From Candidatus Woesearchaeota archaeon (lineage in GTDB: Archaea > Nanobdellota > Nanobdellia > Woesearchaeales > ARS49), in the NCBI GenBank assembly GCA_037445145.1, contig JBBILB010000005.1, positions 4,820-68,819 on the forward strand: a stretch of 64,000 nucleotides of DNA. Direction: 5' to 3'. The notes below the pieces were generated by a model. The model saw only the letters and a list, made by a program, of their open reading frames with translations. It was not told the origin of the DNA and ran no database searches. Position 1 is the first letter of the stretch; each line of letters begins with the position of its first letter. A program made the translations under genes and the position numbers. Positions 1 through 64,000 of this stretch are shown piece by piece.

Positions 1-35
1 ATTCCTGAATGCCAGCATGAACAAGTCACGCATGG

Positions 36-1250
36 TTATTCGCCCTTCAATGCCTCAACAGGCGGAAGCCTGCTTGCCTGGCGCGCTGGCAAAGCCCCTG
101 AAACCATTCCGACAAGGAAAGAAAATGCCAGCGCGCCTGCTATCAAGTACCAAGAAAATGATGCCTTGAGCAGGTTTCCAATGATTCCTGTTGCAATAAT
201 TTCAACAGCCTTGCTCAATGCCATTCCAATAAGTATTCCGACTGCGCCTCCTGCCATTCCGAGCAAACCGCTTTCGAGCAGGAAGATAAGCATTATGTCG
301 CTGTTTTTTGCGCCGATTGCCTTCATTATGCCGATGTCTTTCTTTCTTTCAAGCACTGCAGTGTACATGGTATTCATTATGCCTATTCCTCCCACGAGCA
401 GGCTTATCAGCGCAATTCCGATAAAGACTGCCTGTACAACGCCAAGAATTGTGTTGACTGACTCAATGACTTCCTCGCTTGTCTTGATTGTGAAGTCCTC
501 AAAGCCTTCTTTTTGGTGCCTGTCGCGCCTCATTGCCCTTGAAATCCTGTCCGCAACCTTTGACGGCGTTTCTCCGGGAACCACCTGTGCAGCTATCATG
601 CTGAACTGGTCTTCCTCGTTCATGATTTCCCGCGCATCCTCCTCATTGATTAGCAAAACCATGTCCACATTTGCTGCTATCTTGGGCATCAGGCCGACAA
701 CCTCAAACTTTTCGCCGTTGAGCAAAAGTTTTGAGCCAATGGCCATTTTTTCAGAATATTTCTTGCTGTTCCATACTCTGTTTCCAACCACGACTTTTTT
801 CCTGTCAGCCGGCTTAAGCAGCCTGCCTTGCTCAACCCTTAAGTTGTTTGCTTCCTCTGCAAGAGCCCTGTCATCCGGTTCCTCAGGCATGCTTAAGACC
901 ATCAGGTTGTCTGATTCGTCCTCAAACTCAACAGTGACAGTGCGCAATAATCTTCCTGCTGCCCTGCTTACGCCCGGTGTCCTTTTTACGATGTCAAGGT
1001 CATGCTTGTCAATGATGCCTGCGGTGTTTGAGCCCGGAGGACCGAATCCTGCTGTTGCGCCCTGGATTATTATCTTGTCAGTGCCTATGCTTGCGAACTG
1101 GGCATTGATTGCGTCCTGCATTCCCTGTCCCAGCGAGATGAGGGAGACAACGGCGGCTATGCCTATGAAAATTCCGAGCATTGTCAGCGATGTGCGCAAA
1201 AACCTCTTGCGCATGCTGCTGAATGCTATGACAAGATAGTCTTTTAGCAT
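36..1250 (-). CDS. ABC transporter permease, MacB/FtsX-like (404 aa)
   Basis: N-terminal TM (LTMLGIFIGIAAVVSLISLG), large extracytoplasmic loop and C-terminal FtsX-type TM bundle. Last gene of a tight 4-gene minus-strand operon. Confidence 0.85.
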   Translation of the reverse strand: MLKDYLVIAFSSMRKRFLRTSLTMLGIFIGIAAVVSLISLGQGMQDAINAQFASIGTDKIIIQGATAGFGPPGSNTAGIIDKHDLDIVKRTPGVSRAAGRLLRTVTVEFEDESDNLMVLSMPEEPDDRALAEEANNLRVEQGRLLKPADRKKVVVGNRVWNSKKYSEKMAIGSKLLLNGEKFEVVGLMPKIAANVDMVLLINEEDAREIMNEEDQFSMIAAQVVPGETPSKVADRISRAMRRDRHQKEGFEDFTIKTSEEVIESVNTILGVVQAVFIGIALISLLVGGIGIMNTMYTAVLERKKDIGIMKAIGAKNSDIMLIFLLESGLLGMAGGAVGILIGMALSKAVEIIATGIIGNLLKASFSWYLIAGALAFSFLVGMVSGALPARQASRLPPVEALKGE

Positions 1251-1253
1251 TGT

Positions 1254-2432
1254 TCAGCGCTTCTTTTTGCGGCTTATGCGCCAGTAGATTATTCCGCCAA
1301 CAACAGCAGATGCAAGAACAATCCATCCCCAGGGCATCCCGCCATTGCCGAGCTCTTTTGCCGTTATAATCCTTAAAGGCAGGTCGTATGATTCCTTGAA
1401 GTCAATGTTGTACGGGTCCTTAAATTCCAGCTGCACCTTCAGCCTTGGTTCTGCAATTTTTGGCTTTATTGTGAAGTCAACTGTTTCAAAATCATCGCTG
1501 TCAAGGTTTCCCACATATGCTTCATTTGTTGAGCTCAGGACATCATAGTCAGGAGTCTCTATTAGTTTTACAGAGACGTATTTCATGTTGACAATTCCCT
1601 TGTTGACTATTTTCAGCGTGACAGTGCCCGGCGATGTCTTTGACCTGAACTTTGTGGAATCAACTGTCAGGGAAATCTCTGGCTTTGCATTCACTACAAT
1701 GCTTATTTTTGCAGAGTCATTGTACTGCTTATTCCTTTCGTCCTGGTATGAGAGGCTTACCGGAATGCTGTATACCTTGACTGCTGTGCCTGTGTCAGAT
1801 GCCATTTGAAAGCTTATCGTTTCTGTTTCCCCGGCGGCGATGTAGTCAATGCGCTTCTTTGCGCCTGTGCCGATTGTGCTGAACGTGCCTTCAGGAAGGT
1901 CAATGCCAACGTCAAGGTTCTTTACCCCAATCCTGCCTGCATTGCGCAGTTTCAGGGTTACCTGGAACGTCTGCCCTGGCACAACAGGCATTGGCTCAAC
2001 CTTGTAATCATCAATGACAAGCACTGCGTTCTGCGTCTGGAGCGTTATTGGCGCTTCAAGCATTGCCCACGTGTCTATTGCGCCGTGCTTGTAAAGGAAT
2101 TTCACGTTCCTGTCGCCGTTTGGCGCATTCGGGTCTATGAAAAGCGTGAACTTCACAACCTTGTTCTCAATGGCTGCAAGGGTGCCGACATCAACCTCGC
2201 CCTGCACCCCTGGCGCAAGGCTGAAGGGGTATTCCGGCTGGAACTTTACTGCAACCCTGTCCGCTTTTGTGCCTGAGTTGCTTAACTGCACCCATATGTC
2301 AACAGTGTTTCCCTGCTCTGCAGGCGTTGGCTCATATCGCAGTATTGATGCGGTTACCATTGCCCCTCCTGCTGCTGCAGCGCCTGTTGCGCAAAGCAAA
2401 AGCACCATAACGAATATCATCAGTTTTTTCAT
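1254..2432 (-). CDS. Secreted COG1361/CARDB-like S-layer-domain protein with C-terminal anchor (ABC-transporter accessory)
   Basis: Signal peptide [23 protein letters not shown], beta-sandwich-like repeats, C-terminal TM plus basic tail ([23 protein letters not shown]). Overlaps the ATPase gene by 4 nt and sits 3 nt from the permease gene. Confidence 0.7.
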
Positions 2433-3133
2433 CTTTTTCCACCTCTTACAATTTGTGATTTGGTTATTGTCCCGTCCTTGAGGAATGCTATCCTGTCTGC
2501 TGTGCGAGCAAGCGTGTCATCGTGTGTCACGAGAACTATTGTTTTTCCCTCGTGCTCATTAAGCTCCCTGAGAAATAGCATTACATCCCTGCCCGCCCTG
2601 CTGTCAAGGTTTCCTGTCGGCTCGTCAGCAAGGACAACAAGGGGGTCGGTTGCAAGGCTTCTGGCTATTGCAACGCGCTGCTGCTCTCCCCCTGAAAGCT
2701 GGTTTGGCTTGTGGTGAATTCTGTCCTTGAGCCCGAACCGTGTCAGGAGCTTTTTTGCCCTCTCGTGCCGCTCATTGTCAGGAATTCCCTGGAATGTCAT
2801 TGGGAGCATCACGTTCTCGAGGGCTGTGAGTGTCTCAATGAGGTTGAATTTCTGGAATATGAACCCTATTTTTTTGCCCCTGATCTGGGCAAGGCTTGAC
2901 TCGGAGAGCCTGCTGATGTTTTGGCCGTCAAGGTACACCTCGCCTTTTGTCGGAATGTCAAGGCAGCCAATCATGTTCATTGTGGTGCTTTTTCCACTGC
3001 CTGACGGTCCCTGTATTGCAAGGAATTCGCCGGGAAATACCTCAAGATCAATGCCCTGCAGGGCATGGACTTCCTGCTCTCCCATCCTGTATGTCTTCCA
3101 GACGCGCCTGAGCTCAATTATTGGCTTTTTCAC
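2429..3133 (-). CDS. ABC transporter ATP-binding protein (MacB/LolD type)
   Basis: Walker [10 protein letters not shown], signature LSGGEQQR, Walker [13 protein letters not shown]-loop VTHD. GTG start overlaps the stop of the upstream PadR gene. Confidence 0.9.
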
Positions 3134-3639
3134 AATTCCTTCATCTCCTTGAGCGCATTGGCAAGGATTTTCCTGATTTTTGCAGCATTAGTCTTTATTA
3201 TTCCTTTTTGGTACATCACGAAAAACTGCTTCCTGAATGCATCAAGCTCGGGATTAAGCTCCCTGAATGGCTCCTCTCCCTTTTTTATGCTCTCTATCAT
3301 TTGCTGGGGCATTGAGAAGTCCTCGCCTGTGAGGGCAGACATCATTTTCATTGCGTTCACAAGGTTTTGTATGCATTCCTGCCTTTTCTCCTCTATTATT
3401 GCAACCTTTTGCTTTCCTGCCTTTGTGAGGCGGTACTCATTTGCCCTTCCGACGCCTTTTGCCTCAACAAGCTTTTCCTTTTTCAGCTGGTCAAGAAGGG
3501 GATAGATGCTTCCCGGCGACGGCTTTGTTCCTGTTTTTTCCTCTACGAACTTCATTAGAGAGTATCCTGACTTAGGTCCTTCCTCAAGCGCCTTGAACAC
3601 GAGGATTTTCAGGTATCCTTGAATCATTGAATGCGTCAT
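3130..3639 (-). CDS. PadR-family winged-helix transcriptional regulator
   Basis: GPKSGYSLMKFVEEKTG...GSIYPLLDQLKKEKLVE resembles the PadR wHTH. I chose the ATG at 3639 because the in-frame extension to 3738 would run through a TATA box and an operator-like palindrome. Confidence 0.8.
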   Translation of the reverse strand: MTHSMIQGYLKILVFKALEEGPKSGYSLMKFVEEKTGTKPSPGSIYPLLDQLKKEKLVEAKGVGRANEYRLTKAGKQKVAIIEEKRQECIQNLVNAMKMMSALTGEDFSMPQQMIESIKKGEEPFRELNPELDAFRKQFFVMYQKGIIKTNAAKIRKILANALKEMKEL

Positions 3640-3647
3640 TGTTGGCT

Positions 3648-3693
3648 CCGATATATCAAAACCGATATATCGGAAGCGATAGTAGTATATAAA
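3648..3693 (-). promoter_or_regulatory. Promoter/operator of the padR-ABC operon: TATA box plus palindromic operator
   Basis: Perfect 12-bp palindrome CCGATATATCGG (3662-3673) and half-site CCGATATATC (3648-3657). Both lie between a minus-strand TTTATATA (3686-3693) and the padR ATG (3639). Confidence 0.5.
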
Positions 3694-3775
3694 GTTTGCG
3701 GGTTGTGTGTTATCTCTCCAAAATAGCAATATCAACAAAAGGTTTAAAATTGGCAGGCAGTTTCCACGCAGTTTA

Positions 3776-4141
3776 ATGACACAATCAGAAATTCCGCTTG
3801 ACCATATTGTTCAGGACGAGCTCTCCAAGGCAAGAGAACGGGCAAATGAGGGGAGCCCTGTCTTCGTGGCACACCTGATGAGCGCCAAGTACGCTGCCAG
3901 CAAGGCAGGTATTGATGTTTCTGCGCAGATTGCCGAGATTGAACAAATCGGTTATGCCGCAAATGTCCGCGTAAGCCTTGATTTGGCAAGGGAAAGGGCG
4001 CTGGCAAAGGGTTCTGGCTTTGAAATACTTCTGAGAAGCGCAAAAATGTACGCAAGGGAAGCAGGCATGGACATTTCCCAGCAAGCCGGGGAAATAATTG
4101 CCTTGTATAATGACGGCAAACAGGCAAAGAAACAAGCCTGA
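3776..4141 (+). CDS. Hypothetical small protein with internal two-fold repeat
   Basis: ATG preceded by TATA-like GGTTTAAAATTGG about 25-30 nt upstream. Two about 45-aa repeats share ARERA..(F)..L.SAK....AG.D.S.Q..EI. No family recognised. Confidence 0.5.
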   Translation: MTQSEIPLDHIVQDELSKARERANEGSPVFVAHLMSAKYAASKAGIDVSAQIAEIEQIGYAANVRVSLDLARERALAKGSGFEILLRSAKMYAREAGMDISQQAGEIIALYNDGKQAKKQA

Positions 4142-4182
4142 AAACGCATTCTTTTTATACACCCTGCACAGTCTTTGTTGTG

Positions 4183-5133
4183 ATGAGGCAATACGACGTT
4201 GTTATTGTTGGGGCAGGAGCTGCTGGCATGACAGCAGCCATTTACACCTGCAGGAAAAAACTCAAGACCGCCATAATCTCGGTTGACATTGGCGGCCAAA
4301 TGAACCTCACAACTTACATTGAGAACTACCCTGGCGTTAAGCCGATGGCAGGCGCAGAGCTCGTGCAGAGATTTAGGAAAAGCGCGCTCTCATTCGGCGC
4401 AGAATTCATCACAGGCAAGGTTGTCAAGGTGGAAAAAGAAGGCAACGGATTCAAATTAACCCTGTCAAATAATGATGTTTATTCTGCAAAGGCGGTTATT
4501 CTTGCCTTTGGCACTGTTCCCCGCGAGCTTGGAATTCCCGGCGAGGCCAAATTCCTTGGTCGCGGACTAAGCACTTGTGCAACCTGCGACGCGCCCCTGT
4601 ACAGGAACAAGGTCGTGGCAGTGATTGGCGGAGGAAATTCTGCCGTGGAGGGCGCCCTTGAGCTTGTCCGCGCAGGAGCAAGGCAGGTTTACGTCGTCCA
4701 CCGCAGGAAAGAGTTCCGCGGCGACGAGGTGAGTGTTGAAAAAATGAAAAAGGAAAAAGTGATCACAATAACAACCCCTTATGTTCCTGTTGAGATTGTT
4801 GGTGACAAGTTCGTGATCGGGCTCAGAATAAGGAATGTTGAGACCAATGAGGAAAAACTGCTTGCAGTAAATGGCGTTTTCAAGGAAATCGGGTATGTTG
4901 TCGATGTCAGCGCAGTGAAAGACCTTGTGAAAACCAATGAGAAGAACGAAATAATTATTGACCAAAACAATAATACGTCTGTTCCGGGCATTTTTGCAGC
5001 AGGAGATGCAACAACAGTGCCTTACAAGCAGGCTGTCATTTCAGCAGGGGAGGGCGCAAAAGCAGCATTGGAATGCTACAAGTACCTCACTGGCGCAAAA
5101 ACAGCAGGCATTGACTGGGAAAAGAGGAAGTGA
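4183..5133 (+). CDS. trxB: Thioredoxin-disulfide reductase
   Basis: FAD motif VVIVGAGAAGMTAA, redox-active CATC (TCATCDAPLY), NADPH motif GGGNSAVE, C-terminal GIFAAGD. TATA-like CTTTTTATAC about 25 nt upstream. Confidence 0.9.
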   Translation: MRQYDVVIVGAGAAGMTAAIYTCRKKLKTAIISVDIGGQMNLTTYIENYPGVKPMAGAELVQRFRKSALSFGAEFITGKVVKVEKEGNGFKLTLSNNDVYSAKAVILAFGTVPRELGIPGEAKFLGRGLSTCATCDAPLYRNKVVAVIGGGNSAVEGALELVRAGARQVYVVHRRKEFRGDEVSVEKMKKEKVITITTPYVPVEIVGDKFVIGLRIRNVETNEEKLLAVNGVFKEIGYVVDVSAVKDLVKTNEKNEIIIDQNNNTSVPGIFAAGDATTVPYKQAVISAGEGAKAALECYKYLTGAKTAGIDWEKRK

Positions 5134-5290
5134 TATCTTTTGTTTTGCGGCATTTTTCAACAGATGTTTCAAATTTAATGCCTGATTTGCCTGCGTCGGA
5201 ATCACCTGTTCGAAGCCCAATCCTCAAAATTAAGCAGTGCTTGATGATTCCGCGGAAAACTTTATATACGCACCCTGCGACGATGCCATT

Positions 5291-5719
5291 ATGCCAAATT
5301 ACAAATTCCTTGAGGGCGTAGTGACAGCAGACCTTGCATTTGAGGCAACTGGAAAAGACCTTAATGACCTTTTCACGAATGCCGCCCTTGCAGTGCTTGA
5401 GTCCCAAGCGCGGCTTGAAACAGTTGAGCCAAAAGTAACCAAGAAAGTCATGATGGAAAACGAGGACATCGGGCAGTTGCTGTTTGACTTCCTTAACGAG
5501 ATTATCTTTTTCAAGGATGCTGAACAGCTAATCTTCAGGACCGTGAAGGTTTCAATCGCCAAGAATGCAAAATACAGGCTTGTTGCAGACCTGAAAGGCG
5601 AAAAAATTAATCTCAAAAAGCACAAGCTCGGAAATGACTTAAAGGCGGTCACAATGCACATGTTTGAGGTCAAGGAAACCCCGAAGGGCTGGAAGTGCAG
5701 GGTGGTGGTTGACATATGA
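5291..5719 (+). CDS. Archease (RtcB activator/chaperone)
   Basis: YKFLEGVVTADLAFEATGKDLNDLF N-terminus and KAVTMHMFEV...WKCRVVVDI C-terminus match the archease pattern. ATGA overlap with rtcB. TATA CTTTATATAC about 25 nt upstream. Confidence 0.85.
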   Translation: MPNYKFLEGVVTADLAFEATGKDLNDLFTNAALAVLESQARLETVEPKVTKKVMMENEDIGQLLFDFLNEIIFFKDAEQLIFRTVKVSIAKNAKYRLVADLKGEKINLKKHKLGNDLKAVTMHMFEVKETPKGWKCRVVVDI

Positions 5720-7221
5720 GTTCTGAGGATGCAAGGCAGGAAGAGGTGCCGCAGCTTCCCGGTAGGCCAAGCGGACGAGCTGCCGCAGTAAAAGTAAGGG
5801 AAAACGTCTGGGACATTCCGACCACGTTCAAGCAGGGAATGCTTGTTCCCGGAAGAATTTTCGCCAGCGACAAGCTGATGAAGGAAATGGACGAACAGGT
5901 CTTTGACCAATTGACAAACGTAGCCTGCCTGCCGGGAATCGTCAAGTTCGCACACTGCATGCCAGACGCTCACTCAGGCTATGGCTTCCCTATTGGCGGT
6001 GTTGCAGCTTTTGACCCCGACCAAGGGGGAGTCATCTCGCCGGGAGGAATCGGGTTTGACATTAATTGCGGAATGCGATTAATCACAACAACGCTTACAG
6101 AAAAGGATGTCCTGCCAAAAATCAAGGAGCTTGTTGACACTCTTTTCAGCCGCGTTCCAGCAGGTGTTGGGTGCAAGGGATTTCTCAAGCTGAACAATGC
6201 GCAGTTTACAGAAGTAATGAGGGCAGGCTCAAAATGGTGCATTGAGCAGGGCTATGGGTGGGACGAGGACCTTGACCACACAGAAGACTCAGGCTGCATC
6301 CCGTGGGCAAACCCTGACAAAGTCTCAAGCAAGGCGATACAGAGGGGGATAACACAGCTCGGCACGCTTGGCTCTGGCAATCATTATCTTGAAGTTCAGG
6401 TTGCCCGTGACATTTTTGACGAAAAGTCAGCCAAAAAGTTCGGCATAACAAGCCCTGACCAGATTTGCGTGATGGTGCACTGCGGCTCAAGGGGCTTTGG
6501 GCATCAGGTTGCAACTGATTATTTGCGCACATTCCTTGGCAGGATGAAGGACTACGGCATCAGGGTGCTTGACCGCGAGCTTGCCTGCGCCCCCTTTAAC
6601 TCAAAGGAGGGTCAGGATTATTTTCAGGCAATGGCCTGCGCTGCAAATGCAGCCTTTGCAAACAGGCAGGTCATTCTTCACAGGATAAGGGAGTGCTTCT
6701 CAAAGGTCTTCAACACGCCTGCTGATGATTTGGGAATGCACTTGGTGTATGATGTTGCGCACAATATTGCAAAAGTGGAAGAACACACTGTTGATGGCAA
6801 AAAGAAAAAGCTTGTTGTGCACCGCAAGGGGGCAACGAGGTGTTTTGGTCCCAGCAGGAAAGAACTTGCACCGTTCTTCCGTGATACTGGTCAGCCGGTT
6901 ATTGTTGGCGGCTCAATGGAAACAGGCTCATTCCTACTTTTGGGCACTGACAAGGCTTTGGAAGAAACTTGGGGAAGCACTGCGCATGGCTCTGGCAGGA
7001 CTATGAGCAGGACAAAGGCAAAGCACATGGTGCGCGGAGAGCAGCTGCAGAAGGAAATGGAAAAGCGCGGCATTTACGTTCGCACAGTATCCTTCTCAGG
7101 ACTTGCAGAAGAGGCAGGGTTTGCTTACAAGTCAATCTCAGAGGTTGTTGATGTCATGCACAAGCTTGGAATAAGCAAAAAGCTGGTTGGGTTTAAGCCT
7201 TTGGGAAACGTAAAAGGATGA
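5716..7221 (+). CDS. rtcB: RNA-splicing ligase RtcB
   Basis: PDAHSGYGFPIGGV, NCGMRL, GSGNHYLEVQ, HCGSRGFGHQ and HRKGAT motifs. Confidence 0.95.
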   Translation: MSSEDARQEEVPQLPGRPSGRAAAVKVRENVWDIPTTFKQGMLVPGRIFASDKLMKEMDEQVFDQLTNVACLPGIVKFAHCMPDAHSGYGFPIGGVAAFDPDQGGVISPGGIGFDINCGMRLITTTLTEKDVLPKIKELVDTLFSRVPAGVGCKGFLKLNNAQFTEVMRAGSKWCIEQGYGWDEDLDHTEDSGCIPWANPDKVSSKAIQRGITQLGTLGSGNHYLEVQVARDIFDEKSAKKFGITSPDQICVMVHCGSRGFGHQVATDYLRTFLGRMKDYGIRVLDRELACAPFNSKEGQDYFQAMACAANAAFANRQVILHRIRECFSKVFNTPADDLGMHLVYDVAHNIAKVEEHTVDGKKKKLVVHRKGATRCFGPSRKELAPFFRDTGQPVIVGGSMETGSFLLLGTDKALEETWGSTAHGSGRTMSRTKAKHMVRGEQLQKEMEKRGIYVRTVSFSGLAEEAGFAYKSISEVVDVMHKLGISKKLVGFKPLGNVKG

Positions 7222-7327
7222 TAGGAACTGCAAGCTTATTCTCTGAGCAATGCAATAGGTTTATAAACCGCCAAAACGTGTATTCTCGCGTGAGTGAGGG
7301 TGTTCTAGTAGCCTCTCTCCGGCAGAA

Positions 7328-9454
7328 ATGACAGAAGAACAGAAACAAGCGCTTAGGACGTTGTATGGCCATGATTTTGGGCGCATAGTCAGGAAGCTCG
7401 GCCACGGAGGGCTTGGCGCTGCATACCTTGCAGACCTGACAAACCCATTGCAGATTCTTGCAAGCAGGATTGCTTATGGTGATGAAAGCCCTCAATTGTT
7501 CGGGCTCGCAGACATCCCGTATGACGAGCATAATCCGCGGGAAATAACAAGCAATGAGCACCGCAAGAGAATTCATGATGCAGCGCACAGAATCTACCTT
7601 GAGAATGGTCCGCCTCATAACAACAAGCCAGCTGCAGCGCTTGAAACATACGTAATGCTGCTTGAGGCAATCAACACAACACTGCCAAAACACAAGCACG
7701 AGGACCATTTTGACGTTGTTGTGAAAGTCCTGAAGCACCGCACAGAATCAGACAAAGACCTTGAAAAAATCCTAAATGAAGATGCGAGAAAGCGCTTTAT
7801 CCAAGAAGCCAGGGTGCTGAAAAAGCTCAACCACAAAAACATTGTCAAGCTTTTTGGCATGGTTGATGCGTACGGCATAGGCACCTGCCTTGTCCTTGAG
7901 CACATCAGCGGCGAATCCCTTGATGCCTGCCTGCAAAAACAGCCTGACCGCAGGATTCCGCCTGAGCCTGCAGTTGACATAATGTTGTCCCTTCTCGAGG
8001 CTGTTGAGTACATGCATGGTCAGGGTGTGATTCACAGGGACATAAAGCCCTCAAACATCCTGCTCAGGCCAGACCTCAGCCCTGTCATAATTGACTTTGG
8101 CATTGTCAAGGACATTGATACAAACCTGACCATTGCCGGCACGCGCATGGGCACTCCTGCATACATGTGCCCTGAATTCATAAAAGACGGAATAACAGAG
8201 CAAAACACCACACCCCTTGTTGATGTTTATTCGCTTGGCACTGTCTTTTTTGAAATGCTTGCCGGCCGCAGGGCGTATGAGGGAAGCCAGGAGGAGATTC
8301 TCAGGAATGCGCTTAAGCAAAGACATCCCACCAATCTCAGGGAATTCGCTGGAAGCATTTCTGACGCTCTTGTGGACCTTGTTGAGGCAGCGCGGGCAAA
8401 GGACGCCAAAGACAGGCTGACAATGAAGCAGTTCAGGTACTGTTTGGAGGAAATAAAGGAAAAGAAACAATACTGCAGAACAACACCCCGGCCAAAAACA
8501 ACAATCCTTCTGGCACGGGAGCACGCAATATCAGGCGCACTCGCCAAAATATACCGCCTCAAAGAAGACGAAATAGGAACTGAGCTCGAGTCGCGCAAAA
8601 CAGAAGACCAAAATGCCCATGTTGAAAAATTTCTTGAGCACCTGAGATCAACAAGAATTGACGTGGGGCTCTATTCCTATGCGCGGAGGGAGCTTGATGA
8701 CTTCCTTAAGTACAATCCTGTTACAGACACCGCGCTCATGAAAAAAATAACTGACCTTTCAGAGATAATCGACAAGGGGTTTGCGCAGCAGGAAGCCCGC
8801 AGGCATTTGAACGAAACAAAGAAGCGCATTAAAGATTGTGATATTGTTGGCGCAGAAGACGCCCTTAAGGAAGCAGAAAAGTGTGTTGCAGAACTGCCCA
8901 AAGACAAGCATTCTGACATTTACAGGGAATACGAAGCGCTGTTAAGCGAGTTTGACACAAAGTACCGCATGGGCGCAACAGTGGTCAGGTCATTGCAGAA
9001 ATCTGTTGAGTCAGCAAGGTCTTTTCTCATTGAGGCAGGAAGTCTTTATTGCGAGGGAAAGCCTGTTGAGCACGAAAAGTTTGAATTGGTCTCAAAAAAT
9101 CTTCATGACACCAATAATCTTGCAAGAAGGGTTGGGGGTGTTGCTGAGATGCCGCTTTACAAGCAATTGTCTGGCGAGGTCGCAACCATTCAGGCATCGC
9201 TGCAAAAGCTCAGCATTTATTATTCAGCACGCTCTGAGCTTGAAAACATAAATGATTTGTGCGACGGAATTCTTGCCTCGAACGTTGCGCCTGACAAAAG
9301 CCAAGTAAACCAGCTTGTTGCAAGCTTTGACAGGGTGCAGGGAATAATTGCGCAAACAGAACCTCAAAGGGAAGGACGCTTTTATGAAACCATTTCTGCC
9401 CGTGTCAAAGAAGTGCGTAACAAACTTGAATCACTGATAAACAAGTATAAATAG
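7328..9454 (+). CDS. Hanks-type Ser/Thr protein kinase with about 330-aa alpha-helical C-terminal extension (708 aa)
   Basis: G-loop LGHGGLGAAY, VVVKVLK (beta3 Lys), HRDIKPSNILL, DFG, GTPAYMCPE. The C-terminal half is charged and helical with no TM. Confidence 0.85.
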   Translation: MTEEQKQALRTLYGHDFGRIVRKLGHGGLGAAYLADLTNPLQILASRIAYGDESPQLFGLADIPYDEHNPREITSNEHRKRIHDAAHRIYLENGPPHNNKPAAALETYVMLLEAINTTLPKHKHEDHFDVVVKVLKHRTESDKDLEKILNEDARKRFIQEARVLKKLNHKNIVKLFGMVDAYGIGTCLVLEHISGESLDACLQKQPDRRIPPEPAVDIMLSLLEAVEYMHGQGVIHRDIKPSNILLRPDLSPVIIDFGIVKDIDTNLTIAGTRMGTPAYMCPEFIKDGITEQNTTPLVDVYSLGTVFFEMLAGRRAYEGSQEEILRNALKQRHPTNLREFAGSISDALVDLVEAARAKDAKDRLTMKQFRYCLEEIKEKKQYCRTTPRPKTTILLAREHAISGALAKIYRLKEDEIGTELESRKTEDQNAHVEKFLEHLRSTRIDVGLYSYARRELDDFLKYNPVTDTALMKKITDLSEIIDKGFAQQEARRHLNETKKRIKDCDIVGAEDALKEAEKCVAELPKDKHSDIYREYEALLSEFDTKYRMGATVVRSLQKSVESARSFLIEAGSLYCEGKPVEHEKFELVSKNLHDTNNLARRVGGVAEMPLYKQLSGEVATIQASLQKLSIYYSARSELENINDLCDGILASNVAPDKSQVNQLVASFDRVQGIIAQTEPQREGRFYETISARVKEVRNKLESLINKYK

Positions 9455-9476
9455 CACTTGTTGTTTTTGTTAGTGC

Positions 9477-10307
9477 ATGAAAGAAATTCTTTTTGGCACA
9501 GCAGGAATACCGCACAGCACGAAAGAAGCAGGAACAATAGCAGGAATAAGGCAGGTTAAAGAGCTTGGTCTTGGAGCAATGGAGCTTGAGTTCGTGCAGA
9601 ACGTCAACATTTCTGAAAAACTGGCTCCAGAGGTCAGGAAGGTGGCAGAAGAGGAAGGAATCGTGCTTACGTGCCACGGCCAGTACTATGTGAACCTTGC
9701 ATCGCCTGAGAAGGCAAAGGTTGAGGCAAGCAAGAAAAGAATGCTCTCCGCAGCAAGAATACTCTCAAAATGCAATGGCTGGAGCATCACATGGCACCTT
9801 GCATTCTACCAGGGACAGCCAAAGGAGGTTGTGTACGAGAAAGTCAGGGATGCAATGAAAGAAGTCAGTAAAAAGCTGGCTGATGAGGGAATAACAATCT
9901 GGCTTCGGCCGGAAACAACAGGCAAGGCATCACAATGGGGCGACCTCAAGGAATGCATTCGCTTAAGCCAGGACTTGGAGAATGTCCTGCCGTGCATTGA
10001 CTTCGCTCACCTGCACGCGCGCTCAGGAAGAAAGGAAAACACTCCTGAAGAATTCAATGCCCAGCTTGCCCTGATTGAGAAAGAGCTTGGCAAGGAAGCC
10101 CTTCAAAACATGCACTGCCATGTCTCAGGCATAAATTACACAGAAAAAGGCGAAAGAAACCACCTTAACCTGCCGGACAGCGACTTGAAATACGAAGAAC
10201 TTCTCAAAGCGCTAAAGGAATTCAAGTGCAAGGGAGTAATCATTTCAGAAAGCCCGAACATTGAGGGAGATGCGTTATTGATGAAGAATGCATGGGAGAA
10301 ATTGTGA
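9477..10307 (+). CDS. Endonuclease IV-like / xylose-isomerase-like TIM-barrel protein
   Basis: CHGQYYVNLASPE, WLRPETTGK and CIDFAHLHARSG are collinear with the Nfo/AP endonuclease 2 metal-binding motifs. Confidence 0.65.
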   Translation: MKEILFGTAGIPHSTKEAGTIAGIRQVKELGLGAMELEFVQNVNISEKLAPEVRKVAEEEGIVLTCHGQYYVNLASPEKAKVEASKKRMLSAARILSKCNGWSITWHLAFYQGQPKEVVYEKVRDAMKEVSKKLADEGITIWLRPETTGKASQWGDLKECIRLSQDLENVLPCIDFAHLHARSGRKENTPEEFNAQLALIEKELGKEALQNMHCHVSGINYTEKGERNHLNLPDSDLKYEELLKALKEFKCKGVIISESPNIEGDALLMKNAWEKL

Positions 10308-10311
10308 CTTG

Positions 10312-11064
10312 TTAATGTTTTTTTGCACTCATTTGTTTTCGGGTGTGCGCAATTGACCAAATGCTCTCAAAGTAATTCTTAAAACTGGTCGCTGCTTCTT
10401 TGGATTGAATCATAATTATTGTGATGGGTTTCGAATCCCACAAAACAAGGGCAGTGTTTGTGCCGTAAATCCAGATTGACATAGGGCTTGTATTCTTGGT
10501 ATGCATGTAGCGGATGTTGCCAACGCAGTATTTAGAGACAGGCAAATTCAGAGCGCGTTCATCAAGAATTACACGGCATCGCAATTTCAGACGTTTTTTG
10601 CGCAGTTGGGTCTGCTGGTAATACTCAAGGCCAAGATTCTTAATCATTTCATTTCCTTTCCCGAGGAAATAATATTCCTTCTTTGTCTTGTATGCCCACT
10701 CATAAAGTGCATTGAAAAATGATTTGAAGCCCTGTGAACCAAGCAAAATGTCGATTTTTGTATCATTGTGTGTTTTTCTTATGCGCTCCGCCTTCTTAAT
10801 CAATTCTTGTATTGATGCTATTTTTTCTTGGTGGAGGGCAGTCTCTTCATGACATAATTTTTTGAGAGAAAGCACATTGATCGAATAAATGTTCACCCCT
10901 GCGATGTTTTTGAAGCTGACAAATCCTTTTTCCTCCAGCCTGCGAATGGAGTTGTACGCGGTTCCTTTGTGCATCCTCAACCGCTTGATGACTTCGCCGA
11001 GCGAGCATTCTCCAAGTGACAGTATTTCATTAAAGATTGCTTGCTCAGTCCTTGTCAGCCCCAA
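10312..11064 (-). CDS. TrmB-family transcriptional regulator
   Basis: N-terminal wHTH (LTRTEQAIFNEILSLGECSLGEVIKRLRMHKGTAYNSIRRLEEKGFV) plus a C-terminal effector-like domain. Confidence 0.7.
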   Translation of the reverse strand: MGLTRTEQAIFNEILSLGECSLGEVIKRLRMHKGTAYNSIRRLEEKGFVSFKNIAGVNIYSINVLSLKKLCHEETALHQEKIASIQELIKKAERIRKTHNDTKIDILLGSQGFKSFFNALYEWAYKTKKEYYFLGKGNEMIKNLGLEYYQQTQLRKKRLKLRCRVILDERALNLPVSKYCVGNIRYMHTKNTSPMSIWIYGTNTALVLWDSKPITIIMIQSKEAATSFKNYFESIWSIAHTRKQMSAKKH

Positions 11065-11094
11065 TATTTTCTGCGAAAGTCAGGTTAAACCTAA

Positions 11095-11475
11095 ATGGTG
11101 AGAAAAATGAGCGCAAGTTTCGTGATGCGCAATTATTTTGCTAATGAGGCGATGAATTTGATTAAACGCGTGTTGCGCGAGTACCACGTTGGTGTTGGAG
11201 GCCCGAGCATAAGCGAGGCAATGACTGTTGAGGAAACCCCTCTGGGAGAAAGAATTTATTACCAAAGCAGAGGAGGGACGTTTCATAATTGCAATGGTGT
11301 TATTGCTGCAGAACAATTGTCAGGAAGGAACGCAAGAATACTTGTTTGCAATGATAACAGCACATGCGAGAAAAGGAATTGTGATCCTGTCTTGGCGCGC
11401 GAGCTTATGACACACATTGGGGACTATTGCTATGAGAGGGGTTACGTAGTCCCGTCAATGAGCATCGAAGACTAG
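11095..11475 (+). CDS. Hypothetical protein (126 aa)
   Basis: ORF with protein-like composition, divergent from trmB. No family recognised. Confidence 0.45.
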   Translation: MVRKMSASFVMRNYFANEAMNLIKRVLREYHVGVGGPSISEAMTVEETPLGERIYYQSRGGTFHNCNGVIAAEQLSGRNARILVCNDNSTCEKRNCDPVLARELMTHIGDYCYERGYVVPSMSIED

Positions 11476-11753
11476 CCCTCACGCTCCCTAAAATGCTAAC
11501 AATGCTTGGAAAAGAATCATTGGAAAGAAAGCTGTTTTACGGATACATAACGCTAAAAAAAGAAACCCAAGACAGGACAGCTTCCTGGAAGGAGATGGGG
11601 TTGTTGAAGTCATAGGAAGGACTGCAATCATACACTTTGCAAAAAAAGAACGCACGCCACTTGAGATGACGATAAGCCTTGATGATTACGTGTTGCGTGT
11701 TAATCACTTTTGCAGCAATGGTAGAATTGAGCTGTAATCAAGACCAGACGAAA

Positions 11754-11903
11754 ATGAAACCCTGCAAAGCATTGTGCCGCAATGGAACTGTCTGCCTTAA
11801 CAGGGCATTGCCAGGCGGTGAATATTGCTGGCTGCATGATAGGATGATTAATATCAAAAGTGAGGAGGTGAAAATATGTCAATCGATGATACCATTGAAG
11901 TAA
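11754..11903 (+). CDS. Possible small Cys/His-rich (zinc-binding?) protein
   Basis: MKPCKALCRNGTVCLNRALPGGEYCWLHD has a C-x3-C-x4-C...C-x2-H pattern. It overlaps the next ORF by 28 nt and the start is uncertain. Confidence 0.3.
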   Translation: MKPCKALCRNGTVCLNRALPGGEYCWLHDRMINIKSEEVKICQSMIPLK

Positions 11904-12097
11904 TTAAAGGACCTGGGTTTGTACAAATACGAAATTTGAGGACTAATGAATATGCGTGTGTTGAAGTTGATGCGGCTGGTAATTTTTCGAGGGCAACTGG
12001 AGCAGGTTATTTGTTGAGGAAGCTGAATGAGGACTATGGAATCCTTGGTGTGGTTGCAAACCTGAAAAAGGATCTGAACCCGAGAAAGAAGCAGTGA
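11876..12097 (+). CDS. Hypothetical small protein (73 aa)
   Basis: Strong Shine-Dalgarno GAGGAGGTGA ending 5 nt upstream of the ATG. Protein-like composition. Confidence 0.55.
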   Translation: MSIDDTIEVIKGPGFVQIRNLRTNEYACVEVDAAGNFSRATGAGYLLRKLNEDYGILGVVANLKKDLNPRKKQ

Positions 12098-12170
12098 CTG
12101 AAAAATAATCTATCCTTGCATGAGTAAGAAACAAGAAAACCTTAAATAATACCCTGAAAACAGCCATTTC

Positions 12171-13658
12171 ATGGTTGACATTCTGACTGACCGGCGTGGC
12201 TGGAAGGATTTTCCTGTTGAGGCGGTTGTGCTTGGCGTTTTTGAGCCAAAGCCAGATGCTATCCTTACAGAGATTAACAAATTGCTTGATGGCGCCATTG
12301 ACCGCATCATTAAGAAAAAGGGGTTTAATGGTGAATTCGGGCAGGTGCGCCTCATTAACACGCTGAAAAAACTGTCCTGCGAGCATGTTTTGCTTGTTGG
12401 TCTTGGAAAGCGCGATGAGTTTGGTCTTGAGCAGTTGCGCAGGGCTTCTGGGATTGCAGCAAGGGTTCTGAGGGACGATGGGATTTCCACTTTTGCCACA
12501 ACGCTCCACAACATTTCTGCCAAGAAAGCAACATTGAGGGAGCAGGCGCAGGCCGTTGCAGAGGGAACAATTCTTGGCGCTTATCATTTCAGCAAGTTCA
12601 AGACGGTCAACAGGGAAAAAATAAAGGATATCAAGAGTGTTTTTTTGCTTGAGGCTGAAAAGGCGGCAGAGGAGGGCGCAAAGGCAGGGAAAATAATTGC
12701 TGACTGTCAGAATTATGCAAGAGACCTCATAAATGAGCCGGGCTCAAGCATGACTCCTGCAAGACTTGCAGAAGAAGCGCTTTCATTGAAAAAGTTCGGC
12801 GTAAAAGTGGTTGTTTATGACAAGAAAGGGATTGAAAAGCTTGGCTTGAACGGCCTGCTTGCAGTAAGCAGGGGCAGTGCAGAAGAGCCGAGGTTCATAG
12901 TCATTGAGTACAAAAAGGGCAATGGTCCTCTCACGGCAATTGTTGGGAAGGGGCTGACTTTTGATTCAGGGGGCCTGGACCTCAAGCAGCCTCAGTTCAT
13001 GGCTGACATGCATGGCGACATGGCAGGAGGTGCGGCTGTGATTTGCGCAATAAGGGCTCTTGCAATGCTTGGTGTCAGCGCGAATGTTGTTGGCATTGTG
13101 CCCTGCGCAGAGAACATGCCCGGCTGCCATGCATACAAGCCAAACGATGTTGTTGCTGCTTACAATGGGAAAACGATGGAAATTGGCAACACAGACGCAG
13201 AAGGAAGGGTTGTTCTTGCTGATGCCATTGGTTATGCTGAAAAGAATTACAAGCCAAAATACATTATTGACCTTGCCACTTTGACCGGCGCATGCGTTAT
13301 TGCGTTGGGCTATTTCTCAGCAGGACTGATGAGCAGGGATGCTGCCTTGGCAAACAGGCTGAAGCTTGCAGGCGAGGCAAGCGGTGAAATGCTTTGGGAG
13401 CTTCCAATGTGGGATGATTACAGGGAAATCGTTAAGAGCGAGGTTGCTGACGTGAAAAACATTCCCGGAGGCAAGGGTTATGAGGCAGGGCCTATTGCAG
13501 GCGCATGGTTCCTCCAGCATTTTGTTGAAAAGACCCCTTTTGCCCACATTGACATGGCCGGACCTGCATGGAGCATTGAGAGGCGGCATTATTTAGAAAA
13601 AGGCGGAACAGGATTTGGGGTAAGGCTTTTGGTAGAGTTCTTGAAGTCAGTAAGATAA
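12171..13658 (+). CDS. pepA: Leucyl aminopeptidase (M17 family)
   Basis: VGKGLTFDSGGLDLK and NTDAEGRVVLAD M17 active-site motifs. Confidence 0.9.
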   Translation: MVDILTDRRGWKDFPVEAVVLGVFEPKPDAILTEINKLLDGAIDRIIKKKGFNGEFGQVRLINTLKKLSCEHVLLVGLGKRDEFGLEQLRRASGIAARVLRDDGISTFATTLHNISAKKATLREQAQAVAEGTILGAYHFSKFKTVNREKIKDIKSVFLLEAEKAAEEGAKAGKIIADCQNYARDLINEPGSSMTPARLAEEALSLKKFGVKVVVYDKKGIEKLGLNGLLAVSRGSAEEPRFIVIEYKKGNGPLTAIVGKGLTFDSGGLDLKQPQFMADMHGDMAGGAAVICAIRALAMLGVSANVVGIVPCAENMPGCHAYKPNDVVAAYNGKTMEIGNTDAEGRVVLADAIGYAEKNYKPKYIIDLATLTGACVIALGYFSAGLMSRDAALANRLKLAGEASGEMLWELPMWDDYREIVKSEVADVKNIPGGKGYEAGPIAGAWFLQHFVEKTPFAHIDMAGPAWSIERRHYLEKGGTGFGVRLLVEFLKSVR

Positions 13659-13887
13659 AACAAGTAATACTAATAGCGTGAGCGTACCGCTCAAGAGACA
13701 TGATGATATGTCTTGCCATTATTATTAATTCCGACAGTTCGCATTGCCTAAGAGGGTTAGCCATGCTGAGCAAGAGGCCGTCTTTTTGCTGTGCACTTTT
13801 TTTGGGTTATATTCTCCTAATTATGTTTTGCAGTTGTTATGTTCTTGTCGCTATATGTTTATAAATTACAAACATGTTGTTTCCGCC

Positions 13888-14313
13888 ATGTCAGAAAAGA
13901 GGTTTTTCACCCTTGATGAAGCAGAGGATTTGCTTCCGAAGGTGGAAAGGATTCTTTCAAAGCTGCACACGATAAAGGCACAGATAAGCGTGCTTTCAGA
14001 GGATTCCCGCGATCCTGTGCTCTTGTCAGACCCTTTTACAGAGGAGCAGTCTTACAAGTTTGCTTTTGCGCAGGAAATGGTATTCAATAGGGAGCTTCAC
14101 AGGCACATGTGCGCGTTTTTCCGCACGCTTGACAAGCTTGACGAGCTTGGCATTGTGCTTCAGGATATTGACTGCGGGATTGTTGATTTTCCGCACAGGA
14201 TTAATGGCAGGGAGGTTTCGCTTTGCTGGAAGGAAGGCGAGGAAAGAATATCATACTGGCACGGAACAAGCCAGAATGCGGTGAAAAGAAAGCCAATAAT
14301 ATACTTGGGCTGA
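13888..14313 (+). CDS. DUF2203-like hypothetical protein
   Basis: MSEKRFFTLDEAEDLLPKVERIL N-terminus typical of DUF2203. TATA-like GTTTATAAATT about 25 nt upstream. The ORF-track extension to 13744 uses a TTG start and was rejected. Confidence 0.6.
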   Translation: MSEKRFFTLDEAEDLLPKVERILSKLHTIKAQISVLSEDSRDPVLLSDPFTEEQSYKFAFAQEMVFNRELHRHMCAFFRTLDKLDELGIVLQDIDCGIVDFPHRINGREVSLCWKEGEERISYWHGTSQNAVKRKPIIYLG

Positions 14314-14319
14314 TTCTTT

Positions 14320-14622
14320 ATGGCAATGAAACAAAACATAACTGTGAAATCAAGTGACGGCGCAAAAAAGCGGTACAGGATAATATACAACAGGGGCGAG
14401 TGCATTGGCGCCGCCGCCTGCATTGCGGCTTATCCCGACAGGTGGGAGATGGCAGATGACGGCAGGGCAGACCTCAAGGGCGGCAAGAAGAATGATGATA
14501 ATTCTGTTCAGGAATTAGAAATTACAGATGAGGAGTTCAAGCAAATGATGGATGCAGCCCAGGCATGCCCTGTTTCAGTAATCCACATTGAGGATTTAGA
14601 GACCAAAAAGCGTATTATCTGA
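14320..14622 (+). CDS. Ferredoxin-like (divergent single Fe-S cluster) protein
   Basis: CIGAAACIAAYP ... AAQACPVSVIHIE has the Cys spacing of mono-cluster ferredoxins. Confidence 0.55.
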   Translation: MAMKQNITVKSSDGAKKRYRIIYNRGECIGAAACIAAYPDRWEMADDGRADLKGGKKNDDNSVQELEITDEEFKQMMDAAQACPVSVIHIEDLETKKRII

Positions 14623-14687
14623 TTTTATCGTCACAAACATTTAAATACCAAATAACCAAGAATCCTGTTATAAAAGAGGTGTTTGTT

Positions 14688-16445
14688 ATGAAGCTTGCCG
14701 TGCCTTTTGAAATCAGAATTTTTCTTGTTGTGGTGATTGTTGGCATAATATCTGTGCTAGTAATTCTTGACACTCCAGAGCAAGAAGTTGCTTATGCTCA
14801 GATGCAAGAATATGCACAAATACGGACAACATCGCAGGTTGTTCAAGGATTGCAGCAGCCGGGCGAGCCGACAAACACTCTGGTGATTACCGGAATTGAC
14901 ATTGGGCAGGCAATCGGCTACAAGTCTCCAAGCATTACGGGAAACGAGTTTGCGTGCATGGCAGACAGGAAAATCACGACAAATGCAGGCAGGACAACAG
15001 TCAGGTACACGCTGTTGCTGCGCGACCCGACAGCAGGCGGCTTCAACGGGTGCTATATTGACTTTACCAAGAATGAGCAGGACGTCCAGGGGCTTTACAT
15101 GCACTGCCCGTCAAGCGAGGACATGCTTGCGTTCATCATAGAGTTTGAATCAGGACTCAGGAGCGAGGTTGAAAACGGCAGGCTTGAGGACTTGGAGGAA
15201 AAGGATTTGCCAATGCTTGGGGCAACATACACGATTGTGAGGGCAGAGGTAAACACAGACGACAAGACTGTTGAGTTGCGTCTTATGGGCCCGACAGGCA
15301 CGATTGACATGCGCGACCAGTATGATGACAATGAATTCAGCCATGACATAAAAGCAAACGGCAAGAATATAATGGAGGGAAGGGTGAAGATTGTTGCGGC
15401 ATATGACTGCCGCGAATTAAGCATCAGCAGGATAGAATACCGCTTCACCCCGATTGCTGTCGCGAGCGGCGACGTCTATGTTGGCGACCATCAGGGCACA
15501 AAGCAGCATTTGCGAACCCCTGAGGGGTTCTTTGGCGACTTTGACATCTTGTTTCGCGGGCTTCAGGGCAGCCTGCCAAAGACAGTGACGCCGCCGAAGA
15601 AGGCGTCTTCAGACCTTGAGACAAGCAACACAATCAAGTTTGATTCGTCAGGCGGCAACAAGTACAACATGAAGTTCACGAACAACAGGGGCCAGTATTA
15701 TAAGTTCCCGCTCGTTTATGACGCGGGAGGGCTCAAGTGGGGTGATGCGGCCAAGAACTTTGAGTTCATGGGAGGCCCGATACTGCCCCATGATTTGTTT
15801 GCTGTAACGAACGGCAACAACAAGCGCAGCATAACAAACATTGCAGAATACACCCTTATCAACATTGATGAGGGCAAGGTTTACATCAGAGACCTTGGAG
15901 GAAAAGAAGTTGCTGCGCCTTATGATGCTGCAGGCAATGGCGATGTGACTCTTGGAGGTAACCATTACAGGTTTACAGTCGTGCTTGCCCCGCCATATCC
16001 CTTGTTTATTGATCACGACGGCAATGGCGCAGTGGGCGGAACAGCAAACATTGTTACTGCAGGAGGCGCAAGGGTGATACTCAATCCCGGCTTTACGGGG
16101 CAGTTGTTCATTGACCCGTCCCTGTTTGCAGAAGGCGGTGGCCCTGAAGTCATCAGTTTTGCATTCAGCCCTGGCATCAATGTTGACATCACAGGCGGCG
16201 TGCAGATGCTTTACAATGATGCAACTGACATGTATGAGGGATTGTCAGGTTTTGGCATTTTTGTTCAGCAGACTGCGAGGAGGGACACAGGGCGCGACCT
16301 CACGTTCAACCTGCCCGGAGCACAGCTTGGCGCAAAGGCCAAGGTTGCAGCACCTGTCCCGAGCGTTGGCGGACAGGCGCAGGGCGAGGTGCTTGTGACG
16401 TGCGAACGGTCTGAATTCGTCAAGAAAGCCCAGGCAGCACAATAA
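14688..16445 (+). CDS. Membrane-anchored/secreted cell-surface protein (possible S-layer-like)
   Basis: ATG preceded by AGAGGTG. N-terminal hydrophobic anchor (IRIFLVVVIVGIISVLVIL), then about 550 aa of beta-rich, Gly/Thr/Asp-rich sequence. No family recognised. Confidence 0.65.
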   Translation: MKLAVPFEIRIFLVVVIVGIISVLVILDTPEQEVAYAQMQEYAQIRTTSQVVQGLQQPGEPTNTLVITGIDIGQAIGYKSPSITGNEFACMADRKITTNAGRTTVRYTLLLRDPTAGGFNGCYIDFTKNEQDVQGLYMHCPSSEDMLAFIIEFESGLRSEVENGRLEDLEEKDLPMLGATYTIVRAEVNTDDKTVELRLMGPTGTIDMRDQYDDNEFSHDIKANGKNIMEGRVKIVAAYDCRELSISRIEYRFTPIAVASGDVYVGDHQGTKQHLRTPEGFFGDFDILFRGLQGSLPKTVTPPKKASSDLETSNTIKFDSSGGNKYNMKFTNNRGQYYKFPLVYDAGGLKWGDAAKNFEFMGGPILPHDLFAVTNGNNKRSITNIAEYTLINIDEGKVYIRDLGGKEVAAPYDAAGNGDVTLGGNHYRFTVVLAPPYPLFIDHDGNGAVGGTANIVTAGGARVILNPGFTGQLFIDPSLFAEGGGPEVISFAFSPGINVDITGGVQMLYNDATDMYEGLSGFGIFVQQTARRDTGRDLTFNLPGAQLGAKAKVAAPVPSVGGQAQGEVLVTCERSEFVKKAQAAQ

Positions 16446-16452
16446 TTTTTTT

Positions 16453-16824
16453 TTATTCGATTTGAATTATCCTGTGCCTTATCCTCTTGTTGCCCTCGCT
16501 GTCTGTTATGGTCATTCTGATTGCGTACTCGCCTGCTTCTGTATTCCACGGTAGCAGGATTGCGCGGTCAATGTGCTCGTTCCTTAATGCCTGCGAATAA
16601 GGCCCTTTGCTTTCCCTTACTGCAAGCTCTGGAATTGTGAAAACGACCTTTATTTCACCACTTTGCACTTCTGAGACATCAAGGTCAACATTGTTTTCAA
16701 CAAGTTCGTAGAACGGCTCATCGTCATAAACATTCCAGTGCTCGACAATGACAAAGGCGCTTGCGCAGGAAACCGCGAGCAATGCAATTATTAAGACAGC
16801 CAACCGCTTCATCACTTTTTGCAA
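16453..16824 (-). CDS. Small secreted beta-sandwich-like protein
   Basis: Signal peptide MQKVMKRLAVLIIALLAVSCASA. Convergent with the surface-protein gene. Confidence 0.6.
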   Translation of the reverse strand: MQKVMKRLAVLIIALLAVSCASAFVIVEHWNVYDDEPFYELVENNVDLDVSEVQSGEIKVVFTIPELAVRESKGPYSQALRNEHIDRAILLPWNTEAGEYAIRMTITDSEGNKRIRHRIIQIE

Positions 16825-16867
16825 ATGGGAACAGGATTTTTAAAGATTGTTATACTCTGCAACTGAT

Positions 16868-17578
16868 ATGGAGCTTTATCCCGGCATTGAAATCATTGAT
16901 CTTGCCTTGTACCTGAAGGACTCTTGCGCTCTTGTGCTGTCTGACCTGCACATCGGGTTTGAGGAGTCACTGATGAAGCAGGGCGTGCTTGTTCCAAGGT
17001 TTCATTACACGGACATAATTGACCGCCTTGAGCAGGTCTTCTCCAGAGTAAAGCCAAAAGGGATTGTCCTCAATGGCGACCTGAAGCACGAATTCGGAGC
17101 TGCTTCAAGGCAGGAATGGAAGGAAACAATGCGGTTATTTGACTATTTGCAGAGAAAGTGCGGGAAGATTGTGATTGTGAAGGGCAACCACGACCCTGCC
17201 TTAGGACCATTGGCGAACAAAAAAGGAATACATGTTGTCAGTGAGCTTAAGCTCGGCAATATCCTGATTGCGCACGGTGATTCAATGCCAAAAACAAAGG
17301 ATGCAGAAGTTGTTGTTGTCGGGCATATTCATCCTGCTGTTTCCCTGCGGGACAATGGGCGGGTTGAGAAATACAAGTGCTTCCTGAAAGGCAGGTACAA
17401 CAATAGCATCCTGATAGTTCAGCCGAGCTTTCATCCAAGCGTGGAAGGAAGCGATGTAACAAAGGAAAAAATCAAGTGCCCTCTTGTTTCTGACTTTGGT
17501 GATTTTGATGTCTTTGTCATTGATGACGCAAGAAAGAAAGCGCTTGGGTTTGGAAAAGTAAATGACCTGCCTCAGTGA
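16868..17578 (+). CDS. Metallophosphoesterase (calcineurin-like)
   Basis: SDLHIG, NGDLKHEF, KGNHD and GHIHP metal-binding motifs in canonical order. Confidence 0.8.
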   Translation: MELYPGIEIIDLALYLKDSCALVLSDLHIGFEESLMKQGVLVPRFHYTDIIDRLEQVFSRVKPKGIVLNGDLKHEFGAASRQEWKETMRLFDYLQRKCGKIVIVKGNHDPALGPLANKKGIHVVSELKLGNILIAHGDSMPKTKDAEVVVVGHIHPAVSLRDNGRVEKYKCFLKGRYNNSILIVQPSFHPSVEGSDVTKEKIKCPLVSDFGDFDVFVIDDARKKALGFGKVNDLPQ

Positions 17579-17739
17579 ATAAAGCGCCCGTCTGCGTCTA
17601 TTGGCTCGTTTGGCTCTGTGTTGAACCAGTATGTGTTTACTTCTGCAAAGCATTCTCTGCAGTGCGGGCAGAAGCTCCGCGAGATTCCTGTCACGAACTT
17701 CTTGCAGTGCGGGCAGTATGTCGGATAAACATGCGTCAT
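17572..17739 (-). CDS. Zinc-ribbon small protein (55 aa)
   Basis: CPHC...CPHC pair (YCPHCKKFVTGISRSFCPHCRECF). TATA-like TTATATAA about 30 nt upstream. Confidence 0.5.
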   Translation of the reverse strand: MTHVYPTYCPHCKKFVTGISRSFCPHCRECFAEVNTYWFNTEPNEPIDADGRFIH

Positions 17740-17898
17740 AACAGCAGTGAGAAAAATGCGACTTATATAACTTCGGTTGGCTACGCCCACAGATACAAAA
17801 CCATATTTGAAGTTCTTCCATTATTGTTTGGTATCTGCGACTGTAAGGAGCCTAATTTGGTGTGGTTATCTCTCAGTGAAGTTTAAAGAATCAGAGGC

Positions 17899-17921
17899 CC
17901 GCCGGTTTTTTATGCCGGCGG
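17899..17921. other. Intergenic GC hairpin (7-bp stem CCGCCGG/CCGGCGG, 9-nt T-rich loop)
   Basis: Perfect inverted repeat 27 nt downstream of the last micro-ORF. A terminator role is possible but there is no trailing U-run on the minus strand. Confidence 0.3.
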
Positions 17922-17947
17922 ACCCGTCGATTCGTGAGTGAAGACCT

Positions 17948-18082
17948 TTACCGGCGGTCAAGCCACGAATAGCGCTCCTCTTCTGTCCCGTGGTCTGCTT
18001 CGCAGTTGCGGTAGATGTACGGGTCGCCAAAGGCGCTTTTCGTTATTGGTTTGCCGCATGAAACGCACACTAGCCTTTTCAT
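17948..18082 (-). CDS. Micro-ORF 3 (44 aa, Cys-containing)
   Basis: MKRLVCVSCGKPITKSAFGDPYIYRNCEADHGTEEERYSWLDRR. Its ATG overlaps the stop of micro-ORF 2 (ATGA). Below the ORF-track size cutoff; translated by hand. Confidence 0.4.
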   Translation of the reverse strand: MKRLVCVSCGKPITKSAFGDPYIYRNCEADHGTEEERYSWLDRR

Positions 18083-18204
18083 GCCTTGTTTTTGGACATT
18101 ATTCTGTCCATGACGTGGTTGAAGTAATCTTTCTTCTCCTGCTGTGAGCGTATGAATGCCTTGATTGACTGTATGTCTGTGATGAAGACGCTGTCTGTTT
18201 CCAT
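18079..18204 (-). CDS. Micro-ORF 2 (41 aa)
   Basis: METDSVFITDIQSIKAFIRSQQEKKDYFNHVMDRIMSKNKA. Its ATG overlaps the stop of the upstream acidic ORF (TGATG). Translated by hand. Confidence 0.35.
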   Translation of the reverse strand: METDSVFITDIQSIKAFIRSQQEKKDYFNHVMDRIMSKNKA

Positions 18205-18398
18205 CAGTAGTCCTCGCCTTCCTTCATCAGCTCGTCCTCAGACGACTCCTCGCCCCTGTGCCAGAGCGTCTGCATCATCTCTTCCTCATCGTCAAAGTCC
18301 TCGTAGTCATCTGTGTCCTTCTCAAGCGGAAGGGAGACGGGCAGTGCTGGCTGGTGGAACAATCTCTGGTGCTCTGCTACCAGTTCTGTTTTTCTCAT
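18204..18398 (-). CDS. Small highly acidic protein (64 aa from the ATG)
   Basis: MRKTELVAEHQ...DDYEDFDDEEEMMQTLWHRGEESSEDELMKEGEDY. GGGGGTG lies 7 nt upstream of the ATG. The ORF-track TTG start is at 18428. Confidence 0.5.
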   Translation of the reverse strand: MRKTELVAEHQRLFHQPALPVSLPLEKDTDDYEDFDDEEEMMQTLWHRGEESSEDELMKEGEDY

Positions 18399-18463
18399 TT
18401 TCACACCCCCTCTACGGGACTTTCCCAATACCTCTTGTCCGGATAATCTCCGGTAATCTTTAT

Positions 18464-18554
18464 ATTGGCCTGAATGGTTTTATATTTTCAGGTTATAATT
18501 TATAATCCTTATATAAAACGTAATTCTTTATAATTCATCGCAATCTTTATATAA
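18464..18554. promoter_or_regulatory. Array of four TATA-box-like repeats in a divergent intergenic region
   Basis: TAATCTTTATAT (18464), TAATCCTTATATA (18503), TAATTCTTTATAA (18521) and CAATCTTTATATAA (18541). The last three are about 19-20 bp apart. Confidence 0.4.
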
Positions 18555-18582
18555 TTCAATCAATTTCTATACATGAATTTAG

Positions 18583-18652
18583 GGGGTTTAAAGGCAGTGA
18601 AAAATTATACAAAGCCTTACAGGCTGCCTGAAAACTTTAAGGGGTTTAAAGG
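18583..18652 (+). repeat. Direct repeat GGGGTTTAAAGG x2 (58-nt spacing) upstream of the AbrB-PhoU gene
   Basis: Identical 12-mers at 18583-18594 and 18641-18652. The second ends 3 nt before the ATG at 18656. Confidence 0.45.
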
Positions 18653-18655
18653 GTT

Positions 18656-19579
18656 ATGAAACGAAAGGTCATCCAAATCGCGGACTCGACGCAGCTGGTC
18701 TCGCTGCCAAGGAAATGGTGCATTGACAATAGCATCAAGAAGGGCGACGAGCTTGAACTTGAGGTTGACAACAAGAAGATTGTCATCACGACCGAGCGCG
18801 CCCCTGAGATTCACAGGATTGAAATCCATGGTAACATCCTTGGCTCGTTCCTGACACGCTACATCCACGGGCTTTACATGCGCGGGATTGACGAAATCAA
18901 GGTGCACATCAAGGACGGCCAGGATCTTGCGCTCATCCAGAAAACGCTGAGAAAGGACGTTGGGTTTGAGGTGGTTGAGCAGGGTGCAAATTACTGCGTC
19001 ATCAAGAACATTTCAGGCGATATTGAGAGCTTTGACCAATTGTTAAAGCGCATCCTGATACTGATGCTCAATATGGCAGACGAGGGGCTTAATCTCATCA
19101 AGGCAAACAAGCTTAATGAGCTTAAGCACCTCCTGACGCTTGAGGAAGCCAACAACCGCTTTACAATCAGCTGCAGGAGATATCTGAATCGCAAGGGCCA
19201 TTCGCTGTTCAAGACAGGTCCGCTTTATTTCATTATTGAGGAGCTTGAGAAGCTTGCCGACGAGTACAAGTATTTCTATAGGCAAATTGCCAGTTCCGGG
19301 ATGAGTCCTGCAGCAAGGACATCAATGGTGCCGCTGTTCGCAAAGGTCAACATGATGCTGCGCCAGCTTGTTGAATGCTTTTACAAGTTTAACCCGCAGA
19401 AACTGGTGGAAATCCACGAGATAAAGGAGACTGTGCTCCAGAACTGGCAGACGCTCCTTTCATCCAGAAGGGCTTCCACAGAGCAGGTTGCCATTGCCCA
19501 TCACCTGCTTACAATCAGCCAGAAGATTGCAAACTTCACTGGGCCGCTGGTTGCGATGCAGGCGGATTCTGCAGTTTGA
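18656..19579 (+). CDS. AbrB/SpoVT-domain plus PhoU-like regulator (archaeal phosphate-uptake-regulator type)
   Basis: N-terminal swapped-hairpin motif (KVIQIADSTQLVSLPRKWCIDNSIKKGDELELEV) followed by helical PhoU-like repeats. Confidence 0.75.
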   Translation: MKRKVIQIADSTQLVSLPRKWCIDNSIKKGDELELEVDNKKIVITTERAPEIHRIEIHGNILGSFLTRYIHGLYMRGIDEIKVHIKDGQDLALIQKTLRKDVGFEVVEQGANYCVIKNISGDIESFDQLLKRILILMLNMADEGLNLIKANKLNELKHLLTLEEANNRFTISCRRYLNRKGHSLFKTGPLYFIIEELEKLADEYKYFYRQIASSGMSPAARTSMVPLFAKVNMMLRQLVECFYKFNPQKLVEIHEIKETVLQNWQTLLSSRRASTEQVAIAHHLLTISQKIANFTGPLVAMQADSAV

Positions 19580-21527
19580 TTCTTGAGAACTTAGAAGCAA
19601 AGTATTGCAGCCCGCGCAGCATCTCAGCCTCAAGTTTCTTTTTGTACTGCTCGCGCTGGTCTGGACGGGTTGCTTGGGAAATTTGCGTTTGGTATGACTT
19701 GATGTGACCAAGTGCCTTGTCAGGGTCATAAGGTTCATTCCTGACAGTGTTTGGCAATGTCAGGCCTTTTTCTATGAAAGTTATTGCGTCTTCTGCAAAC
19801 GCTTCGGCAAGCCCCAGCCTGTGGTGCACCTTTTCTGCATAAAGCTGATGTTGCTTCTTTTCCAGTTCATACTCGTTGATGTTGAGATGCCCTGACACAA
19901 AGCACCTGTAGAAGCCGTGAAGGAAGTATGTTAGTGAATCAGGCTTCTTCCTGCCCAAGCCGCGGAACCCATTGAATCTGCGGTAATAATTCTCAATGGT
20001 TTTCAGCTTGTCCTGCGGCGATAACCGCTCGCCGCTTGTTGCAAATTCCTCATGCAGTTCAAAACTGCACGCAACGTGGAAGAAATCCTCATCCCTGTGC
20101 ATGTATGTGTATCCTGTGTCAACATAGTACAGCTTGCTCCTGAGGTTCTTCTTGGCAGAATCCTCAATGACTCTTGAACTCTTTGTTCCAATAAGTCTTT
20201 CCAAATCCTCAATTTGGGGTGTTTTTGTATCCCTTGTGTAAAGCTTGATGTTTTTAGTGCTGGCATCAAAGTGACGCTTGATTGTGTCTTTGTTAAGGTC
20301 TAAGCATATCGGATTGAAAATCCCAATGCACTCCTGCCAGAGCGCCTCCTCGGCAGCGTTCAATTGCAGATAACGCGAGAAAGTGGTGCGTGCAGCATTG
20401 AGGTTGGACTGCATGTGCTTAACAATCCAGTCATTTGTTGCCGGGATTTGCGGCTCGTTGATGGGCGGCGCAGTATTCTGCCACTGTATTATGTCCCTGA
20501 AAACCTGGTAAACTATTATGTCGCGGAACTGGCGGAGCCATGATTTCCTTGTGTCATTTTTCCCAATCCTCCTTCGAATAAATTGCAGCACTTTTTCCAA
20601 GTCAGGGCCAGTGATGGCTTCACGCAACAAATAGCTTTTGCTGCCGTGCCTGATTGGCTGTTTGCTGTCAGGCAGAAGGAGCCCTCCTGCCTGATTGTAA
20701 TATTTTGCATCCCTATAAACCACGCGTGCAATAACCTCGCTTGGAATCCCCTTTGCGTCGCGCATTTCCTTCAAGAAGCGGAATTCGGGCTTGCCTTCAG
20801 AATCAAGTGTGAGGTCAGGTTTCACAAGATAGTGCGAACCGCCGCCGACAGACTGCCCCCTCAGCTTCATTGTGTTTTTCAGGTATTCCCTGCGGTTTTG
20901 CAAATAATCCAGGTATTCGCCAAGGTCTTTTTCAGCAGCCTTCCTGAAAAATTCCTCGTTTGGGGTTCCCAAACATTTCTCGAGATTGTCAAGATTAGAC
21001 TTAAAGCTAAGGTATATCCGGTTGGAGACAACGCTGATTGCTTTGCTGTATTCGTCGACAGCCGGTGTAAAGCGCTCAACATACGAGAAAAATGCAACGT
21101 ATCTGGGAATGCGCTGCTGGGCGATTGCTTCATCCAGCGCTGGTTTTAGGTCAAGATACTTCATTTTCAATTTGCCCTGAATTTCACCAGACCATATTTG
21201 TAGCACACGCTCCTTCTGCTCAAGTCTGTTTTTTACGCGTGAAACCTGGTCTGCCTGAGGCATTACTTCGGCTATGATGTCATGCCCGCCTGATTTCAGG
21301 GCTTCAGCAAGCGATTCAAGGGCAAGTACAGGAATTTCGTAATTGTCAGCAAGCTCTGCAATGTTGTCAGGAATATGGTGTATTACAATGGCGTCATAAT
21401 GTTCAAAGTCGTCAGGAATCCTGTCCCTGCGGTCTGTATTGAAATTAAGGATGAGGTCGCCCAAGTCATTCGTTGCCTGCTGCTGATTCTGTGAGACAAT
21501 GAGGATTCGTTTGTCTGGCGTAACCAT
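19536..21527 (-). CDS. Atypical kinase-fold (APH/ePK-like) protein with N-terminal receiver-like alpha/beta domain
   Basis: KRILIVSQ...YDAIVIHH looks like a CheY/flavodoxin fold. Later come FRFLKEM, YLLREAITGPDL (hinge-like), HFDASTKNIKL (HxDxxxxN) and YYVDTGY (DxG). I chose the ATG at 21527 (GGTGG upstream); the ORF-track TTG start is at 21560. Confidence 0.6.
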   Translation of the reverse strand: MVTPDKRILIVSQNQQQATNDLGDLILNFNTDRRDRIPDDFEHYDAIVIHHIPDNIAELADNYEIPVLALESLAEALKSGGHDIIAEVMPQADQVSRVKNRLEQKERVLQIWSGEIQGKLKMKYLDLKPALDEAIAQQRIPRYVAFFSYVERFTPAVDEYSKAISVVSNRIYLSFKSNLDNLEKCLGTPNEEFFRKAAEKDLGEYLDYLQNRREYLKNTMKLRGQSVGGGSHYLVKPDLTLDSEGKPEFRFLKEMRDAKGIPSEVIARVVYRDAKYYNQAGGLLLPDSKQPIRHGSKSYLLREAITGPDLEKVLQFIRRRIGKNDTRKSWLRQFRDIIVYQVFRDIIQWQNTAPPINEPQIPATNDWIVKHMQSNLNAARTTFSRYLQLNAAEEALWQECIGIFNPICLDLNKDTIKRHFDASTKNIKLYTRDTKTPQIEDLERLIGTKSSRVIEDSAKKNLRSKLYYVDTGYTYMHRDEDFFHVACSFELHEEFATSGERLSPQDKLKTIENYYRRFNGFRGLGRKKPDSLTYFLHGFYRCFVSGHLNINEYELEKKQHQLYAEKVHHRLGLAEAFAEDAITFIEKGLTLPNTVRNEPYDPDKALGHIKSYQTQISQATRPDQREQYKKKLEAEMLRGLQYFASKFSRIKLQNPPASQPAAQ

Positions 21528-21576
21528 CAATATCCACCCATACCTACTACCTAGTAGCAATTCTTTATAAAACTTT

Positions 21577-22203
21577 CTAAGAACTCGACGGAGGAGGCAG
21601 GTAGTCGCGCAGCCTTACCTTGAACTGGGATTCTATGCGTGAGAAATGGATTATCATTTCCTTGTATTTGGGGTAATTTGCAGCCAGCGTGTCCCATCTT
21701 GACTCGCCGGATTTCAAAAGCAGGGCATGTCCTTCAATCGGCAGGGCCTTAACATACTGCCTGATTTCATTGTCATCAGGAGCATAAAAACTCAATGCCT
21801 TTTCCCTTATTAAGGGCATCTCCCGGTATGGCTGCTGTTTCAGCTCGTTGAGGAAAGCCATTCTGCGCTCCTTTGTCTTTTCAGGAGTAAGTGCATAAAC
21901 AAGTGCAACAGCCTCGGGAAGCGCCTCGATGTGGTTCGCTTTTGGAGGCTCCCCTGCAATGGCGGGCGTTGCCTCAGGCGGTGCTGCAAGGGCAAGTACT
22001 GCCTCAAGGGTCAGCTTTGTTGTATCGTAGTCAAGGTTTGACTTGTGCGCATTTTCAAGAACAGCCTGTGCAAAGCCAAGATTTCTTCTTTCTGCAAGGC
22101 GGTGGTAAAGATTGCAAAAATCCAACGCTGCAACAAGCCGTGCATCTGAGCCATTTAAGTCCTTTTGTCCTTCAGCAGAAGATTCGTACATACTTGTCTT
22201 CAC
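21577..22203 (-). CDS. Hypothetical protein (208 aa), co-directional with the kinase-fold gene
   Basis: GTG start (alternative ATG at 22191). 16-49 nt from the downstream gene. No family recognised. Confidence 0.5.
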   Translation of the reverse strand: MKTSMYESSAEGQKDLNGSDARLVAALDFCNLYHRLAERRNLGFAQAVLENAHKSNLDYDTTKLTLEAVLALAAPPEATPAIAGEPPKANHIEALPEAVALVYALTPEKTKERRMAFLNELKQQPYREMPLIREKALSFYAPDDNEIRQYVKALPIEGHALLLKSGESRWDTLAANYPKYKEMIIHFSRIESQFKVRLRDYLPPPSSS

Positions 22204-22322
22204 CCTATCATCTCAACGTCTGATTCTGGGTATTTTATACAAAACCATCATTTATAAAGGTTCTGGTTGTTGCGTGCAGATTACTGCAAAACTTTTTAAT
22301 TTTAAAACACATTGTTGGGCTT

Positions 22323-23213
22323 ATGGGTGATTATGACCAGGAAAAGGCATTCGTGATGGACATAATCAAAGAAGTGGGGGATTTGCAAATTGATTATTTT
22401 GGGCAATTTTTGCCTCCCAGCCTAAAGGATATATATTCTGATTCCGGTGCATTGGGAAATCCCGAAAGTAAAAGCGTGGTCAGTAAAGTTGACAGAGACT
22501 GCCAGGATTACATTCTCAATAAGCTTCACCCAATATTCAGAAGCGATGGCGTGATTTGTGAGGAAGACACGCTTACTGTTGCATTATTTGACAAGAACAA
22601 AGACAGCGGCAGGAAATGGGTAATAGACCCCCTTGATGGCTCTTACTTGCACTCCAGAAGAAAGCCCTCATTTGGGGTTGTTATTGGCCTGCAGAAAGAC
22701 AAGGAGTATGTCATTGGAGCAATGTATCAGCCAAAAGAAAAAATACTTTATCTTGCAGTAAGGGGGGAGGGGCTGAAAAAATTCACTGCGCAGGATACCG
22801 GCGGCATTGAAGTAAAGCTCCACGATAATTCAGTCCCCTGCGTGGGCGACCTAGTCCTGCTGGGCGGATGGGTTCCTGAGAGGGACAGCCCCATTCTTAA
22901 CGAACAAATAAGTGGGTTGATTTTCCGCTACGAAGAAAACCTTTGCTCTGTTGACCGCACAAGAAAAGTTCTTGAGGGGCAGGCAAAAGCATACCTGCGA
23001 TACCAGAGCCACATTTACGGCGCAGGCCCCCAGATGTTCATTATTGAGCAAGCAGGGGGGATTGCAGTTGGTCTTGACCTCAATCTTCCTGTTTGGGAGC
23101 AGTGTGTTGATGGGAACAAAAAAGTGACCAAGCTAAAATCATACGCAATATTGGGTCCAAGAAAATACTGCACCCTCCTGGCCCCAATCATCAAAAAAGT
23201 ACTTCATGCGTAA
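22323..23213 (+). CDS. Inositol monophosphatase / FBPase-family phosphatase
   Basis: ICEEDT and WVIDPLDGS metal-binding motifs, C-terminal ...IEQAGG. Confidence 0.7.
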   Translation: MGDYDQEKAFVMDIIKEVGDLQIDYFGQFLPPSLKDIYSDSGALGNPESKSVVSKVDRDCQDYILNKLHPIFRSDGVICEEDTLTVALFDKNKDSGRKWVIDPLDGSYLHSRRKPSFGVVIGLQKDKEYVIGAMYQPKEKILYLAVRGEGLKKFTAQDTGGIEVKLHDNSVPCVGDLVLLGGWVPERDSPILNEQISGLIFRYEENLCSVDRTRKVLEGQAKAYLRYQSHIYGAGPQMFIIEQAGGIAVGLDLNLPVWEQCVDGNKKVTKLKSYAILGPRKYCTLLAPIIKKVLHA

Positions 23214-23284
23214 CATCACTCACTGTTTTCTGTGCACGCGCAGAATGATAACGTTTAAAAACCTGCCCTCACAAATAGCGCCGT

Positions 23285-24748
23285 ATGCCGACTGAAAAAG
23301 AGCTTATTGACGAGCGCATCAGGAAGATGCAGGAATTCAGGAAGCTCGGGATTAATCCTTACCCTTACAGGTATGCGCCCACGCACACTGCAAGGCAGAT
23401 TCTTGAGAAGTACGGTGCGCTCAGCATCGAGGAGGACTCTGGCGAAAAGGCTTCTGTTGCAGGAAGGATTATTGCCTTGAGGCGGATGGGCAAGGCGACT
23501 TTCATGCACATCAGGGACGCCACAGGCAGGCTCCAGCTTTATTTCAAGGAAGATGAGCTTGGCGGCGACATTGGAGGACAGTATTCTTTGTTGAAGCTTT
23601 ATGACATAGGCGACTGGATTGGCGCAGAAGGAAGCATATTCAAGACAAAAACAGGGGAGGTTACTGTCAGGGTGCTCAAGTTTGAAATGCTTTGCAAGAG
23701 CATACGCCCTTTCCCTGAAAAATGGCACGGCCTGAAGGATGTTGAAATACGCTACAGGAAGCGCTACCTTGACCTTATCATGAACCCTGAGGTCAGGGAG
23801 ACCTTCAGGAAGCGCACGAAAATAATCAGCACAATAAGGGACTTGCTCAACAGCAGGGGATTTATGGAGGTTGAAACCCCTGTGCTTCAGCCGATTTACG
23901 GCGGTGCTGCCGCAAAGCCGTTCAAGACCCACATTAACGCGCTTAACAAGGACGTGTTCATGCGCATAGCGCCTGAGCTTTACCTCAAGAAACTGATTGT
24001 CGGCGGGATGGACAGGGTTTATGAGATTGGCAAGAATTACAGGAATGAGGACATTGACCGCTTCCACAATCCCGAATTCACCCTGCTGGAGCTTTACCAG
24101 GCTTATGCTGACTTTAATGACATGATGGAATTGTGTGAGGACATTTACGTGGCTGCAGCAATGGCAATCCACGGCACCACCAAGTTCGAATACCAGGGGC
24201 ACCAGATTGACGTCAAAAAGCCGTGGAAGGTCATGACGATGATTCAGGCAATAAAAGAGCTTGGCGGAGTTGATGTTGAGGCATTGGACGACAAGGGCTT
24301 GCTCGCGAGAGTTCCAAGGAAGGAATTGTTGCCTCCAAAGCCGTCAAGAGGGCTGCTGATCCAGGCGTTGTTTGAGCAGTTGTGCGAGGAAAAGCTCATC
24401 CAGCCCACTTTCATAACGCACCACCCGATTGAGACAACGCCCCTGTGCAAGCCGTGCAAGAACCATGTTTCGCTTGTTGAGCGCTTTGAGCCGTTTATTG
24501 CAGGAATGGAGGTGGCTAACGCATATTCAGAGCTCAATGACCCAATACTCCAGAGAAAGCTATTAGAGGAGCAGGTCAAGGAAGGGAAGGGATGGGGGCA
24601 GGAAATTGATGAGGATTTCATCCAGGCAATAGAATACGGCATGCCTCCTACCGGCGGGATGGGTGTTGGCATTGACAGGATGGTAATGATAATCACGAAC
24701 TCGCCAAGCATTCGGGATGTGATTTTCTTCCCGTTCATGAAGGTGTGA
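23285..24748 (+). CDS. lysS: Lysyl-tRNA synthetase, class II
   Basis: N-terminal OB anticodon-binding domain, motif 2 YRNEDIDRFHNPEFTLLELY, motif 3 GGMGVGIDRMVM. Confidence 0.95.
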   Translation: MPTEKELIDERIRKMQEFRKLGINPYPYRYAPTHTARQILEKYGALSIEEDSGEKASVAGRIIALRRMGKATFMHIRDATGRLQLYFKEDELGGDIGGQYSLLKLYDIGDWIGAEGSIFKTKTGEVTVRVLKFEMLCKSIRPFPEKWHGLKDVEIRYRKRYLDLIMNPEVRETFRKRTKIISTIRDLLNSRGFMEVETPVLQPIYGGAAAKPFKTHINALNKDVFMRIAPELYLKKLIVGGMDRVYEIGKNYRNEDIDRFHNPEFTLLELYQAYADFNDMMELCEDIYVAAAMAIHGTTKFEYQGHQIDVKKPWKVMTMIQAIKELGGVDVEALDDKGLLARVPRKELLPPKPSRGLLIQALFEQLCEEKLIQPTFITHHPIETTPLCKPCKNHVSLVERFEPFIAGMEVANAYSELNDPILQRKLLEEQVKEGKGWGQEIDEDFIQAIEYGMPPTGGMGVGIDRMVMIITNSPSIRDVIFFPFMKV

Positions 24749-24749
24749 A

Positions 24750-25097
24750 ATGGCAGCGAAGACAATTATCGGTCTTAAGGAGCATGTCGTGATATTCGGC
24801 AGGGAAAAGGAGAAAAGGGTTGTTGCAAGGGTTGACACAGGAGCCACAAAGTGCAGCATTGACGCAGGCCTTGCAAAATCACTGGGCCTCGGCCCTGTTT
24901 TGCGGGAAAAAACAATCAAGTCAGCCCACGGCATTGCGACAAGAGGCATTATTCTTGCCCGCATAATGATTGCAGGAAGGCGGTTCAAGGTTTTTTTCAC
25001 AATAGCAGACAGGAAGCATATGAAGTATCCTGTCCTCATTGGAAGGAATATCCTCAAGCGGGGCTTTTTGATTGACCCTGACAAGAAGCTAAGGTGA
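24750..25097 (+). CDS. Retropepsin-like protein of the RimK-associated (putative ATP-dependent zinc protease, DUF785) family
   Basis: VDTGATKCSID contains the D-T-G-A aspartic-protease signature. 1 nt after the lysS stop and overlapping the rimK start. Confidence 0.7.
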   Translation: MAAKTIIGLKEHVVIFGREKEKRVVARVDTGATKCSIDAGLAKSLGLGPVLREKTIKSAHGIATRGIILARIMIAGRRFKVFFTIADRKHMKYPVLIGRNILKRGFLIDPDKKLR

Positions 25098-26194
25098 TTG
25101 TTATGCGCGCTGGCGTTATAAGCATGGGAAGCATTTCTTCAAAATGGACCGTTGAGGCATTGAAAAAGCAGTTTGGGGAGGCAGACCTGCTTGACATCAA
25201 GGAGTTTGAGGTCAACCTCGGGAAGGAGGGGGGTGTGCTTTATGCAGGAAAGCCCCTCAGGCATTACGACTGCCTTTACATGAAGGGATCAGGAAGGTAT
25301 GCAAACCTTTTGCGCTCAATTGCCAGCATGCTTGGCGACAGGACATTCATTCCAATAAAGCCGAGCGCGTTCACGATATGCCACGACAAGCTCCTCACGC
25401 ACATCATGTTGCAAAAGGCAAGAGTGCCCCAGCCGCAGACATACATCGCATCAACAGCCCAGGCGGCAAAGAAAATAATAAAGAAAATGACTTACCCAAT
25501 TGTCCTGAAGCTTCCCACAGGCACGCACGGCAAGGGAGTGATGCTTGCAGACAGTTATGAGAGCGCGAGCTCAATGATTGACGCGCTTGCGGTATTGAAG
25601 CAGCCCTTCCTCCTGCAGGAATACATCGAAACAGACGGCACTGATACAAGGGCTTTTGTCGTCGGAGACGAGGTTGTGGCGTCAATGAAGCGCATTGCAG
25701 TCACCGGCGAAAAGCGCGCGAACATCCACGCAGGCGGACGCGGCGAGGCAACCGCGCTGAGTGCGCAGGCAAAAAAGACTGCATTGATGGCTGCCCGCGC
25801 GCTTGGGGCGGAAATCTGCGGTGTTGATATGCTTGAAAGCGTCCGCGGCCCGAAAGTTATTGAGGTGAATGTTTCCCCGGGGCTCCAGGGAATAACAAAG
25901 GCAACAGGAGTCAATGTTGCTGAAAAAATTGCAAGGCACCTTTTTGCGCGCACAAAGGAGTTCCAAAAGGAACTTGAGGCAAAACACAAGAAGGAAATGC
26001 TTCCTGAGCCAGTGCCAAAGAAAGAAATGCAGGAAATAATCACAAAGCCTGACTTCAGGGGCGCAAGAATACTCCTGCCAGAGGTTGTTTCTACAGTGAC
26101 CAAGCTTACGGAAGATGACGATGTTTCAGTAAGAATGGCAAAAGGCAGGATTGAAATCGAAAAGCTGCCGTCAAAGAAAGAAAAGGAGGAATAA
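25094..26194 (+). CDS. rimK: RimK-family ATP-grasp alpha-L-glutamate ligase with Lys/Glu-rich C-terminal extension
   Basis: YPIVLKLPTGTHGKGVMLAD, LLQEYIE, NIHAGG, GVDMLES..GPKVIEVNVSPG. GTG at 25094, or ATG at 25103. Confidence 0.85.
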   Translation: MIVMRAGVISMGSISSKWTVEALKKQFGEADLLDIKEFEVNLGKEGGVLYAGKPLRHYDCLYMKGSGRYANLLRSIASMLGDRTFIPIKPSAFTICHDKLLTHIMLQKARVPQPQTYIASTAQAAKKIIKKMTYPIVLKLPTGTHGKGVMLADSYESASSMIDALAVLKQPFLLQEYIETDGTDTRAFVVGDEVVASMKRIAVTGEKRANIHAGGRGEATALSAQAKKTALMAARALGAEICGVDMLESVRGPKVIEVNVSPGLQGITKATGVNVAEKIARHLFARTKEFQKELEAKHKKEMLPEPVPKKEMQEIITKPDFRGARILLPEVVSTVTKLTEDDDVSVRMAKGRIEIEKLPSKKEKEE

Positions 26195-26368
26195 ATGCCA
26201 AAAGGATTTACGAGGACTGTTTCAGTGATTCTCGGCATTATTCTTGCCGTGATTGGGCTTTTCAATATTCCTTTTGCAGTACGCTCAAGCAGCTGGGGCG
26301 GGCTTGTCCTGCATACAGTCCTTTTCTTCGGCGGAATTCTTGTTGTCGGCTGGGCGCTGAAGGAGTGA
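26195..26368 (+). CDS. Small 2-TM membrane protein (57 aa)
   Basis: The ATG directly abuts the rimK stop (TAAATG). MPKGFTRTVSVILGIILAVIGLFNIPF...VLHTVLFFGGILVVGWALKE. Below the ORF-track cutoff; translated by hand. Confidence 0.45.
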   Translation: MPKGFTRTVSVILGIILAVIGLFNIPFAVRSSSWGGLVLHTVLFFGGILVVGWALKE

Positions 26369-26401
26369 AGTCTTTTAAACAAGCGAATTATCAGGCAAGG
26401 C

Positions 26402-27088
26402 ATGAAGCTTGGCGTCTTGTTTTCAGGGGGGAAGGACAGCACTCTTGCAATGCTCAAGGCAATGAAGGGGCACAGGATAGTTTGCCTGATTACTGTTGTT
26501 TCTGAGAACCCTGAAAGCTTTATGTTCCACACGCCAAACGTCCACGTTGCTGAAATGCAGGCAGAAGCCGTTGGAATGCCTCTTGTCAGGGTTTCAACAA
26601 AGGGCGAGAAGGAAAAAGAGCTTGATGACCTGAAAAAAGCCATTGAAGAGGCAAGGCGGAAGTTTGGCATTGAAGGTGTTGTTACTGGCGCTGTGAAGTC
26701 AGCATACCAGGCGGAGAGAATCAAAAAAATCTGCAATGGGCTTGGCATTGCCTGCATCAATCCATTGTGGCAGATGGACCAGGCGCAATTGCTCAACGAG
26801 GTTGTTGAGTCAGGAATGCAGGTTATTATTTCAGGGGTTTTTGCAGAGCCGCTTGGAAAGGAGCTTCTTGGCAGGCAGATTGACAAGGCAATGGTTGAAA
26901 CGCTCAAAAAGGCAGCAGAAACGCACAAGATAAACCCTGCAGGCGAGGGCGGCGAGATAGAGACAACAGTCCTTGATGCTCCATTCTTCAAGAAAAGAAT
27001 AGTTGTCAAAAAAAGCAGCATTGAATACAAGGATTTTGCAGGCATTTACAGGATAGAAGAGGCAGGGCTTGTGGAAAAGTTTTTATAA
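26402..27088 (+). CDS. Dph6/MJ0570-family PP-loop ATPase (diphthine-ammonia ligase-like)
   Basis: PP-loop LFSGGKDS, and ...NPAGEGGEIETTVLDAPFF near the C-terminus. Confidence 0.8.
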   Translation: MKLGVLFSGGKDSTLAMLKAMKGHRIVCLITVVSENPESFMFHTPNVHVAEMQAEAVGMPLVRVSTKGEKEKELDDLKKAIEEARRKFGIEGVVTGAVKSAYQAERIKKICNGLGIACINPLWQMDQAQLLNEVVESGMQVIISGVFAEPLGKELLGRQIDKAMVETLKKAAETHKINPAGEGGEIETTVLDAPFFKKRIVVKKSSIEYKDFAGIYRIEEAGLVEKFL

Positions 27089-27124
27089 CCAGTGCGTTTT
27101 TCAGCCAGAAGGAATGTGGTTGTC

Positions 27125-27586
27125 ATGCCTGTTGACATTGAGACAGAACTGGAAGCTGATATTGCAAAGCTGGATTTGGCGCTTAAAAAATACTTTGTCC
27201 AAGGTGCTAGGACAATACCTGTCCTGGTTGGTCTCATTGCACAGCGAAAGAAACTGATTCTGCCTGCTGGCATTGCACGGCTGTCGTACAACGCTGCTGT
27301 GAAGCAGATTGAAAATATTGCACTTGATGGCATAGTGAGGAGCCTTGAACTCATCACTGAGAACCACGTTGCGCTCATCAAGCTTCTTAACATGGAGGAG
27401 CTTCTCTGGACAAACCTCAAGGAAGCGATAAAAGAGAAGGACCAGAAAGAAATCAAGCGCCTTGTTGTTGGCATTGACAGCATCCTGGACAATGAGATGA
27501 AGCTTGTTCCCACAGAAGCCAGGGCCCAGGCAACGCTTGTCCAGATGACTACAGCGCAGATGGAAAAGATTGCCAGGCTGCGCTGA
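27125..27586 (+). CDS. Hypothetical helical protein (153 aa)
   Basis: Charged helical composition. The Ser/Leu-rich ORF on the opposite strand (27046..27609) looks like an antisense artefact. Confidence 0.5.
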   Translation: MPVDIETELEADIAKLDLALKKYFVQGARTIPVLVGLIAQRKKLILPAGIARLSYNAAVKQIENIALDGIVRSLELITENHVALIKLLNMEELLWTNLKEAIKEKDQKEIKRLVVGIDSILDNEMKLVPTEARAQATLVQMTTAQMEKIARLR

Positions 27587-27627
27587 ACATAAGCTTTATA
27601 AATTGTCACGTCTTAGTGATAATTGGA

Positions 27628-28224
27628 ATGAAAGGAGTCAGACCAGTAAGCATTTTAGACCTTGCAGCCCAAAAGAGCCCGATGCATTATAGGGGAATTC
27701 TCACTGTAAACCTGGATTATGTCCTGCACAAGGATGGCGACCCTGTGCTTGTTGGCGAGAACGAATTCAAGACAGCCCAGACCGGCTTTACAAAGTTTCC
27801 GTCAAGGAATGAGGTTTTTACACTGCTCTGGCATTCTAGGCTAGATGACCCCTTCTCGTGGATTGGCGACGAATGCCTTGAATGCCGCTCGACGCAGGTG
27901 CAACAGGACGCGGCTGGCAATGATATGATTGAAGCAATAAAGAACGGCTATGCCACGTTCACAGTAATAAATGATGAGGACAGGCGGTCTTATTCAAAGA
28001 TTGTTGAGGGGCTTGCTGCCCGCGTCACACTGCTTGAAAACGCAGGCCACAAGGTCACCATTGATGTTTCGGGAAGGATTAAATTCAAGAACAAGGGCAT
28101 AATTGTCCTGGGCCACCCTGGCTCCATTGTGCGCATCTATTCGCCTGAGAACAAGTCATTCATCCATAAGCTGAGAAGCAACGAGGATGCGTACCGCATT
28201 CTCAATGACAGCAGGAATGCCTAA
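27628..28224 (+). CDS. Hypothetical protein (198 aa)
   Basis: ORF with protein-like composition. The ORF-track GTG start is at 27616. 4-nt convergent overlap with srp54. Confidence 0.5.
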   Translation: MKGVRPVSILDLAAQKSPMHYRGILTVNLDYVLHKDGDPVLVGENEFKTAQTGFTKFPSRNEVFTLLWHSRLDDPFSWIGDECLECRSTQVQQDAAGNDMIEAIKNGYATFTVINDEDRRSYSKIVEGLAARVTLLENAGHKVTIDVSGRIKFKNKGIIVLGHPGSIVRIYSPENKSFIHKLRSNEDAYRILNDSRNA

Positions 28225-29573
28225 AACTTCAGCCCTTTTCCCTTTGCGCCGAGTTTTTTCATCAGCTTTTCAGGAGTTCCTGCACCCTTGAGCATCTTGA
28301 TTAGTTTCTTTGACTGCCTGTACTGTTTCAGCAAATCCCGTATTTCGCCTGTCGGGATTCCTGAGCCCCTTGATATGCGCTCAATTCGTTTTGCGTCAAG
28401 GATTTCAGGGTCTTCAAGCTCTGCCTTTGTCATTGAGTTCATTGCGTGCTTCCACTTATTGAGCTTTTCTTCCTGTACCTGCAGTGCCTCTTTTGGCAGC
28501 TTGAGCTGGCCCATTCCCGGAATCATTTCCATTATTTTGCCGAGCGGTCCCATTTTTGACATTGCCTCCATCTGCTGGTATAGGTCTATGAGGTTGAATT
28601 CGCCCTTTAGGAGCTTTTGCTGGATGTCCTTTGCCTCCTCTTCTGTGATTGCCTCTTTTGCCTTTTCCAAAAGGGACTCTATGTCGCCCATTCCGAGGAG
28701 CCTTCCGACAAAGCCCTGCGGGTTGAACTGCTCAAGGTCGTCTATTTTCTCGCCTATTCCAATGAATTTGACTGGCGCTCCTGTGACAGCACATGCCGTG
28801 AGTGCGCCTCCTCCTTTTGCAGTGCCATCCATTTTTGTTATGATGACGCCTGTTATGGCTCCTGCCTCATGGAACGCCTTTGCTTGGCTTTGGGCTGCCT
28901 GTCCTATGTCTGCAGAAATGACAAGCAAAGACTCGTCCGGCTTTGCCAGTTCGTGCACTTTCTTTAACTCGTCAATGAGGTCCTGGCTTAGCGCGTCCCT
29001 TCCTGCTGTGTCTATTATTATGATGTCATAATTCCTGCATTCTTTCTCAAATTCATTGTATATTTTTACCGGGTCTTTTTCATTGCGCTTTATGAACGCA
29101 GGAACATGGGCTGTTTTTGCGACCTGCTCCAGTTGGTCCATTGCTGCCGGGCGGTGTACGTCCAGGCCGAGCAAGGCAACTTTTTTGCCGCGTTTTGTGA
29201 AGTATTTTGCTAATTTTCCTGCCTGTGTTGTTTTTCCTGAGCCGAACAGGCCGATAAGCATTATCTTGTTTGGCTTTTTGTCAGGGAGTTTTATTTCGTT
29301 CTTTTCGCCGCCCAGGAACTTCACTAATTCCTCGTAGACAATGTTGATTAATTGCTCTTTCTTTGTCAGCCCGTGGGGCGCCTGCTCTTTCAGGGCGCGC
29401 TCTTTTATTTTCTGGGTGAGCTCAAACACAAGCTTTACGTTCACGTCTGCTTGCAGAAGCGCCCTTTGGATGTCCTTGACAAGCTCGTTAATCAGGGTCT
29501 CGTCAACAAACATTGCCTTGGCTATCTTTGACAGCGTATTCTTCAAGGACTCACTGAGCTTTTCCAGGACCAT
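28221..29573 (-). CDS. srp54: Signal recognition particle protein SRP54
   Basis: N domain, G domain (GLFGSGKTT, DTAGR, TKMDG) and Met-rich M domain. TATA TTTATAAAT about 25 nt upstream. Confidence 0.95.
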   Translation of the reverse strand: MVLEKLSESLKNTLSKIAKAMFVDETLINELVKDIQRALLQADVNVKLVFELTQKIKERALKEQAPHGLTKKEQLINIVYEELVKFLGGEKNEIKLPDKKPNKIMLIGLFGSGKTTQAGKLAKYFTKRGKKVALLGLDVHRPAAMDQLEQVAKTAHVPAFIKRNEKDPVKIYNEFEKECRNYDIIIIDTAGRDALSQDLIDELKKVHELAKPDESLLVISADIGQAAQSQAKAFHEAGAITGVIITKMDGTAKGGGALTACAVTGAPVKFIGIGEKIDDLEQFNPQGFVGRLLGMGDIESLLEKAKEAITEEEAKDIQQKLLKGEFNLIDLYQQMEAMSKMGPLGKIMEMIPGMGQLKLPKEALQVQEEKLNKWKHAMNSMTKAELEDPEILDAKRIERISRGSGIPTGEIRDLLKQYRQSKKLIKMLKGAGTPEKLMKKLGAKGKGLKF

Positions 29574-29685
29574 ATTATCCGTTTTCAGCTATTGACGATT
29601 TATAAATATATCCTAACAGCGGCACCTTACATAAGCGGATACACAGCTATTGTTCAAGTTTTCCTCTGAAAAAGAAACAACGTTC

Positions 29686-30378
29686 TTACATCGCGTGCAT
29701 TGTCCTGACTTCCTGGATTGCGTCGTCTATCTTTGCATCGCTCCAGCCGCGCTGCACCAGGCGCTTTCTTATTTCTGCAAGGCTTGCTCCCTTGTGCATT
29801 GCCTCCCTTATGAAGTCAGTGAGGTGTATCATTGAGTGCTCCTCAAAATGGGATTCTTTTTCTGTTGCCTTGAACTGCGCCTTTAGCCAGAAAATAAGCA
29901 CGATAACGAGTATCAGGAGTATTGCGTTCGCGATGGAGAGCATCACAAGGCTCATTGGCGGTATTATTTCCTGCGGCTTTTCAAGCTCTGGCTTGATTTC
30001 GCTGATTTGCTGCTGCATTACCTGGAGGCTGTCAATGCTTGCCTTTATTGCGCCAAGCTCGCGGTTCATTGCGCTCAGCTGGCTTGCTGTGTCTGTGCGC
30101 TGGCTTTCAGATGCAGTCCGCATGCTGTTGACATCGTTCTGGAACTGCTCAATCTTGCTTGTCAGCTCGCTTAACTGCTGCATTGAGACAACAGTTGCCT
30201 CCTGCTGTGCTGCTATGTGGACATTCTCTGTTGGAAGGCTTGTTGAGCGCACTATTCCTCCTGACTGCCCGTAAACAATGCTTCCTGTTGGCGGTATTGC
30301 CGCAACAAAAGGCATTGCAAGAATGGCTATTACTATTGCTGTCAATAACCTCTTTTCCATAAGCCGGAATGTTGCCAT
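29686..30378 (-). CDS. Hypothetical bitopic/2-TM membrane protein with coiled-coil ectodomain
   Basis: N-terminal hydrophobic segment, Q/S-rich coiled coil, second TM (LVMLSIANAILLILVIVLIFWL), small helical C-terminal domain. Confidence 0.55.
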   Translation of the reverse strand: MATFRLMEKRLLTAIVIAILAMPFVAAIPPTGSIVYGQSGGIVRSTSLPTENVHIAAQQEATVVSMQQLSELTSKIEQFQNDVNSMRTASESQRTDTASQLSAMNRELGAIKASIDSLQVMQQQISEIKPELEKPQEIIPPMSLVMLSIANAILLILVIVLIFWLKAQFKATEKESHFEEHSMIHLTDFIREAMHKGASLAEIRKRLVQRGWSDAKIDDAIQEVRTMHAM

Positions 30379-30470
30379 AGGGGTATATAAATGTTACTGT
30401 CATTAACGACGCCTGCACTTTTGCCTTCTGGTGTTCCTCATTAGTGAGAAAAAACATTTAAAAAAGTACG

Positions 30471-30926
30471 ATGGTATTTTGCAGTATTATGACGTTTTTG
30501 GAGTTCATCATTGCTGCCACTGTCGGGCTTGTTTCAACTGCCATATTCTTTGCAATCAACGGCGTTGTGCTCAGGTATGTCTCCAAATGGCTTGATTTTG
30601 ATGACAATACGTGGCAGACTGCGTTCAAGGTTGCGGGCCTGGCTGCCATTGCGAGCTGGTTGCTTAGCCTGATTCCTGCCGGAATGGCTGCTGCATTTCT
30701 CGTGATGGGCAGGGTTGCTGCTTTCTTTGTGAACGCATTGTTTATGCTTGTTAATGCAGTGATTTTTGTCTGGCTGATAAAGCGGTTTTATTACCAGAAC
30801 TGGGGCAAGTCAATACTTGCATGGGTTATCATCGTTGTCATTAACTTTGTCCTCGGCTACATTATTGGCATGATTGCCGCGACACTTGCGACTGCGTTTG
30901 CCTTCAGCGCTGCAAGGTTTGTGTGA
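30471..30926 (+). CDS. Hypothetical polytopic membrane protein (151 aa)
   Basis: 4-5 hydrophobic segments. TATA-like CATTTAAAAAAG just upstream. Confidence 0.6.
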   Translation: MVFCSIMTFLEFIIAATVGLVSTAIFFAINGVVLRYVSKWLDFDDNTWQTAFKVAGLAAIASWLLSLIPAGMAAAFLVMGRVAAFFVNALFMLVNAVIFVWLIKRFYYQNWGKSILAWVIIVVINFVLGYIIGMIAATLATAFAFSAARFV

Positions 30927-31079
30927 TATTCTTTAAGAAAAGGTTTTTAAATGCTGTAACAGTATTATTGTGTGATAATAAATGGTTGCAGGCATTATGG
31001 AGCAGGCAAGAAAACTTCAGGACATGATAGGGCTTTTCCCCCTGCAAAAGCAGGGACAATAATACGCAGGGTGCTGTTC

Positions 31080-31634
31080 ATGATAAAGTCTGTGGACTAC
31101 CAGATAGAGAAAAATGCAGCACTTGTTGAACTCTATTATGGCAGCCCTCCTGGAATTGACAATGAATTTCTCAATTTTAGCGATTACTGGAGTGACGTGA
31201 TGGCAATCCTGCAAAGCGCGTCCAGGCTTGGGGAGAAGGCAAAGACTGTTTTTGGGTTTGAGCACGCCCTGCATACTTATTATCAGCTTAAGACTGGTGA
31301 GGCAGAGCAAATGCAGTACAAGGGGCTGTATGAGCGGATCGTGAAAGACCTGCAGGCTCTTACTGCCACGATTCTTGGCGAGGGGCGCGCGCTTGAAGAG
31401 TCAGGCGGGCTTGATTATACTATCATCCTGTCTGTTTTTCCAATGGGCCATGTTTTGCAGAGCCCGCGCGAACAGCATAATTTCCAGCTCCTTGAGGACA
31501 AATTGTTCCTTGACCCTAACCAGCTCAGGAATCTTAAGAAATTCATGTGGTCAAGCGATGCAGCCAATTTAAAGCCGTACGCTGTGGAGCTGACAGGGAT
31601 TAAGTATCATTTGCCCCATGTAAGCTTTACTTGA
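31080..31634 (+). CDS. Hypothetical protein (184 aa)
   Basis: ORF from MIKSVDYQIEK. 8-nt convergent overlap with the 3' end of the giant ORF. No family recognised. Confidence 0.5.
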   Translation: MIKSVDYQIEKNAALVELYYGSPPGIDNEFLNFSDYWSDVMAILQSASRLGEKAKTVFGFEHALHTYYQLKTGEAEQMQYKGLYERIVKDLQALTATILGEGRALEESGGLDYTIILSVFPMGHVLQSPREQHNFQLLEDKLFLDPNQLRNLKKFMWSSDAANLKPYAVELTGIKYHLPHVSFT

Positions 31635-34600
31635 GCTTTCTCAGCCTTTCCTTTCTTTCCCTCAGTTCTCTCAGCGCACTCTCAAGGTCTGCCTTAATCT
31701 CGGCAGGAGTCATTTCAGGCCTTCGCCTTCCTGCATACGCGCGCATTCCAAGAGCAATCATTACAAGCAGTATGAGCGCAATAGCGGCAATTCCCGCCCC
31801 TTTCATCGCGCTAATCCCCCATCCAAGCGTGCGGCCTGTGGGGGCAGCGTATTCCGCCTCTTTTTCAGGCAACTTGCCAAATGAAATTATTGACAACTCT
31901 TCCTCGCTTACAACCGGCATTGCGACCAGCTCTGCAACAGGTTGTTCTGCTGTTGATGCCAGTTCCCTGTAGCGTTCCTGCAATAATTTGGTTTCTTCTG
32001 GTTCTGTTGATACCCAATTGAGTGAAGGCATGTTTCTGATTTCAGGAGCGATGTTCAGTAATGCAACCTGTTGCTTGTTGAATTTTGAGACAAGGGCTTG
32101 TTCTTCAGGGGTGAATTCAGTCTCTATGGCTGCCTTGTTTTCAGGGTTTGCAAACCACAAAATTACTTTTTGATTGCTTATTGTTGGCACGGGTTTGCCG
32201 GTGTTTTTGTCCAGCATTTCAGCATCAGGCTCAATTATGCCCATAAGTTTTTGCTTGATTGCCTCAAAGGACATGTAATCCAGAGTGTTTGTCTTGCCAT
32301 ACCCAAATAGTATTCCTGTTGCTTCTGCACCACCCGACACCAGTTTCCTCCCTGAAATTTCTTGTATGACCTGTTCAAGTCCTTCATCTGTTTCCAGCTG
32401 TTTTACTTGCTCATCAGTCAGAACACTGCGGCCATTTGCCAGTTTTTCTGTGGAAAATTCCTTTAATGCCTGCCTTGCACGTGAAATGCTGTAGACGAGG
32501 GCTCCCTGACGCTGCTCACTTCCGCCCCTGACTAATGGCATGTTAAAGGGTTCCTTGAAAATAACCCGCAGGTCAGAGCCTGTGCGCCTGTTGAATTCCT
32601 CAATAAATGATTCCAGCTGGCTTGGTTTTACAGGCAACCCGTTGAGCGTTGTTGAGCCCTCCGGACCGTTGAATGCGATTAAACATGCAGGCCTTGCCCC
32701 AACAAGCACAGTGTATACTACTGTTGAGCGCGCAATCTGCCTCATAGGATCATCAATAGTGCTTTCTTTCAGGATTTCTTCAAGTTCTGCGGCCTTCCTG
32801 CCGGCCTCTGCCTTCAATGATTTAAACTGCTCAGCGGTCATGGTGTCAAGCAGTGCCTTTTCCGGCGCTCCAGGTATTTCCACGATAGGCACTTCTGCGG
32901 GCTTTGCCTTTGCTTTTTCAACCGCCCTTTGCAAGTCTTCAAGCTTCATCCCGCCCATTAATAGCGGGGCAAGGCTTTGGGGCTTGAGCCCTTTTGCCTC
33001 AAACTCACCGAGTAGCTCATTGCGCCTGACTGGGTCTGCTGTTGCAAATTCTTCTGCCAGCCTTGTCGCGTCCTCTGATGTGTATTTCTCAAGAAGGAAT
33101 AATTCCATGTTCAGCCTGAGGTTTGGAGCATCAGGTGTTTTCAGGATGTATTGTATTTCTGACGGTTCCTGTTCAATCCTTGCTTCTTGTTCTCCTCTCA
33201 TTGCTTTTGCGCGCAGGACGTCCTTCATCGTGGCTGCTCCGTACCACGGGTTTTCTGTCATGCTTGCTTCTTTTGCCCTGAGTGGATCAACACCTGCTTC
33301 GCGCGCAATCTTTTCAAGACTTAAGCGCAGTCTTGCTGCCTCTTCTGGCATTCCGCGCGCTTCTGCATCTGCTGCCTTTCGCGCAATCTCCTCGTACATG
33401 ACTTGCCATGGCTTGTTGCGTATGAGCAGTCCTGGATCAATCAGCATTACTTTCCCTGTTGCGGGGTCTATTATGAGGTTGTTGGCAATGTCCTGGATGC
33501 CATAGCTTCCCTTGTTTGGTCCTGACTCAATTCCGCGGTAGAGTGCATCAACGATTTCGTCAATCTTCTTTGATGCTGTCTTTCGCACAGCCTCGCGCGC
33601 TTCTGCAGGGGTAAGGTCAAACACGTTCTTGCCTTTTGCAACGTCTATCATGTATGCATAATTTGTTCCTTCAGCACGCACAAGCCCCCACGTTTCTGAC
33701 ACAGGCAGCCCGAGTTCGCGCGCGATTGAGTATTTTGACGGCTGTCCTTTTGCTTCAACAACGTCATTGAGGAAAAAGTCAACAACAACATCCTTGGGAG
33801 CAAACATTTTCACATGCTCAAATGCCTTTTCGCTCATGAACTTGACTGCCTTTTCCTTAATTCCAACACCGGGAATCTCAACGTCTGCAAGGAATACCGT
33901 GCCAAATCCTCCTTCGCCAAGGAGTTGTTTCAGCCGCACTACTCTCGGAGCTGTTGCAAGCTTTTCCTCAAGGCCCGGAATGAGCTTGTTCGGCGCAAAC
34001 TCTCCCTCAGGCCTTGCTCCTGTTGTTATTCTTGTAAGGACATCATCCAGTTCTCTTGCACGGTCCCTGAGCTCGCCAAACTTTGTCCATTCCTCAATGC
34101 TGAGCTCTGTGTGCACACGTGCAGCATCTGCTTCTTCAAAGAGTTTCTCAGCACGTTCTCTTGCTTCCCTTGCGTTTTTCCTTGCTGTTTCAATGTCAAG
34201 CCTGCCAAGGGCGTCATTTGCTTTGCCTGCGAGTTCTTCCACAGCAGTCCATTCTTTTGCCTGTGTTTGTGTCAGTGTCGGCCGCAAAACCTTCACTTCC
34301 TCAATGGGTGGCTTTGCTTCTGTTATTGCTTTCCTTGCTGTTTCAATTGTGCTGGCCAGGAAGTCCAGTCCCTTGAGCTCGAGCGCCGTGCGCGCGGTTG
34401 TCTCAGCAGGCTTGCTTTCAATCATTGTTTCTGTTCTTGCAGACATTACTCTCTGTTGTTCAAGCAGGCTTCTCATCTCGGTGAAGCGTGCTGATTCTTC
34501 AGCAAGTACAGACTGGACTTTGCGCACGTTCTGGAGCTTTGCCTCGTCAAGCACGGCGCGTTCTCCTGTAAGCACTTCGTTCTCAAGCGCCTTGCGGTAT

Positions 34601-37600
34601 GCGTCAAGCTCTGAGCGTGCTGCTTCAAGTGTTGCGGCGTCAAGCCTGCTGAGTTTTGCTGCTGCTGGCTCCTTTGCAGCAGTTCCTGCGCGTTCTGCTT
34701 CCTTGAGCACCTCACTCACAAATGCGTCTTGTGCAGACTCTATCCTCCATCGTCCGACTTCTTTGGGTATGATTCCTTTCTCAATCTCCTGACGCGCAAT
34801 CTCAGACACTGCTCTCAGTCTTTCAGCAGCAAGCTCAATTGGTGTTTTTTCAACAGGTCTTGGCGGTGCTGCTTCTGCAGGCTTTGCTTCTGCCGGCTTT
34901 GGAACTGTCCTTTCAACAATGTTGCCAAGCTCTTCAACGCGTATTGGTTGTCCTTCTGGTGTTCTTCCGCGGACATCTCCAAGGTCCTGTACAAGGAGGC
35001 TGATTTCGTTGTCAGTTATTTCCTGCCTGATAATGTCCCTCTTGCCTTCAAGCACTTCTATCAGCATGCTGACATCTGCATCTGTTACTTTTTCAAGTTC
35101 AGGCCTTGTTTCGCGAAGCTTCTTGCGCACGGCATCAAGCCTTGAGCGGGTGCTTTCTTTTTGTACTTCTTTGATTTCTGTCGCCACCCTGCGTGCAAGA
35201 TCAGGGCTGGTCCTCTCAAGTTCTTCAATTACTTTTGGTGTTGTAGGCGGCTTGCGGGCTGCATCAACTAGCGACTGCACTCTTGCAGTTTCCTCTGCCA
35301 CAAGGGATGTTGATGTTCTTCCTGCCTGTGCCTGCGAGCGCACAGTGTCGTATGCCTGCGCTGCCTGTGTTTCTCTTGCGCGCAGGTACGCCTTTGCTAT
35401 TGCCTCATGGGCTGCAGTGTGGGCTTCAATTGCGCGCTCTGGAATGACTGCGCCTGGTGTTCCTCCGCGGACAGCCGGCATTCCAAGCTCGCCTGTGAGC
35501 CTGCCTTTGCTGACTGTTATTTCAGGGCTTATGCGTGGCAACAAGTCCGGCGAAACCTTCCTTGCAGTTCCCACAAGTTCGCCGATTGTGAAGTCTGTCG
35601 TGATGCGGAAGCCCTCTGTTGTTCCTGAAATGTCCTTTCTGATGATTTCGTTTGACAATTCTGCAGCGCGCATCTGCTCAATGATGCTGTTTCTTGCGTC
35701 TGATATTCTTCCGTACTGGTCTGCAAGTTCGCGGTATGCCAGTGCGCGGTACGTTTCCTCTGACGCAAACCTTGACCTGATTTCAGAAGGCAATGACTTC
35801 CATTCCCTTCCGCTGAGCAGGTTGTCAAGCCTGTTCATTATTGCGTTCTGTTCTGCTTTCATCAGGCGGTCGCCAAGCTGGACCCTTTCTGCCTGTATGT
35901 TCCTGATTGCTTCAGCGTACTTATCATTGGCAAGCCAGCGGTTGTCACGCAGTGCATCAAGGAGTTGCCTTTCTCTGACTGCAAGGTCTTCCATCCTCTT
36001 TTCGTATCCTGCGCGCGCAACCTCAAGAGACTTGCCATTCCACTTCAATGTATTTTCCTCAATGAATGTTTCGCGCACGTTTCGCGCAAGGGCGCCGCCT
36101 GTCTTGATGCTTCCCAGCAGGACGACCTGGTCAAGGATTATGTCGCCCCAGTCAATTTGCTGTCCTGCTGATGCCCTGCTTATTGCGTCCATTGTGCTGA
36201 ATGCGCCGACCTCAAGCCCGAACTCATTGACTTTAATTGCGCCTTCAATGAACTTGCCTCTTTGCACATTAGCCAGCACCTTGCTTTCAACAAGTGATGC
36301 TGCCTCATTTGCCCAGGATGAAGTCAGTGTCCTGTATAATGAGTTCATCCCCAAAATTCCCCCCATTATTGCTACAGAATGGGCAAATGCAGTCGGGCTC
36401 CATGCTTCTGCGCTGAAGTCACCTGACATTATGTTGTTTGATGCGTGGAATGCAAGCCCGTTGGAGATTATGCTTGTTGCTGTTGTTGCCCATCGTGATG
36501 CTCCGTATGCCTCTGCAAGTGACTGCATTGCTCCGCCAACAAACCCGCCGACTGCACCTGAGCCAACCATTATGACTGCAGAGCCTGCTGTGTCTCCAAA
36601 GCGCTTTTCAAAGTCCTTCCTCACAAACCAGTCTTTTACCTCGCCGTACTGTTTCTGGGCGGATGATATCTTGCTGAATGTCTCCTTCAGTTGTTGTTTT
36701 GTTGTTTCCGAGAGTCCTTCCATCCTTTCTGCCTGTGCAGCCATTGACATGACATTTGCAAGGATTCCTGACACCATTTCTGCATTTGCCCGGTATTTGG
36801 TTGTCCTGCTGTCCTCAACAATCTTGCTTATTCCGAAAGAAACAATATTTTCAAGTGTGTTTGCCTCGTGGATGTCATACTTTTTGAGCGTGTCAAGGAC
36901 ATCGCTGTTAGCGTCTCCGCTCATGCTGGCAACAATCCCTGCTGCGCTTGCAATTGCCTGAGCCCTTGCGTCTGCAGGGTTCATCTTCGGGTTCTTGCGC
37001 AAAAGCTCCTGGGAATGCATTTCAACATACTTGCTGATTTTATCCATTATTTGCTCGCCATATGTCTGCGTGCCTGCTTTGGCAAGCTCAAGGTCTCCTC
37101 CATATTGTTCCTGCAGTCTTTCGTCAAGCCATTCAAAATCTTTCCAGGCACTTCCTTTGCGTGAACTGATTGTGCCGTAATCGTCAATAAGATGCACTAT
37201 GTCCTTAATTGCCTGTTCTTTTTCTATGCGCAGGTCATCATCACTTGTCATTATCATTGACAGGGCGTGCATGCTGTCGCGCTGTCCTTTGAGCGCATAA
37301 AGTTCTGCGCGCGCCTGGTCAATGTCAAACTGGCCGAACTGGTCGCCAAATCCTTGCTCACGCGCTTTTGTCTGCGCAAGTATTGCCTTGTCAAGCTTGA
37401 GCTGGGCTGCGGCGATCTGTTTGTCAAGGTCCTGCAGGCTGTTTTGATAGAACTGCCTCATGTTGTTATAGTCCGTTGTTCGCACATCAGTGCCTGCAGA
37501 AAGAGTCTGGAATTCGCCAGAAAGCGCCTGGTATTCTGGCAGGGTTTCAACGTCGATGCCAGATGCCTGAGCCTGTTTCTTTAGCTCATTCATTCTAATT

Positions 37601-40600
37601 GTGACAGTAGTCAGCCTCTCGTTTTCAGCAAGAATTTCAGAGAGGCGCTGTCTGTCATTGAGGATGCGGAAGTCAGAGAGTGCTTTGTTTGATGCAGAAG
37701 CGATGTCTGCAGAGTGTCCTGTTGCAATTTCCTGCAGTATTGGCACTGCATCTGCTGCCATTTTGCGCAGTATTGCAATCTGTTCATCAATGTCGCTTAC
37801 CTCAACTCCTTGTGCCGTACGTGCCTGGCGTATTTGTATGAGGTGCTCGATATCCCTTACGAGGCTGCTTATCTTATCTGTCTGGTAGCTTAGTGAACTG
37901 GCAGCAGCTTCACGCTCGCTTATCGTGCCTGTTTCAAGGTCTCTGAGTGATTTTTGCACATCCTTTGGATTGATTCTTCCGATTGCGTCCTGGTTCTTTG
38001 TGACCATTTCCTTGATTTCCTTGTCGGTTGTTAGTGCAAGGTCATTCATTCTTATTGCATTGGCAAGCGCGGACTCTACAGTTGCCTGGCTGCGGGCTGT
38101 GCTCCCGATTAATCCTGCGCCTGTTGTGAGCGGCATTGCATCGCTCATTACTGATATTGCATCACTAATCTGCTGGTCAAGCTTGGTTATCTGGTCGCTG
38201 ATGTATTGCTGTGTTTCAGGCGTTGTTGCCGCAAGAAGCGCCTTGCTAAGCTCTTCGCGCTGCTGCACCAGCGACTTGTATTCATCGTGCTTCTGCTGTA
38301 TTCCTGTGAACATCAGTTGTTCTGGTGTCAGCTCTGCAATATATTTGTCAAAGAGGTTGCCAAGTATTTCCCGATGCGTTTGTGCAATGCTGTTCTTGAG
38401 TTCCTTAACGCGAGCATTGTTTGCAGCAAGCCTTGTGTTGAACTGGTCGCGTGTTATCCTGCCTTCACGCAATAATTCCTGATCAGCCTTGATTTCCTTT
38501 TCAAAGTAGCTAATTCTGCTCATCAGCGCATCTTTCTTCGCTTCAAGTTCTTCAGAGCCTTTGTCAATGGTGTATTGTTTTGCAAAGAATGCTATGTTTT
38601 CCTTCAATTCCTGTATTCTCTTCTCATCCCTTGTGGCAACCCTTGCGTCTTCGATTGCCATTGCCTGCTCGTTGAGGTATGCCTTCAGCGCATTGACATC
38701 GCTGGCCGCCATTCCGTAATATTCGGGGGTGGAATAAATTTCGTTGAGCATTTGCTGCCTGAGTTCCGGGTCTTCTGTTTGTTCGAGTTCCATCAGGCGC
38801 GCGTATGCTGTTGGAGACCTTGCCTTGAGTGTTTCCTTTGCCCGCGCAATTCCGCTGGCTGATTTCTGCATTGCGAGTATGTTATCCATGCTTGCAATAA
38901 GGTTCTTCTTGTCTTCCTTCCACGCTGCAAGGTCAATTCCGAGGTTGTATGCCTCTGCAGCGAACTCCTCCGCAATAATGTCCGCAATGGAGCCTGCGTT
39001 TGCCCAGTCGCCAATTGCCTGCTCCTCATTGAACCTGGTTTCCAGCCTGATGAGCATGTCCTGCTTTGCCACTTCACGCTCTTCTGCAGTGAGGGCTTCT
39101 CCTGACTGCGCGCGCATCCTGATGTCGTCAATGACTGCCTTGTTGTAGTCCATTATTGCCTGGCTGATTGAGTCTGCTGTTGTTGTCCTTGGCTCAAGTC
39201 GTATCAGGTCTCCGAGGAGTTTTCTTGCTTCAAGGCGTTCCTGCATTGTGAGCTGGTCAGCAGGTATGTCTGAACGGCCTGCAAGTCCGTTGACGAGCGC
39301 GAGCTGCTCCTTCTGGCTGAGCTTGCTGAACTGTTCTGCACTGGTTCCTGCCTTGATGAGTATGTCATCAAGGCGCTGGCTTATGTCCATGTATTCAATG
39401 ACAGAAGATACTCCCCGCTCTAACTCGTCATAAGTGACGAGCTGGTCAGAAAGTGATACCAGCCTTCTGTCAGTTGTTCCTGCCTGCACGAACTGGCTGA
39501 TAAGCGTTGTTGCCTCCTCGAGCAGCGCCGTGTCTGTCATTTCCTGCATGAGTCTGAACCGCTCGGATATTCCTGCAAGGCTCATGTCACCAGCGCCTAT
39601 TGTTTCTATTACGCGCGTGCTCATTGCCTCAAGCCGCTCAGGCGGGATGCCTTTAAGGAAGTCTTCTTCAAGGAGTTTCAGGTTGGTTATCAAATGGTCC
39701 TTGTCTATTTCTCCATTTTGGTACATTCCAAGCAGTATTCCTGCCTGCGCATAAGCGTCCTGCACGTGCTGGGGCACGATTATCTCAACAGGCACTGCGT
39801 TTGGCGGCGGGTTTGTCGGATCTGCAGGTATTGGGTTGCCTGCTTTGTCGCGGAGTATGTTTCCGTTTGCATCAGTCAGGGCAAGCATTGCCTTTCCAAG
39901 CACTATGTTTCCTTTTGCGTCCTTGATAACACCTTGTGCGTCTGTCTTGAAGCTGTACACGCCTGTTGGCAGGTTCAGGAGGTTCCTTGTGTCTTCTGCA
40001 GTGAAGCCGGTGGTGTCCATGTCAAGATAGAACTCATCTGATGTGTATACCATGCCGTTGCGTATGCCTGCAGGGTCTATGCCAAGCTCATCAAGCACCT
40101 GCTTTAGCGCGTCTTCGTATTCCTTTCCTGAGAGTCCTTCTGTTCTTGCAGTGATTTCTGACATTGCAGCTGCATCAACACCAATGCTGTTCATTATGAC
40201 CTTGCCTATAGGCTTGTCGTTCTCATCAAGGCGCAGAATCTCAATCACAGGTTTACCTGCCTTGTCGTACCCGAGGAATTGCAGGTCGTAATTGCCGTCA
40301 AGCTGGGCAGTCTTGAGGAAGTCATTCTTGATTTTTTGTATCGTCATGCGTTCTGCTTCTGTGTATGCTGCCTGCCGCACTGACTGCAGGCCTGCAGTTC
40401 CCCTTGCGACTGTTTGCGAGATTTCCCTGAATTTATCCTGCATGTACTTTGTGAGTGTCCTGAATGCGTCAGGGAATTCCTTGCGCACTTTTGCCAGGTC
40501 TTCCTGCCAGTCATCAAACCGCATTTGTGTCCGTACAAATTCCTCTGTGGCGCGGGTATTGTATTCCTTGTCTGTTTCTCCAGGCTTTCTTTCAGGTGGC

Positions 40601-43600
40601 ACGAACTGCTTTGGAGGTATTGGCGCCAGTCCTGCTGCCTCAAGGACCCTTTCATCCTCGATGCCGTCGCCGTTCATGTCCATCAGTACCCAGCGCCTTC
40701 CGTTGACGTCAGTGTAGACCTGTCTGCCGAACTTGTCAGTTTCGCCTGTGGCCTCAAGCCCTTCCCTTACTAGGAGCTGGAAGTTCTTTGCGCGCACTGC
40801 ATTGTCCTTTAGTTCCTGCTCTGCTGCTGCAATTTGTTCCTTTATTGCTTCAATCTGTGCTCTTGTTTCTGCTGAAAGCCCTTCTTTCATTGCCTCGAAC
40901 GCGTCAATCGCGTCCTTGGCTGCTTTTGCCATTGCGTGCCTTCCGCCTGACTTTATTGCAGCCCTTATTGTTTGTGCTGCCCTGCGGGCTTCCTCAATCC
41001 TACGCAGTGCATTTTGTTGTTCAAGCTTGGGAATTTTGTCAGGCAGTATTATTGTTGGCAGCTGTGTTGGCGGCGCTGTTTCTGTGTATCCGTATTTGTC
41101 AGTCACCGTCTGCCTGTTGCCGTCTTTTGTCTGGCTGAATGCTCCAAGCCCTGTTTTTTTCATTGCCAGTCCTGTTGCTGCTGCTTCTTCTGCCTGTCTT
41201 ACCAGTCTGTCAAACAGGTCCTTGAGCTTTGTTGCCTTGTTTTCCTCAAAGAACTGCGGTGGTGCAAGGCATTCTTTTCCTTCCCTTACCCAGCAGCCGG
41301 GCACCATTGTTGTCTTCTCAACAACAAGGCCGGGAATTGTCAGTGATGGTTCCAGCGTGGTAATTCCTGTTTCTGCCCACCCACAATCCCTTATGCAGTC
41401 TTCCTTGCATATTTTTTCGCATTCTCCTTCAAGCCCGAAGAAGTCTGGGGACATAACGACACCGCTTGGCGCGCCTGCCCCATATGTTTCTGGTGTTCCT
41501 TCTCCCAGTGGAGGCTCTCCTTCGCCGCCTTTGTATTGTACATTTGTTGCTTGAGATTCTCCTGCAGCCTCGCGCAGCTGTTGCTCAGTCAATATGCCAA
41601 GACCCTGCATTCCTGTTATTGGCGCAACCAGTTTTCTGAGTGGCGCAATAATTGCGGCAGTTATTACATTGCCACCCGCCTCAGCCAAGGGGCATTTGAG
41701 GTACTGGCATACCACGTCCTCGTCCATCCATGCTGCAATGATCGCGTTGAATTCTTTGACTTTCTTGTTGTATTCCTCGCATTGCTTGAGCGCGTCAGCA
41801 AGTTCCTTTTCTTTTTGGGCGCTTGCGACTGCTGCCATCTTGTTCTTTATTGCTGCCCTGTTGCCCTGCAATGCCTGCTTGGTGTACTTGTGCGCCTCTT
41901 CTGCTGCTTTCTTTGCCTTGTCTGCTGCCTTCTTTGCAGGAGGCATTTCACCTGTCTTTGGGTCCGGTTTTGGCGGGTTCTCTTTTTCATCAGCATCATT
42001 TGCAGCAATGCTGCCTGCAAGGTCTTCCTGCATTTTGTTTACCTTCTTGCCAAGCTCTTTCCAGTCTATCTTGTCAAAGCCCTTGTAGAGGTTCCTGATC
42101 GCGCCCCTGTTTGCCTGGATGCTTTCCTCAAATGCCTTGCGTTTGTTCCTTGCTTTTTCAAACTCCTCAAGCGAAATAAGCCCTCTTTCAAACAGCTCTT
42201 TTTCCTGCGCCTCAATCGTTTTGAGCTCGTCATACTTGGCTTTCAGTGCAGGATTATCAGCTATTGTGATTTGCCTTTCAAGGGCTTGCCTTGCCTGTCT
42301 TGTGTTCTGCAAGTCAGCTGCTGACGCCTTGCCCTTGTAGAATGCTTCGTGCAGTGCTGATTCCTGCGCCTTTAGCATTTCGTACTCGCGCGCAAGGTTG
42401 TTCTTCAGTTCCAGAGCAGCATATGCTGCCTCGCCCTGTTCTGCAATTATTTTTTGCCTGTTCGAATAGAGTGAGAGAGAGTTTTGTGCAAGCCTGCTGC
42501 CTGCTTCTGCCTGTATTATGTTGCCGAGGAGAGTCATTGTTTCAAAGTTGTTGTCTATTAATTTCTCAAGCTCGTTTCCGAGCGTTTCAAGGCGTGCTGT
42601 GTCAATGTCTCCGAGCGGGCTCTTGTGCTTTTTCAGCGATTTAACAATACCCTGCAATGCTTCTGCGGAGTACATATTGCTCTTTATCGCGTCCATCAGC
42701 GTCCGCCCTGTTTTTTCATCAACAACCTGGTTGAAGAATTCCTGCAATTTTCCATATAGCTCTGCTGCAGGGTCTGGTGGAGTCTGCGGCCTTTCTCCTG
42801 GCTTTGGATTCCTCGTGACGAGCTCTGTTGGGAAATTGATTGACCTGATAGCTTTGAGTTCCTCTTCTGTCCAAGATATGTCTGCTCTCATGCAGGATGG
42901 CATTCCATCACTTGTGAGCTCCATTCCCTTCAGCTTTTCAAGGATTGATTTTTGTATGTCAGGGTCTATCTTGGAGAATTGCGCCTCAAGGTCTGATGTG
43001 TCATATCCTTCACCAAATCCTTGTCCTTTCTCCAGAACGTAGAGCGCTGCGATTGCCTTTTGTTTTTCAGTCAGCACCGGCTTTGGCGCAGGCATTGTGA
43101 AGTCATCGCTTAATGCCTTTTCCTGCAGGAAGTCCTGAACTTCAGGCGCCCCTTCCAGGCCTGTTGTTAAGCCGGCATTATCCTGCTTGCTTGTGAGTGT
43201 AAGCGCTTGTTGTTGGAGTGCTGTTGAGTATCCTGCTGCCTGCATGCGTTCCTTCAATACCTGCTGTTCATCAACTGGAGGAGTGCCTGATTCTGTTATT
43301 GCATATCCTGTTGTTTCAGGCAGTGTGTATGTTGGCTGTTGCGCTGTTATGCTTTGTTTTTGGGTTGTTGCAGTTATTGGTGTGCCGCCTGCTGTTGATG
43401 TTATTCCCTGTTGTGTCTGTCCTGCTGTTATCGTCGGCATCACGTATACGGGTGCCGTGCCAAATGCAGATGCTCCTGATATGCGCAGATGCTCTGCCTG
43501 GCTCAGGCGCTGCAGGTAGTCCTGTGCTTCCTGCCCAAGCCCTGCTTCACTTAAGCGGTCTGCATAGCCGCGCGCCTGTGAAATCAGGAGGTTGTCCATT

Positions 43601-46600
43601 GCGTTTTGTGTCTTGCCTTGGGCTGTATCAGAGAATGATGCGGGTTGTGCTTGCGGGGGCGGTGTTGGTTTTGCCTCTTCCTTTGGCGGCAATCCGCCTG
43701 GTGTTGCCTCAAGCATTTTTCCTGCGACAGCAGGGTTTTCGCTGTACTCGTCATGCCCTGTTGCGCTCTGGTGCCTTCCGCGCCCCAATCCGGTCTTGAG
43801 ATTATTAAGGCGGGCATCAAGCGCATTGTTGTATGTGTCTTTGGCAAGCTTTGCAATGTTAGCAGTTCCTGGCGCGCTTGTGGCAGTGTCAATAATTGAG
43901 TCTATGATTTGTTCGCCAAGTGTTGGCGCGTTCGGATCCCGGACTGCATAATCAATAAGTTCCTGCCTTGCCTTTTCTCCTTCAACAGGCGCCTCGAGTT
44001 CTGCAATGAGTTCTGCCTTTGCCTTTTGGACGAGCTGTGTTGACTGGAAGCTCTGGATGTCCTCAGCGGTGCCAGCAGCTTGCAGGATGTTATTCACGAG
44101 GATTGCTTTTGTTGCAAAGCTCGCGCCAGCAGGCGCAACTGTCTCAATTAGCTGGTTGACTGTTGATGTTGGCTCTGTGACAGGTATTGTTTCTGCTGTC
44201 TGCATTCCTGTAATGTCTGTTATTGCTGCTCCTGTCATTGGCGTGTACCACACTCCTTGCGGTGGGATAATTCCTGCCTGTTTTGCAATGTATTCTGTGT
44301 TGAAGCGCGTTTCCTGCATGTCGCTCCTGATTGTTTCTGCAGGCACTCCTCCTGCTGGCTGCCCGCCTTTGTTCTCGCTTGTTTCCTCGTAATCAACACG
44401 GTTCCACGTCCTGCCGTAAATCTCGGGCTTTGGCGGGGTGAACGTAACAGGTACTGCGCCTCCTGGCGGTATTTCTCCACCCGACGGTATTCCTCTTTCT
44501 GGCGGTATTCCCTCGCGTGGGAGTTCTTCAGGTGGCTGGAATTCTGGTGGCGCTTCCTCTTCTGGCGGCAGCAGTCCAGGCGCTTCTGGCGCTGCCGGCT
44601 GTCTTGGCATTCCTGCAGGCATTCCCCCTGGATATGTTATTTTGCGCAGGATTATTGCAGAATACTCGTCTTCCTGCGGTTGTTCGTTTGTTGTGTTCCT
44701 GCCGCGGTGCTTGTCAAGCGCTTCCTGGAGCTTTGCAGCAGACGTTTCAGAATCATACGTTGACATCATGTACAGGGTTATGTTGAAATCAATTGTTTCA
44801 ACAAAGGGGACTTCTGTGTAGTTCAGCTGCTCCCTGATTCCAATGCTTGGCATGAACAGCATATGCTCAATGTCAAGCAGAGTGTAATTTGCAGTGTATT
44901 TCCCGTCAGGATTAGTCCCGATTGCGCCCGGGAAGTCATATTCTGTCAGTTGTTTGCCTGCAACGACATAAACAGGCAGTCCTGCGCCACTGAACACAAC
45001 ATATCCAGAATCAGGATAGTAAACCGCGGCAGACACGACTGCATTTGCGCCTGGCATGAACAGTCCTTGCGTGTTGTTGTTGAGGTATTCAAGCAACAAT
45101 GGCGGGTATTCAAGAATGCTCTGCGCACTCACTGGGTCAAGAATTGTTTGTCCGCTCCTGTTCTGGACCCTGCCGGCGATGAGCTTTGTGACAATGTCGT
45201 GAATTATTGCCTTGATTCCTGCTGCTGTTGCTCCCTGGCCTGGGCTGTCTGCAGTGAGCATCAGGAATTTGCCGTTCTGCAATGATGCAGTAATTGCGAG
45301 GTCTCCGCCAAGCAACTGGTCAGGCATAAGCGTGTAAAGCACTGCAAGGTCTCCTCCTGCAGGCTTTGCCGGCTTAAGTGCGGCAGTCTGGCTCGCTGTT
45401 TCTGCATTGAGAATCATTTGTGCAGGGCTCTCACTGATTATGCTTGCGTACAATTCTGTTGCTTTTGCTGCCTGCTCGTGCAATGGCGACAGTCCGCGCT
45501 CTTCCTCAAATGCCTTGCGCGTTTCTGTCACATCCAGAGTCTTGTCTCTTGGCAGGTTGAAAATCACGCCGCCTGTTATTGGCATTATTGACAGTCTTAC
45601 GGGAGCTTTTTCTTCAGACTCAAGCTTCTTCGCAAGGAATTCCCCAACAGCCTGCCTTGCCAGAGTTGTGTTCTTTCCCCTGCCGTAAACTGATTCTGCA
45701 GCATCAATCAGCCTGTTCTCAAGCATTGATGCATTCTCAACAAGAACGTGCTTGAAGTCATTGCTGCGCTGTTCAGGCTTGCTGACCATTGGGGTTCCGC
45801 CGTCTTGGTCCGGCAACACGCCTGGCCTGCTTTCATACCTGACCCCGCCTCCGAGGGCGACAAGGTCAAGCTCTGCCTGTTCTGCAGGGAGCAGTATGTA
45901 ATCAAGCACCTCGCGGTCAAGCTTCTCAGTTCTTTCTGCTGTGGCAGGCAAACCTCCCTCCAAAGCAAGCACTGCCGGCGCCGTGGGGATTTCTGGCAGG
46001 TCATTTCCGGGTCCAAGAAGCAAAACTTCTGTGAGGAGCATCAGGTCGCCATAATGCACGTGCACAGGGCTTGGGAAGCTGTAAATTGCAGGCTTTTCTG
46101 TTAGCGGTTCCTGGCTTTCGGGTGTTTCTGCCTGTTCAACAAAGCCCGCGAACTCAGAGTTTTCAGATGCGATTTCAGGAGTTCGAGACCCAAACCTGAA
46201 CGTGCCTTCCTCGCCAGGCATAAGCCAGTAGCCATACGGTATTTGGTCAAGCCAGAGGTTTCCTCCTGCCTTGATGCGCAAAAGCTCATTTGTGAACACG
46301 TACATTCCTGTTCCGACGTTCTTTATGCGGACTGTTGCAGAGTTCTTGTCATAATCAAATCCTGCAATGACAATCTTGAGTGTTTCTATTGGCCGCGGGT
46401 CAAGGTTGTAGTGTGCAACATGGTCTATGACTCCAAGCGGGAACCCGCTGGCGCTCTTTTTCTCTTCCAGCGGCACGCCAAGGTCCATTACAACTCCTGA
46501 GCCTGCAAGCTCTGAACCGATTATTTCTGCACGGTGTTCAGGCATTATCACGTAAACATTGTTCTCGATTATGTCCTCTTCTGCAATTGCGCCTGTTATT

Positions 46601-49600
46601 TGCTGTCCGAATATGCTTCCTGCTTCCTGCATTCCGGCAAATCCTGCAAGCATCAGGACAAAGACAGCGCAAATGACGAAGAGCGGGTTTTTGTAATGCT
46701 TGACGTGGAAGTCAGTGAGGGCAAGGAGGACTCCTATGAAAATGAGAATTCCGTAGCCTATCAATGGTGGTATCCTGCACGTTGCGTGCATTGCAATGAA
46801 CGCTATCACAATTATTCCTGTTATTGCCAGCAGGGTTTTTGCTCCCCTGCCGTACTTGTGGCGTTTTGTTGCGCGCGAGGCATAAACAGCAGAGACTATC
46901 AGAAGTATGAATGCTGCAGGATACAGCAGCCATGGCGCAACCCTGCACGTGAAGAAGTACGTGACATCCACTGCGCAGTCGCTTGGACAGTTGACCTCAT
47001 TCTCGCCTTCCCCGCACACACCATTGCCACAATTGCACAACAACGGCGCTTCTGTTTCTGCCTCGCTTATGCGCCTGCCTGCAATGATGTACGCCCCGGG
47101 CACGCATTCTGCATTTATGTTGACTATCTTGTTGTAGCCGATGAGTGCCATGTCAGGGTGTGCATTTGCATATTCTTTTGCAACAATCCTTTCCATTATG
47201 CGGCGCGAGAGTGATGCGTCAATAAGGTCTGTGTGGGTCAAAGGCACTTCAAAGTAGTTGTTGCACATGTCTGTTATCTCGCTGTTCCCGACACTGCGCG
47301 CGCTGAGTGTGCTTATGATTCCGTCATTTGGCGTGTATTCACCGTTCTTTGTGAAAAGGTCCACGGTGAACTTGTACGGCTGCCGTCCTGCAATTACATA
47401 ATACTCAATGCCGGGTTTGCGCGGAACCTGTATTCCCTCAATTGCCGCCTTTAGCATTGATGCGTTCTGGCTGAACAGCATTGCAGTGCTCTTCAGGTTG
47501 AGCAGGAATGCGAACAATCTGCCATAAACTTCGGCTGTCGGGCTTCCAAGCCCCGGCTGTCCTGCAAAGACTGCGCGTTTTGCCTTTCGCACAAAGCCGT
47601 AATTGTTCTTTGCTCCGTAATCAAGCGCCAATTGAGCCTCTATTCCGCCCATTGAGTGCGTTATGAACACGAGCTGGTCGTATTCTGATGCATGCTGTTC
47701 AAGCTGTGATGCGAGCTCAGCTGCCGCTTCCTCAGGTGAGAGCGTGAGCGGGTATGAGAACAGCCACACCTGGAACGGCTGTTTTGTCTGGGCAAAGTCG
47801 TCAATGAGGAACTGCCAGCGCAGGTTGTCGGTTGTGATGCCGTGCACGAGCACAACTGCAGTTCGCTTTCCGTCAAGCATGCCGCCGTCATACACTTTCT
47901 CGAGCTTTGTCACAGGGCAGGTTGAGCAATAAATGCCTGCAAGCGCGAACAGCACATGGTACGTTCCATTCTCGTTGCGCGCAAGGAATGGTCTTATGTC
48001 CTCAACAACAGCAGAAATGCTGTCATTGCCCTGTTCTGTGTTTAGCTGCCTCCACGTGTTGCCTATTAGCACGTATACGCCGATGCTTTCAGGATCTATG
48101 AATTTGGGTATTGCAAGCGGGAAAGTGACTCTTACCATTCCTGATATTGGTTTGCTGAGGGAAACCAGCAGTGGCGTGCCGATTATGCGCGCGCTCGGGT
48201 TTGCCGGGTACGGCACGTCATTTGTCGGCATTGACAGGGAAACATTTGCAGTTCCTGTTGCCTGGCTGATGTCCACTGCATATCCTGAGGTTGCAAGAGA
48301 TACTGTTGTTTCGGGCGCTGTTACCGCCTGCTGTGTGAGTATGACTGGCATTTCGCGCAGGGCGTAGTATTCTCCGCGGCTTTGTGCAATCTGCTGGGCC
48401 CTTATTGCGCTTGATGACATTCCATTGCATTCTGGGTCAAAGCCTGTCTGCGATGGGACATCAGATGTGCTTCCTGCTGCCTGCAGGAATGCGCGTACGT
48501 CAATGAAATTGTCAGGAATGTTGATGCTAAGGTCAATCTTGCTGCCTTCTTCGCAGGTGGTGTTGAACGCCATTATTATTTCGTATCCTTCAGGCAGCTG
48601 GGAAGCATCAACTTCTCCTGCCGGCGCAACATCAGTCCCTTGTGAGGGGTCTGTGACTGTTTCGCAGAGCTGTTCTGGCTCAAGCACTGGCTCTGGCTCC
48701 TGTGTGGGTTCTGCCAATGGCGGCACTTCCTGTTCTGTTTCCTCAACCGGCATGGGTTCTGTTGGTTCTGGCATTTCAGGACCCTCTTCAGGAGGCTGTT
48801 CCGGCGGTGTTACCGGGTATTCTCTTGGTATTTCCCTGAATAGTTCTGCGTGGCCTGTCTGCGCAATGCGTATTTTGTCAATGTCAAGGTCTGGTGTTTG
48901 GGCAAACTGGGGAATCATTCGTGGAACTTCAAGCTCATACCCTCCAGAGCCAACCATGAAGTCTGGCATGATTCCAAATTCCTTGATGAATTCTTCATTT
49001 ATCATCACGACCTTTACCCCTCCTGGTTCGAGAGTGCTTGCCCCTGAGCTTGGGAACATGAACTTGAGCGTGCCAATGCTTGTTGAGGGCGTGATTGCTT
49101 TCTCGAGCTCTGGCGGGATTTCCTGCGTTGGAACTCCCTGCGCAGAAAATGCTGTGTCTATGGCTGTTGCAACATCTATGAGGGCTGTGTTGAAGTCAGT
49201 TGGGTGTGCTGACGCAATTATTTCGTCCGGCTTTGAAGTTTTTGCGTCGCTAAAGACAGGCATTATTGATGGCGCATCATCTGCCGGCGGCGGTCCTGTG
49301 AAGCTTACTGAGACCTTTGCTGATTCTTTGCCTAATTCAGCCACCTGCCAGGCGGTTATTCCAAGCAGTCCTGCGCGCACGTTTTTGTCGTCAAACCTTA
49401 TCATGCTTTCTGTGCTCATTGTGCCGTATGGTATCTTTGCGACCAATGGCATTTTCTTCATTGCCTCGCGGGCTGGCTCTGCGAGCTCGGGAATTTCTTC
49501 TGCGATTGCCTTGAGGTCTTCGGGGTCAAGCGAGCCCTTATCAGCAAGGATGTTCATTGCGTTTTCGCGCGCCTGCGGCGTTGCCTCTGGGTCATTCATT

Positions 49601-52600
49601 ATCTCAGAAAGCGCGGGCTCTACGCACGGGTCGTGGTTGTACCTTAGTGCAACAACAGCATTCCGCACTTGTTTCTCATTGCTGCTCTGCAACGCGCTCA
49701 GGTCGTTGCTTAATTCTGTGCTCATTGGCGCGTGAATTGTCTGCACCCCGCCGCCTTCTGTCAGGAAGTCCGCACTGCACACGTCAGGCGGCACGTAAGT
49801 GGAAATGCCGCTTCCTGTCTCAAAGCTGAACTTTCCTGGCGCTGACTTTCTTCCTGTTGTGCTCTTTATTCCTTCTGCGCTTACAGAATATGCCGTAAAG
49901 GGCCTGAGCGGTTCTGCCGGGGTGAAAATGATTAGGTTGTCCACCACAATGTATTCGCCCGGCACCAGTCCGTCTGGTCCTGTTACTGGCATTGTTGTTG
50001 ATGCAACGCTTGCCGTGTTTACATTGCTCGAGTACGCAATGAGTATTTGGGTTCTTGGCGGGATTCCTGTGTCTCCTGGTGCTGGCCATGTGCCGATTAT
50101 GTGCATGAATTCCTCATATGTGATTGGAGGTTCTTTTGGCAGGGCTGTTGTTTCAAAGTCTGCCTCAAAGCCCCAGCCGTCGCCAAGGTCCACTGCTTCC
50201 TCTGTGGGGTTGAATATTTCAATGAAGTTGTAGCCGATCTCGGTGATGAGCGGGTGGGGCTTGTGTGACTGCTCGTCAGGGCAGGGAGGGATGCACTTGC
50301 ATTTTTGGTAGTCGCACATTGTTGGCTCGCCGTACTTCATTGCGCACATTTCGTTTGCCAGCGCACGGGTTTCTGCAGTGCTGATGTCAGGCATTCCTCC
50401 CGGTATCCCTATTTCCACTGCGCCCTTATGCCTTGCATCGCATTCCTCCACTTCTGCCGAGACGCGCTGTGCAAGTGCTGGGTCTTCCTGCGCGAGCTTT
50501 GTGAGAGCGTCTTCTGTCTTTAGAACATCTTCCTTGAGCTTTGTCTTTTGGTTGCCTGTTATTTGCTGTGCAGGTGCAGCATAATTTGGTCCTTCTAATG
50601 CTGCAGGTCCTGTGATGAAATTGCCCTTTTGTTGTGCAAGAGGATTGCATGCAATGCAGTTAGATCGGAAGAGCGCTGTTTGTTCTTTGTACAAGGGGTG
50701 GACTGCGAGGCCAAGCATTGCCTTCCTTGCCTCTTCCCTTGCTTTTTCCTCGCGCTCAAGCCGCATTGCTTCTTCTGGCGTTACCGGCTGGTATGCTTGT
50801 TCTAGCTGGTCCGCTGTTTGTCCCGGCAGCCCCAGTGCAGCCCTGCTGGCGGCTATTATCTCGTCTGTCATTCTCTTTATTTCTTCCTGCATTATTTCGT
50901 GTTTTGCCTGGCTTTTGAGAGCTTCTATCTGGTGCAGTTCTGTTGGTTTTCCGTCGCCGCATTCAACGCGCTCTGCCTCTTCTTTTTCTTCCGGCTTGGG
51001 GCATGGGATGTTGTCAAGCGGGTCTAGCAAGGGGCATGCCTTGGGGCACCCACATAACGGCTCTGATGTTGTGGTTGTTGTTGTGGTTGTTGTCTTGCAG
51101 CACTTTGCATATGCAGAATCTGCCACCTGTTGCTCGACTGATTCAATGCTGCAGGGTCCTATCGGCGGGTTTCCTGGCCCGTATTCATCGCAATAAATGA
51201 GCTCATTATAAGGCTGGGTGAAGTCAACACCTTTTGGCGGTCCTTCATAGCACGACCATTGCTGCCAGCAGCTTCCCCCTCCACCTCCACCTCCTCCGCC
51301 TGTTGGTCCGCTGGTTGTTGTGGTCGTTGTAGTTGTTTCAGTAGTTGTTGTCGTGGTAGTGGTTGTTGTTTCTTCTGTTGTTGTGGTCGTTGTAGTTGTT
51401 TCAGTAGTTGTCGTGGTAGTGGTTGTGGTTGGTGGCTCTGGTGGCGGGTTGTCATAGTCGCTTGCCTGTCCTGCATCGTCAGGCATTTCCACATCATCGC
51501 CAAGCAGGTCTCCTTGTGGGCTGCTTTGGCTTCCTCCTGAGCCAGAATCTGCCTGTATGCTGAGCGGCTGTTCTTGTGCCTCAAGCCATGCTGGCTGTTC
51601 CTGTGTTACAGGCTCTTGCTCTGGAAGCTCCTGGAGTTCGCTGAATTTTCCCATCAGGACAAAAGTGCCTCCTGTGGTTGGGCTTGCAGTAGTTGTTGTT
51701 GTTTCTTCTGTTGTTGTGGTTGTTGTTTGTTCTGTTGTTGTCGTTGTAGTGGTTGTTGTTTCGCTGTTCTCAGATGATGTTGTTGTTGTCGTTGTTGGTT
51801 TTGGCTTGCTTCCTGGCTTTCCAACACCTGTTGAGCCGTTGAATACAGAATATCCGAACAGGCCGTTCTCGTCCTGTCCGCAAAGGGTGATGTTGTTTGT
51901 TGTGAGGTTTAGGAAGCGGGGCCATTCTATCCTGCCGTAAATAGTGTAAGTGATTCCTGCGTCCATTATTCCGTTGACGTGTGCTCTGGGAGCTCCGACA
52001 TATATGTCTGCAATGCTGTCATTGCTTATGTCGCGCGCAAATATGGATGTTCCTGCGCGCTCTCCAGGAGGCACTCCAAGCTCGTTGCCAAACACTCCGT
52101 AAAGCGTGACGTTTGCATTTGAGAGATTGATTGTACCTGTATTGTTGCCCCCAAAGACTATGTAGGCTGTTCCTGCGTCGCGCTTGTCAGGAGGCGCAAT
52201 GCCTCTTGGCGCTCCAATGAGGATGTCGCTTATGCTGTCATTGTTCACGTCTCCGCGCAGGTACATTGAGAATCCTGTAAGCGCGAGCGTGTTATTCAAG
52301 CCATTGACCTGAGGTTCGCCTTGCAATGTCAGGTTTGCTTCTGCAATAGTCCTGCTTCCAAATTCAGGACTGCCATAGAACACGTAAACCTTGCCAACTT
52401 TATATACGCCTGTGATGTTGGTTCCTGGCGCGCCAATTGCAAGGTCAAGCATTCCATCGCCATTGACGTCTCCTGTTGCGAGCGAGAACCCGAAGTATGC
52501 GCCTGCATCAGTGCCGTTGAATGTTGCGTTTGCGTCCTGTGACAAATTGATTTGGGAAGGCCATTCATTCCTTCCGAAAATCACGTCAACGCGTCCGCGC

Positions 52601-55600
52601 GAGGTTGCAGAGCCGTTCTGCCAGTCCACCTGGCCAATGATTAAGTCTGTTATGTTGTCATTGTTAAGGTCTGCTGTTGCAAGAGCAATGTCAGTTATTG
52701 AGCTCACGTTGATTGTGACATTGAGTTGTTCACGCGTTATGTTTATGTTTCCTGTCTCGTTGTACATGAACAATATTCCGACTGTCTTGTTTCCTGGCGA
52801 TGCAACAATGACGTCATCCCTTGTGTCATTGTTCAGGTCTCCTGAGGCTATTGCGCGGCCAAGGTTGTCTTCTGCATTGACTCCGTTGATTGTTATGTTG
52901 GAAATTGTTGTTGCATTGCCGCTTGGAATGTATGGGTACACGCCATACATGATGTAAACCCTGCCCACATTCCTCTTTGAGGCATTGGCTGCTGCATAAG
53001 GCGCTGAAACCACCATGTCCTTTTGGCCGTCGCCGTTCATGTCTCCTGCTGTTCCGGCATATCCAAACCCGTCGCCTTCAGTCTGGTTGTTTGTCAGGTT
53101 TGTTGTCGTGCCTGTGTATGTCGCGTTTGCGCGCAGTGAGGCATTTGTTATATCTCCTCTACAAAGTATTGATGTGTCATTCACGACATAAGTGCAGAAG
53201 TCAGAGACATTGAACAGTATCAGCCCGGGGTCCAGCTGGTTGATTGTACATTTTTGCGAGCAGTTCACGAACGTGCCGTCATCCTCAGGGTCCACGAGGA
53301 TGTTTGGCTCAAGGAACAGGTTGATGAAAGTGATGGCAGCAGACTTATTGAGTTCCTGCGCGCGTGTGGAATTGACAAACACAGAATTCAGGGCGACATT
53401 CATTGCGTCAGAGAACGTCAGGGGGTTGTTGAATGAGAGGTTTGTTGGGTATGTAAGGATTGCCGAGCCCTGGGTGCCGTGCTGGCTTTCAAAGGTTGAG
53501 TTCGCAATGAGTGTTGTGTTTGCAATGGTGTTGCCATACCCGCCGTTTGTTATGTTCAGCGAGCCCCTGATTCCTGCCAGCAGGGTGTTATTCCTGATTG
53601 TGTTGTTTATGCCTCCTGCAAGGATAATGCTCCACAAATTATCGGCAAAGGTGTTTGTGCTTATTGTGTTGTTTGTTGCGCTTGGGTCTATCCTGATTCC
53701 TGCCTGCGAGTTATTTGCAAAAGTGTTATTCTCAACAAGGGTTGTGCGGACGCTGTCAGAGAGCCGTATGCCCTGCGTGTTGTTGTAAAGCATGTTGCTT
53801 GCAATGGTGCTGTTGTATGCTCCACCTGAAAGAAGTATTCCTGCGCTGCTGTTGCTTATCCTGTTGTCAATGATTTCTGTCGTGGTCGGGTAGCCCTTGA
53901 AGATTATTCCTGCGTTTGTGTTGTTCCTTAATGTGTTGTTGATGAACAAAATGTGGCTTGATGAGCCGTTGATTATGACTGCGTTCCTGCTGTTTGTCAA
54001 CAGGTTGAATGTCACGTTCACCCTTGCGTCTGTGCCGAAGTTTGCGTTCAGCGTGTTGTTGGTGAATTGGTTGTTTGTTACGTTGCTGTCTGACGTGAAG
54101 TGCATGTAGAGCCCTGTTGTGAAGTTGCGCACAATGCATCCTGTAATTGTTACATTGCTTTTGCCTTCGCAAATTATTCCAATGCCTGTCCCGTTTCCTG
54201 TTATTGAGAAGCCGTTGCAGTCAAATAAGGTATTGCTGTCGCCGATTGTGAAGCAGTCTCCTGTTGCGTTTATGTCTGCCATCAGTGTTGCGTTGCCGCT
54301 TACCTGCCCGCAGCTCGTGATGTTGCCCTGCAGTAGCCTGTAGCTCGTGAACTGCGTCACGTTCATCACGTAGACATTGCCTGAATAGCTTACGAATCTG
54401 CAAATGCTTTCTGGGCAGTCCTCATATGTGCCATCGTCCTCCGGGTCGCGCTGTGGCAATGGGTTGTTGAGAATCACGTTGTCAAACCTGACCTTGCCTG
54501 TCGTGTTCATGAATGTCAGGTTTGTGCTGTTCAGGTATGCTCTGTTTGTCGTGATGTTGAGCTTTGTCTTGCGGATGTCAACAAGCCCTTCTATTGTGAA
54601 GTTGTCAAGCTCAATGCGCCCTGCACTCATTTGGAAGGTTGTGTTTGAGAAGTTAGCATAAGTTGCCCCGCCTGTAACGTCTGTTGTGAAGAACACCCAT
54701 TGTGTGGGGTTGTTGAGGATTGTCCTGTTGAATGCGGTGTGGTTGACTCCTTCAAGAAATATCGCGTAGCAGTTGGTGCAGGTTGTTGTTATTGTATTCC
54801 CGACAAAAGTGTGGTTTTCTGCGTAAGTGAGGCTTGCGTTCTGGTAAATGCCGTGGCTCTCGTATCCTGTGCCCACTTGTATGTTGTTGTCAAGGACTGA
54901 CAAGTGCTGGACTGTTTCGTAAATGTTCAGTCCGTGGTTGGCAAGGTTGTCGGTGAGAGATGCGTTTGCGCTGGTGATGACTGTGTTGTTCGCAATGAGA
55001 TTGCTGCCTGCATTGACCTCAATCCCGTAATTGTTGTACTCGCCGCGGGTATTCAGGCGGTTGCCGGTTATCCTGTTGAAGCTTGAAGCAATGATGAGTC
55101 CCACATTGTTGCCTCCATTTCCAAATGCAGTGATGTTGTTGCGGTCGATTGAAATGTTTTCACCCCACTGCTGGATGATGATTCCGCGGCACGTGGATGT
55201 TCCGTTTGCCACTATCCTGTTGTGCGTGATGTTTGTGTCGTGCACGTATGAAGTGAAAATGCCGTAATTGTTGGTTTGTGCGCCTGTTTTTATGTCGTTG
55301 CCGTCAATGACAGTGAGCGTGCCGTTGTAGTAATAAATGCCGTGGCCGTATACTGTGCTGTTGGTCATGATTGTGTTGTTGGCAATGATTGATTCATTGA
55401 CTTCTGTCAGGTTTATGCCGTAGCCGTTGTTGCCGCTTGCATTCACGTCCTGTATGACGCAGTTCTTGATGGTGATGTTTGTCACGTTTACTGCAGCAAT
55501 TCCAAAGTCCCTGTTTCCACCATGCACGTTGTACTTGATTGTGTGCCCTGCGCAGTCAAGCGTGATGCTGCTGTTTGCAATGATAAAGCAGGTTGTGTTT

Positions 55601-57042
55601 GAGATTACACTCTGATTGAGCGTGACGCTCGTATTAAGCACAGAACAGCCGAGCTCTGGCGGCAGGTCCTGCTCGTACATTGAGCCGCAGCCTCCAAAGC
55701 CCACAATGTCAGGATAAGCTGATGCTGTCATTCCGAAAAAGTGCAATGTTGTTGGTGCAATGTCGCACTGCTTCCTGAACCCTGCTGTTGTCGCATTCGC
55801 TATCAGGCTTGCATTGTTCGTGATTAACGGCAAAACTGTTGTGTTCTCATCAAATGTTGAGTGCCCTGAAGTTCCTGAATTCCAGCCGTGGTCTGCTGTT
55901 ATGATGATTTGGGTGTGGTTTTCAAGCCCTGTATCCCTGAGAGTGTCCAAAAGCATTCCGAGAGCGCGGTCAATCTCGAGGAATGATGCATTGTATTCGT
56001 GCGACTTGTCTGTATGCACATGTCCTGAACAGTCAGGAGTGCCGAAATACATGAAGAGGTAGAATGAGCTGTTTGTGTTGTTGATTATGAAGTCTATTGC
56101 CCTTGTTGAGACATTCCTGTCGTACGCGCAGGCAGTGCCGTCCACCCAGTCTGTGTTCTCGTAGTTTGTCCTGTTCTGCCACCAGTCAACAGCAGGCTTG
56201 TCATTTGTGAGTATGCCGTCAGGAATGTAGCAGGTTTGCTTGCCGTAAACAAGCCCTGTGGCAATGCTTGTGTTGTAGAGGTTAAGGCGCCCCCATGTTG
56301 TGTTTCCTGAGGGTATTGCGTTCGGGCACGTGTTGTCCCATATGCCTGTGCGTGTTGCATTAAGCCCTGTGTGGAGTTCTGCATTGCCAGGCGCGGTGGC
56401 TGTGTAATTGTGGCCTGTTATGTTAAGTGTTGTATTCATGCCGCCGTACTGCATGAGGCGCGTGAAGTTTGTGAGGTTTCCTGCCTCAAGCATTGCCACA
56501 TAATTGCTGTTCAAGAAACCGTCAATGACTATGACTATGAGCCTCTTGTAATGCAGGTTTTCTGCTGTTATCCCAAGCTCTGATGTTCCAAGACTTGCAG
56601 GTGGCTGGTCTTCTTCGCCAAACTCGAATATTTCTGATTCAGCGCCAATGTGGAGCCTGAACCTTGGCACCCTGCTGTCCTCAAGAAGAACATTAAGCGT
56701 AACAACGTCATTCGGGCTTGCGTTCTCAAGCACAGAGAACGTGTGTGTCACGTCTCCTTCTACCCATACTGGCAGTGGCTCTGGAGCATTGTGCGAGAAC
56801 CTTATCTTGAGTATGCTTTCTGTCCGTTCTATGCTGATTATTCGTGTTTCAAAGGCAGGGTCGTCTGTTATCTTCCAACCCACTACTTTTCCGGTGTTAT
56901 CCGAGAGTTCTGAGATTGCCCTTCCGGTGAGTGATTTTGTTGTGCTTGTGTTTTTGGCTATGAAAAATACAGCGATGACAATGGCAAGTATGATAAGAAA
57001 CCTAACTATGAGCGCCTCTATTCGCTTTGTTGTCACAACCAT
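31627..57042 (-). CDS. Giant multi-anchored mosaic surface/signalling protein (8,471 aa)
   Basis: One ATG-initiated ORF of 25,416 nt with no stop. Recognisable domains run along its whole length (listed below). All long antisense ORFs are Ser/Ala/Leu-rich artefacts. Confidence 0.9.
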   Translation of the reverse strand: MVVTTKRIEALIVRFLIILAIVIAVFFIAKNTSTTKSLTGRAISELSDNTGKVVGWKITDDPAFETRIISIERTESILKIRFSHNAPEPLPVWVEGDVTHTFSVLENASPNDVVTLNVLLEDSRVPRFRLHIGAESEIFEFGEEDQPPASLGTSELGITAENLHYKRLIVIVIDGFLNSNYVAMLEAGNLTNFTRLMQYGGMNTTLNITGHNYTATAPGNAELHTGLNATRTGIWDNTCPNAIPSGNTTWGRLNLYNTSIATGLVYGKQTCYIPDGILTNDKPAVDWWQNRTNYENTDWVDGTACAYDRNVSTRAIDFIINNTNSSFYLFMYFGTPDCSGHVHTDKSHEYNASFLEIDRALGMLLDTLRDTGLENHTQIIITADHGWNSGTSGHSTFDENTTVLPLITNNASLIANATTAGFRKQCDIAPTTLHFFGMTASAYPDIVGFGGCGSMYEQDLPPELGCSVLNTSVTLNQSVISNTTCFIIANSSITLDCAGHTIKYNVHGGNRDFGIAAVNVTNITIKNCVIQDVNASGNNGYGINLTEVNESIIANNTIMTNSTVYGHGIYYYNGTLTVIDGNDIKTGAQTNNYGIFTSYVHDTNITHNRIVANGTSTCRGIIIQQWGENISIDRNNITAFGNGGNNVGLIIASSFNRITGNRLNTRGEYNNYGIEVNAGSNLIANNTVITSANASLTDNLANHGLNIYETVQHLSVLDNNIQVGTGYESHGIYQNASLTYAENHTFVGNTITTTCTNCYAIFLEGVNHTAFNRTILNNPTQWVFFTTDVTGGATYANFSNTTFQMSAGRIELDNFTIEGLVDIRKTKLNITTNRAYLNSTNLTFMNTTGKVRFDNVILNNPLPQRDPEDDGTYEDCPESICRFVSYSGNVYVMNVTQFTSYRLLQGNITSCGQVSGNATLMADINATGDCFTIGDSNTLFDCNGFSITGNGTGIGIICEGKSNVTITGCIVRNFTTGLYMHFTSDSNVTNNQFTNNTLNANFGTDARVNVTFNLLTNSRNAVIINGSSSHILFINNTLRNNTNAGIIFKGYPTTTEIIDNRISNSSAGILLSGGAYNSTIASNMLYNNTQGIRLSDSVRTTLVENNTFANNSQAGIRIDPSATNNTISTNTFADNLWSIILAGGINNTIRNNTLLAGIRGSLNITNGGYGNTIANTTLIANSTFESQHGTQGSAILTYPTNLSFNNPLTFSDAMNVALNSVFVNSTRAQELNKSAAITFINLFLEPNILVDPEDDGTFVNCSQKCTINQLDPGLILFNVSDFCTYVVNDTSILCRGDITNASLRANATYTGTTTNLTNNQTEGDGFGYAGTAGDMNGDGQKDMVVSAPYAAANASKRNVGRVYIMYGVYPYIPSGNATTISNITINGVNAEDNLGRAIASGDLNNDTRDDVIVASPGNKTVGILFMYNETGNINITREQLNVTINVSSITDIALATADLNNDNITDLIIGQVDWQNGSATSRGRVDVIFGRNEWPSQINLSQDANATFNGTDAGAYFGFSLATGDVNGDGMLDLAIGAPGTNITGVYKVGKVYVFYGSPEFGSRTIAEANLTLQGEPQVNGLNNTLALTGFSMYLRGDVNNDSISDILIGAPRGIAPPDKRDAGTAYIVFGGNNTGTINLSNANVTLYGVFGNELGVPPGERAGTSIFARDISNDSIADIYVGAPRAHVNGIMDAGITYTIYGRIEWPRFLNLTTNNITLCGQDENGLFGYSVFNGSTGVGKPGSKPKPTTTTTTSSENSETTTTTTTTTEQTTTTTTEETTTTTASPTTGGTFVLMGKFSELQELPEQEPVTQEQPAWLEAQEQPLSIQADSGSGGSQSSPQGDLLGDDVEMPDDAGQASDYDNPPPEPPTTTTTTTTTETTTTTTTTEETTTTTTTTTTETTTTTTTTSGPTGGGGGGGGGSCWQQWSCYEGPPKGVDFTQPYNELIYCDEYGPGNPPIGPCSIESVEQQVADSAYAKCCKTTTTTTTTTSEPLCGCPKACPLLDPLDNIPCPKPEEKEEAERVECGDGKPTELHQIEALKSQAKHEIMQEEIKRMTDEIIAASRAALGLPGQTADQLEQAYQPVTPEEAMRLEREEKAREEARKAMLGLAVHPLYKEQTALFRSNCIACNPLAQQKGNFITGPAALEGPNYAAPAQQITGNQKTKLKEDVLKTEDALTKLAQEDPALAQRVSAEVEECDARHKGAVEIGIPGGMPDISTAETRALANEMCAMKYGEPTMCDYQKCKCIPPCPDEQSHKPHPLITEIGYNFIEIFNPTEEAVDLGDGWGFEADFETTALPKEPPITYEEFMHIIGTWPAPGDTGIPPRTQILIAYSSNVNTASVASTTMPVTGPDGLVPGEYIVVDNLIIFTPAEPLRPFTAYSVSAEGIKSTTGRKSAPGKFSFETGSGISTYVPPDVCSADFLTEGGGVQTIHAPMSTELSNDLSALQSSNEKQVRNAVVALRYNHDPCVEPALSEIMNDPEATPQARENAMNILADKGSLDPEDLKAIAEEIPELAEPAREAMKKMPLVAKIPYGTMSTESMIRFDDKNVRAGLLGITAWQVAELGKESAKVSVSFTGPPPADDAPSIMPVFSDAKTSKPDEIIASAHPTDFNTALIDVATAIDTAFSAQGVPTQEIPPELEKAITPSTSIGTLKFMFPSSGASTLEPGGVKVVMINEEFIKEFGIMPDFMVGSGGYELEVPRMIPQFAQTPDLDIDKIRIAQTGHAELFREIPREYPVTPPEQPPEEGPEMPEPTEPMPVEETEQEVPPLAEPTQEPEPVLEPEQLCETVTDPSQGTDVAPAGEVDASQLPEGYEIIMAFNTTCEEGSKIDLSINIPDNFIDVRAFLQAAGSTSDVPSQTGFDPECNGMSSSAIRAQQIAQSRGEYYALREMPVILTQQAVTAPETTVSLATSGYAVDISQATGTANVSLSMPTNDVPYPANPSARIIGTPLLVSLSKPISGMVRVTFPLAIPKFIDPESIGVYVLIGNTWRQLNTEQGNDSISAVVEDIRPFLARNENGTYHVLFALAGIYCSTCPVTKLEKVYDGGMLDGKRTAVVLVHGITTDNLRWQFLIDDFAQTKQPFQVWLFSYPLTLSPEEAAAELASQLEQHASEYDQLVFITHSMGGIEAQLALDYGAKNNYGFVRKAKRAVFAGQPGLGSPTAEVYGRLFAFLLNLKSTAMLFSQNASMLKAAIEGIQVPRKPGIEYYVIAGRQPYKFTVDLFTKNGEYTPNDGIISTLSARSVGNSEITDMCNNYFEVPLTHTDLIDASLSRRIMERIVAKEYANAHPDMALIGYNKIVNINAECVPGAYIIAGRRISEAETEAPLLCNCGNGVCGEGENEVNCPSDCAVDVTYFFTCRVAPWLLYPAAFILLIVSAVYASRATKRHKYGRGAKTLLAITGIIVIAFIAMHATCRIPPLIGYGILIFIGVLLALTDFHVKHYKNPLFVICAVFVLMLAGFAGMQEAGSIFGQQITGAIAEEDIIENNVYVIMPEHRAEIIGSELAGSGVVMDLGVPLEEKKSASGFPLGVIDHVAHYNLDPRPIETLKIVIAGFDYDKNSATVRIKNVGTGMYVFTNELLRIKAGGNLWLDQIPYGYWLMPGEEGTFRFGSRTPEIASENSEFAGFVEQAETPESQEPLTEKPAIYSFPSPVHVHYGDLMLLTEVLLLGPGNDLPEIPTAPAVLALEGGLPATAERTEKLDREVLDYILLPAEQAELDLVALGGGVRYESRPGVLPDQDGGTPMVSKPEQRSNDFKHVLVENASMLENRLIDAAESVYGRGKNTTLARQAVGEFLAKKLESEEKAPVRLSIMPITGGVIFNLPRDKTLDVTETRKAFEEERGLSPLHEQAAKATELYASIISESPAQMILNAETASQTAALKPAKPAGGDLAVLYTLMPDQLLGGDLAITASLQNGKFLMLTADSPGQGATAAGIKAIIHDIVTKLIAGRVQNRSGQTILDPVSAQSILEYPPLLLEYLNNNTQGLFMPGANAVVSAAVYYPDSGYVVFSGAGLPVYVVAGKQLTEYDFPGAIGTNPDGKYTANYTLLDIEHMLFMPSIGIREQLNYTEVPFVETIDFNITLYMMSTYDSETSAAKLQEALDKHRGRNTTNEQPQEDEYSAIILRKITYPGGMPAGMPRQPAAPEAPGLLPPEEEAPPEFQPPEELPREGIPPERGIPSGGEIPPGGAVPVTFTPPKPEIYGRTWNRVDYEETSENKGGQPAGGVPAETIRSDMQETRFNTEYIAKQAGIIPPQGVWYTPMTGAAITDITGMQTAETIPVTEPTSTVNQLIETVAPAGASFATKAILVNNILQAAGTAEDIQSFQSTQLVQKAKAELIAELEAPVEGEKARQELIDYAVRDPNAPTLGEQIIDSIIDTATSAPGTANIAKLAKDTYNNALDARLNNLKTGLGRGRHQSATGHDEYSENPAVAGKMLEATPGGLPPKEEAKPTPPPQAQPASFSDTAQGKTQNAMDNLLISQARGYADRLSEAGLGQEAQDYLQRLSQAEHLRISGASAFGTAPVYVMPTITAGQTQQGITSTAGGTPITATTQKQSITAQQPTYTLPETTGYAITESGTPPVDEQQVLKERMQAAGYSTALQQQALTLTSKQDNAGLTTGLEGAPEVQDFLQEKALSDDFTMPAPKPVLTEKQKAIAALYVLEKGQGFGEGYDTSDLEAQFSKIDPDIQKSILEKLKGMELTSDGMPSCMRADISWTEEELKAIRSINFPTELVTRNPKPGERPQTPPDPAAELYGKLQEFFNQVVDEKTGRTLMDAIKSNMYSAEALQGIVKSLKKHKSPLGDIDTARLETLGNELEKLIDNNFETMTLLGNIIQAEAGSRLAQNSLSLYSNRQKIIAEQGEAAYAALELKNNLAREYEMLKAQESALHEAFYKGKASAADLQNTRQARQALERQITIADNPALKAKYDELKTIEAQEKELFERGLISLEEFEKARNKRKAFEESIQANRGAIRNLYKGFDKIDWKELGKKVNKMQEDLAGSIAANDADEKENPPKPDPKTGEMPPAKKAADKAKKAAEEAHKYTKQALQGNRAAIKNKMAAVASAQKEKELADALKQCEEYNKKVKEFNAIIAAWMDEDVVCQYLKCPLAEAGGNVITAAIIAPLRKLVAPITGMQGLGILTEQQLREAAGESQATNVQYKGGEGEPPLGEGTPETYGAGAPSGVVMSPDFFGLEGECEKICKEDCIRDCGWAETGITTLEPSLTIPGLVVEKTTMVPGCWVREGKECLAPPQFFEENKATKLKDLFDRLVRQAEEAAATGLAMKKTGLGAFSQTKDGNRQTVTDKYGYTETAPPTQLPTIILPDKIPKLEQQNALRRIEEARRAAQTIRAAIKSGGRHAMAKAAKDAIDAFEAMKEGLSAETRAQIEAIKEQIAAAEQELKDNAVRAKNFQLLVREGLEATGETDKFGRQVYTDVNGRRWVLMDMNGDGIEDERVLEAAGLAPIPPKQFVPPERKPGETDKEYNTRATEEFVRTQMRFDDWQEDLAKVRKEFPDAFRTLTKYMQDKFREISQTVARGTAGLQSVRQAAYTEAERMTIQKIKNDFLKTAQLDGNYDLQFLGYDKAGKPVIEILRLDENDKPIGKVIMNSIGVDAAAMSEITARTEGLSGKEYEDALKQVLDELGIDPAGIRNGMVYTSDEFYLDMDTTGFTAEDTRNLLNLPTGVYSFKTDAQGVIKDAKGNIVLGKAMLALTDANGNILRDKAGNPIPADPTNPPPNAVPVEIIVPQHVQDAYAQAGILLGMYQNGEIDKDHLITNLKLLEEDFLKGIPPERLEAMSTRVIETIGAGDMSLAGISERFRLMQEMTDTALLEEATTLISQFVQAGTTDRRLVSLSDQLVTYDELERGVSSVIEYMDISQRLDDILIKAGTSAEQFSKLSQKEQLALVNGLAGRSDIPADQLTMQERLEARKLLGDLIRLEPRTTTADSISQAIMDYNKAVIDDIRMRAQSGEALTAEEREVAKQDMLIRLETRFNEEQAIGDWANAGSIADIIAEEFAAEAYNLGIDLAAWKEDKKNLIASMDNILAMQKSASGIARAKETLKARSPTAYARLMELEQTEDPELRQQMLNEIYSTPEYYGMAASDVNALKAYLNEQAMAIEDARVATRDEKRIQELKENIAFFAKQYTIDKGSEELEAKKDALMSRISYFEKEIKADQELLREGRITRDQFNTRLAANNARVKELKNSIAQTHREILGNLFDKYIAELTPEQLMFTGIQQKHDEYKSLVQQREELSKALLAATTPETQQYISDQITKLDQQISDAISVMSDAMPLTTGAGLIGSTARSQATVESALANAIRMNDLALTTDKEIKEMVTKNQDAIGRINPKDVQKSLRDLETGTISEREAAASSLSYQTDKISSLVRDIEHLIQIRQARTAQGVEVSDIDEQIAILRKMAADAVPILQEIATGHSADIASASNKALSDFRILNDRQRLSEILAENERLTTVTIRMNELKKQAQASGIDVETLPEYQALSGEFQTLSAGTDVRTTDYNNMRQFYQNSLQDLDKQIAAAQLKLDKAILAQTKAREQGFGDQFGQFDIDQARAELYALKGQRDSMHALSMIMTSDDDLRIEKEQAIKDIVHLIDDYGTISSRKGSAWKDFEWLDERLQEQYGGDLELAKAGTQTYGEQIMDKISKYVEMHSQELLRKNPKMNPADARAQAIASAAGIVASMSGDANSDVLDTLKKYDIHEANTLENIVSFGISKIVEDSRTTKYRANAEMVSGILANVMSMAAQAERMEGLSETTKQQLKETFSKISSAQKQYGEVKDWFVRKDFEKRFGDTAGSAVIMVGSGAVGGFVGGAMQSLAEAYGASRWATTATSIISNGLAFHASNNIMSGDFSAEAWSPTAFAHSVAIMGGILGMNSLYRTLTSSWANEAASLVESKVLANVQRGKFIEGAIKVNEFGLEVGAFSTMDAISRASAGQQIDWGDIILDQVVLLGSIKTGGALARNVRETFIEENTLKWNGKSLEVARAGYEKRMEDLAVRERQLLDALRDNRWLANDKYAEAIRNIQAERVQLGDRLMKAEQNAIMNRLDNLLSGREWKSLPSEIRSRFASEETYRALAYRELADQYGRISDARNSIIEQMRAAELSNEIIRKDISGTTEGFRITTDFTIGELVGTARKVSPDLLPRISPEITVSKGRLTGELGMPAVRGGTPGAVIPERAIEAHTAAHEAIAKAYLRARETQAAQAYDTVRSQAQAGRTSTSLVAEETARVQSLVDAARKPPTTPKVIEELERTSPDLARRVATEIKEVQKESTRSRLDAVRKKLRETRPELEKVTDADVSMLIEVLEGKRDIIRQEITDNEISLLVQDLGDVRGRTPEGQPIRVEELGNIVERTVPKPAEAKPAEAAPPRPVEKTPIELAAERLRAVSEIARQEIEKGIIPKEVGRWRIESAQDAFVSEVLKEAERAGTAAKEPAAAKLSRLDAATLEAARSELDAYRKALENEVLTGERAVLDEAKLQNVRKVQSVLAEESARFTEMRSLLEQQRVMSARTETMIESKPAETTARTALELKGLDFLASTIETARKAITEAKPPIEEVKVLRPTLTQTQAKEWTAVEELAGKANDALGRLDIETARKNAREARERAEKLFEEADAARVHTELSIEEWTKFGELRDRARELDDVLTRITTGARPEGEFAPNKLIPGLEEKLATAPRVVRLKQLLGEGGFGTVFLADVEIPGVGIKEKAVKFMSEKAFEHVKMFAPKDVVVDFFLNDVVEAKGQPSKYSIARELGLPVSETWGLVRAEGTNYAYMIDVAKGKNVFDLTPAEAREAVRKTASKKIDEIVDALYRGIESGPNKGSYGIQDIANNLIIDPATGKVMLIDPGLLIRNKPWQVMYEEIARKAADAEARGMPEEAARLRLSLEKIAREAGVDPLRAKEASMTENPWYGAATMKDVLRAKAMRGEQEARIEQEPSEIQYILKTPDAPNLRLNMELFLLEKYTSEDATRLAEEFATADPVRRNELLGEFEAKGLKPQSLAPLLMGGMKLEDLQRAVEKAKAKPAEVPIVEIPGAPEKALLDTMTAEQFKSLKAEAGRKAAELEEILKESTIDDPMRQIARSTVVYTVLVGARPACLIAFNGPEGSTTLNGLPVKPSQLESFIEEFNRRTGSDLRVIFKEPFNMPLVRGGSEQRQGALVYSISRARQALKEFSTEKLANGRSVLTDEQVKQLETDEGLEQVIQEISGRKLVSGGAEATGILFGYGKTNTLDYMSFEAIKQKLMGIIEPDAEMLDKNTGKPVPTISNQKVILWFANPENKAAIETEFTPEEQALVSKFNKQQVALLNIAPEIRNMPSLNWVSTEPEETKLLQERYRELASTAEQPVAELVAMPVVSEEELSIISFGKLPEKEAEYAAPTGRTLGWGISAMKGAGIAAIALILLVMIALGMRAYAGRRRPEMTPAEIKADLESALRELRERKERLRKLK
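31744..31824 (-). other. Giant protein aa ~8407-8433: C-terminal TM anchor followed by a 38-aa basic tail
   Basis: GWGISAMKGAGIAAIALILLVMIALGM, then RAYAGRRRPEMTPAEIKADLESALRELRERKERLRKLK. Confidence 0.75.
33388..33945 (-). other. Giant protein aa ~7700-7885: minimal protein-kinase-like domain (RIO/Bud32-size)
   Basis: G-loop LGEGGFGTV (33892-33921), AVKFM (beta3 Lys), hinge-like YAYMIDVAKG, catalytic-loop-like IQDIANNLII (D and N present), MLIDPGL in place of DFG. No activation segment or APE. Confidence 0.6.
33973..44295 (-). other. Giant protein aa ~4250-7690: about 3,400 aa of predominantly alpha-helical / coiled-coil sequence, no recognised enzymatic domain
   Basis: A/E/K/L/Q/R-rich heptad-like sequence. 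Contains scattered Cys-rich (CEKICKEDCIRDC) and Ca-binding-like (DMNGDGIED) islands. Confidence 0.55.
36330..36600 (-). other. Giant protein aa ~6815-6905: Gly/Ala-rich hydrophobic pair (possible TM hairpin or membrane-insertion element)
   Basis: SAVIMVGSGAVGGFVGGAMQSLA ... TAFAHSVAIMGGILGMNSLY, with GxxxG-like spacing. Confidence 0.4.
44413..44631 (-). repeat. Giant protein aa ~4138-4210: Pro/Glu/Gly-rich linker
   Basis: GGMPAGMPRQPAAPEAPGLLPPEEEAPPEFQPPEELPREGIPPERGIPSGGEIPPGGAVP. Confidence 0.8.
44638..45360 (-). other. Giant protein aa ~3895-4135: SpoIIE/PP2C-like segment, apparently degenerate
   Basis: LGGDLAI...LMLTADSPGQGATAAGIKA, then VVFSGAGLPVYVV, then MLFMPSIGIRE (the usual TDG Asp is absent), then EDEYSAIILRK. 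Collinear with SpoIIE motifs. Confidence 0.4.
46168..46377 (-). other. Giant protein aa ~3556-3625: possible CARDB-like beta-sandwich
   Basis: KIVIAGFDYDKNSATVRIKNVGTGMYVFTNELLRIKAGG resembles CARDB strands. Weak. Confidence 0.3.
46618..46956 (-). other. Giant protein aa ~3363-3475: cluster of four TM helices, preceded by Cys motif CNCGNGVCGEGENEVNCPSDC
   Basis: VAPWLLYPAAFILLIVSAVYA / TLLAITGIIVIAFIAMHAT / LIGYGILIFIGVLLALTDF / LFVICAVFVLMLAGFAGM. Basic loops follow TM1 (SRATKRHKYGRGAK) and TM3 (HVKHYK). Confidence 0.7.
47173..47880 (-). other. Giant protein aa ~3055-3290: lipase/esterase-like alpha/beta hydrolase
   Basis: VVLVHGITT (oxyanion region), FITHSMGG (GxSxG nucleophile elbow, 47644-47661), NDGIIS (Asp) and PLTHTDL (His). 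Collinear with class 2 lipase / PGAP1-like esterases. Confidence 0.7.
49438..49680 (-). other. Giant protein aa ~2455-2535: HEAT-like helical repeats
   Basis: VRNAVVALRYNHDPCVEPALSEIMNDPEATPQARENAMNILADKG resembles PBS/HEAT repeats. Weak. Confidence 0.3.
49807..50250 (-). other. Giant protein aa ~2265-2412: possible lamin-tail-like / bacterial Ig-like beta-sandwich
   Basis: LITEIGYNFIEIFNPTEEAVDLGDGW resembles the LTD start. LIIFTPAEPLRPFTAYSVSAEGIKS resembles SbsA-type Ig-like strands. Weak. Confidence 0.35.
51058..51810 (-). repeat. Giant protein aa ~1745-1995: poly-Thr / acidic-Gln / poly-Gly / Cys-rich low-complexity linker with tandem DNA repeat
   Basis: Thr runs at aa 1749-1790, 1871-1910 and 1983-1992; G9 run at 1915-1923. 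Near-identical ~50-nt units at 51314-51366 and 51377-51426 (63-nt period, one-codon indel). Confidence 0.85.
51823..53085 (-). other. Giant protein aa ~1320-1740: seven FG-GAP/integrin-alpha-like repeats (beta-propeller)
   Basis: GDGFGYAGTAGDMNGDGQKDMVVSAP; GRAIASGDLNNDTRDDVIVASP; ATADLNNDNITDLIIG; FGFSLATGDVNGDGMLDLAIGAPG; GFSMYLRGDVNNDSISDILIGAP; GTSIFARDISNDSIADIYVGAP; LFGYSVFNG. Confidence 0.75.
53353..54300 (-). other. Giant protein aa ~915-1230: parallel beta-helix module 2
   Basis: LFDCNGFSITG start, then repeats (..VTITGCIVRN.., ..NVTNNQFTNN.., ..ILFINNTLRNN.., ..TEIIDNRISN.., ..STIASNMLYNN.., ..TLVENNTFANN.., ..NTISTNTFADN..). Followed by a second DPEDDGTFVNC cap (53272-53292). Confidence 0.7.
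54643..55635 (-). other. Giant protein aa ~470-800: parallel beta-helix (PbH1/NosD-like) module 1
   Basis: About 22-aa periodic repeats (..NITIKNCVI.., ..SIIANNTI.., ..NITHNRIV.., ..ISIDRNNI.., ..NRITGNRL..). Followed by a capping region with DPEDDGTYEDC (54427-54447). Confidence 0.7.
55708..56547 (-). other. Giant protein aa ~166-445: alkaline-phosphatase superfamily, NPP/type I phosphodiesterase-like domain
   Basis: VIVIDGF (metal Asp), NYTATAPGNAELHTGL (Thr nucleophile region), GTPDCSGHVH (D..GH), IITADHGW (DHG), in the canonical order. Confidence 0.75.
56953..57015 (-). other. Giant protein aa ~10-30: N-terminal signal-anchor TM
   Basis: KRIEALIVRFLIILAIVIAVFFIAK: basic residues followed by about 20 hydrophobic residues. 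Confidence 0.7.
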
Positions 57043-57103
57043 CCCCTTTTTATCAGCAAATTAACAACAAGGGTATTTAAACCTTGCTATAATTATAGAC
57101 GAA
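57043..57103. promoter_or_regulatory. 61-bp divergent promoter region between the giant ORF and the PIG-V-like GT-C gene
   Basis: GGTATTTAAACC (about 57072-57083) lies about 20-30 nt from the plus-strand ATG (57104) and about 30-40 nt from the minus-strand ATG (57042). AAAAGGGG immediately precedes the giant ORF ATG. Confidence 0.45.
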
Positions 57104-58291
57104 ATGGTTTTGAAAACCAAACTTTTAAGTATTCCCTGCCCGCTACCTTTTCTTGGGATGGGGGTTAAAGCTGTTTTGGGTCCTGTTTTTCAGCGCTTGA
57201 AGGCAGTTCCAGCCTGGTTTTGGTATGCGTGTTCCCTGTTTGTGCTGACCAGGGCTGTGCTTACAGTCATAGGCGTGATTTCAAGGCAGACAATACTGCT
57301 TTCCAGCCACGCATTCAAGTACACAGGTATTCCTGTTCTTGACATTTGGGGTGTTTGGGACACAGAGTGGTTTATGCGCATTGCGACAGAAGGTTATTCA
57401 ACGCAATTGTATGGCAGGTATGCGAATTACGGCTTTTTTCCGCTTTACCCTTTGCTCATGCGGTTTTTCGGCGGTTTTATCGGCAATGATTATGTTGCCG
57501 GCCTGTTTATTTCCAACATTTCGCTTTTTGCCGCCTGCTATTTCCTTTACATGCTCGTGAAGATGGATGATGGCGAGGAGACAGCAATGCGTTCTGTCTG
57601 GTATTTCTTTATTTTTCCGAGCGCGTTCATTCTTTCAGGAGTGTTTTCCGAATCTTTGTTTCTTGCATTATTGCTTGCGTGCTTTTATTATGCAAGAAAA
57701 AGCAATTGGGCTTTGGTCGGAATCCTTGGGTTTTTTCTCTCAATTACGAGGTACATAGGATTTATTGCAGTGCTTCCGTTGTTTTTTGAGTACATGAAAG
57801 AAAGGAATTTCAGGATAAAAAACATAAAACTGAATGTCCTGTTTTTGCTTTTGCTTCCCCTCGGATTCCTCTCGTACATGGTTTTTGTTTATCATCTGAC
57901 AGGAGACCCTCTTGGTTATTTTCACGTCCAAAAGACAGGATGGGGTTTTGAGATTTCAAACCCGCTCGGCCACTTGTTTTCAATGCCTGAGACCCCTGCG
58001 CAGGCAGTTGCAAAGGGCGCCATTATTTTCGGGCTTGCATTTTTTGCAGTGTTCTTCAAAAGGCTGAGGTTTTCGTACTGGTTTTTGGGCGTTTACTCAA
58101 TTCTTGTGCCTTTGTGCACAGGCGCAATTCCTGGAACGCTCAGGTATTTTGCTCCGATATTCCCGTTTTTTATCCTGTTCGCAAAGCTCGGCAAGAACAA
58201 TTATGCCAACCAGTTAATGACGATATTGTTTGCCCTTTTGCAGGGCTTCCTGATGATGTTCTGGACAGTGGGAGCCCCAATGATAGTTTAG
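57104..58291 (+). CDS. PIG-V/Mannosyl_trans2-like GT-C integral membrane glycosyltransferase
   Basis: WDTEWFMRIATEGY ... YGFFPLYPLLMR signature of the PIG-V-like family. About 10 TM segments. Confidence 0.7.
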   Translation: MVLKTKLLSIPCPLPFLGMGVKAVLGPVFQRLKAVPAWFWYACSLFVLTRAVLTVIGVISRQTILLSSHAFKYTGIPVLDIWGVWDTEWFMRIATEGYSTQLYGRYANYGFFPLYPLLMRFFGGFIGNDYVAGLFISNISLFAACYFLYMLVKMDDGEETAMRSVWYFFIFPSAFILSGVFSESLFLALLLACFYYARKSNWALVGILGFFLSITRYIGFIAVLPLFFEYMKERNFRIKNIKLNVLFLLLLPLGFLSYMVFVYHLTGDPLGYFHVQKTGWGFEISNPLGHLFSMPETPAQAVAKGAIIFGLAFFAVFFKRLRFSYWFLGVYSILVPLCTGAIPGTLRYFAPIFPFFILFAKLGKNNYANQLMTILFALLQGFLMMFWTVGAPMIV

Positions 58292-58320
58292 AATTATTCG
58301 TTGAAGACTAAATCTCGATG

Positions 58321-58360
58321 GCGCCGCGCCTGAGCTCTGCTCAGTCACGGACCGCGGCGC
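58321..58360 (+). repeat. GC-rich structured repeat, truncated copy (copy 1, 40 nt)
   Basis: GCGCCGCG-CCTGAGCTCTGCTCAGTCACGGAC-CGCGGCGC. It shares the 8-bp terminal inverted repeat and first hairpin with copies 2 and 3. It lies between convergent genes. Confidence 0.7.
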
Positions 58361-58410
58361 ATAAAGAAAAGTTTATTTTAGAATAGAAATAAAAAAAACA
58401 ATAAAAAATT

Positions 58411-58665
58411 TCACGCCTTGAAGACAATGTCTCCTTCCTTGCAGGGCTGGCTGACTTTCATCCCGACTTCCATTCCCTTCTTGGCTTCGGGAATCTGCTC
58501 GTGCTCCACCTGCATGCTGTCCACATTCTGCTCAAAGCTCTGGCCGTGGCCTTCTATCCTTATTTTGTCCCCCACTTTCAGCGGCGCATCAAGCTTCACA
58601 ACAGCCACGCTAATCTTGTTGAAGAAGTGTGTTATTTTACCGACTGGTTTTGGTGCATCTGGCAT
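58411..58665 (-). CDS. Small EF-Tu domain-II-like beta-barrel protein (84 aa)
   Basis: VAVVKLDAPLKVGDKIRIEG...VDSMQVEHEQIPEAKKGMEVGMKV...KEGDIVFK fits the translation-factor domain 2 pattern. GGGGTGAT SD and TATA upstream. Confidence 0.55.
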   Translation of the reverse strand: MPDAPKPVGKITHFFNKISVAVVKLDAPLKVGDKIRIEGHGQSFEQNVDSMQVEHEQIPEAKKGMEVGMKVSQPCKEGDIVFKA

Positions 58666-58720
58666 ATGAAATCACCCCGTTGTTTCTTCAATTGACGATT
58701 GTATATAAATATTGCGGTGC

Positions 58721-60181
58721 TCAGTATGCTTTGGCAAAATAAGCCACCACCTTTGCCGGCTTTGCGCAATGGACGCATTTGCCTGCGGGCTTTTTGTCCA
58801 TTATGATTCCCCTTGTTCCTGCCCCTCCTGACTTGTCCTTTATCCAGTCCTCGCATTCCGGAGTGTTGCAGAAGTCTGCCCTGGCTGCTTTTTTGTTTTT
58901 TATTGCCTTTATGAGCTCGTCCATTGTTTTCACGTCAACAATTCCTGCCTCTGTTATTTTTTTTGATTTCGCGAGCAGTTCTTTTTGCATTGAGTCAAGC
59001 ATTAAGTTTATTGTCTTTTTCACGTCAGCAAGCTTTACTGTTTTTTTCTCGCCATTGTCCCTTCTTACCAAAACCGCCTGTCCTGCCTTGAGGTCTTTTG
59101 GCCCGATTTCTATCCGTACAGGCATCCCTTTCAGCTCCCATTCGTTGAACTTCCAGCCAGGCGTGTAGCCATCGCGGTTGTCAAGGACGGGGGCAAAGTC
59201 TGCAAGCTCTTTCTTCAGTTTTTCACATGCAGAAAGAACTTCCTTCTTTGTGTCTTCAAAAAGTATTGGGACTATTACTGCCTTGTTTGGCGCGATTCTT
59301 GGCGGGATTACAAGCCCTTTGTCGTCAGAATGCACTGCCACCATCACGCCTATCATTCTTGTCGTGATTGCCCATGTGTTCTGCCAGGCAAAATTTTTGT
59401 TTCCTTTTTCGTCAAGGAATGAAATGTTGTATGCCTTTGCGAAATTCTGGCCGTCTGAGTGCGCGTCAGGGCCCTGCGCCATTTTTCCGTTTGGCACAAA
59501 GAACTCAAGCGTTTCTGTTGATTCTGCTCCTGCGAATTTTTCCTTTTCCGTCTTTTTGCCGTGCAATGGATAGAGTGCAAGACTGTTCTGGCAAACATCT
59601 TTCCACAAGGCCATTATGTCCTTGATTTCCCTGTCTGCCTCTTCTTTTGTCGCGAATGCCGTGTGTCCTTCCACCCAGAGGAATTCCCTTGTTCTTAGCA
59701 ATAGCGTGGGGTGCTTGAATTCCCACCTTACCACGTTGTTCCACTGCATTAATTTTAATGGCAGGTCTCTCCAGCTGCGTATCCATTTGGAGTATGAATC
59801 ATACATTATTGCTTCTGAAGTCGGGCGGACAGCAAGGTTTTCTGCCAGCTTTGTGTGCCCTGCGTGAGTCACCCAGGCGCATTCCGGCGTGAAGCCCTCA
59901 ACGTGTGTTGCCTCTTTTTTCAGGAGTGATTCTGGTATGAATAGCGGGAAGTATGCGTTCTGGATTCCCATTTCCTTCAGCCTTGGCTCGCAGGCTGCCC
60001 GAATGTTATCCCACAACGCCATGCCGAGCGGCCGGATTACCATGCATCCCGAAACAATGCTGTAGTCAGCCAGTCCTGACTTTGTCACAACCTGTGTGAA
60101 CCATTCTGAAAAATTCTCTGACTTCTTTACGGTTATTCCAACCTGCTTCTCTTCTTCTGGCTTTTCAGCTTTCTTTGGCAT
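58721..60181 (-). CDS. proS: Prolyl-tRNA synthetase, archaeal/eukaryal type
   Basis: Class IIa core (RWEFKHPTLLLRTREFLWVEGHTAF), anticodon-binding domain, and a C-terminal Cys-containing domain ending in the conserved Tyr (CVHCAKPAKVVAYFAKAY). Confidence 0.95.
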   Translation of the reverse strand: MPKKAEKPEEEKQVGITVKKSENFSEWFTQVVTKSGLADYSIVSGCMVIRPLGMALWDNIRAACEPRLKEMGIQNAYFPLFIPESLLKKEATHVEGFTPECAWVTHAGHTKLAENLAVRPTSEAIMYDSYSKWIRSWRDLPLKLMQWNNVVRWEFKHPTLLLRTREFLWVEGHTAFATKEEADREIKDIMALWKDVCQNSLALYPLHGKKTEKEKFAGAESTETLEFFVPNGKMAQGPDAHSDGQNFAKAYNISFLDEKGNKNFAWQNTWAITTRMIGVMVAVHSDDKGLVIPPRIAPNKAVIVPILFEDTKKEVLSACEKLKKELADFAPVLDNRDGYTPGWKFNEWELKGMPVRIEIGPKDLKAGQAVLVRRDNGEKKTVKLADVKKTINLMLDSMQKELLAKSKKITEAGIVDVKTMDELIKAIKNKKAARADFCNTPECEDWIKDKSGGAGTRGIIMDKKPAGKCVHCAKPAKVVAYFAKAY

Positions 60182-60249
60182 ATACCTGCACAGAATAAGG
60201 TTGTTTTAAAAAACTTTCCACGTAGAGGTCATGTTGCATCACAATCACT

Positions 60250-60345
60250 GCGCCGCGGTCGTGCTCTCGCACGACTCAATTTGTCTCCCCTGTGCTGGAT
60301 CAAGGGGAGACAAATTGACCTGAACTAATGGTTCAGGCGCGGCGC
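60250..60345 (-). repeat. GC-rich structured repeat, full copy (copy 2, 96 nt, minus orientation)
   Basis: The reverse complement aligns end to end with copy 3. Closing stem GCGCCGCG/CGCGGCGC, H1 CCTGAAC-CATTA-GTTCAGG, H2 TCAATTTGTCTCCCC-N13-GGGGAGACAAATTGA, H3 GTCGTGC-GAGA-GCACGAC. Confidence 0.8.
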
Positions 60346-60420
60346 TGGACAAGAAGCCTGACGACGTTCAAGCACACATTTTATAAACAACTGCTTATTG
60401 CAGTCTGTAAGGGGGAGTAT

Positions 60421-60729
60421 ATGGCAGAGAACAAAGATGATGCAGCCTTGTTTCTCTTTGTTGCAGGCCTGCTTATTGCTCTTGCCATAATTGTGCTTCC
60501 TTTTGTGTGGTCTTTTGCAAAGGCAGAATTGTCAAAAACAAAGGTTTCTGTTATTGTTAGCGATGAGTGCAAGCCAGGCGCGCCTTGCCAGATCTGCACT
60601 GAAACAGCCCAAAACAGGTCGTGCATTACAGGTGTTTGTGATGCCCAGCAGAACTGCATTTCGCCGTCTCCGAAGAATGCCACGCCCAAAATTCCTGAGA
60701 AAGGGGTCAAGTCCTTGGTGATGAATTGA
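60421..60729 (+). CDS. Small membrane-anchored Cys-rich protein (102 aa)
   Basis: MAENKDDAALFLFVAGLLIALAIIVLPFVW TM, then a 6-Cys ectodomain. The stop overlaps the next start (TGATG). The ORF-track start at 60328 lies inside repeat copy 2 and was rejected. Confidence 0.5.
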   Translation: MAENKDDAALFLFVAGLLIALAIIVLPFVWSFAKAELSKTKVSVIVSDECKPGAPCQICTETAQNRSCITGVCDAQQNCISPSPKNATPKIPEKGVKSLVMN

Positions 60730-61886
60730 TGCTTGACAAATACTCAAAGTATGACAAGGCAATGCTTTTGCTTGTTGCTGTTGTTTTTGTCGCGCATTTA
60801 TTGATAATCGCGACGCCTCTCAAAGGATATGTTTTTGACGAGGCGCACTATGTCCCGTCTGCAAAATGCATGCTTAATGGCACCGTTTGCAATGTTGAGC
60901 ACCCGCCGTTGTCAAAGGCAATGATTGCGTTTGGAATAAGGATGTTTGGAGACAATGGCATTGGGTGGCGTTTGCCGACAATAATTGCAGGAACATTATC
61001 TATCGTTGTTGTTTACGTTCTTGTCCGGCGCTTGCGCGATGAAAAAACAGCGCTTATTGCTGCTTTTTTGCTTTCGTTTGAGTCATTGTGGTTCACTCAT
61101 TCATCTATTGCTTTGCTTGACATTATTGCAGTATTTTTTGCAATTCTTGGTATTTACCTTTTTATTTGCAACAAAAGAATATTGTCAGGGATTGCGTTTG
61201 GGCTTGGGTTGTTGTCAAAAGAGACTGTTTTGTTAGTGATTCCTGCGCTTGTTCTTTATGCTGCATTTTCGCAGCCAAAAATCTGGTCAAAAGATGCTTT
61301 GAAGGCGGCGTTAAAGGTTTGCTTGTCTGTCGGCTTGACTGCAATAATAGTTTTCCTTGTTGGATTGAATGCTTATGACGTGACTTATGACGCTTTCCCA
61401 ACGCCTTTCCACCACATTGCCCGCATGGTCAGGCACAATCAGGCAATTGAGGCGCCAAGGTTTTCTGATGTCACTCACCCATTAAGGTGGTTTTCTGGGT
61501 TTATTCCAGACCCGTATTTTCTGACAACAGTCCGTGTTGGCGAGCACAAGCGGTCTTTTGCGCAGTATTATTCCCAGCCAAACCTTGTTGTTTTGCTAAT
61601 AATCTGGCTTGCATTGCCGTATGCTCTTGCGAATGCCTGGAAAAAAGAGCCTCTTGAATTATTGAACCTGCTTGTTGTGGCTGTTGTGTTTGGAGCTTAT
61701 GTTGTTCTTGCGTCTGCCAGGATAACTTACCCGTTTTACATGCTGTTGTTCTTGCCCAGCTTGTGCATTATCAACGCAACTTTCCTTGCACGGCTCCAAA
61801 AACCAGTCCTGATATGCTATTGTCTTGGTGTGCTTGCCTGGTTTATCTTCTGGTTCCCGAGAAACATATTCACGATAGGAATGTAA
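60729..61886 (+). CDS. PMT/ArnT-like GT-C (dolichyl-phosphate-mannose-protein mannosyltransferase family)
   Basis: Loop-1 acidic motif YVFDEAHYVPSA (the DE motif of GT39/GT83 enzymes). About 10 TM segments. Confidence 0.75.
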   Translation: MLDKYSKYDKAMLLLVAVVFVAHLLIIATPLKGYVFDEAHYVPSAKCMLNGTVCNVEHPPLSKAMIAFGIRMFGDNGIGWRLPTIIAGTLSIVVVYVLVRRLRDEKTALIAAFLLSFESLWFTHSSIALLDIIAVFFAILGIYLFICNKRILSGIAFGLGLLSKETVLLVIPALVLYAAFSQPKIWSKDALKAALKVCLSVGLTAIIVFLVGLNAYDVTYDAFPTPFHHIARMVRHNQAIEAPRFSDVTHPLRWFSGFIPDPYFLTTVRVGEHKRSFAQYYSQPNLVVLLIIWLALPYALANAWKKEPLELLNLLVVAVVFGAYVVLASARITYPFYMLLFLPSLCIINATFLARLQKPVLICYCLGVLAWFIFWFPRNIFTIGM

Positions 61887-61936
61887 AATGGGCAAAATAC
61901 GATTATCACGAGGTGTGTTGCAAGATTTCATGTCAA

Positions 61937-62031
61937 GCGCCGCGCCTGAACCGATAGTTCAGGTTGTTTTGTCTCCCCCTGACTCAGCGCAGGGGAGACA
62001 AAACAAGTCCCGCGCAACGGGACCGCGGCGC
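61937..62031 (+). repeat. GC-rich structured repeat, full copy (copy 3, 95 nt)
   Basis: GCGCCGCG | CCTGAAC-CGATA-GTTCAGG | TTGTTTTGTCTCCCC-N13-GGGGAGACAAAACAA | GTCCCG-CGCAA-CGGGAC | CGCGGCGC. Every nucleotide outside the loops is paired. Confidence 0.8.
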
Positions 62032-62131
62032 ATTGCGGGCTTTATAACAAATACCGCGGTCGGCTTGCCACAGCACGAAAACAGGACCAGAGCGGCGTTT
62101 CAGACAAACAAGTCGTCTACAGGTGCATAAA

Positions 62132-62506
62132 ATGAGGAAAAAAGGTCTTCCAATACTTGCCGCAATGGGCATTGTTGTCTTGTGCACTTTATTGACTTCT
62201 TCCGGCAAGGTTTTGTGGAAGTTTGGCGCGAACAACTGGCCATTGTTCCCTGCCATTTATCAGGTGATTGGCGGGTTTATACTGCACGCAATTGCTGCTG
62301 CTGTCCTGATTTATTTGTTCAAGAAAGGCGAGGTTTCAATACTTTTTCCTGTTTTTGCCACAAACTACATCTGGGTCAATGTTTTTGCTTACATTTTCTT
62401 CCACGAATCATTTACTGTGCTTAAATGGGCAGGCATTGCGTGCATCATTGCGGGCTCTATAATCCTTAGCAGGGGCTCTCACAAGCACAGGGCGGTGGTC
62501 GGATGA
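62132..62506 (+). CDS. 4-TM EamA/SMR-like half-transporter (ArnE/ArnF-like lipid-linked sugar flippase subunit)
   Basis: 124 aa, four hydrophobic segments, ...LKWAGIACIIAGSIIL C-terminal motif. ATGA overlap with its paralogue. The ORF-track GTG start is at 62123. Confidence 0.65.
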   Translation: MRKKGLPILAAMGIVVLCTLLTSSGKVLWKFGANNWPLFPAIYQVIGGFILHAIAAAVLIYLFKKGEVSILFPVFATNYIWVNVFAYIFFHESFTVLKWAGIACIIAGSIILSRGSHKHRAVVG

Positions 62507-62877
62507 GCACTGCGTGGTTTGCGCCACTGATAATCGTGGCTTCCTCTATTTTTTCAGGTCTTTCTCCGACCTTTCTGAAAAAGGGGGCAAAGAAATTCAC
62601 TGTCAATCCTTTCAGGCTCATCAGGAAGCCGTCTTTATTGTTAAAGAATTGGGGTGTTATTGCCGGGCTTGGGCTTGATGTCATGTCAGCAAGCCTGAAC
62701 ATTGTTGCTTTGCGGTTTGGAGAGCTTAGCGTGCTTTATCCTGTGAATTCCCTCACATACATTTGGTCTTGTGTTTTTGCCTCAGCATTCCTAAAGGAAA
62801 AAATGACAAAACTGAAATGGGCAGGGGTGTTGCTGATTGTTATCGGAGTTGCGCTTATTACTATGGGGATGAAATAA
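62503..62877 (+). CDS. 4-TM EamA/SMR-like half-transporter, paralogue (ArnE/ArnF-like)
   Basis: 124 aa, four hydrophobic segments, ...LKWAGVLLIVIGVALI. TAATG overlap with the GT2 gene. Confidence 0.65.
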   Translation: MSTAWFAPLIIVASSIFSGLSPTFLKKGAKKFTVNPFRLIRKPSLLLKNWGVIAGLGLDVMSASLNIVALRFGELSVLYPVNSLTYIWSCVFASAFLKEKMTKLKWAGVLLIVIGVALITMGMK

Positions 62878-63554
62878 TGCTTTCAATAATAATCCCGACT
62901 TACAACGAGGCAGAAAACATAAAGCCACTGGTGAGAAGAATATGCAAGGCAATGCCTAAGGGTATTGAAATCATTATTGTTGATGATAATTCTCCTGACG
63001 GCACAGGAAAAATTGCTGACAAACTGGCTAGGCGATATCCTGTTCGCGTGATTCACAGGGCAGGAAAGTCTGGCTTGGCTGATGCAGTTATTGAGGGCTT
63101 CAGGCACGCACGTGGCGAGTTTGTTGGCTGCATGGATGCTGACCACAGCCACACTCCTGAACTCCTGCCAAAACTGCTGGAAACTGTCAAGGATGGTGCT
63201 GATATTGCTGTTGCCTCAAGAAAAGTCGGCAATGGCAGGACTATTGGCTGGAATGCTTATCGTCATGCTATGTCCTGGATTGCAACAGCTCTTGCCTGGC
63301 CTTTGACATCAGTAAGGGACAGGACTTCTGGCTACATGGTTTTCAGGAAGAAAATAATAGAAGGCATAAGGCTCAACCCTGTCGGATACAAAATAGTCCT
63401 TGAGGTCGTCGTAAGGAGCCGCTCAAAACGCATAATAGAGGTTCCATTCACGTTCATCAACCGGAAAACCGGCAAAAGCCACACAAACAAAAAAATAATC
63501 CTCGAATACATACGACATTTGGGAAGGTTGTATTGGTTTAAGTTGTTTGGCTGA
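62877..63554 (+). CDS. Dolichyl-phosphate mannose (or hexose) synthase, Dpm1-like GT2
   Basis: LSIIIPTYNEAENI, IIIVDDNSPDGT, MDADHSHTP (DAD.SH motif of Dpm1) and RTSGYMVF. I chose the ATG at 62877 over the ORF-track start at 62763, which overlaps the preceding gene. Confidence 0.8.
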   Translation: MLSIIIPTYNEAENIKPLVRRICKAMPKGIEIIIVDDNSPDGTGKIADKLARRYPVRVIHRAGKSGLADAVIEGFRHARGEFVGCMDADHSHTPELLPKLLETVKDGADIAVASRKVGNGRTIGWNAYRHAMSWIATALAWPLTSVRDRTSGYMVFRKKIIEGIRLNPVGYKIVLEVVVRSRSKRIIEVPFTFINRKTGKSHTNKKIILEYIRHLGRLYWFKLFG

Positions 63555-64000
63555 TTATAGAATTCCTTGCTTTTTCAGGCGCTTGCGCAGTGCGAGCAGA
63601 GTGCGCATTATTTTATTGACGGTATTAATAATGCGCACTCTGCTTGTTCTTTGGCTTTCTGTCCACTTCACCGGAATTTGGGCTATTGGATAGCCTTGTT
63701 TTTCTGCGAGAATAAGCAGTTCTGAATCAAAAAACCAGGAAGGGTCTTGTATTTGCGGAAGCAGTTCTTTTTTTGCTTTTTTGCTTATTGCCTTGAAACC
63801 GCACTGCAGGTCTTTAATTCTTGTTTTTACAATCAGTTTTGCTATTGTATTGTATCCTTTTGACAAGATTGTCCTGTTCAAATCACGCCTGACTGTGGAA
63901 TGCCTGTCAAACCTGTTTCCTGTTGCAACTGCTGCACCTTGCTTTATTGCGCTAATCATTCTGGGCAGTGCATTAAGGTCTGTTGCAAGGTCTGCATCCA
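63555..64000 (-). CDS. Second GT2-family glycosyltransferase, 5'-truncated by the window end
   Basis: The reading frame stays open upstream of the ORF-track Met to the window edge (..DADLATDLNALPRMISAIKQG, DxD motif). Also QCGFKAISKK and FFDSELLILAEKQGY. Confidence 0.65.
   Translation of the reverse strand, partial: DADLATDLNALPRMISAIKQGAAVATGNRFDRHSTVRRDLNRTILSKGYNTIAKLIVKTRIKDLQCGFKAISKKAKKELLPQIQDPSWFFDSELLILAEKQGYPIAQIPVKWTESQRTSRVRIINTVNKIMRTLLALRKRLKKQGIL

Follow-up and report, generated by a model that had tools for sequence, protein, structure and literature searches.

Within the 64,000-nucleotide stretch of woesearchaeotal DNA analyzed here (the window), a single gene encodes a protein of 8,471 amino acids. 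We take it, with a probability of roughly 0.6, to be a giant envelope protein of Woesearchaeota (DPANN) that lies nearly entirely on the outer face of the membrane and joins an adhesin- and scavenger-like half to a glycan-free arm. On our best reading it represents a new family of giant DPANN surface or contact proteins; we infer this function, like the enzymatic activities and biological role proposed below, from sequence. No protein of the same architecture was found in Pfam, NCBIfam, PDB, PHROGs, PADLOC or the searched literature, in agreement with the original prediction that the architecture had not been described.

The giant gene and its neighbourhood

The open reading frame (31627 to 57042) starts with ATG and comprises 8,471 codons plus a stop. 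It had been described as uninterrupted, with no strand given, and the ORF listing of the window places it in a single minus-strand frame with no internal stops. The chance of reading 8,471 codons without a stop is ∼1e-177. Syntenic homologues in other MAGs, proposed at the outset as a check against chimeric assembly, have open and colinear frames. The first, L006 (FWPU01001348.1), stays open through all of its 22,004 nt (7,334 codons) and aligns colinearly with aa 139 to 7396 of the giant (80%/55% identity). The second, the Woesearchaeota MAG L005 (JAWCLR010000007.1), matches the giant at 69.6% identity along 5,004 aa that include the junction between the two halves, and its frame is open and colinear over aa 2613 to 7572 and again over aa 8391 to 8471. 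Since these two other assemblies keep the same uninterrupted frame, the giant ORF is one genuine gene and no assembly artefact. In a further fragment, L004, the frame is likewise open, and stops occur only within Nextera adapter sequence; an interpretation of L004 as a separate 1,185-aa gene was ruled out, as both bounding stops are adapter sequence. Purifying selection acts on all tiles of the gene (dN/dS of 0.11 to 0.40 in every tile). Tandem repeats in its DNA are confined to poly-Thr tracts (51067 to 51797), and repeat-driven misassembly could thus have affected no more than how long these tracts are.

The genes around the giant ORF (SRP54, diphthamide synthase, RtcB and an archaeal-type ProRS) are archaeal, and the closest genome, with synteny kept downstream of the giant gene, is the Candidatus Woesearchaeota MAG L005, which supports the predicted origin from a small-genome archaeon and points to the DPANN group. 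Between L005 and the window, SRP54 is 92% identical and the giant protein ∼70%. The small ORFs downstream of the giant gene are conserved and housekeeping-like, and a glycosyltransferase cluster adjoins it. Because the window holds no AglB gene, N-glycosylation in this organism is deduced only from the sequon enrichment described below. No tRNA or Rfam matches were found in the window. A TATA-box-like TTTAAATA, putatively archaeal and read from the sequence (57074 to 57081, minus strand, 32 to 39 nt upstream of the ATG), sits in a 61-nt divergent intergenic region, with GGGG just ahead of the start codon, and may function as a promoter.

Binding modules and predicted enzymes of the N-terminal half

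Domains were called by a Pfam tile search against curated cut-offs, to which NCBIfam, PDB, PHROGs and PADLOC were added; all features of the protein lie on the minus strand. A hydrophobic stretch at the N terminus (aa 10 to 28, 56959 to 57015; Kyte-Doolittle mean of 3.17), preceded by K6 and R7, is a predicted signal anchor or the h-region of a signal peptide. It is followed by an NPP-type phosphodiesterase of the alkaline-phosphatase superfamily (aa 168 to 440, 55723 to 56541), matched by Pfam Phosphodiest (PF01663; 56.2 bits versus a cut-off of 23, aa 168 to 390, profile positions 1 to 224 of 342) and Sulfatase (43 bits), which together span aa 168 to 437. Its catalytic Thr nucleophile, T216 (YTATAPGN versus PTKTFPNH), and the metal ligands D337/H341 (in PDCSGH), D384/H385 (in ADHG) and D174 align with those of ENPP1. 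Neither the last His ligand nor the C-terminal third of the fold could be placed. The active site appears intact, with a seemingly complete set of catalytic motifs, and activity is predicted.

Two right-handed beta-helix modules were detected, one at aa 470 to 640 (55123 to 55635; Pfam Beta_helix/NosD) and one at aa 947 to 1155 (53578 to 54204; Beta_helix, 91 bits; NosD, 70 bits; five stretches of NCBIfam para_beta_helix). An FG-GAP integrin-alpha-like beta-propeller of ∼7 blades occupies aa 1320 to 1745 (51808 to 53085). FG-GAP (PF01839) scored 126 bits, above cut-off, with six stretches and one more in the next tile; PDB matches were to integrin alpha chains (E of 4e-9), and seven DxNxDxxxD-type blades can be counted by eye. 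Poly-Thr, mucin-like linkers (aa 1750 to 1995, 51058 to 51795) contain 30% Thr, tandem DNA repeats and a weak Pfam Mucin match.

The family-defining module (aa 2765 to 3364, 46951 to 48750) consists of a lipase-like alpha/beta hydrolase and a Cys-rich CNCGNGVCGEGE..C..DC knot. The hydrolase scored just under the Pfam cut-off for Abhydrolase_6 (PF12697; 25.1 versus 26.3 bits) and below that for DUF7379 (PF24096; 19.9 versus 33 bits), and its homologues P0002 to P0004 carry Abhydrolase_6/DUF7379 assignments. The oxyanion motif in VLVHG (aa 3063 to 3067, HG at 3066-67) and the nucleophile elbow Sm-x-Ser-x-Sm in THSMGG (Ser3130) are conserved in P0001, P0002 and P0005; D3250 and H3279 are our guess for the other two triad members, the acidic residue and the His. 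The modules that the original prediction had placed here, from the phosphodiesterase to the hydrolase, were recovered, the hydrolase at scores below the curated cut-offs.

The same module is C-terminal in the woesearchaeotal DUF7379/alpha-beta-hydrolase surface proteins P0001 to P0005 (1,100 to 2,300 aa), true homologues of aa 2765 to 3452 of the giant with 35 to 58% identity; one example is annotated as [quoted passage not shown] They share with the giant the hydrolase, the Cys knot and the transmembrane (TM) cluster. In L001, the family occupies the same genomic position as the giant, downstream of ProRS, and P0003 also has the N-terminal segment and FG-GAP propeller. Unlike the giant, these proteins end after three TMs and lack TM4 and the C-terminal 5,000 aa. 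We propose that the N-terminal half of the giant forms a glycosylated array of binding and enzyme modules, with the lipase-like Ser hydrolase nearest the membrane, and acts as an adhesin that would also scavenge nucleotides and lipids.

Proposed membrane topology and the sequon-free arm

A Kyte-Doolittle scan revealed membrane anchors at the three sites predicted, namely, aa 10 to 28, four segments within aa 3365 to 3471, and aa 8415 to 8433. In the cluster of four TM helices (aa 3366 to 3471, 46630 to 46947; Kyte-Doolittle and charge distribution), loops 1 and 3 are basic and the stretch after TM4 is acidic. The short homologues have three TMs followed by a short basic, cytoplasmic tail; TM4, which is absent there, was added in the giant exactly where its extra ∼5,000 aa start. 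The C-terminal TM and basic tail (31630 to 31800; Kyte-Doolittle of 2.58) are 67 to 80% identical in L005, P0007 and P0010; the conserved tail of 38 aa reads RAYAGRRRPEM...RLRKLK. A PGF-CTERM/archaeosortase signal was rejected, as no PGF motif could be seen by eye and the protein continues for 38 aa past the TM. Additional TM helices at the Gly/Ala-rich aa 6815 to 6990 were likewise ruled out (Kyte-Doolittle of ≤1.54). The topology that we propose would place the N terminus inside, aa 29 to 3364 outside, then, after the four TMs, aa 3472 to 8414 again outside, and the basic tail after the C-terminal TM inside.

The distribution of N-glycosylation sequons (N-x-S/T) divides the protein sharply. 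Within aa 29 to 1750 there are 107 sequons versus 38 expected (2.8-fold; z of 13.5), with the reverse motif at normal frequency; this excess, together with the signal anchor, predicts heavy N-glycosylation of the N-terminal half. Just after TM4 (aa 3472 to 4116, 44695 to 46629), 8 sequons were counted versus 2.7 expected, and the conserved ones extend into the SpoIIE/PP2C-like domain that this region holds. Over the next 4,300 aa (aa 4117 to 8414), none were found versus 17.1 expected (z of -4.6), with the reverse motif again normal (17 versus 17.4). Among cytoplasmic proteins encoded in the window, used as controls, 11 sequons were counted versus 11.2 expected. The absence of sequons from the arm is common to L005, L006 and the distant relative P0012, and the best reading is that selection keeps aa 4117 to 8414 free of N-glycosylation sites. 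The sequon pattern and the fourth TM together suggest that essentially the whole protein is outside the cell, and they lend support to the cell-surface location originally proposed.

The SpoIIE/PP2C-like domain of the post-TM4 region lies at aa 3900 to 4135. Pfam SpoIIE (PF07228) scored only 19.2 bits on the giant, under the cut-off of 25, and 38.6 bits on the L006 orthologue; because the latter passes the cut-off, we accept the predicted homology. Of the four metal-binding Asp motifs (GGD, DxxGHG, TDG and DD), GGD and ADSPGQG are present and DD is changed to DE, but each of the three orthologues has PSIG/PSWG where TDG would stand, so that one catalytic Asp motif is missing and the domain is probably catalytically degenerate. 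A "CARDB-like" appearance of aa 3560 to 3620 (RIKNVGTG) was not borne out by Pfam, and we make no such assignment.

The arm itself (31801 to 44694) is acidic, helix-rich and without family matches apart from the modules named here; none was found for it in Pfam, NCBIfam, PHROGs, PADLOC or PDB, and the C-terminal 5,000 aa had no match in PDB by phmmer or by profile search. A word-indexed protein search was also negative, a null that weighs little since this insensitive search missed the known fragment P0006. The ∼3,400 aa of coiled coil that had been expected did not withstand a crude heptad test, in which mean z was 0 to 1.5 and at most one-third of windows exceeded z of 2, versus z of 6.3 and all windows above 2 for a tropomyosin control; the C-terminal region is helix-rich, with no continuous coiled coil. 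The three-orthologue alignment revealed a cluster of 8 conserved Cys at aa 5088 to 5258 (41269 to 41781), including CxxxCxxxC. A mosaic block at aa 6100 to 7100 (35743 to 38745) is 19 to 42% identical to L006, with flanks at 70 to 80%, and 57 to 88% identical to L005; a hydrophobic core rich in Gly and Ala (aa 6815 to 6990) is conserved within it. An alpha/beta region at aa 8090 to 8390 (31873 to 32775) is not conserved in L005.

Several of these features count against a wholly external protein and favour an alternative, unlikely in our view, in which the C-terminal 5,000 aa are cytoplasmic and a surface receptor or adhesin sits on a giant intracellular scaffold for PP2C- and kinase-type signalling. 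The C-terminal TM would then merely fasten the far end to the inner membrane face. The composition of aa 4200 to 8414 is cytoplasm-like (K+R, 11 to 15%; D+E, 14 to 16%; rich in A, E, K, L and R), with few Cys (0.2%); the only recognisable folds of the C-terminal half, SpoIIE/PP2C and kinase-like, are normally cytoplasmic and work with ATP or Mn2+; and the nanohaloarchaeal giants have their post-TM part, an ATPase, in the cytosol (PMC10266531). However, four TMs rather than three precede the C-terminal half, TM4 being what is required to leave the cytoplasm, and the segment after TM4 is acidic, while the tail past the last TM is strongly basic. Conserved sequons are, moreover, enriched in aa 3472 to 4116, even inside the SpoIIE-like domain, and the total, motif-specific loss of sequons thereafter is unlike the cytoplasmic controls and has no known cytoplasmic cause.

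Exchangeable cassettes and known systems

On the preferred reading of an external protein, the lineage would later have gained TM4 and ∼5,000 aa, comprising the glycosylated SpoIIE-like domain and then the acidic arm, which would end in exchangeable enzyme-like cassettes and the second membrane anchor. A linker segment of about 180 to 190 aa (aa 7395 to 7590, 34273 to 34860) flanks variable modules in relatives. After it comes a minimal protein-kinase-like module of ∼200 aa (aa 7695 to 7890, 33373 to 33960; GEGGFGTV, AVK, DIANN and DPG), whose motifs GxGxFGxV, AxK, DIA..N and DxG, candidates for the G-loop, the beta3 Lys, the catalytic Asp/Asn and the DFG Asp, are invariant in five relatives, down to 27% identity. 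A profile of the module matched only kinases in PDB, weakly (E of 0.002 to 0.4). The predicted kinase-like domain is weakly supported by these motifs and matches but not by Pfam or NCBIfam, where no match at E of ≤0.1 was obtained, Pkinase (PF00069) included; an exhaustive phmmer search found no canonical kinase, and the HRD and APE motifs are absent. AF2 gave a pLDDT of 38.6 for aa 7670 to 8400 (single sequence) and a poor model with a pLDDT of 52 for the module (5-sequence alignment), with which Foldseek found no significant match. In L005, from a sister species, a SpoIIE phosphatase domain (89 bits) takes the place of the kinase-like module, and the module before the C-terminal anchor is therefore exchangeable. 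In L005 the linkers are exact duplicates of each other, which may be an effect of MAG assembly.

Such swapping, with the recurring linker on both sides, is also what might be expected of a polymorphic-toxin or contact-dependent effector device like CdiA, Rhs or MARTX, whose cassettes would be payloads delivered into a neighbour cell, the glycan-free arm threading through or inserting into the envelope of the target (host or competitor). The mosaic block, the minimal size of the kinase-like module, the purging of sequons from the arm and the faster evolution of the giant relative to its neighbours would fit this interpretation. We nevertheless regard it as rather improbable: searches with Pfam, NCBIfam and PADLOC yielded no known motif of a toxin or pre-toxin and none for protease release or immunity, the cassettes are followed by a conserved TM anchor instead of forming a free C terminus, no variable immunity genes are among the downstream ORFs, and the duplicate linkers may not be genuine. 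Distinctly improbable, too, is that the arm is a deployable, glycan-free polypeptide that enters the envelope of a partner on contact, its cassettes reaching the partner membrane or ATP-containing cytoplasm; the C-terminal TM and basic tail might then also reside in the partner. Finally, an assembly chimera, or adjacent genes seemingly fused through sequencing error, might be suspected from the extreme gene length and from the short homologues that stop after the TM cluster, but this reading is close to refuted by three independent assemblies from different species-level lineages with the frame open at every domain boundary, including aa 3472, by purifying selection in all tiles and by the adapter origin of the L004 "stops."

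Several known systems resemble the giant protein in part. The nanohaloarchaeal "SPEARE" or membrane-anchored extracellular proteins (8,880 to 9,409 aa) consist mostly of ∼75 Ig-like repeats and have a cytosolic VirB4/TraG-like ATPase (PMC10266531; Hamm et al. 2019 cited there). Both they and the woesearchaeotal giant are encoded in a DPANN archaeon by a single ∼25- to 28-kb gene, with an N-terminal secretion signal, a huge ectodomain with beta-propeller and adhesion modules for which a host-contact role is proposed, and a TM segment followed by a large region with helical/coiled-coil content. The giant has no detectable sequence relationship to SPEARE and no Ig arrays or ATPase (Pfam and NCBIfam tiles); it has instead hydrolytic ecto-enzymes, a further anchor at the C terminus in addition to the 4-TM cluster, an arm of 4,300 aa devoid of sequons and kinase-like/SpoIIE cassettes that can be exchanged. 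The "Archaeovorins" of Omnitrophota are giant, largely nonrepetitive multi-enzyme TM proteins of ultra-small host-dependent cells (bioRxiv 10.1101/2023.11.21.568195) and similarly mix "cytoplasmic-type" enzyme domains with a predicted extracellular location. They are, however, bacterial and 3 to 10 times larger and carry glycosyltransferases, peptidases and NUDIX domains, with no homology detected.

The bacterial CdiA and MARTX are very long surface proteins with interchangeable C-terminal enzymatic modules between conserved segments. In contrast to these, the giant lacks FHA, RTX and VENN-type motifs and a cysteine-protease release domain, its modules precede a conserved TM anchor, and the domain of life and secretion route differ. 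The tetrabrachion-type S-layer of Staphylothermus marinus (1,524 aa) forms a true four-stranded coiled coil. It resembles the giant in its glycosylated distal N-terminal part, long alpha-helical stalk, C-terminal anchor and stalk-associated hydrolases, whereas heptad periodicity in the giant is weak, its arm lies between two anchor points and enzyme folds are embedded in the protein.

Little is known, beyond a few cultured Nanohaloarchaeota and Nanoarchaeota, of how DPANN archaea with minimal genomes attach to other cells and exploit them, and the giant locus provides a concrete, conserved candidate for Woesearchaeota, a group without a cultured model. Its product joins adhesion modules with intact-looking enzymes for nucleotide and lipid scavenging in one polypeptide and may serve as a tether to, or a structure for contact with, a partner cell or a substrate; the host-contact organelle with effector-like or signalling modules that the original prediction had imagined is a hypothesis. 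A glycan-free arm would be needed where naked protein surfaces serve self-assembly, binding or passage into a partner. We regard the sequon pattern as the most useful outcome: it gives a sequence-only readout of glycan-coated versus bare parts in a giant archaeal protein and predicts phosphatase- and kinase-like folds outside the cell. Were the arm deployed into the partner, the protein would be a single-polypeptide device for contact-dependent effector delivery or a cytoplasmic bridge in archaea; and if the bare arm delivers or bridges, it would represent a new mechanism of archaeal cell-cell interaction.

Domain make-up of the giant protein

The frame at 31627-57042 (minus strand) starts with ATG and runs for 8,471 codons with no internal stop, as originally predicted; the chance probability of such an open frame is ~1e-177. 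Its 8,471-aa product, to which residue numbers refer, is compositionally complex and not low-complexity filler, and tandem repeats in the gene were confined at the DNA level to the poly-Thr tracts (51067-51797). With a probability of about 0.6, we regard it as a giant, almost entirely extracellular envelope protein.

The modules that the original prediction had placed in the N-terminal half were recovered. A signal anchor (aa 10-28; Kyte-Doolittle 3.17) precedes an alkaline-phosphatase superfamily domain nearest to NPP phosphodiesterases (aa 168-440; Pfam, 56 bits), in which D174, the Thr nucleophile T216, D337/H341, and D384/H385 align to ENPP1. Two right-handed beta-helices (aa 470-640 and 947-1155; family-profile matches) are followed by a seven-bladed FG-GAP propeller (aa 1320-1745; 126 bits, with integrin alpha chains at E 4e-9), poly-Thr linkers (aa 1750-1995), and a lipase-like alpha/beta hydrolase (aa 2765-3364) with an HG motif and THSMGG containing Ser3130. 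The latter interval also holds, after the hydrolase, a CNCGNGVCGEGE...C..DC knot, and four TM helices follow (aa 3366-3471; Kyte-Doolittle). Just upstream of the gene lie three plus-strand glycosylation genes: a weak match to PIG-V-type GT-C mannosyltransferases (57104-58291; E 0.005), a PMT_2 protein-O-mannosyltransferase-like gene (60726-61886; E 5e-22), and a GT2 gene (62763-63554; E 1e-40). Their products could modify the poly-Thr linkers.

In the C-terminal half, the predicted SpoIIE/PP2C-like segment (aa 3900-4135; 19 bits) held up as to homology, scoring 38.6 bits, above the cut-off, in the orthologue on contig FWPU01001348.1 (L006); its TDG Asp motif is replaced in three of three orthologues. 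A Pro-rich linker (aa 4136-4200) leads into a helix-former-rich region (aa 4200-7600). Neither the single sequence nor a profile of three orthologues of this region matched anything in Pfam, NCBIfam, PHROGs, PADLOC, or PDB. Conserved within it are a set of eight Cys (aa 5088-5258) and a Gly/Ala-rich core (aa 6815-6990). The 3,400 aa of coiled coil suggested earlier were not borne out: a heptad Fourier test yielded z values of 0-1.5, versus 6.3 for the tropomyosin control, with some periodicity only in patches at aa 4750-5000 and 6000-6750. Beyond a kinase-like module and a further region (aa 8090-8390), the expected C-terminal TM helix is present (aa 8415-8433; Kyte-Doolittle), followed by a conserved basic tail.

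The proposed kinase-like domain, a minimal module at aa 7695-7890, drew mixed evidence. Five relatives, with identities as low as 27%, all preserve GxGxFGxV, A-x-K, D-I-A..N, and D-x-G unchanged, and a profile from these relatives matched almost only protein kinases in the PDB (PKR at E 0.002), with the VRK1 alignment spanning the G-loop to the DFG motif. Against this, there was no match in Pfam or NCBIfam, and AF2 models (pLDDT 38 and 52) were too poor to decide; Foldseek with the low-pLDDT model returned no significant match, its top-listed entries being kinases matched in the N-lobe. When 1.84 billion representatives were searched exhaustively with phmmer, the only hits were six proteins, all fragments or members of the giant family. 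We regard the module as putatively protein-kinase-like. A conventional kinase with no relation to this module is encoded in the genome as well: the gene at 7328-9454 (plus strand; Pkinase E 2e-46) specifies a canonical eukaryotic-type Ser/Thr kinase with a C-terminal NFACT-like helical region.

Glycosylation sites and topology

N-x-S/T (x not P) is the archaeal AglB sequon (PMC8342417). We compared sequon counts with expectations from shuffling, using the reverse motif S/T-x-N as a control. At aa 29-1750, sequons were strongly enriched (107 versus 38 expected, z 13.5; reverse motif 39 versus 37), and aa 3472-4116 held 7-8 versus 2.8 expected (reverse motif 2 versus 3.0). The helix-rich arm (aa 4117-8414) contained none versus 17.1 expected (Poisson ~4e-8), with the reverse motif (17 versus 17.4) and other motif spacings normal. 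Zero sequons were also found in the orthologous arms of L006 (16.3 expected), including a block at just 20-40% identity, and of JAWCLR010000007.1 (L005; 16.7 expected), and in the distant relative P0012 (17.2 expected). Such a motif-specific purge would make sense only if the arm meets the glycosylation machinery yet must stay unglycosylated. Judging by the conserved sequons that it contains, the SpoIIE-like domain may also lie outside and carry glycans.

Alternatively, the C-terminal half might be a cytoplasmic scaffold, as the arm's cytoplasmic-looking composition would allow; we consider this unlikely, since nine cytoplasmic proteins of the window are not purged (11 sequons versus 11.2 expected). 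The sequon distribution is the strongest evidence for the proposed placement of aa 3472-8414 outside. The charge distribution (loops 1 and 3 basic, acidic after TM4, tail basic, RRRP...) would fit a topology with the N terminus in, aa 29-3364 out, loops 1 and 3 in, aa 3472-8414 out, and the tail in. In such an envelope protein, the N-terminal half would be a glycan-shielded adhesin bearing scavenging enzymes, the phosphodiesterase and the lipase-like hydrolase; the general view is that DPANN archaea cannot make nucleotides and lipids. The C-terminal half would form a helical arm free of glycans, fixed to the membrane at either end and displaying exchangeable phospho-enzyme-like modules.

No AglB gene was found in the 64-kb window. 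Short paralogues carry 34-43 sequons in their first ~440 aa and almost none further on, and a secreted 744-aa neighbour has 0 versus 4.3 expected (L001 4269-14809; L003 9801-12035). Secreted proteins of these archaea may thus commonly be either enriched in sequons or purged of them. Two large ORFs without a Pfam match, at 14679-16445 (plus strand, 588 aa) and 19536-21560 (minus strand, 674 aa), have 0 versus 3.1 and 1 versus 3.0 sequons, respectively.

Modularity and origin

The module at aa 2765-3452 is common to Woesearchaeota surface proteins of 1,100-2,300 aa (P0001-P0005; 35-58% identity), where it forms the C-terminal end. At one locus (L001), two such genes lie in tandem in the syntenic position downstream of ProRS. 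These short homologues end in a short basic tail after three TM helices; in the giant, a fourth helix is added precisely at the start of its extra 5,000 aa. The terminal position of the shared module and this fourth helix indicate that the giant lineage extended an existing adhesin-hydrolase with one TM helix and a very large new region. An added TM4 is what would be predicted for an appended region that needed to lie outside.

Between aa 7590 and 8390, the orthologues diverge in make-up. L005 has a canonical SpoIIE phosphatase domain (89 bits) in place of the kinase-like module, bracketed by two copies of a ~180-aa segment corresponding to aa 7395-7590 and followed by a different terminal domain. 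The linker copies flanking this cassette are identical over ~170 aa (L005 ~14380-14860 and ~16740-17240), which could reflect recent duplication or strain variants collapsed in a MAG. P0007, P0008, and P0009 arrange the kinase-like module, this linker, and further inserts in differing orders, P0009 adding HEAT repeats, and L006 has a divergent block at aa 6100-7100 within flanking sequence 70-80% identical. The C-terminal anchor is kept in all of these. P0012, encoded by a 9.4-kb contig open in a single frame end to end (L007 1-9394), combines an LTD domain with a kinase-like module (27% identity) and seems to represent a second member of the giant family, distantly related. The variation among the orthologues is cassette shuffling of the sort that characterises proteins with interaction or effector roles; that the whole protein is a polymorphic effector-delivery device nevertheless strikes us as improbable.

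Integrity of the gene and comparison with known giants

The ATG is directly preceded by GGGG and, 32-39 nt upstream, by a consensus archaeal TATA box, TTTAAATA (57081-57074). The giant gene is flanked by archaeal housekeeping genes (SRP54, diphthamide synthase, RtcB, archaeal-type ProRS, AsxRS, and M17 aminopeptidase). At the window start, a MacB/FtsX-type permease gene (36-2432, minus strand) adjoins a gene for a CARDB-domain protein.

Whether the frame is a gene or an artefact was judged on three independent public assemblies. L006, a 73.9-kb metagenome contig, holds one frame with zero stops across all 22,004 nt fetched, colinear with the giant at aa 139-4161 (80% identity) and aa 4208-7396 (55%). 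In L005 ("MAG: Candidatus Woesearchaeota archaeon JZ-2_201705_bins_23"), the frame is open for 6,046 codons from the locus edge and aligns to aa 2613-7572 (69.6% identity over 5,004 aa), crossing the junction from the hydrolase/TM module into the C-terminal half unbroken, and again to aa 8391-8471. The 3.7-kb fragment L004 is 75% identical to aa 5943-7135, and both bounding stops of its frame lie inside Nextera adapter sequence at the contig ends. On this contig (ERZ505355 NODE_15100), adapter/index sequence occupies 1-69 and 3649-3720, and the start and stop set by the gene caller for its product, P0006, are adapter-derived. Crude Nei-Gojobori dN/dS was 0.11-0.37 versus L005 in every 250-aa tile from aa 2600 to 7600 and 0.11-0.40 versus L006 from aa 139 to 7400. 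The originally suggested search for syntenic homologues in related MAGs was answered by L005, where gene order downstream matches through o220, o151, o230, and SRP54 (92% identity) onward to Dph6. Given the open orthologous frames, these dN/dS values, and the conserved downstream order, the frame is very unlikely to be a chimera or a series of separate genes. The 220-aa convergent ORF (30972-31634, plus strand), which overlaps the 3' end of the giant ORF by 8 nt (31627-31634), has a counterpart in the corresponding position of L005 (58% identity) but had no match in a family search.

Nanohaloarchaeota have giant surface proteins of 8,880-9,409 aa, with a signal peptide, WD40 propellers, ~75 Ig-like domains, a TM helix, a cytosolic VirB4/TraG ATPase, and coiled coil (PMC10266531). 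These SPEARE proteins share the general idea with the giant, but none of their defining features is present in it. Giant multi-enzyme proteins are known in Omnitrophota (bioRxiv 10.1101/2023.11.21.568195). Surveys list few archaeal proteins of >5,000 aa, none with this architecture (PMC11573180), and the searched literature did not mention a giant Woesearchaeota protein, in line with the earlier view that this domain combination is not a described one. The accompanying interpretation, a cell-surface tether or host-contact organelle carrying effector-like or signalling modules, is partly supported. Two points would surprise a specialist: a stretch of 4,300 residues has been cleared completely of glycosylation sites, and this absence is conserved; and folds resembling kinases and phosphatases appear to lie outside the cell.

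Follow-up and report, generated by a model that had tools for sequence, protein, structure and literature searches.

The locus examined here raises the question of what a short, GC-rich sequence with a perfect cloverleaf fold is doing between two genes of an archaeal operon. The sequence lies in a 64-kb stretch of Woesearchaeota DNA that was analyzed as a whole (hereafter, the window). The original prediction offered three candidates for its nature: a structured non-coding RNA (ncRNA), a cis-regulatory RNA or DNA cruciform, or a miniature mobile or recombination element. Comparison of the sequence with its further copies, and with the orthologous loci of related genomes, leads us to consider it on balance probable that the copies form a family of non-autonomous, MITE/REP-like mobile DNA elements in a subgroup of the Woesearchaeota (DPANN). 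The family is small and previously undescribed, and its members are GC-rich nested-palindrome repeats in the intergenic spacers of a few Woesearchaeota genomes.

The genomes of DPANN archaea are tiny and compact, and apart from what automated censuses provide, there is almost no description of the mobile DNA in them. One census found a very high density of MITEs in a Woesearchaeal genome (PMC11602168), and a generic survey of REPs does not cover DPANN (PMC12306157). Our own searches of Rfam and the literature returned no described repeat family of this four-way-junction form.

Sequence and Fold of the First Copy

The sequence that drew attention to the locus (copy 1) was as originally described. 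It reads GCGCCGCG / CCTGAAC-CGATA-GTTCAGG / TTGTTTTGTCTCCCC-13 nt-GGGGAGACAAAACAA / GTCCCG-CGCAA-CGGGAC / CGCGGCGC, then A, and its four stems (S1–S4, Table 1) contribute 36 Watson-Crick pairs and leave no unpaired base at the junction. Since the terminal inverted repeat (TIR) that forms S1 encloses three hairpins, a single strand of either polarity, whether RNA or DNA, folds into the same perfect four-way junction. RNAfold returned this junction as both the MFE and the centroid structure, at −60.6 kcal/mol for the plus strand and −64.5 for the minus strand. The corresponding z-scores were −9.2 and −8.4, with none of 200 dinucleotide shuffles as stable, and with DNA parameters the fold was identical at a z of about −10 on both strands. 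When the whole 64 kb was scanned in sliding 100-nt segments (mean −23.2 ± 6.0), the two most stable were those of copy 1 (−57.4) and of a second copy described below (60251–60350, −61.8). The next most stable segments in that scan were at 16311–16410 (third-ranked, −49.3), 21911–22010 (−48.4), and 4621–4720 (−46.1 kcal/mol).

The predicted contrast in base composition with the surroundings was also borne out, copy 1 having a GC content of 0.62 versus ~0.44–0.45 in the flanking kilobases. The TATA-like TTTATAA expected downstream is present at 62041–62047, 9 nt past the element and within its right flank, and the genes that follow code for a pair of small membrane proteins of the EamA type and for a GT2 glycosyltransferase. 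The TATA-like box is absent at that position in the other copies and is, therefore, not a feature of the family.

Searches for known RNAs gave no family for the element. Rfam 15 had no match in the window at the gathering threshold, and at E ≤ 10 it produced generic hairpin noise only (e.g., mir-2300 at 22.8 bits versus a gathering score of 90). The likeness to tRNA is one of shape only: ARAGORN found no tRNA genes in the 64-kb window, no Rfam tRNA match appeared at E ≤ 10, and the element, with stems of 8, 7, 15, and 6 bp and no nucleotides at its junction, has neither a 7-bp acceptor stem nor D-loop or T-loop motifs.

Further Copies of the Element

A mismatch-tolerant search of the window uncovered copy 2, which reads GCGCCGCG CCTGAAC CATTA GTTCAGG TCAATTTGTCTCCCCT TGATCCAGCAC AGGGGAGACAAATTGA GTCGTGC GAGA GCACGAC CGCGGCGC. 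Its S1 and S2 are identical to those of copy 1, whereas S4 carries a GAGA tetraloop and fully compensated pair changes have taken place at three positions at the outer end of S3 and at two in S4. A third, much shorter copy (the mini copy) retains S1, S2 (CTGAGC/GCTCAG, with an A-T pair compensated to G-C), and GGAC, a remnant of the 3′ arm of S4, but has lost S3 and the 5′ arm of S4.

As had been suggested at the outset, a covariance model (R1) was built from the copies, namely copies 1 and 2, and it was run over the window and over 120 JGI metagenome loci that matched an end-anchored pattern comprising the two ends of the element. Two more true copies were found among these loci, one in L014 (also present in L133, a twin assembly of the same locus) and one in L080. 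The other 118 were chance matches, mostly from bacteria of at least 60% GC. The family, thus, comprises five loci in three genomes, with three copies in the window and one in each of the other two genomes. Judging from ProRS and GlyRS homologues, the window and L014 belong to the Woesearchaeota, and the GC content of L080 is likewise low (0.44). The copies range from 40 to 97 nt and contain no gene-sized ORF. Those in the window are clustered within 3.7 kb, and the overall abundance was five loci in the ~294 kb of Woesearchaeota DNA examined, with no element in ~230 kb from relatives.

Table 1. Positions of the element copies, of their stems, and of the sites into which they are inserted (window coordinates unless an accession is given).
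Feature	Position	Strand	Details
Copy 1, full-length core, 95 nt	61937..62031	+	Identified by fold; model R1, 124 bits
Copy 1, S1	61937–44/62024–31		8 bp
Copy 1, S2	61945–51/61957–63		7 bp; loop CGATA
Copy 1, S3	61964–78/61992–62006		15 bp; 13-nt loop
Copy 1, S4	62007–12/62018–23		6 bp; loop CGCAA; A after the element
Left direct repeat of copy 1	61884..61897	+	TAAAATGGGCAAAA; PMT stop codon and relic of EamA start
Inserted block 1, ~230 nt	61898..62127	+	39-nt left flank, core, 96-nt right flank; from alignment
Right flank of copy 1	62032..62127	+	Unstructured (z = −0.15); includes TTTATAA
Right direct repeat of copy 1	62128..62141	+	TAAAATGAGGAAAA; functional EamA start ATG at 62132–62134
Copy 2, full-length core, 96 nt	60250..60345	−	R1, 126.7 bits; DNA fold z = −14
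Inserted block 2, 146 nt	60222..60367	−	Between divergent promoters TTTATAAAA (103-aa gene) and TGGAAAGTTTTTTAAAA (ProRS)
Mini copy, 40 nt, internal deletion	58321..58360	+	blastn-short; R1 with filters off, 16.4 bits, E = 0.01
Expanded 119-nt spacer with mini copy	58292..58410	.	Convergent genes; possible 8–11-nt direct repeat TAGTTTAGAAT / TATTTTAGAAT
L014 copy	FWPU01000275.1		R1, 86.8 bits; L133 is a twin assembly of the same locus
L080 copy	Ga0184639_10155190		R1, 50.7 bits

The genome of the window may contain additional near-identical copies in other places. This is hinted at by an independent Logan assembly of the same organism (L005:1-84, SRR11582170_54465), which ends within the loop that closes hairpin S2 of copy 2, a break of the kind expected for a repeat. 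Other searches were unproductive. A scan of JGI metagenomes with a pattern of S2 and S3 had no matches, and exact-pattern scans of viral contigs gave no true match, the sole match (L140) failing model R1. An exact-pattern scan of GTDB species genomes gave four chance matches to the first hairpin only, and a protein query with the element ORF, meant to reveal other copies miscalled as genes, yielded no candidate.

Two palindromes encountered in these searches were rejected as family members. A match to R1 in L046 (L046:5251-5336, Ga0265314_10005887), a GC-rich bacterial contig, is an unrelated nested palindrome directly past a stop codon. It has the same A-B-B′-C-C′-D-D′-A′ layout as the archaeal element and scores 43.9 bits from structure alone, but, unlike the archaeal element, can also form one long hairpin (−59.5 kcal/mol). 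Within the window, a perfect 21-bp hairpin (CGAGCAGAGTGCGCATTATT ... AATAATGCGCACTCTGCTTG, 14-nt loop) is located at 63592–63647, at the 3′ end of a minus-strand GT2-like ORF (63555–63959). This is a single hairpin of different sequence (R1 12.3 bits, E = 0.09).

Insertion Sites and Empty Sites

The loci used for comparison came from relatives with 86–91% identical ProRS (L006–L012) or GlyRS (L134–L139). All four insertions that could be tested, i.e., the three window copies and that of L014, were absent from the orthologous loci, with empty sites seen in four to five relatives (e.g., ...ATGTAAAATGGGGAAAAAAGG...). The PMT stop and EamA start codons are 1 nt apart in relatives versus 245 nt in the window, where copy 1 lies between them. 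The spacer containing the divergent promoters of the 103-aa gene and ProRS is ~97 nt in relatives versus 238 nt with copy 2, and at the insertion point itself, 4 nt in relatives correspond to a 146-nt block, with the flanking promoters aligning perfectly on both sides. The convergent spacer that holds the mini copy measures 18–36 nt in relatives versus 119 nt. Similarly, the upstream stop and the GlyRS promoter are separated in relatives by 33–62 nt without the element, versus an element-bearing unit of ~165 nt in L133.

Copy 1 provides the clearest insertion. The ancestral TAAAATGGGGAAAA is present as a single copy in L006 and L007, whereas in the window it occurs on both sides of the ~230-nt insert, and the empty sites, thus, show a 14-nt target duplication. 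Because these 14 nt were duplicated, the upstream stop and the downstream start both survive, and the insertion split an operon at a stop/start junction without damage to either gene. Taken one by one, the flanking direct repeats are statistically marginal. The 12-nt repeat of L014 had a p of 0.014, versus 0.06 for copy 1 and 0.07 for the mini copy, and those of copy 2 and L080 were not significant; taken jointly over the five copies, the Fisher combined p was 0.005. Repeat lengths vary (about 4–6(?), 8–11, 12, and 14 nt), and in three copies the repeat is separated from the core by 22–39 nt on the left and 28–96 nt on the right, these flanks being barely homologous between copies. Pieces of the element are partially matched at three places in the right flank of copy 1 (p = 0.002–0.02), which probably consists of decayed element debris, as found in mosaic REP clusters. 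The five left flanks differ (..TCAA, ..TCCA, ..GATG, ..TGCT, and ..GAGG) and share no common target. Outer TIRs beyond the core were also considered as a family feature and rejected, since only L014 has one (AATTGGT/ACCAATT) and the other copies are without.

Variable flanking repeats (8–14 nt), A/T-rich targets, extra non-homologous nucleotides between repeat and core, an internally deleted copy, and a cloverleaf shape could also describe an RNA-mediated, SINE-like retroposed element, in which a tRNA-shaped RNA is copied back into A/T-rich targets. We regard this as highly improbable. Neither the window nor the examined loci encode a reverse transcriptase, and the copies lack G-U pairs, sequence signatures of tRNA, and any 3′ tail, A-rich or otherwise. 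SINE-like elements are, to our knowledge, not known from prokaryotes.

Both copy 2 and the copy of L014 were found ~30 nt upstream of near-identical promoters (TGGAAAGTTTTTTAA(A/G)CAACC), those of ProRS and GlyRS, respectively, in opposite orientations. The two promoters (ProRS, 60204–60221; GlyRS, L014 1392–1412, which equals L133 ~9970–9990) belong to two different Woesearchaeota, have an ATG ~22–24 nt downstream, and are of the leaderless type, and in both the element is inserted just upstream of the BRE. This placement of two of the four full copies, together with the cloverleaf outline, is what could recommend the idea that the element is a tRNA, a tRNA pseudogene, or a tRNA-mimic regulator of the adjoining aminoacyl-tRNA synthetase genes. 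That idea is scarcely credible, and is effectively refuted by the orientation of the copies, by their position, and by their absence in orthologues: relative to the synthetase genes, the two copies face opposite ways, both are located upstream of the promoters and outside the transcripts, and orthologous synthetase genes are without the element. The remaining copies are beside unrelated genes. In our reading, the placement reflects a preference for targets close to promoters and not regulation by a tRNA mimic.

The copy of L133 has a different kind of neighbor. Its unit is bracketed by ACTTTCTGGGAA / ACTTTCTGGAAA and sits between the last gene of a Liv-transporter block and the GlyRS TATA box. 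The block (L133:1989-9787, ~8 kb) encodes a Liv-type ABC transporter with its substrate-binding protein, AlaE, a TrmB-family regulator, and a nucleotidyltransferase; it is missing in L134–L137 and L139, is shorter and rearranged in L138, and has the same GC content as its surroundings. The element, thus, lies exactly at the edge of a block that relatives lack between RFC and GlyRS. The window copies, in turn, are in a neighborhood of glycosylation genes whose order differs in an 86% relative, and a perfect four-way junction without unpaired bases has the geometry of a Holliday junction on both strands. These observations would suit a recombination or integration signal (att-like, a Holliday-junction-like cruciform, or a hotspot for a structure-specific nuclease) that marks the junctions of gained or rearranged gene blocks. 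Such a role seems very unlikely to us, as the genes between the window copies are syntenic with those of element-free relatives, which means that no cassette was acquired at that place. A copy is missing from the other edge of the L133 block, and L138 has a related Liv block without the element. In addition, neither the window nor the L133 locus has a gene for an integrase or recombinase near the element, which also lacks the hallmarks of attC sites (extrahelical bases and a single hairpin with R″/R′ core sites at its base).

Conservation of Pairing

With stems registered by hand, all 160 of the 160 pairs across the five copies were Watson-Crick pairs, with no G-U pair and no mismatch. Irregularities were confined to one bulged G in S1 of L014 and, in L080, to an S4 of only 3 bp and an S3 with a terminal C/A and a single bulged A. 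RNAalifold of the four full copies gave 36 pairs, of which nine had double compensatory changes, and there were essentially no one-sided changes. Stem-disrupting substitutions in further copies, named at the outset as evidence against the proposal, were not seen; the substitutions were compensatory instead. The terminal inverted repeats GCGCCGCG / CGCGGCGC are kept in four of five copies and are compensated to TCGCCGCG / CGCGGCGA in L080. S1, S2, and the inner part of S3 are nearly invariant in sequence while the loops diverge freely (e.g., loop 2 occurs as CGATA, CATTA, CTTTG, ACA, and TCT), and loop 3 is barely alignable.

Functional RNAs usually conserve loop and junction nucleotides. Conserved stems with free loops and no junction bases are the reverse of this usual pattern; they fit a structure that is read as DNA, or palindromes that are held perfect by arm-to-arm templating. 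The near-invariance of S1, S2, and inner S3 beside freely changing loops is the pattern of a DNA element recognized by protein, not of an RNA with functional loops.

The principal alternative is, nevertheless, an ncRNA, i.e., a small RNA gene or a cis-acting module in leaders, spacers, or 3′ ends that has been duplicated with the junction as its functional unit, and that could act as an mRNA stabilizer, a processing site, or a protein-binding scaffold. The very strong folding and the compensatory helix changes are as expected of such an RNA, and S4 of copy 2 and of L014 is closed by a GNRA tetraloop (GAGA and GGGA, respectively). Four of the five copies are sense to an adjoining co-directional gene: copy 1 is part of an operon transcript, the mini copy occupies a 3′ UTR position ahead of a T-rich tract, and the L080 copy is between a TATA-like box and an SD/ATG. 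An A/T-rich TATA-like motif is found 28–47 nt upstream of every full copy; however, these motifs are outside the repeat and represent target sequence or promoters of the host that were already in place. Both genes that adjoin the L014 copy are antisense to it, and a nearby TATA has its BRE oriented away from it. The complete lack of G-U pairs, the equal folding of the two strands, the unconserved loops, and the empty junction all count against an RNA, as does the lack of an Rfam match even at E ≤ 10, and absence at the same genes in close relatives means that the element is dispensable. Weighing these points, we judge an ncRNA to be unlikely.

A separate observation was made in L080, where the 23 nt that lie to the right of the copy (793–815, CTTTAAGAGGAGAGAAAAACATG) carry both the SD and the start codon for the ORF that follows, and repeat the copy's own S3 3′ arm (TTAAGGGGGAGAAAAA). 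None of 200 shuffles scored as well. The repeat may be a partial duplication or an alternative pairing partner for the S3 5′ arm, and alternative pairing of this kind is conceivable for an RNA.

Comparison with Known Repeats

Prokaryotic MITEs and REP/BIME sequences are the nearest known kinds. Among the MITEs we compared the element with Correia/NEMIS of Neisseria, ERIC/IRU, RUP, bcr1 of the Bacillus cereus group, and the MITEs of Sulfolobus and haloarchaea. Like these, it is small, non-coding, intergenic, and multi-copy, it has TIRs, and it is present or absent between close relatives; it also has an internal-deletion derivative, stable hairpins, and a target duplication at at least one site. 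It differs in that its TIRs are only 8 bp and enclose three independent perfect hairpins in place of one long imperfect hairpin, in that there is no known parent IS and the copy number is very low, and in its direct repeats. MITEs have target duplications of fixed length that abut the termini, whereas the direct repeats of the element are 14 nt in copy 1, 12 nt in L014, and 8–11 nt in the mini copy, with gaps of 22–96 nt to the core in three copies.

A likeness to REP, BIME, and REPIN sequences is also evident, as the element is a GC-rich extragenic palindrome located in AT-poorer spacers, at gene ends, and between convergent genes, has mosaic or decayed neighbors, and maintains its stems by compensation. 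REP structures are recognized as single-stranded DNA. REPs are, however, known from bacteria, consist of single imperfect hairpins of 20–40 nt with a conserved 5′ tetranucleotide, and occur in hundreds of copies. They insert without target duplication and are mobilized by RAYT, an IS200/IS605-like Y1 HUH enzyme, and no RAYT was seen in the window. With four helices, 95 nt, no conserved 5′ tetranucleotide, and a low copy number, the element does not belong to the REP/REPIN-RAYT systems. Nor does it belong to the PATE or omega-RNA regions derived from IS200/IS605. Those have subterminal hairpins, no TIR, and no target duplication, and are inserted 3′ of a fixed 4–5-nt target, whereas copy 1 has a target duplication, the left flanks have no common target, and the window has no TnpA or TnpB gene.

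The nested layout recalls the ITRs of AAV and other parvoviruses (A-B-B′-C-C′-A′), in which an outer palindrome surrounds smaller perfect ones and a branched junction with hardly any unpaired base can form on either strand. The AAV ITRs form three-way junctions at the ends of a linear ssDNA genome and have Rep-binding and nicking sites; the element has one more arm (A-B-B′-C-C′-D-D′-A′), is four-way, resides in a cellular chromosome, and has no associated genes. An AAV-like flip/flop inversion of its loops was rejected by inspection, the loop sequences not being reverse complements of each other.

The attC sites of integrons, reported also in archaeal MAGs, are structured single-strand sites of 57–141 nt at cassette boundaries, and their structure is more conserved than their sequence. 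In these respects they are like the element. They differ in being one imperfect hairpin with obligatory extrahelical bases and R″/R′ core sites at its base, beside an IntI integron. The stems of the element are perfect, its CCTGAAC/GTTCAGG is a 7-bp hairpin with a 5-nt loop and not the base of a site, the window has no integrase, and the genes between the copies are syntenic housekeeping genes. The element is, therefore, not an attC site.

A Probable Non-Autonomous Mobile Element

Of the original three candidates, the mobile or recombination element is the one favored by the results, which comprise multiple copies, insertions that are absent at orthologous sites, a derivative with an internal deletion, duplication of the target sequence at copy 1, and stems that have evolved by compensation. 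For the ncRNA candidate there remain the GNRA loops of two copies. We infer that mobility is the cause of this combination, and the mini copy is consistent with it, having kept both termini and lost its interior as the derivatives of MITEs do. The conserved unit is an ~8-bp GC-rich TIR (GCGCCGCG...CGCGGCGC) around three hairpins, with ~14 nt of a less conserved 5′ flank apparently traveling with it (10 of the 14 nt immediately 5′ of the core are identical between copies 1 and 2). The copies were inserted into intergenic spacers, whether beside promoters, at a stop/start junction, or between convergent genes, and leave the neighboring genes intact. The perfect Watson-Crick hairpins suggest that it is as DNA that the structure is under constraint. 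A putative mobilizing enzyme may recognize a single-stranded or cruciform intermediate, or the palindromes may be corrected by templating from one arm to the other.

Several results argue against mobility. Our Pfam search of the ~39 ORFs of the 64-kb window detected no gene for a transposase, integrase, HUH nuclease, Cas1, or reverse transcriptase, nor any Y1/HUH, TnpA, or TnpB gene, and the compared loci of relatives and of L133 likewise had no transposase, integrase, HUH nuclease, Cas1, or reverse transcriptase; the element has no known autonomous partner. Direct repeats that vary in length and do not abut the core in three copies are unlike those of a simple cut-and-paste MITE of the DDE type. 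The copy number is low, the clustering of the window copies within 3.7 kb could point to a local function, and the two GNRA tetraloops are compatible with an RNA.

A more specific mechanism can be envisaged, in which the element represents a new kind of archaeal mobile element that moves via a self-folded, single-stranded four-way junction mimicking a Holliday junction, and depends on junction-processing and repair enzymes of the host, or on copying of a structured RNA, and not on a dedicated DDE transposase. Such a mechanism would explain the perfect pairing on both strands, the variable target duplications with filler DNA, and the absence of a partner gene in the reduced genomes of DPANN. 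We consider it quite unlikely, and put it forward as speculation.

Small palindromic intergenic repeats are a familiar class, and what sets this family apart is its architecture, with three perfect hairpins closed by a TIR, no unpaired junction base, and no wobble pairs, together with the clean evolutionary evidence. The family is a concrete and easily recognized marker of recent insertion in the Woesearchaeota. If the mobilizing machinery reads the structure, the element would be a natural substrate for studies of how archaea recognize cruciforms and Holliday junctions; if it is an RNA instead, it would be a new RNA class with good covariation support. Either way, the family explains assembly breaks and inflated spacers in these MAGs.

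Other Features of the Window

During our studies of the element, we noted two other features of the window. The RtcB tRNA-splicing ligase and archease genes adjoin one another at 5237–7221. In addition, a giant ORF of 8471 aa occupies 40% of the window (31627–57042, minus strand), with a strongly negative AT skew across its length. In related genomes, ORFs of 2862–9445 aa occupy the corresponding position, beside the 84-aa gene and ProRS.
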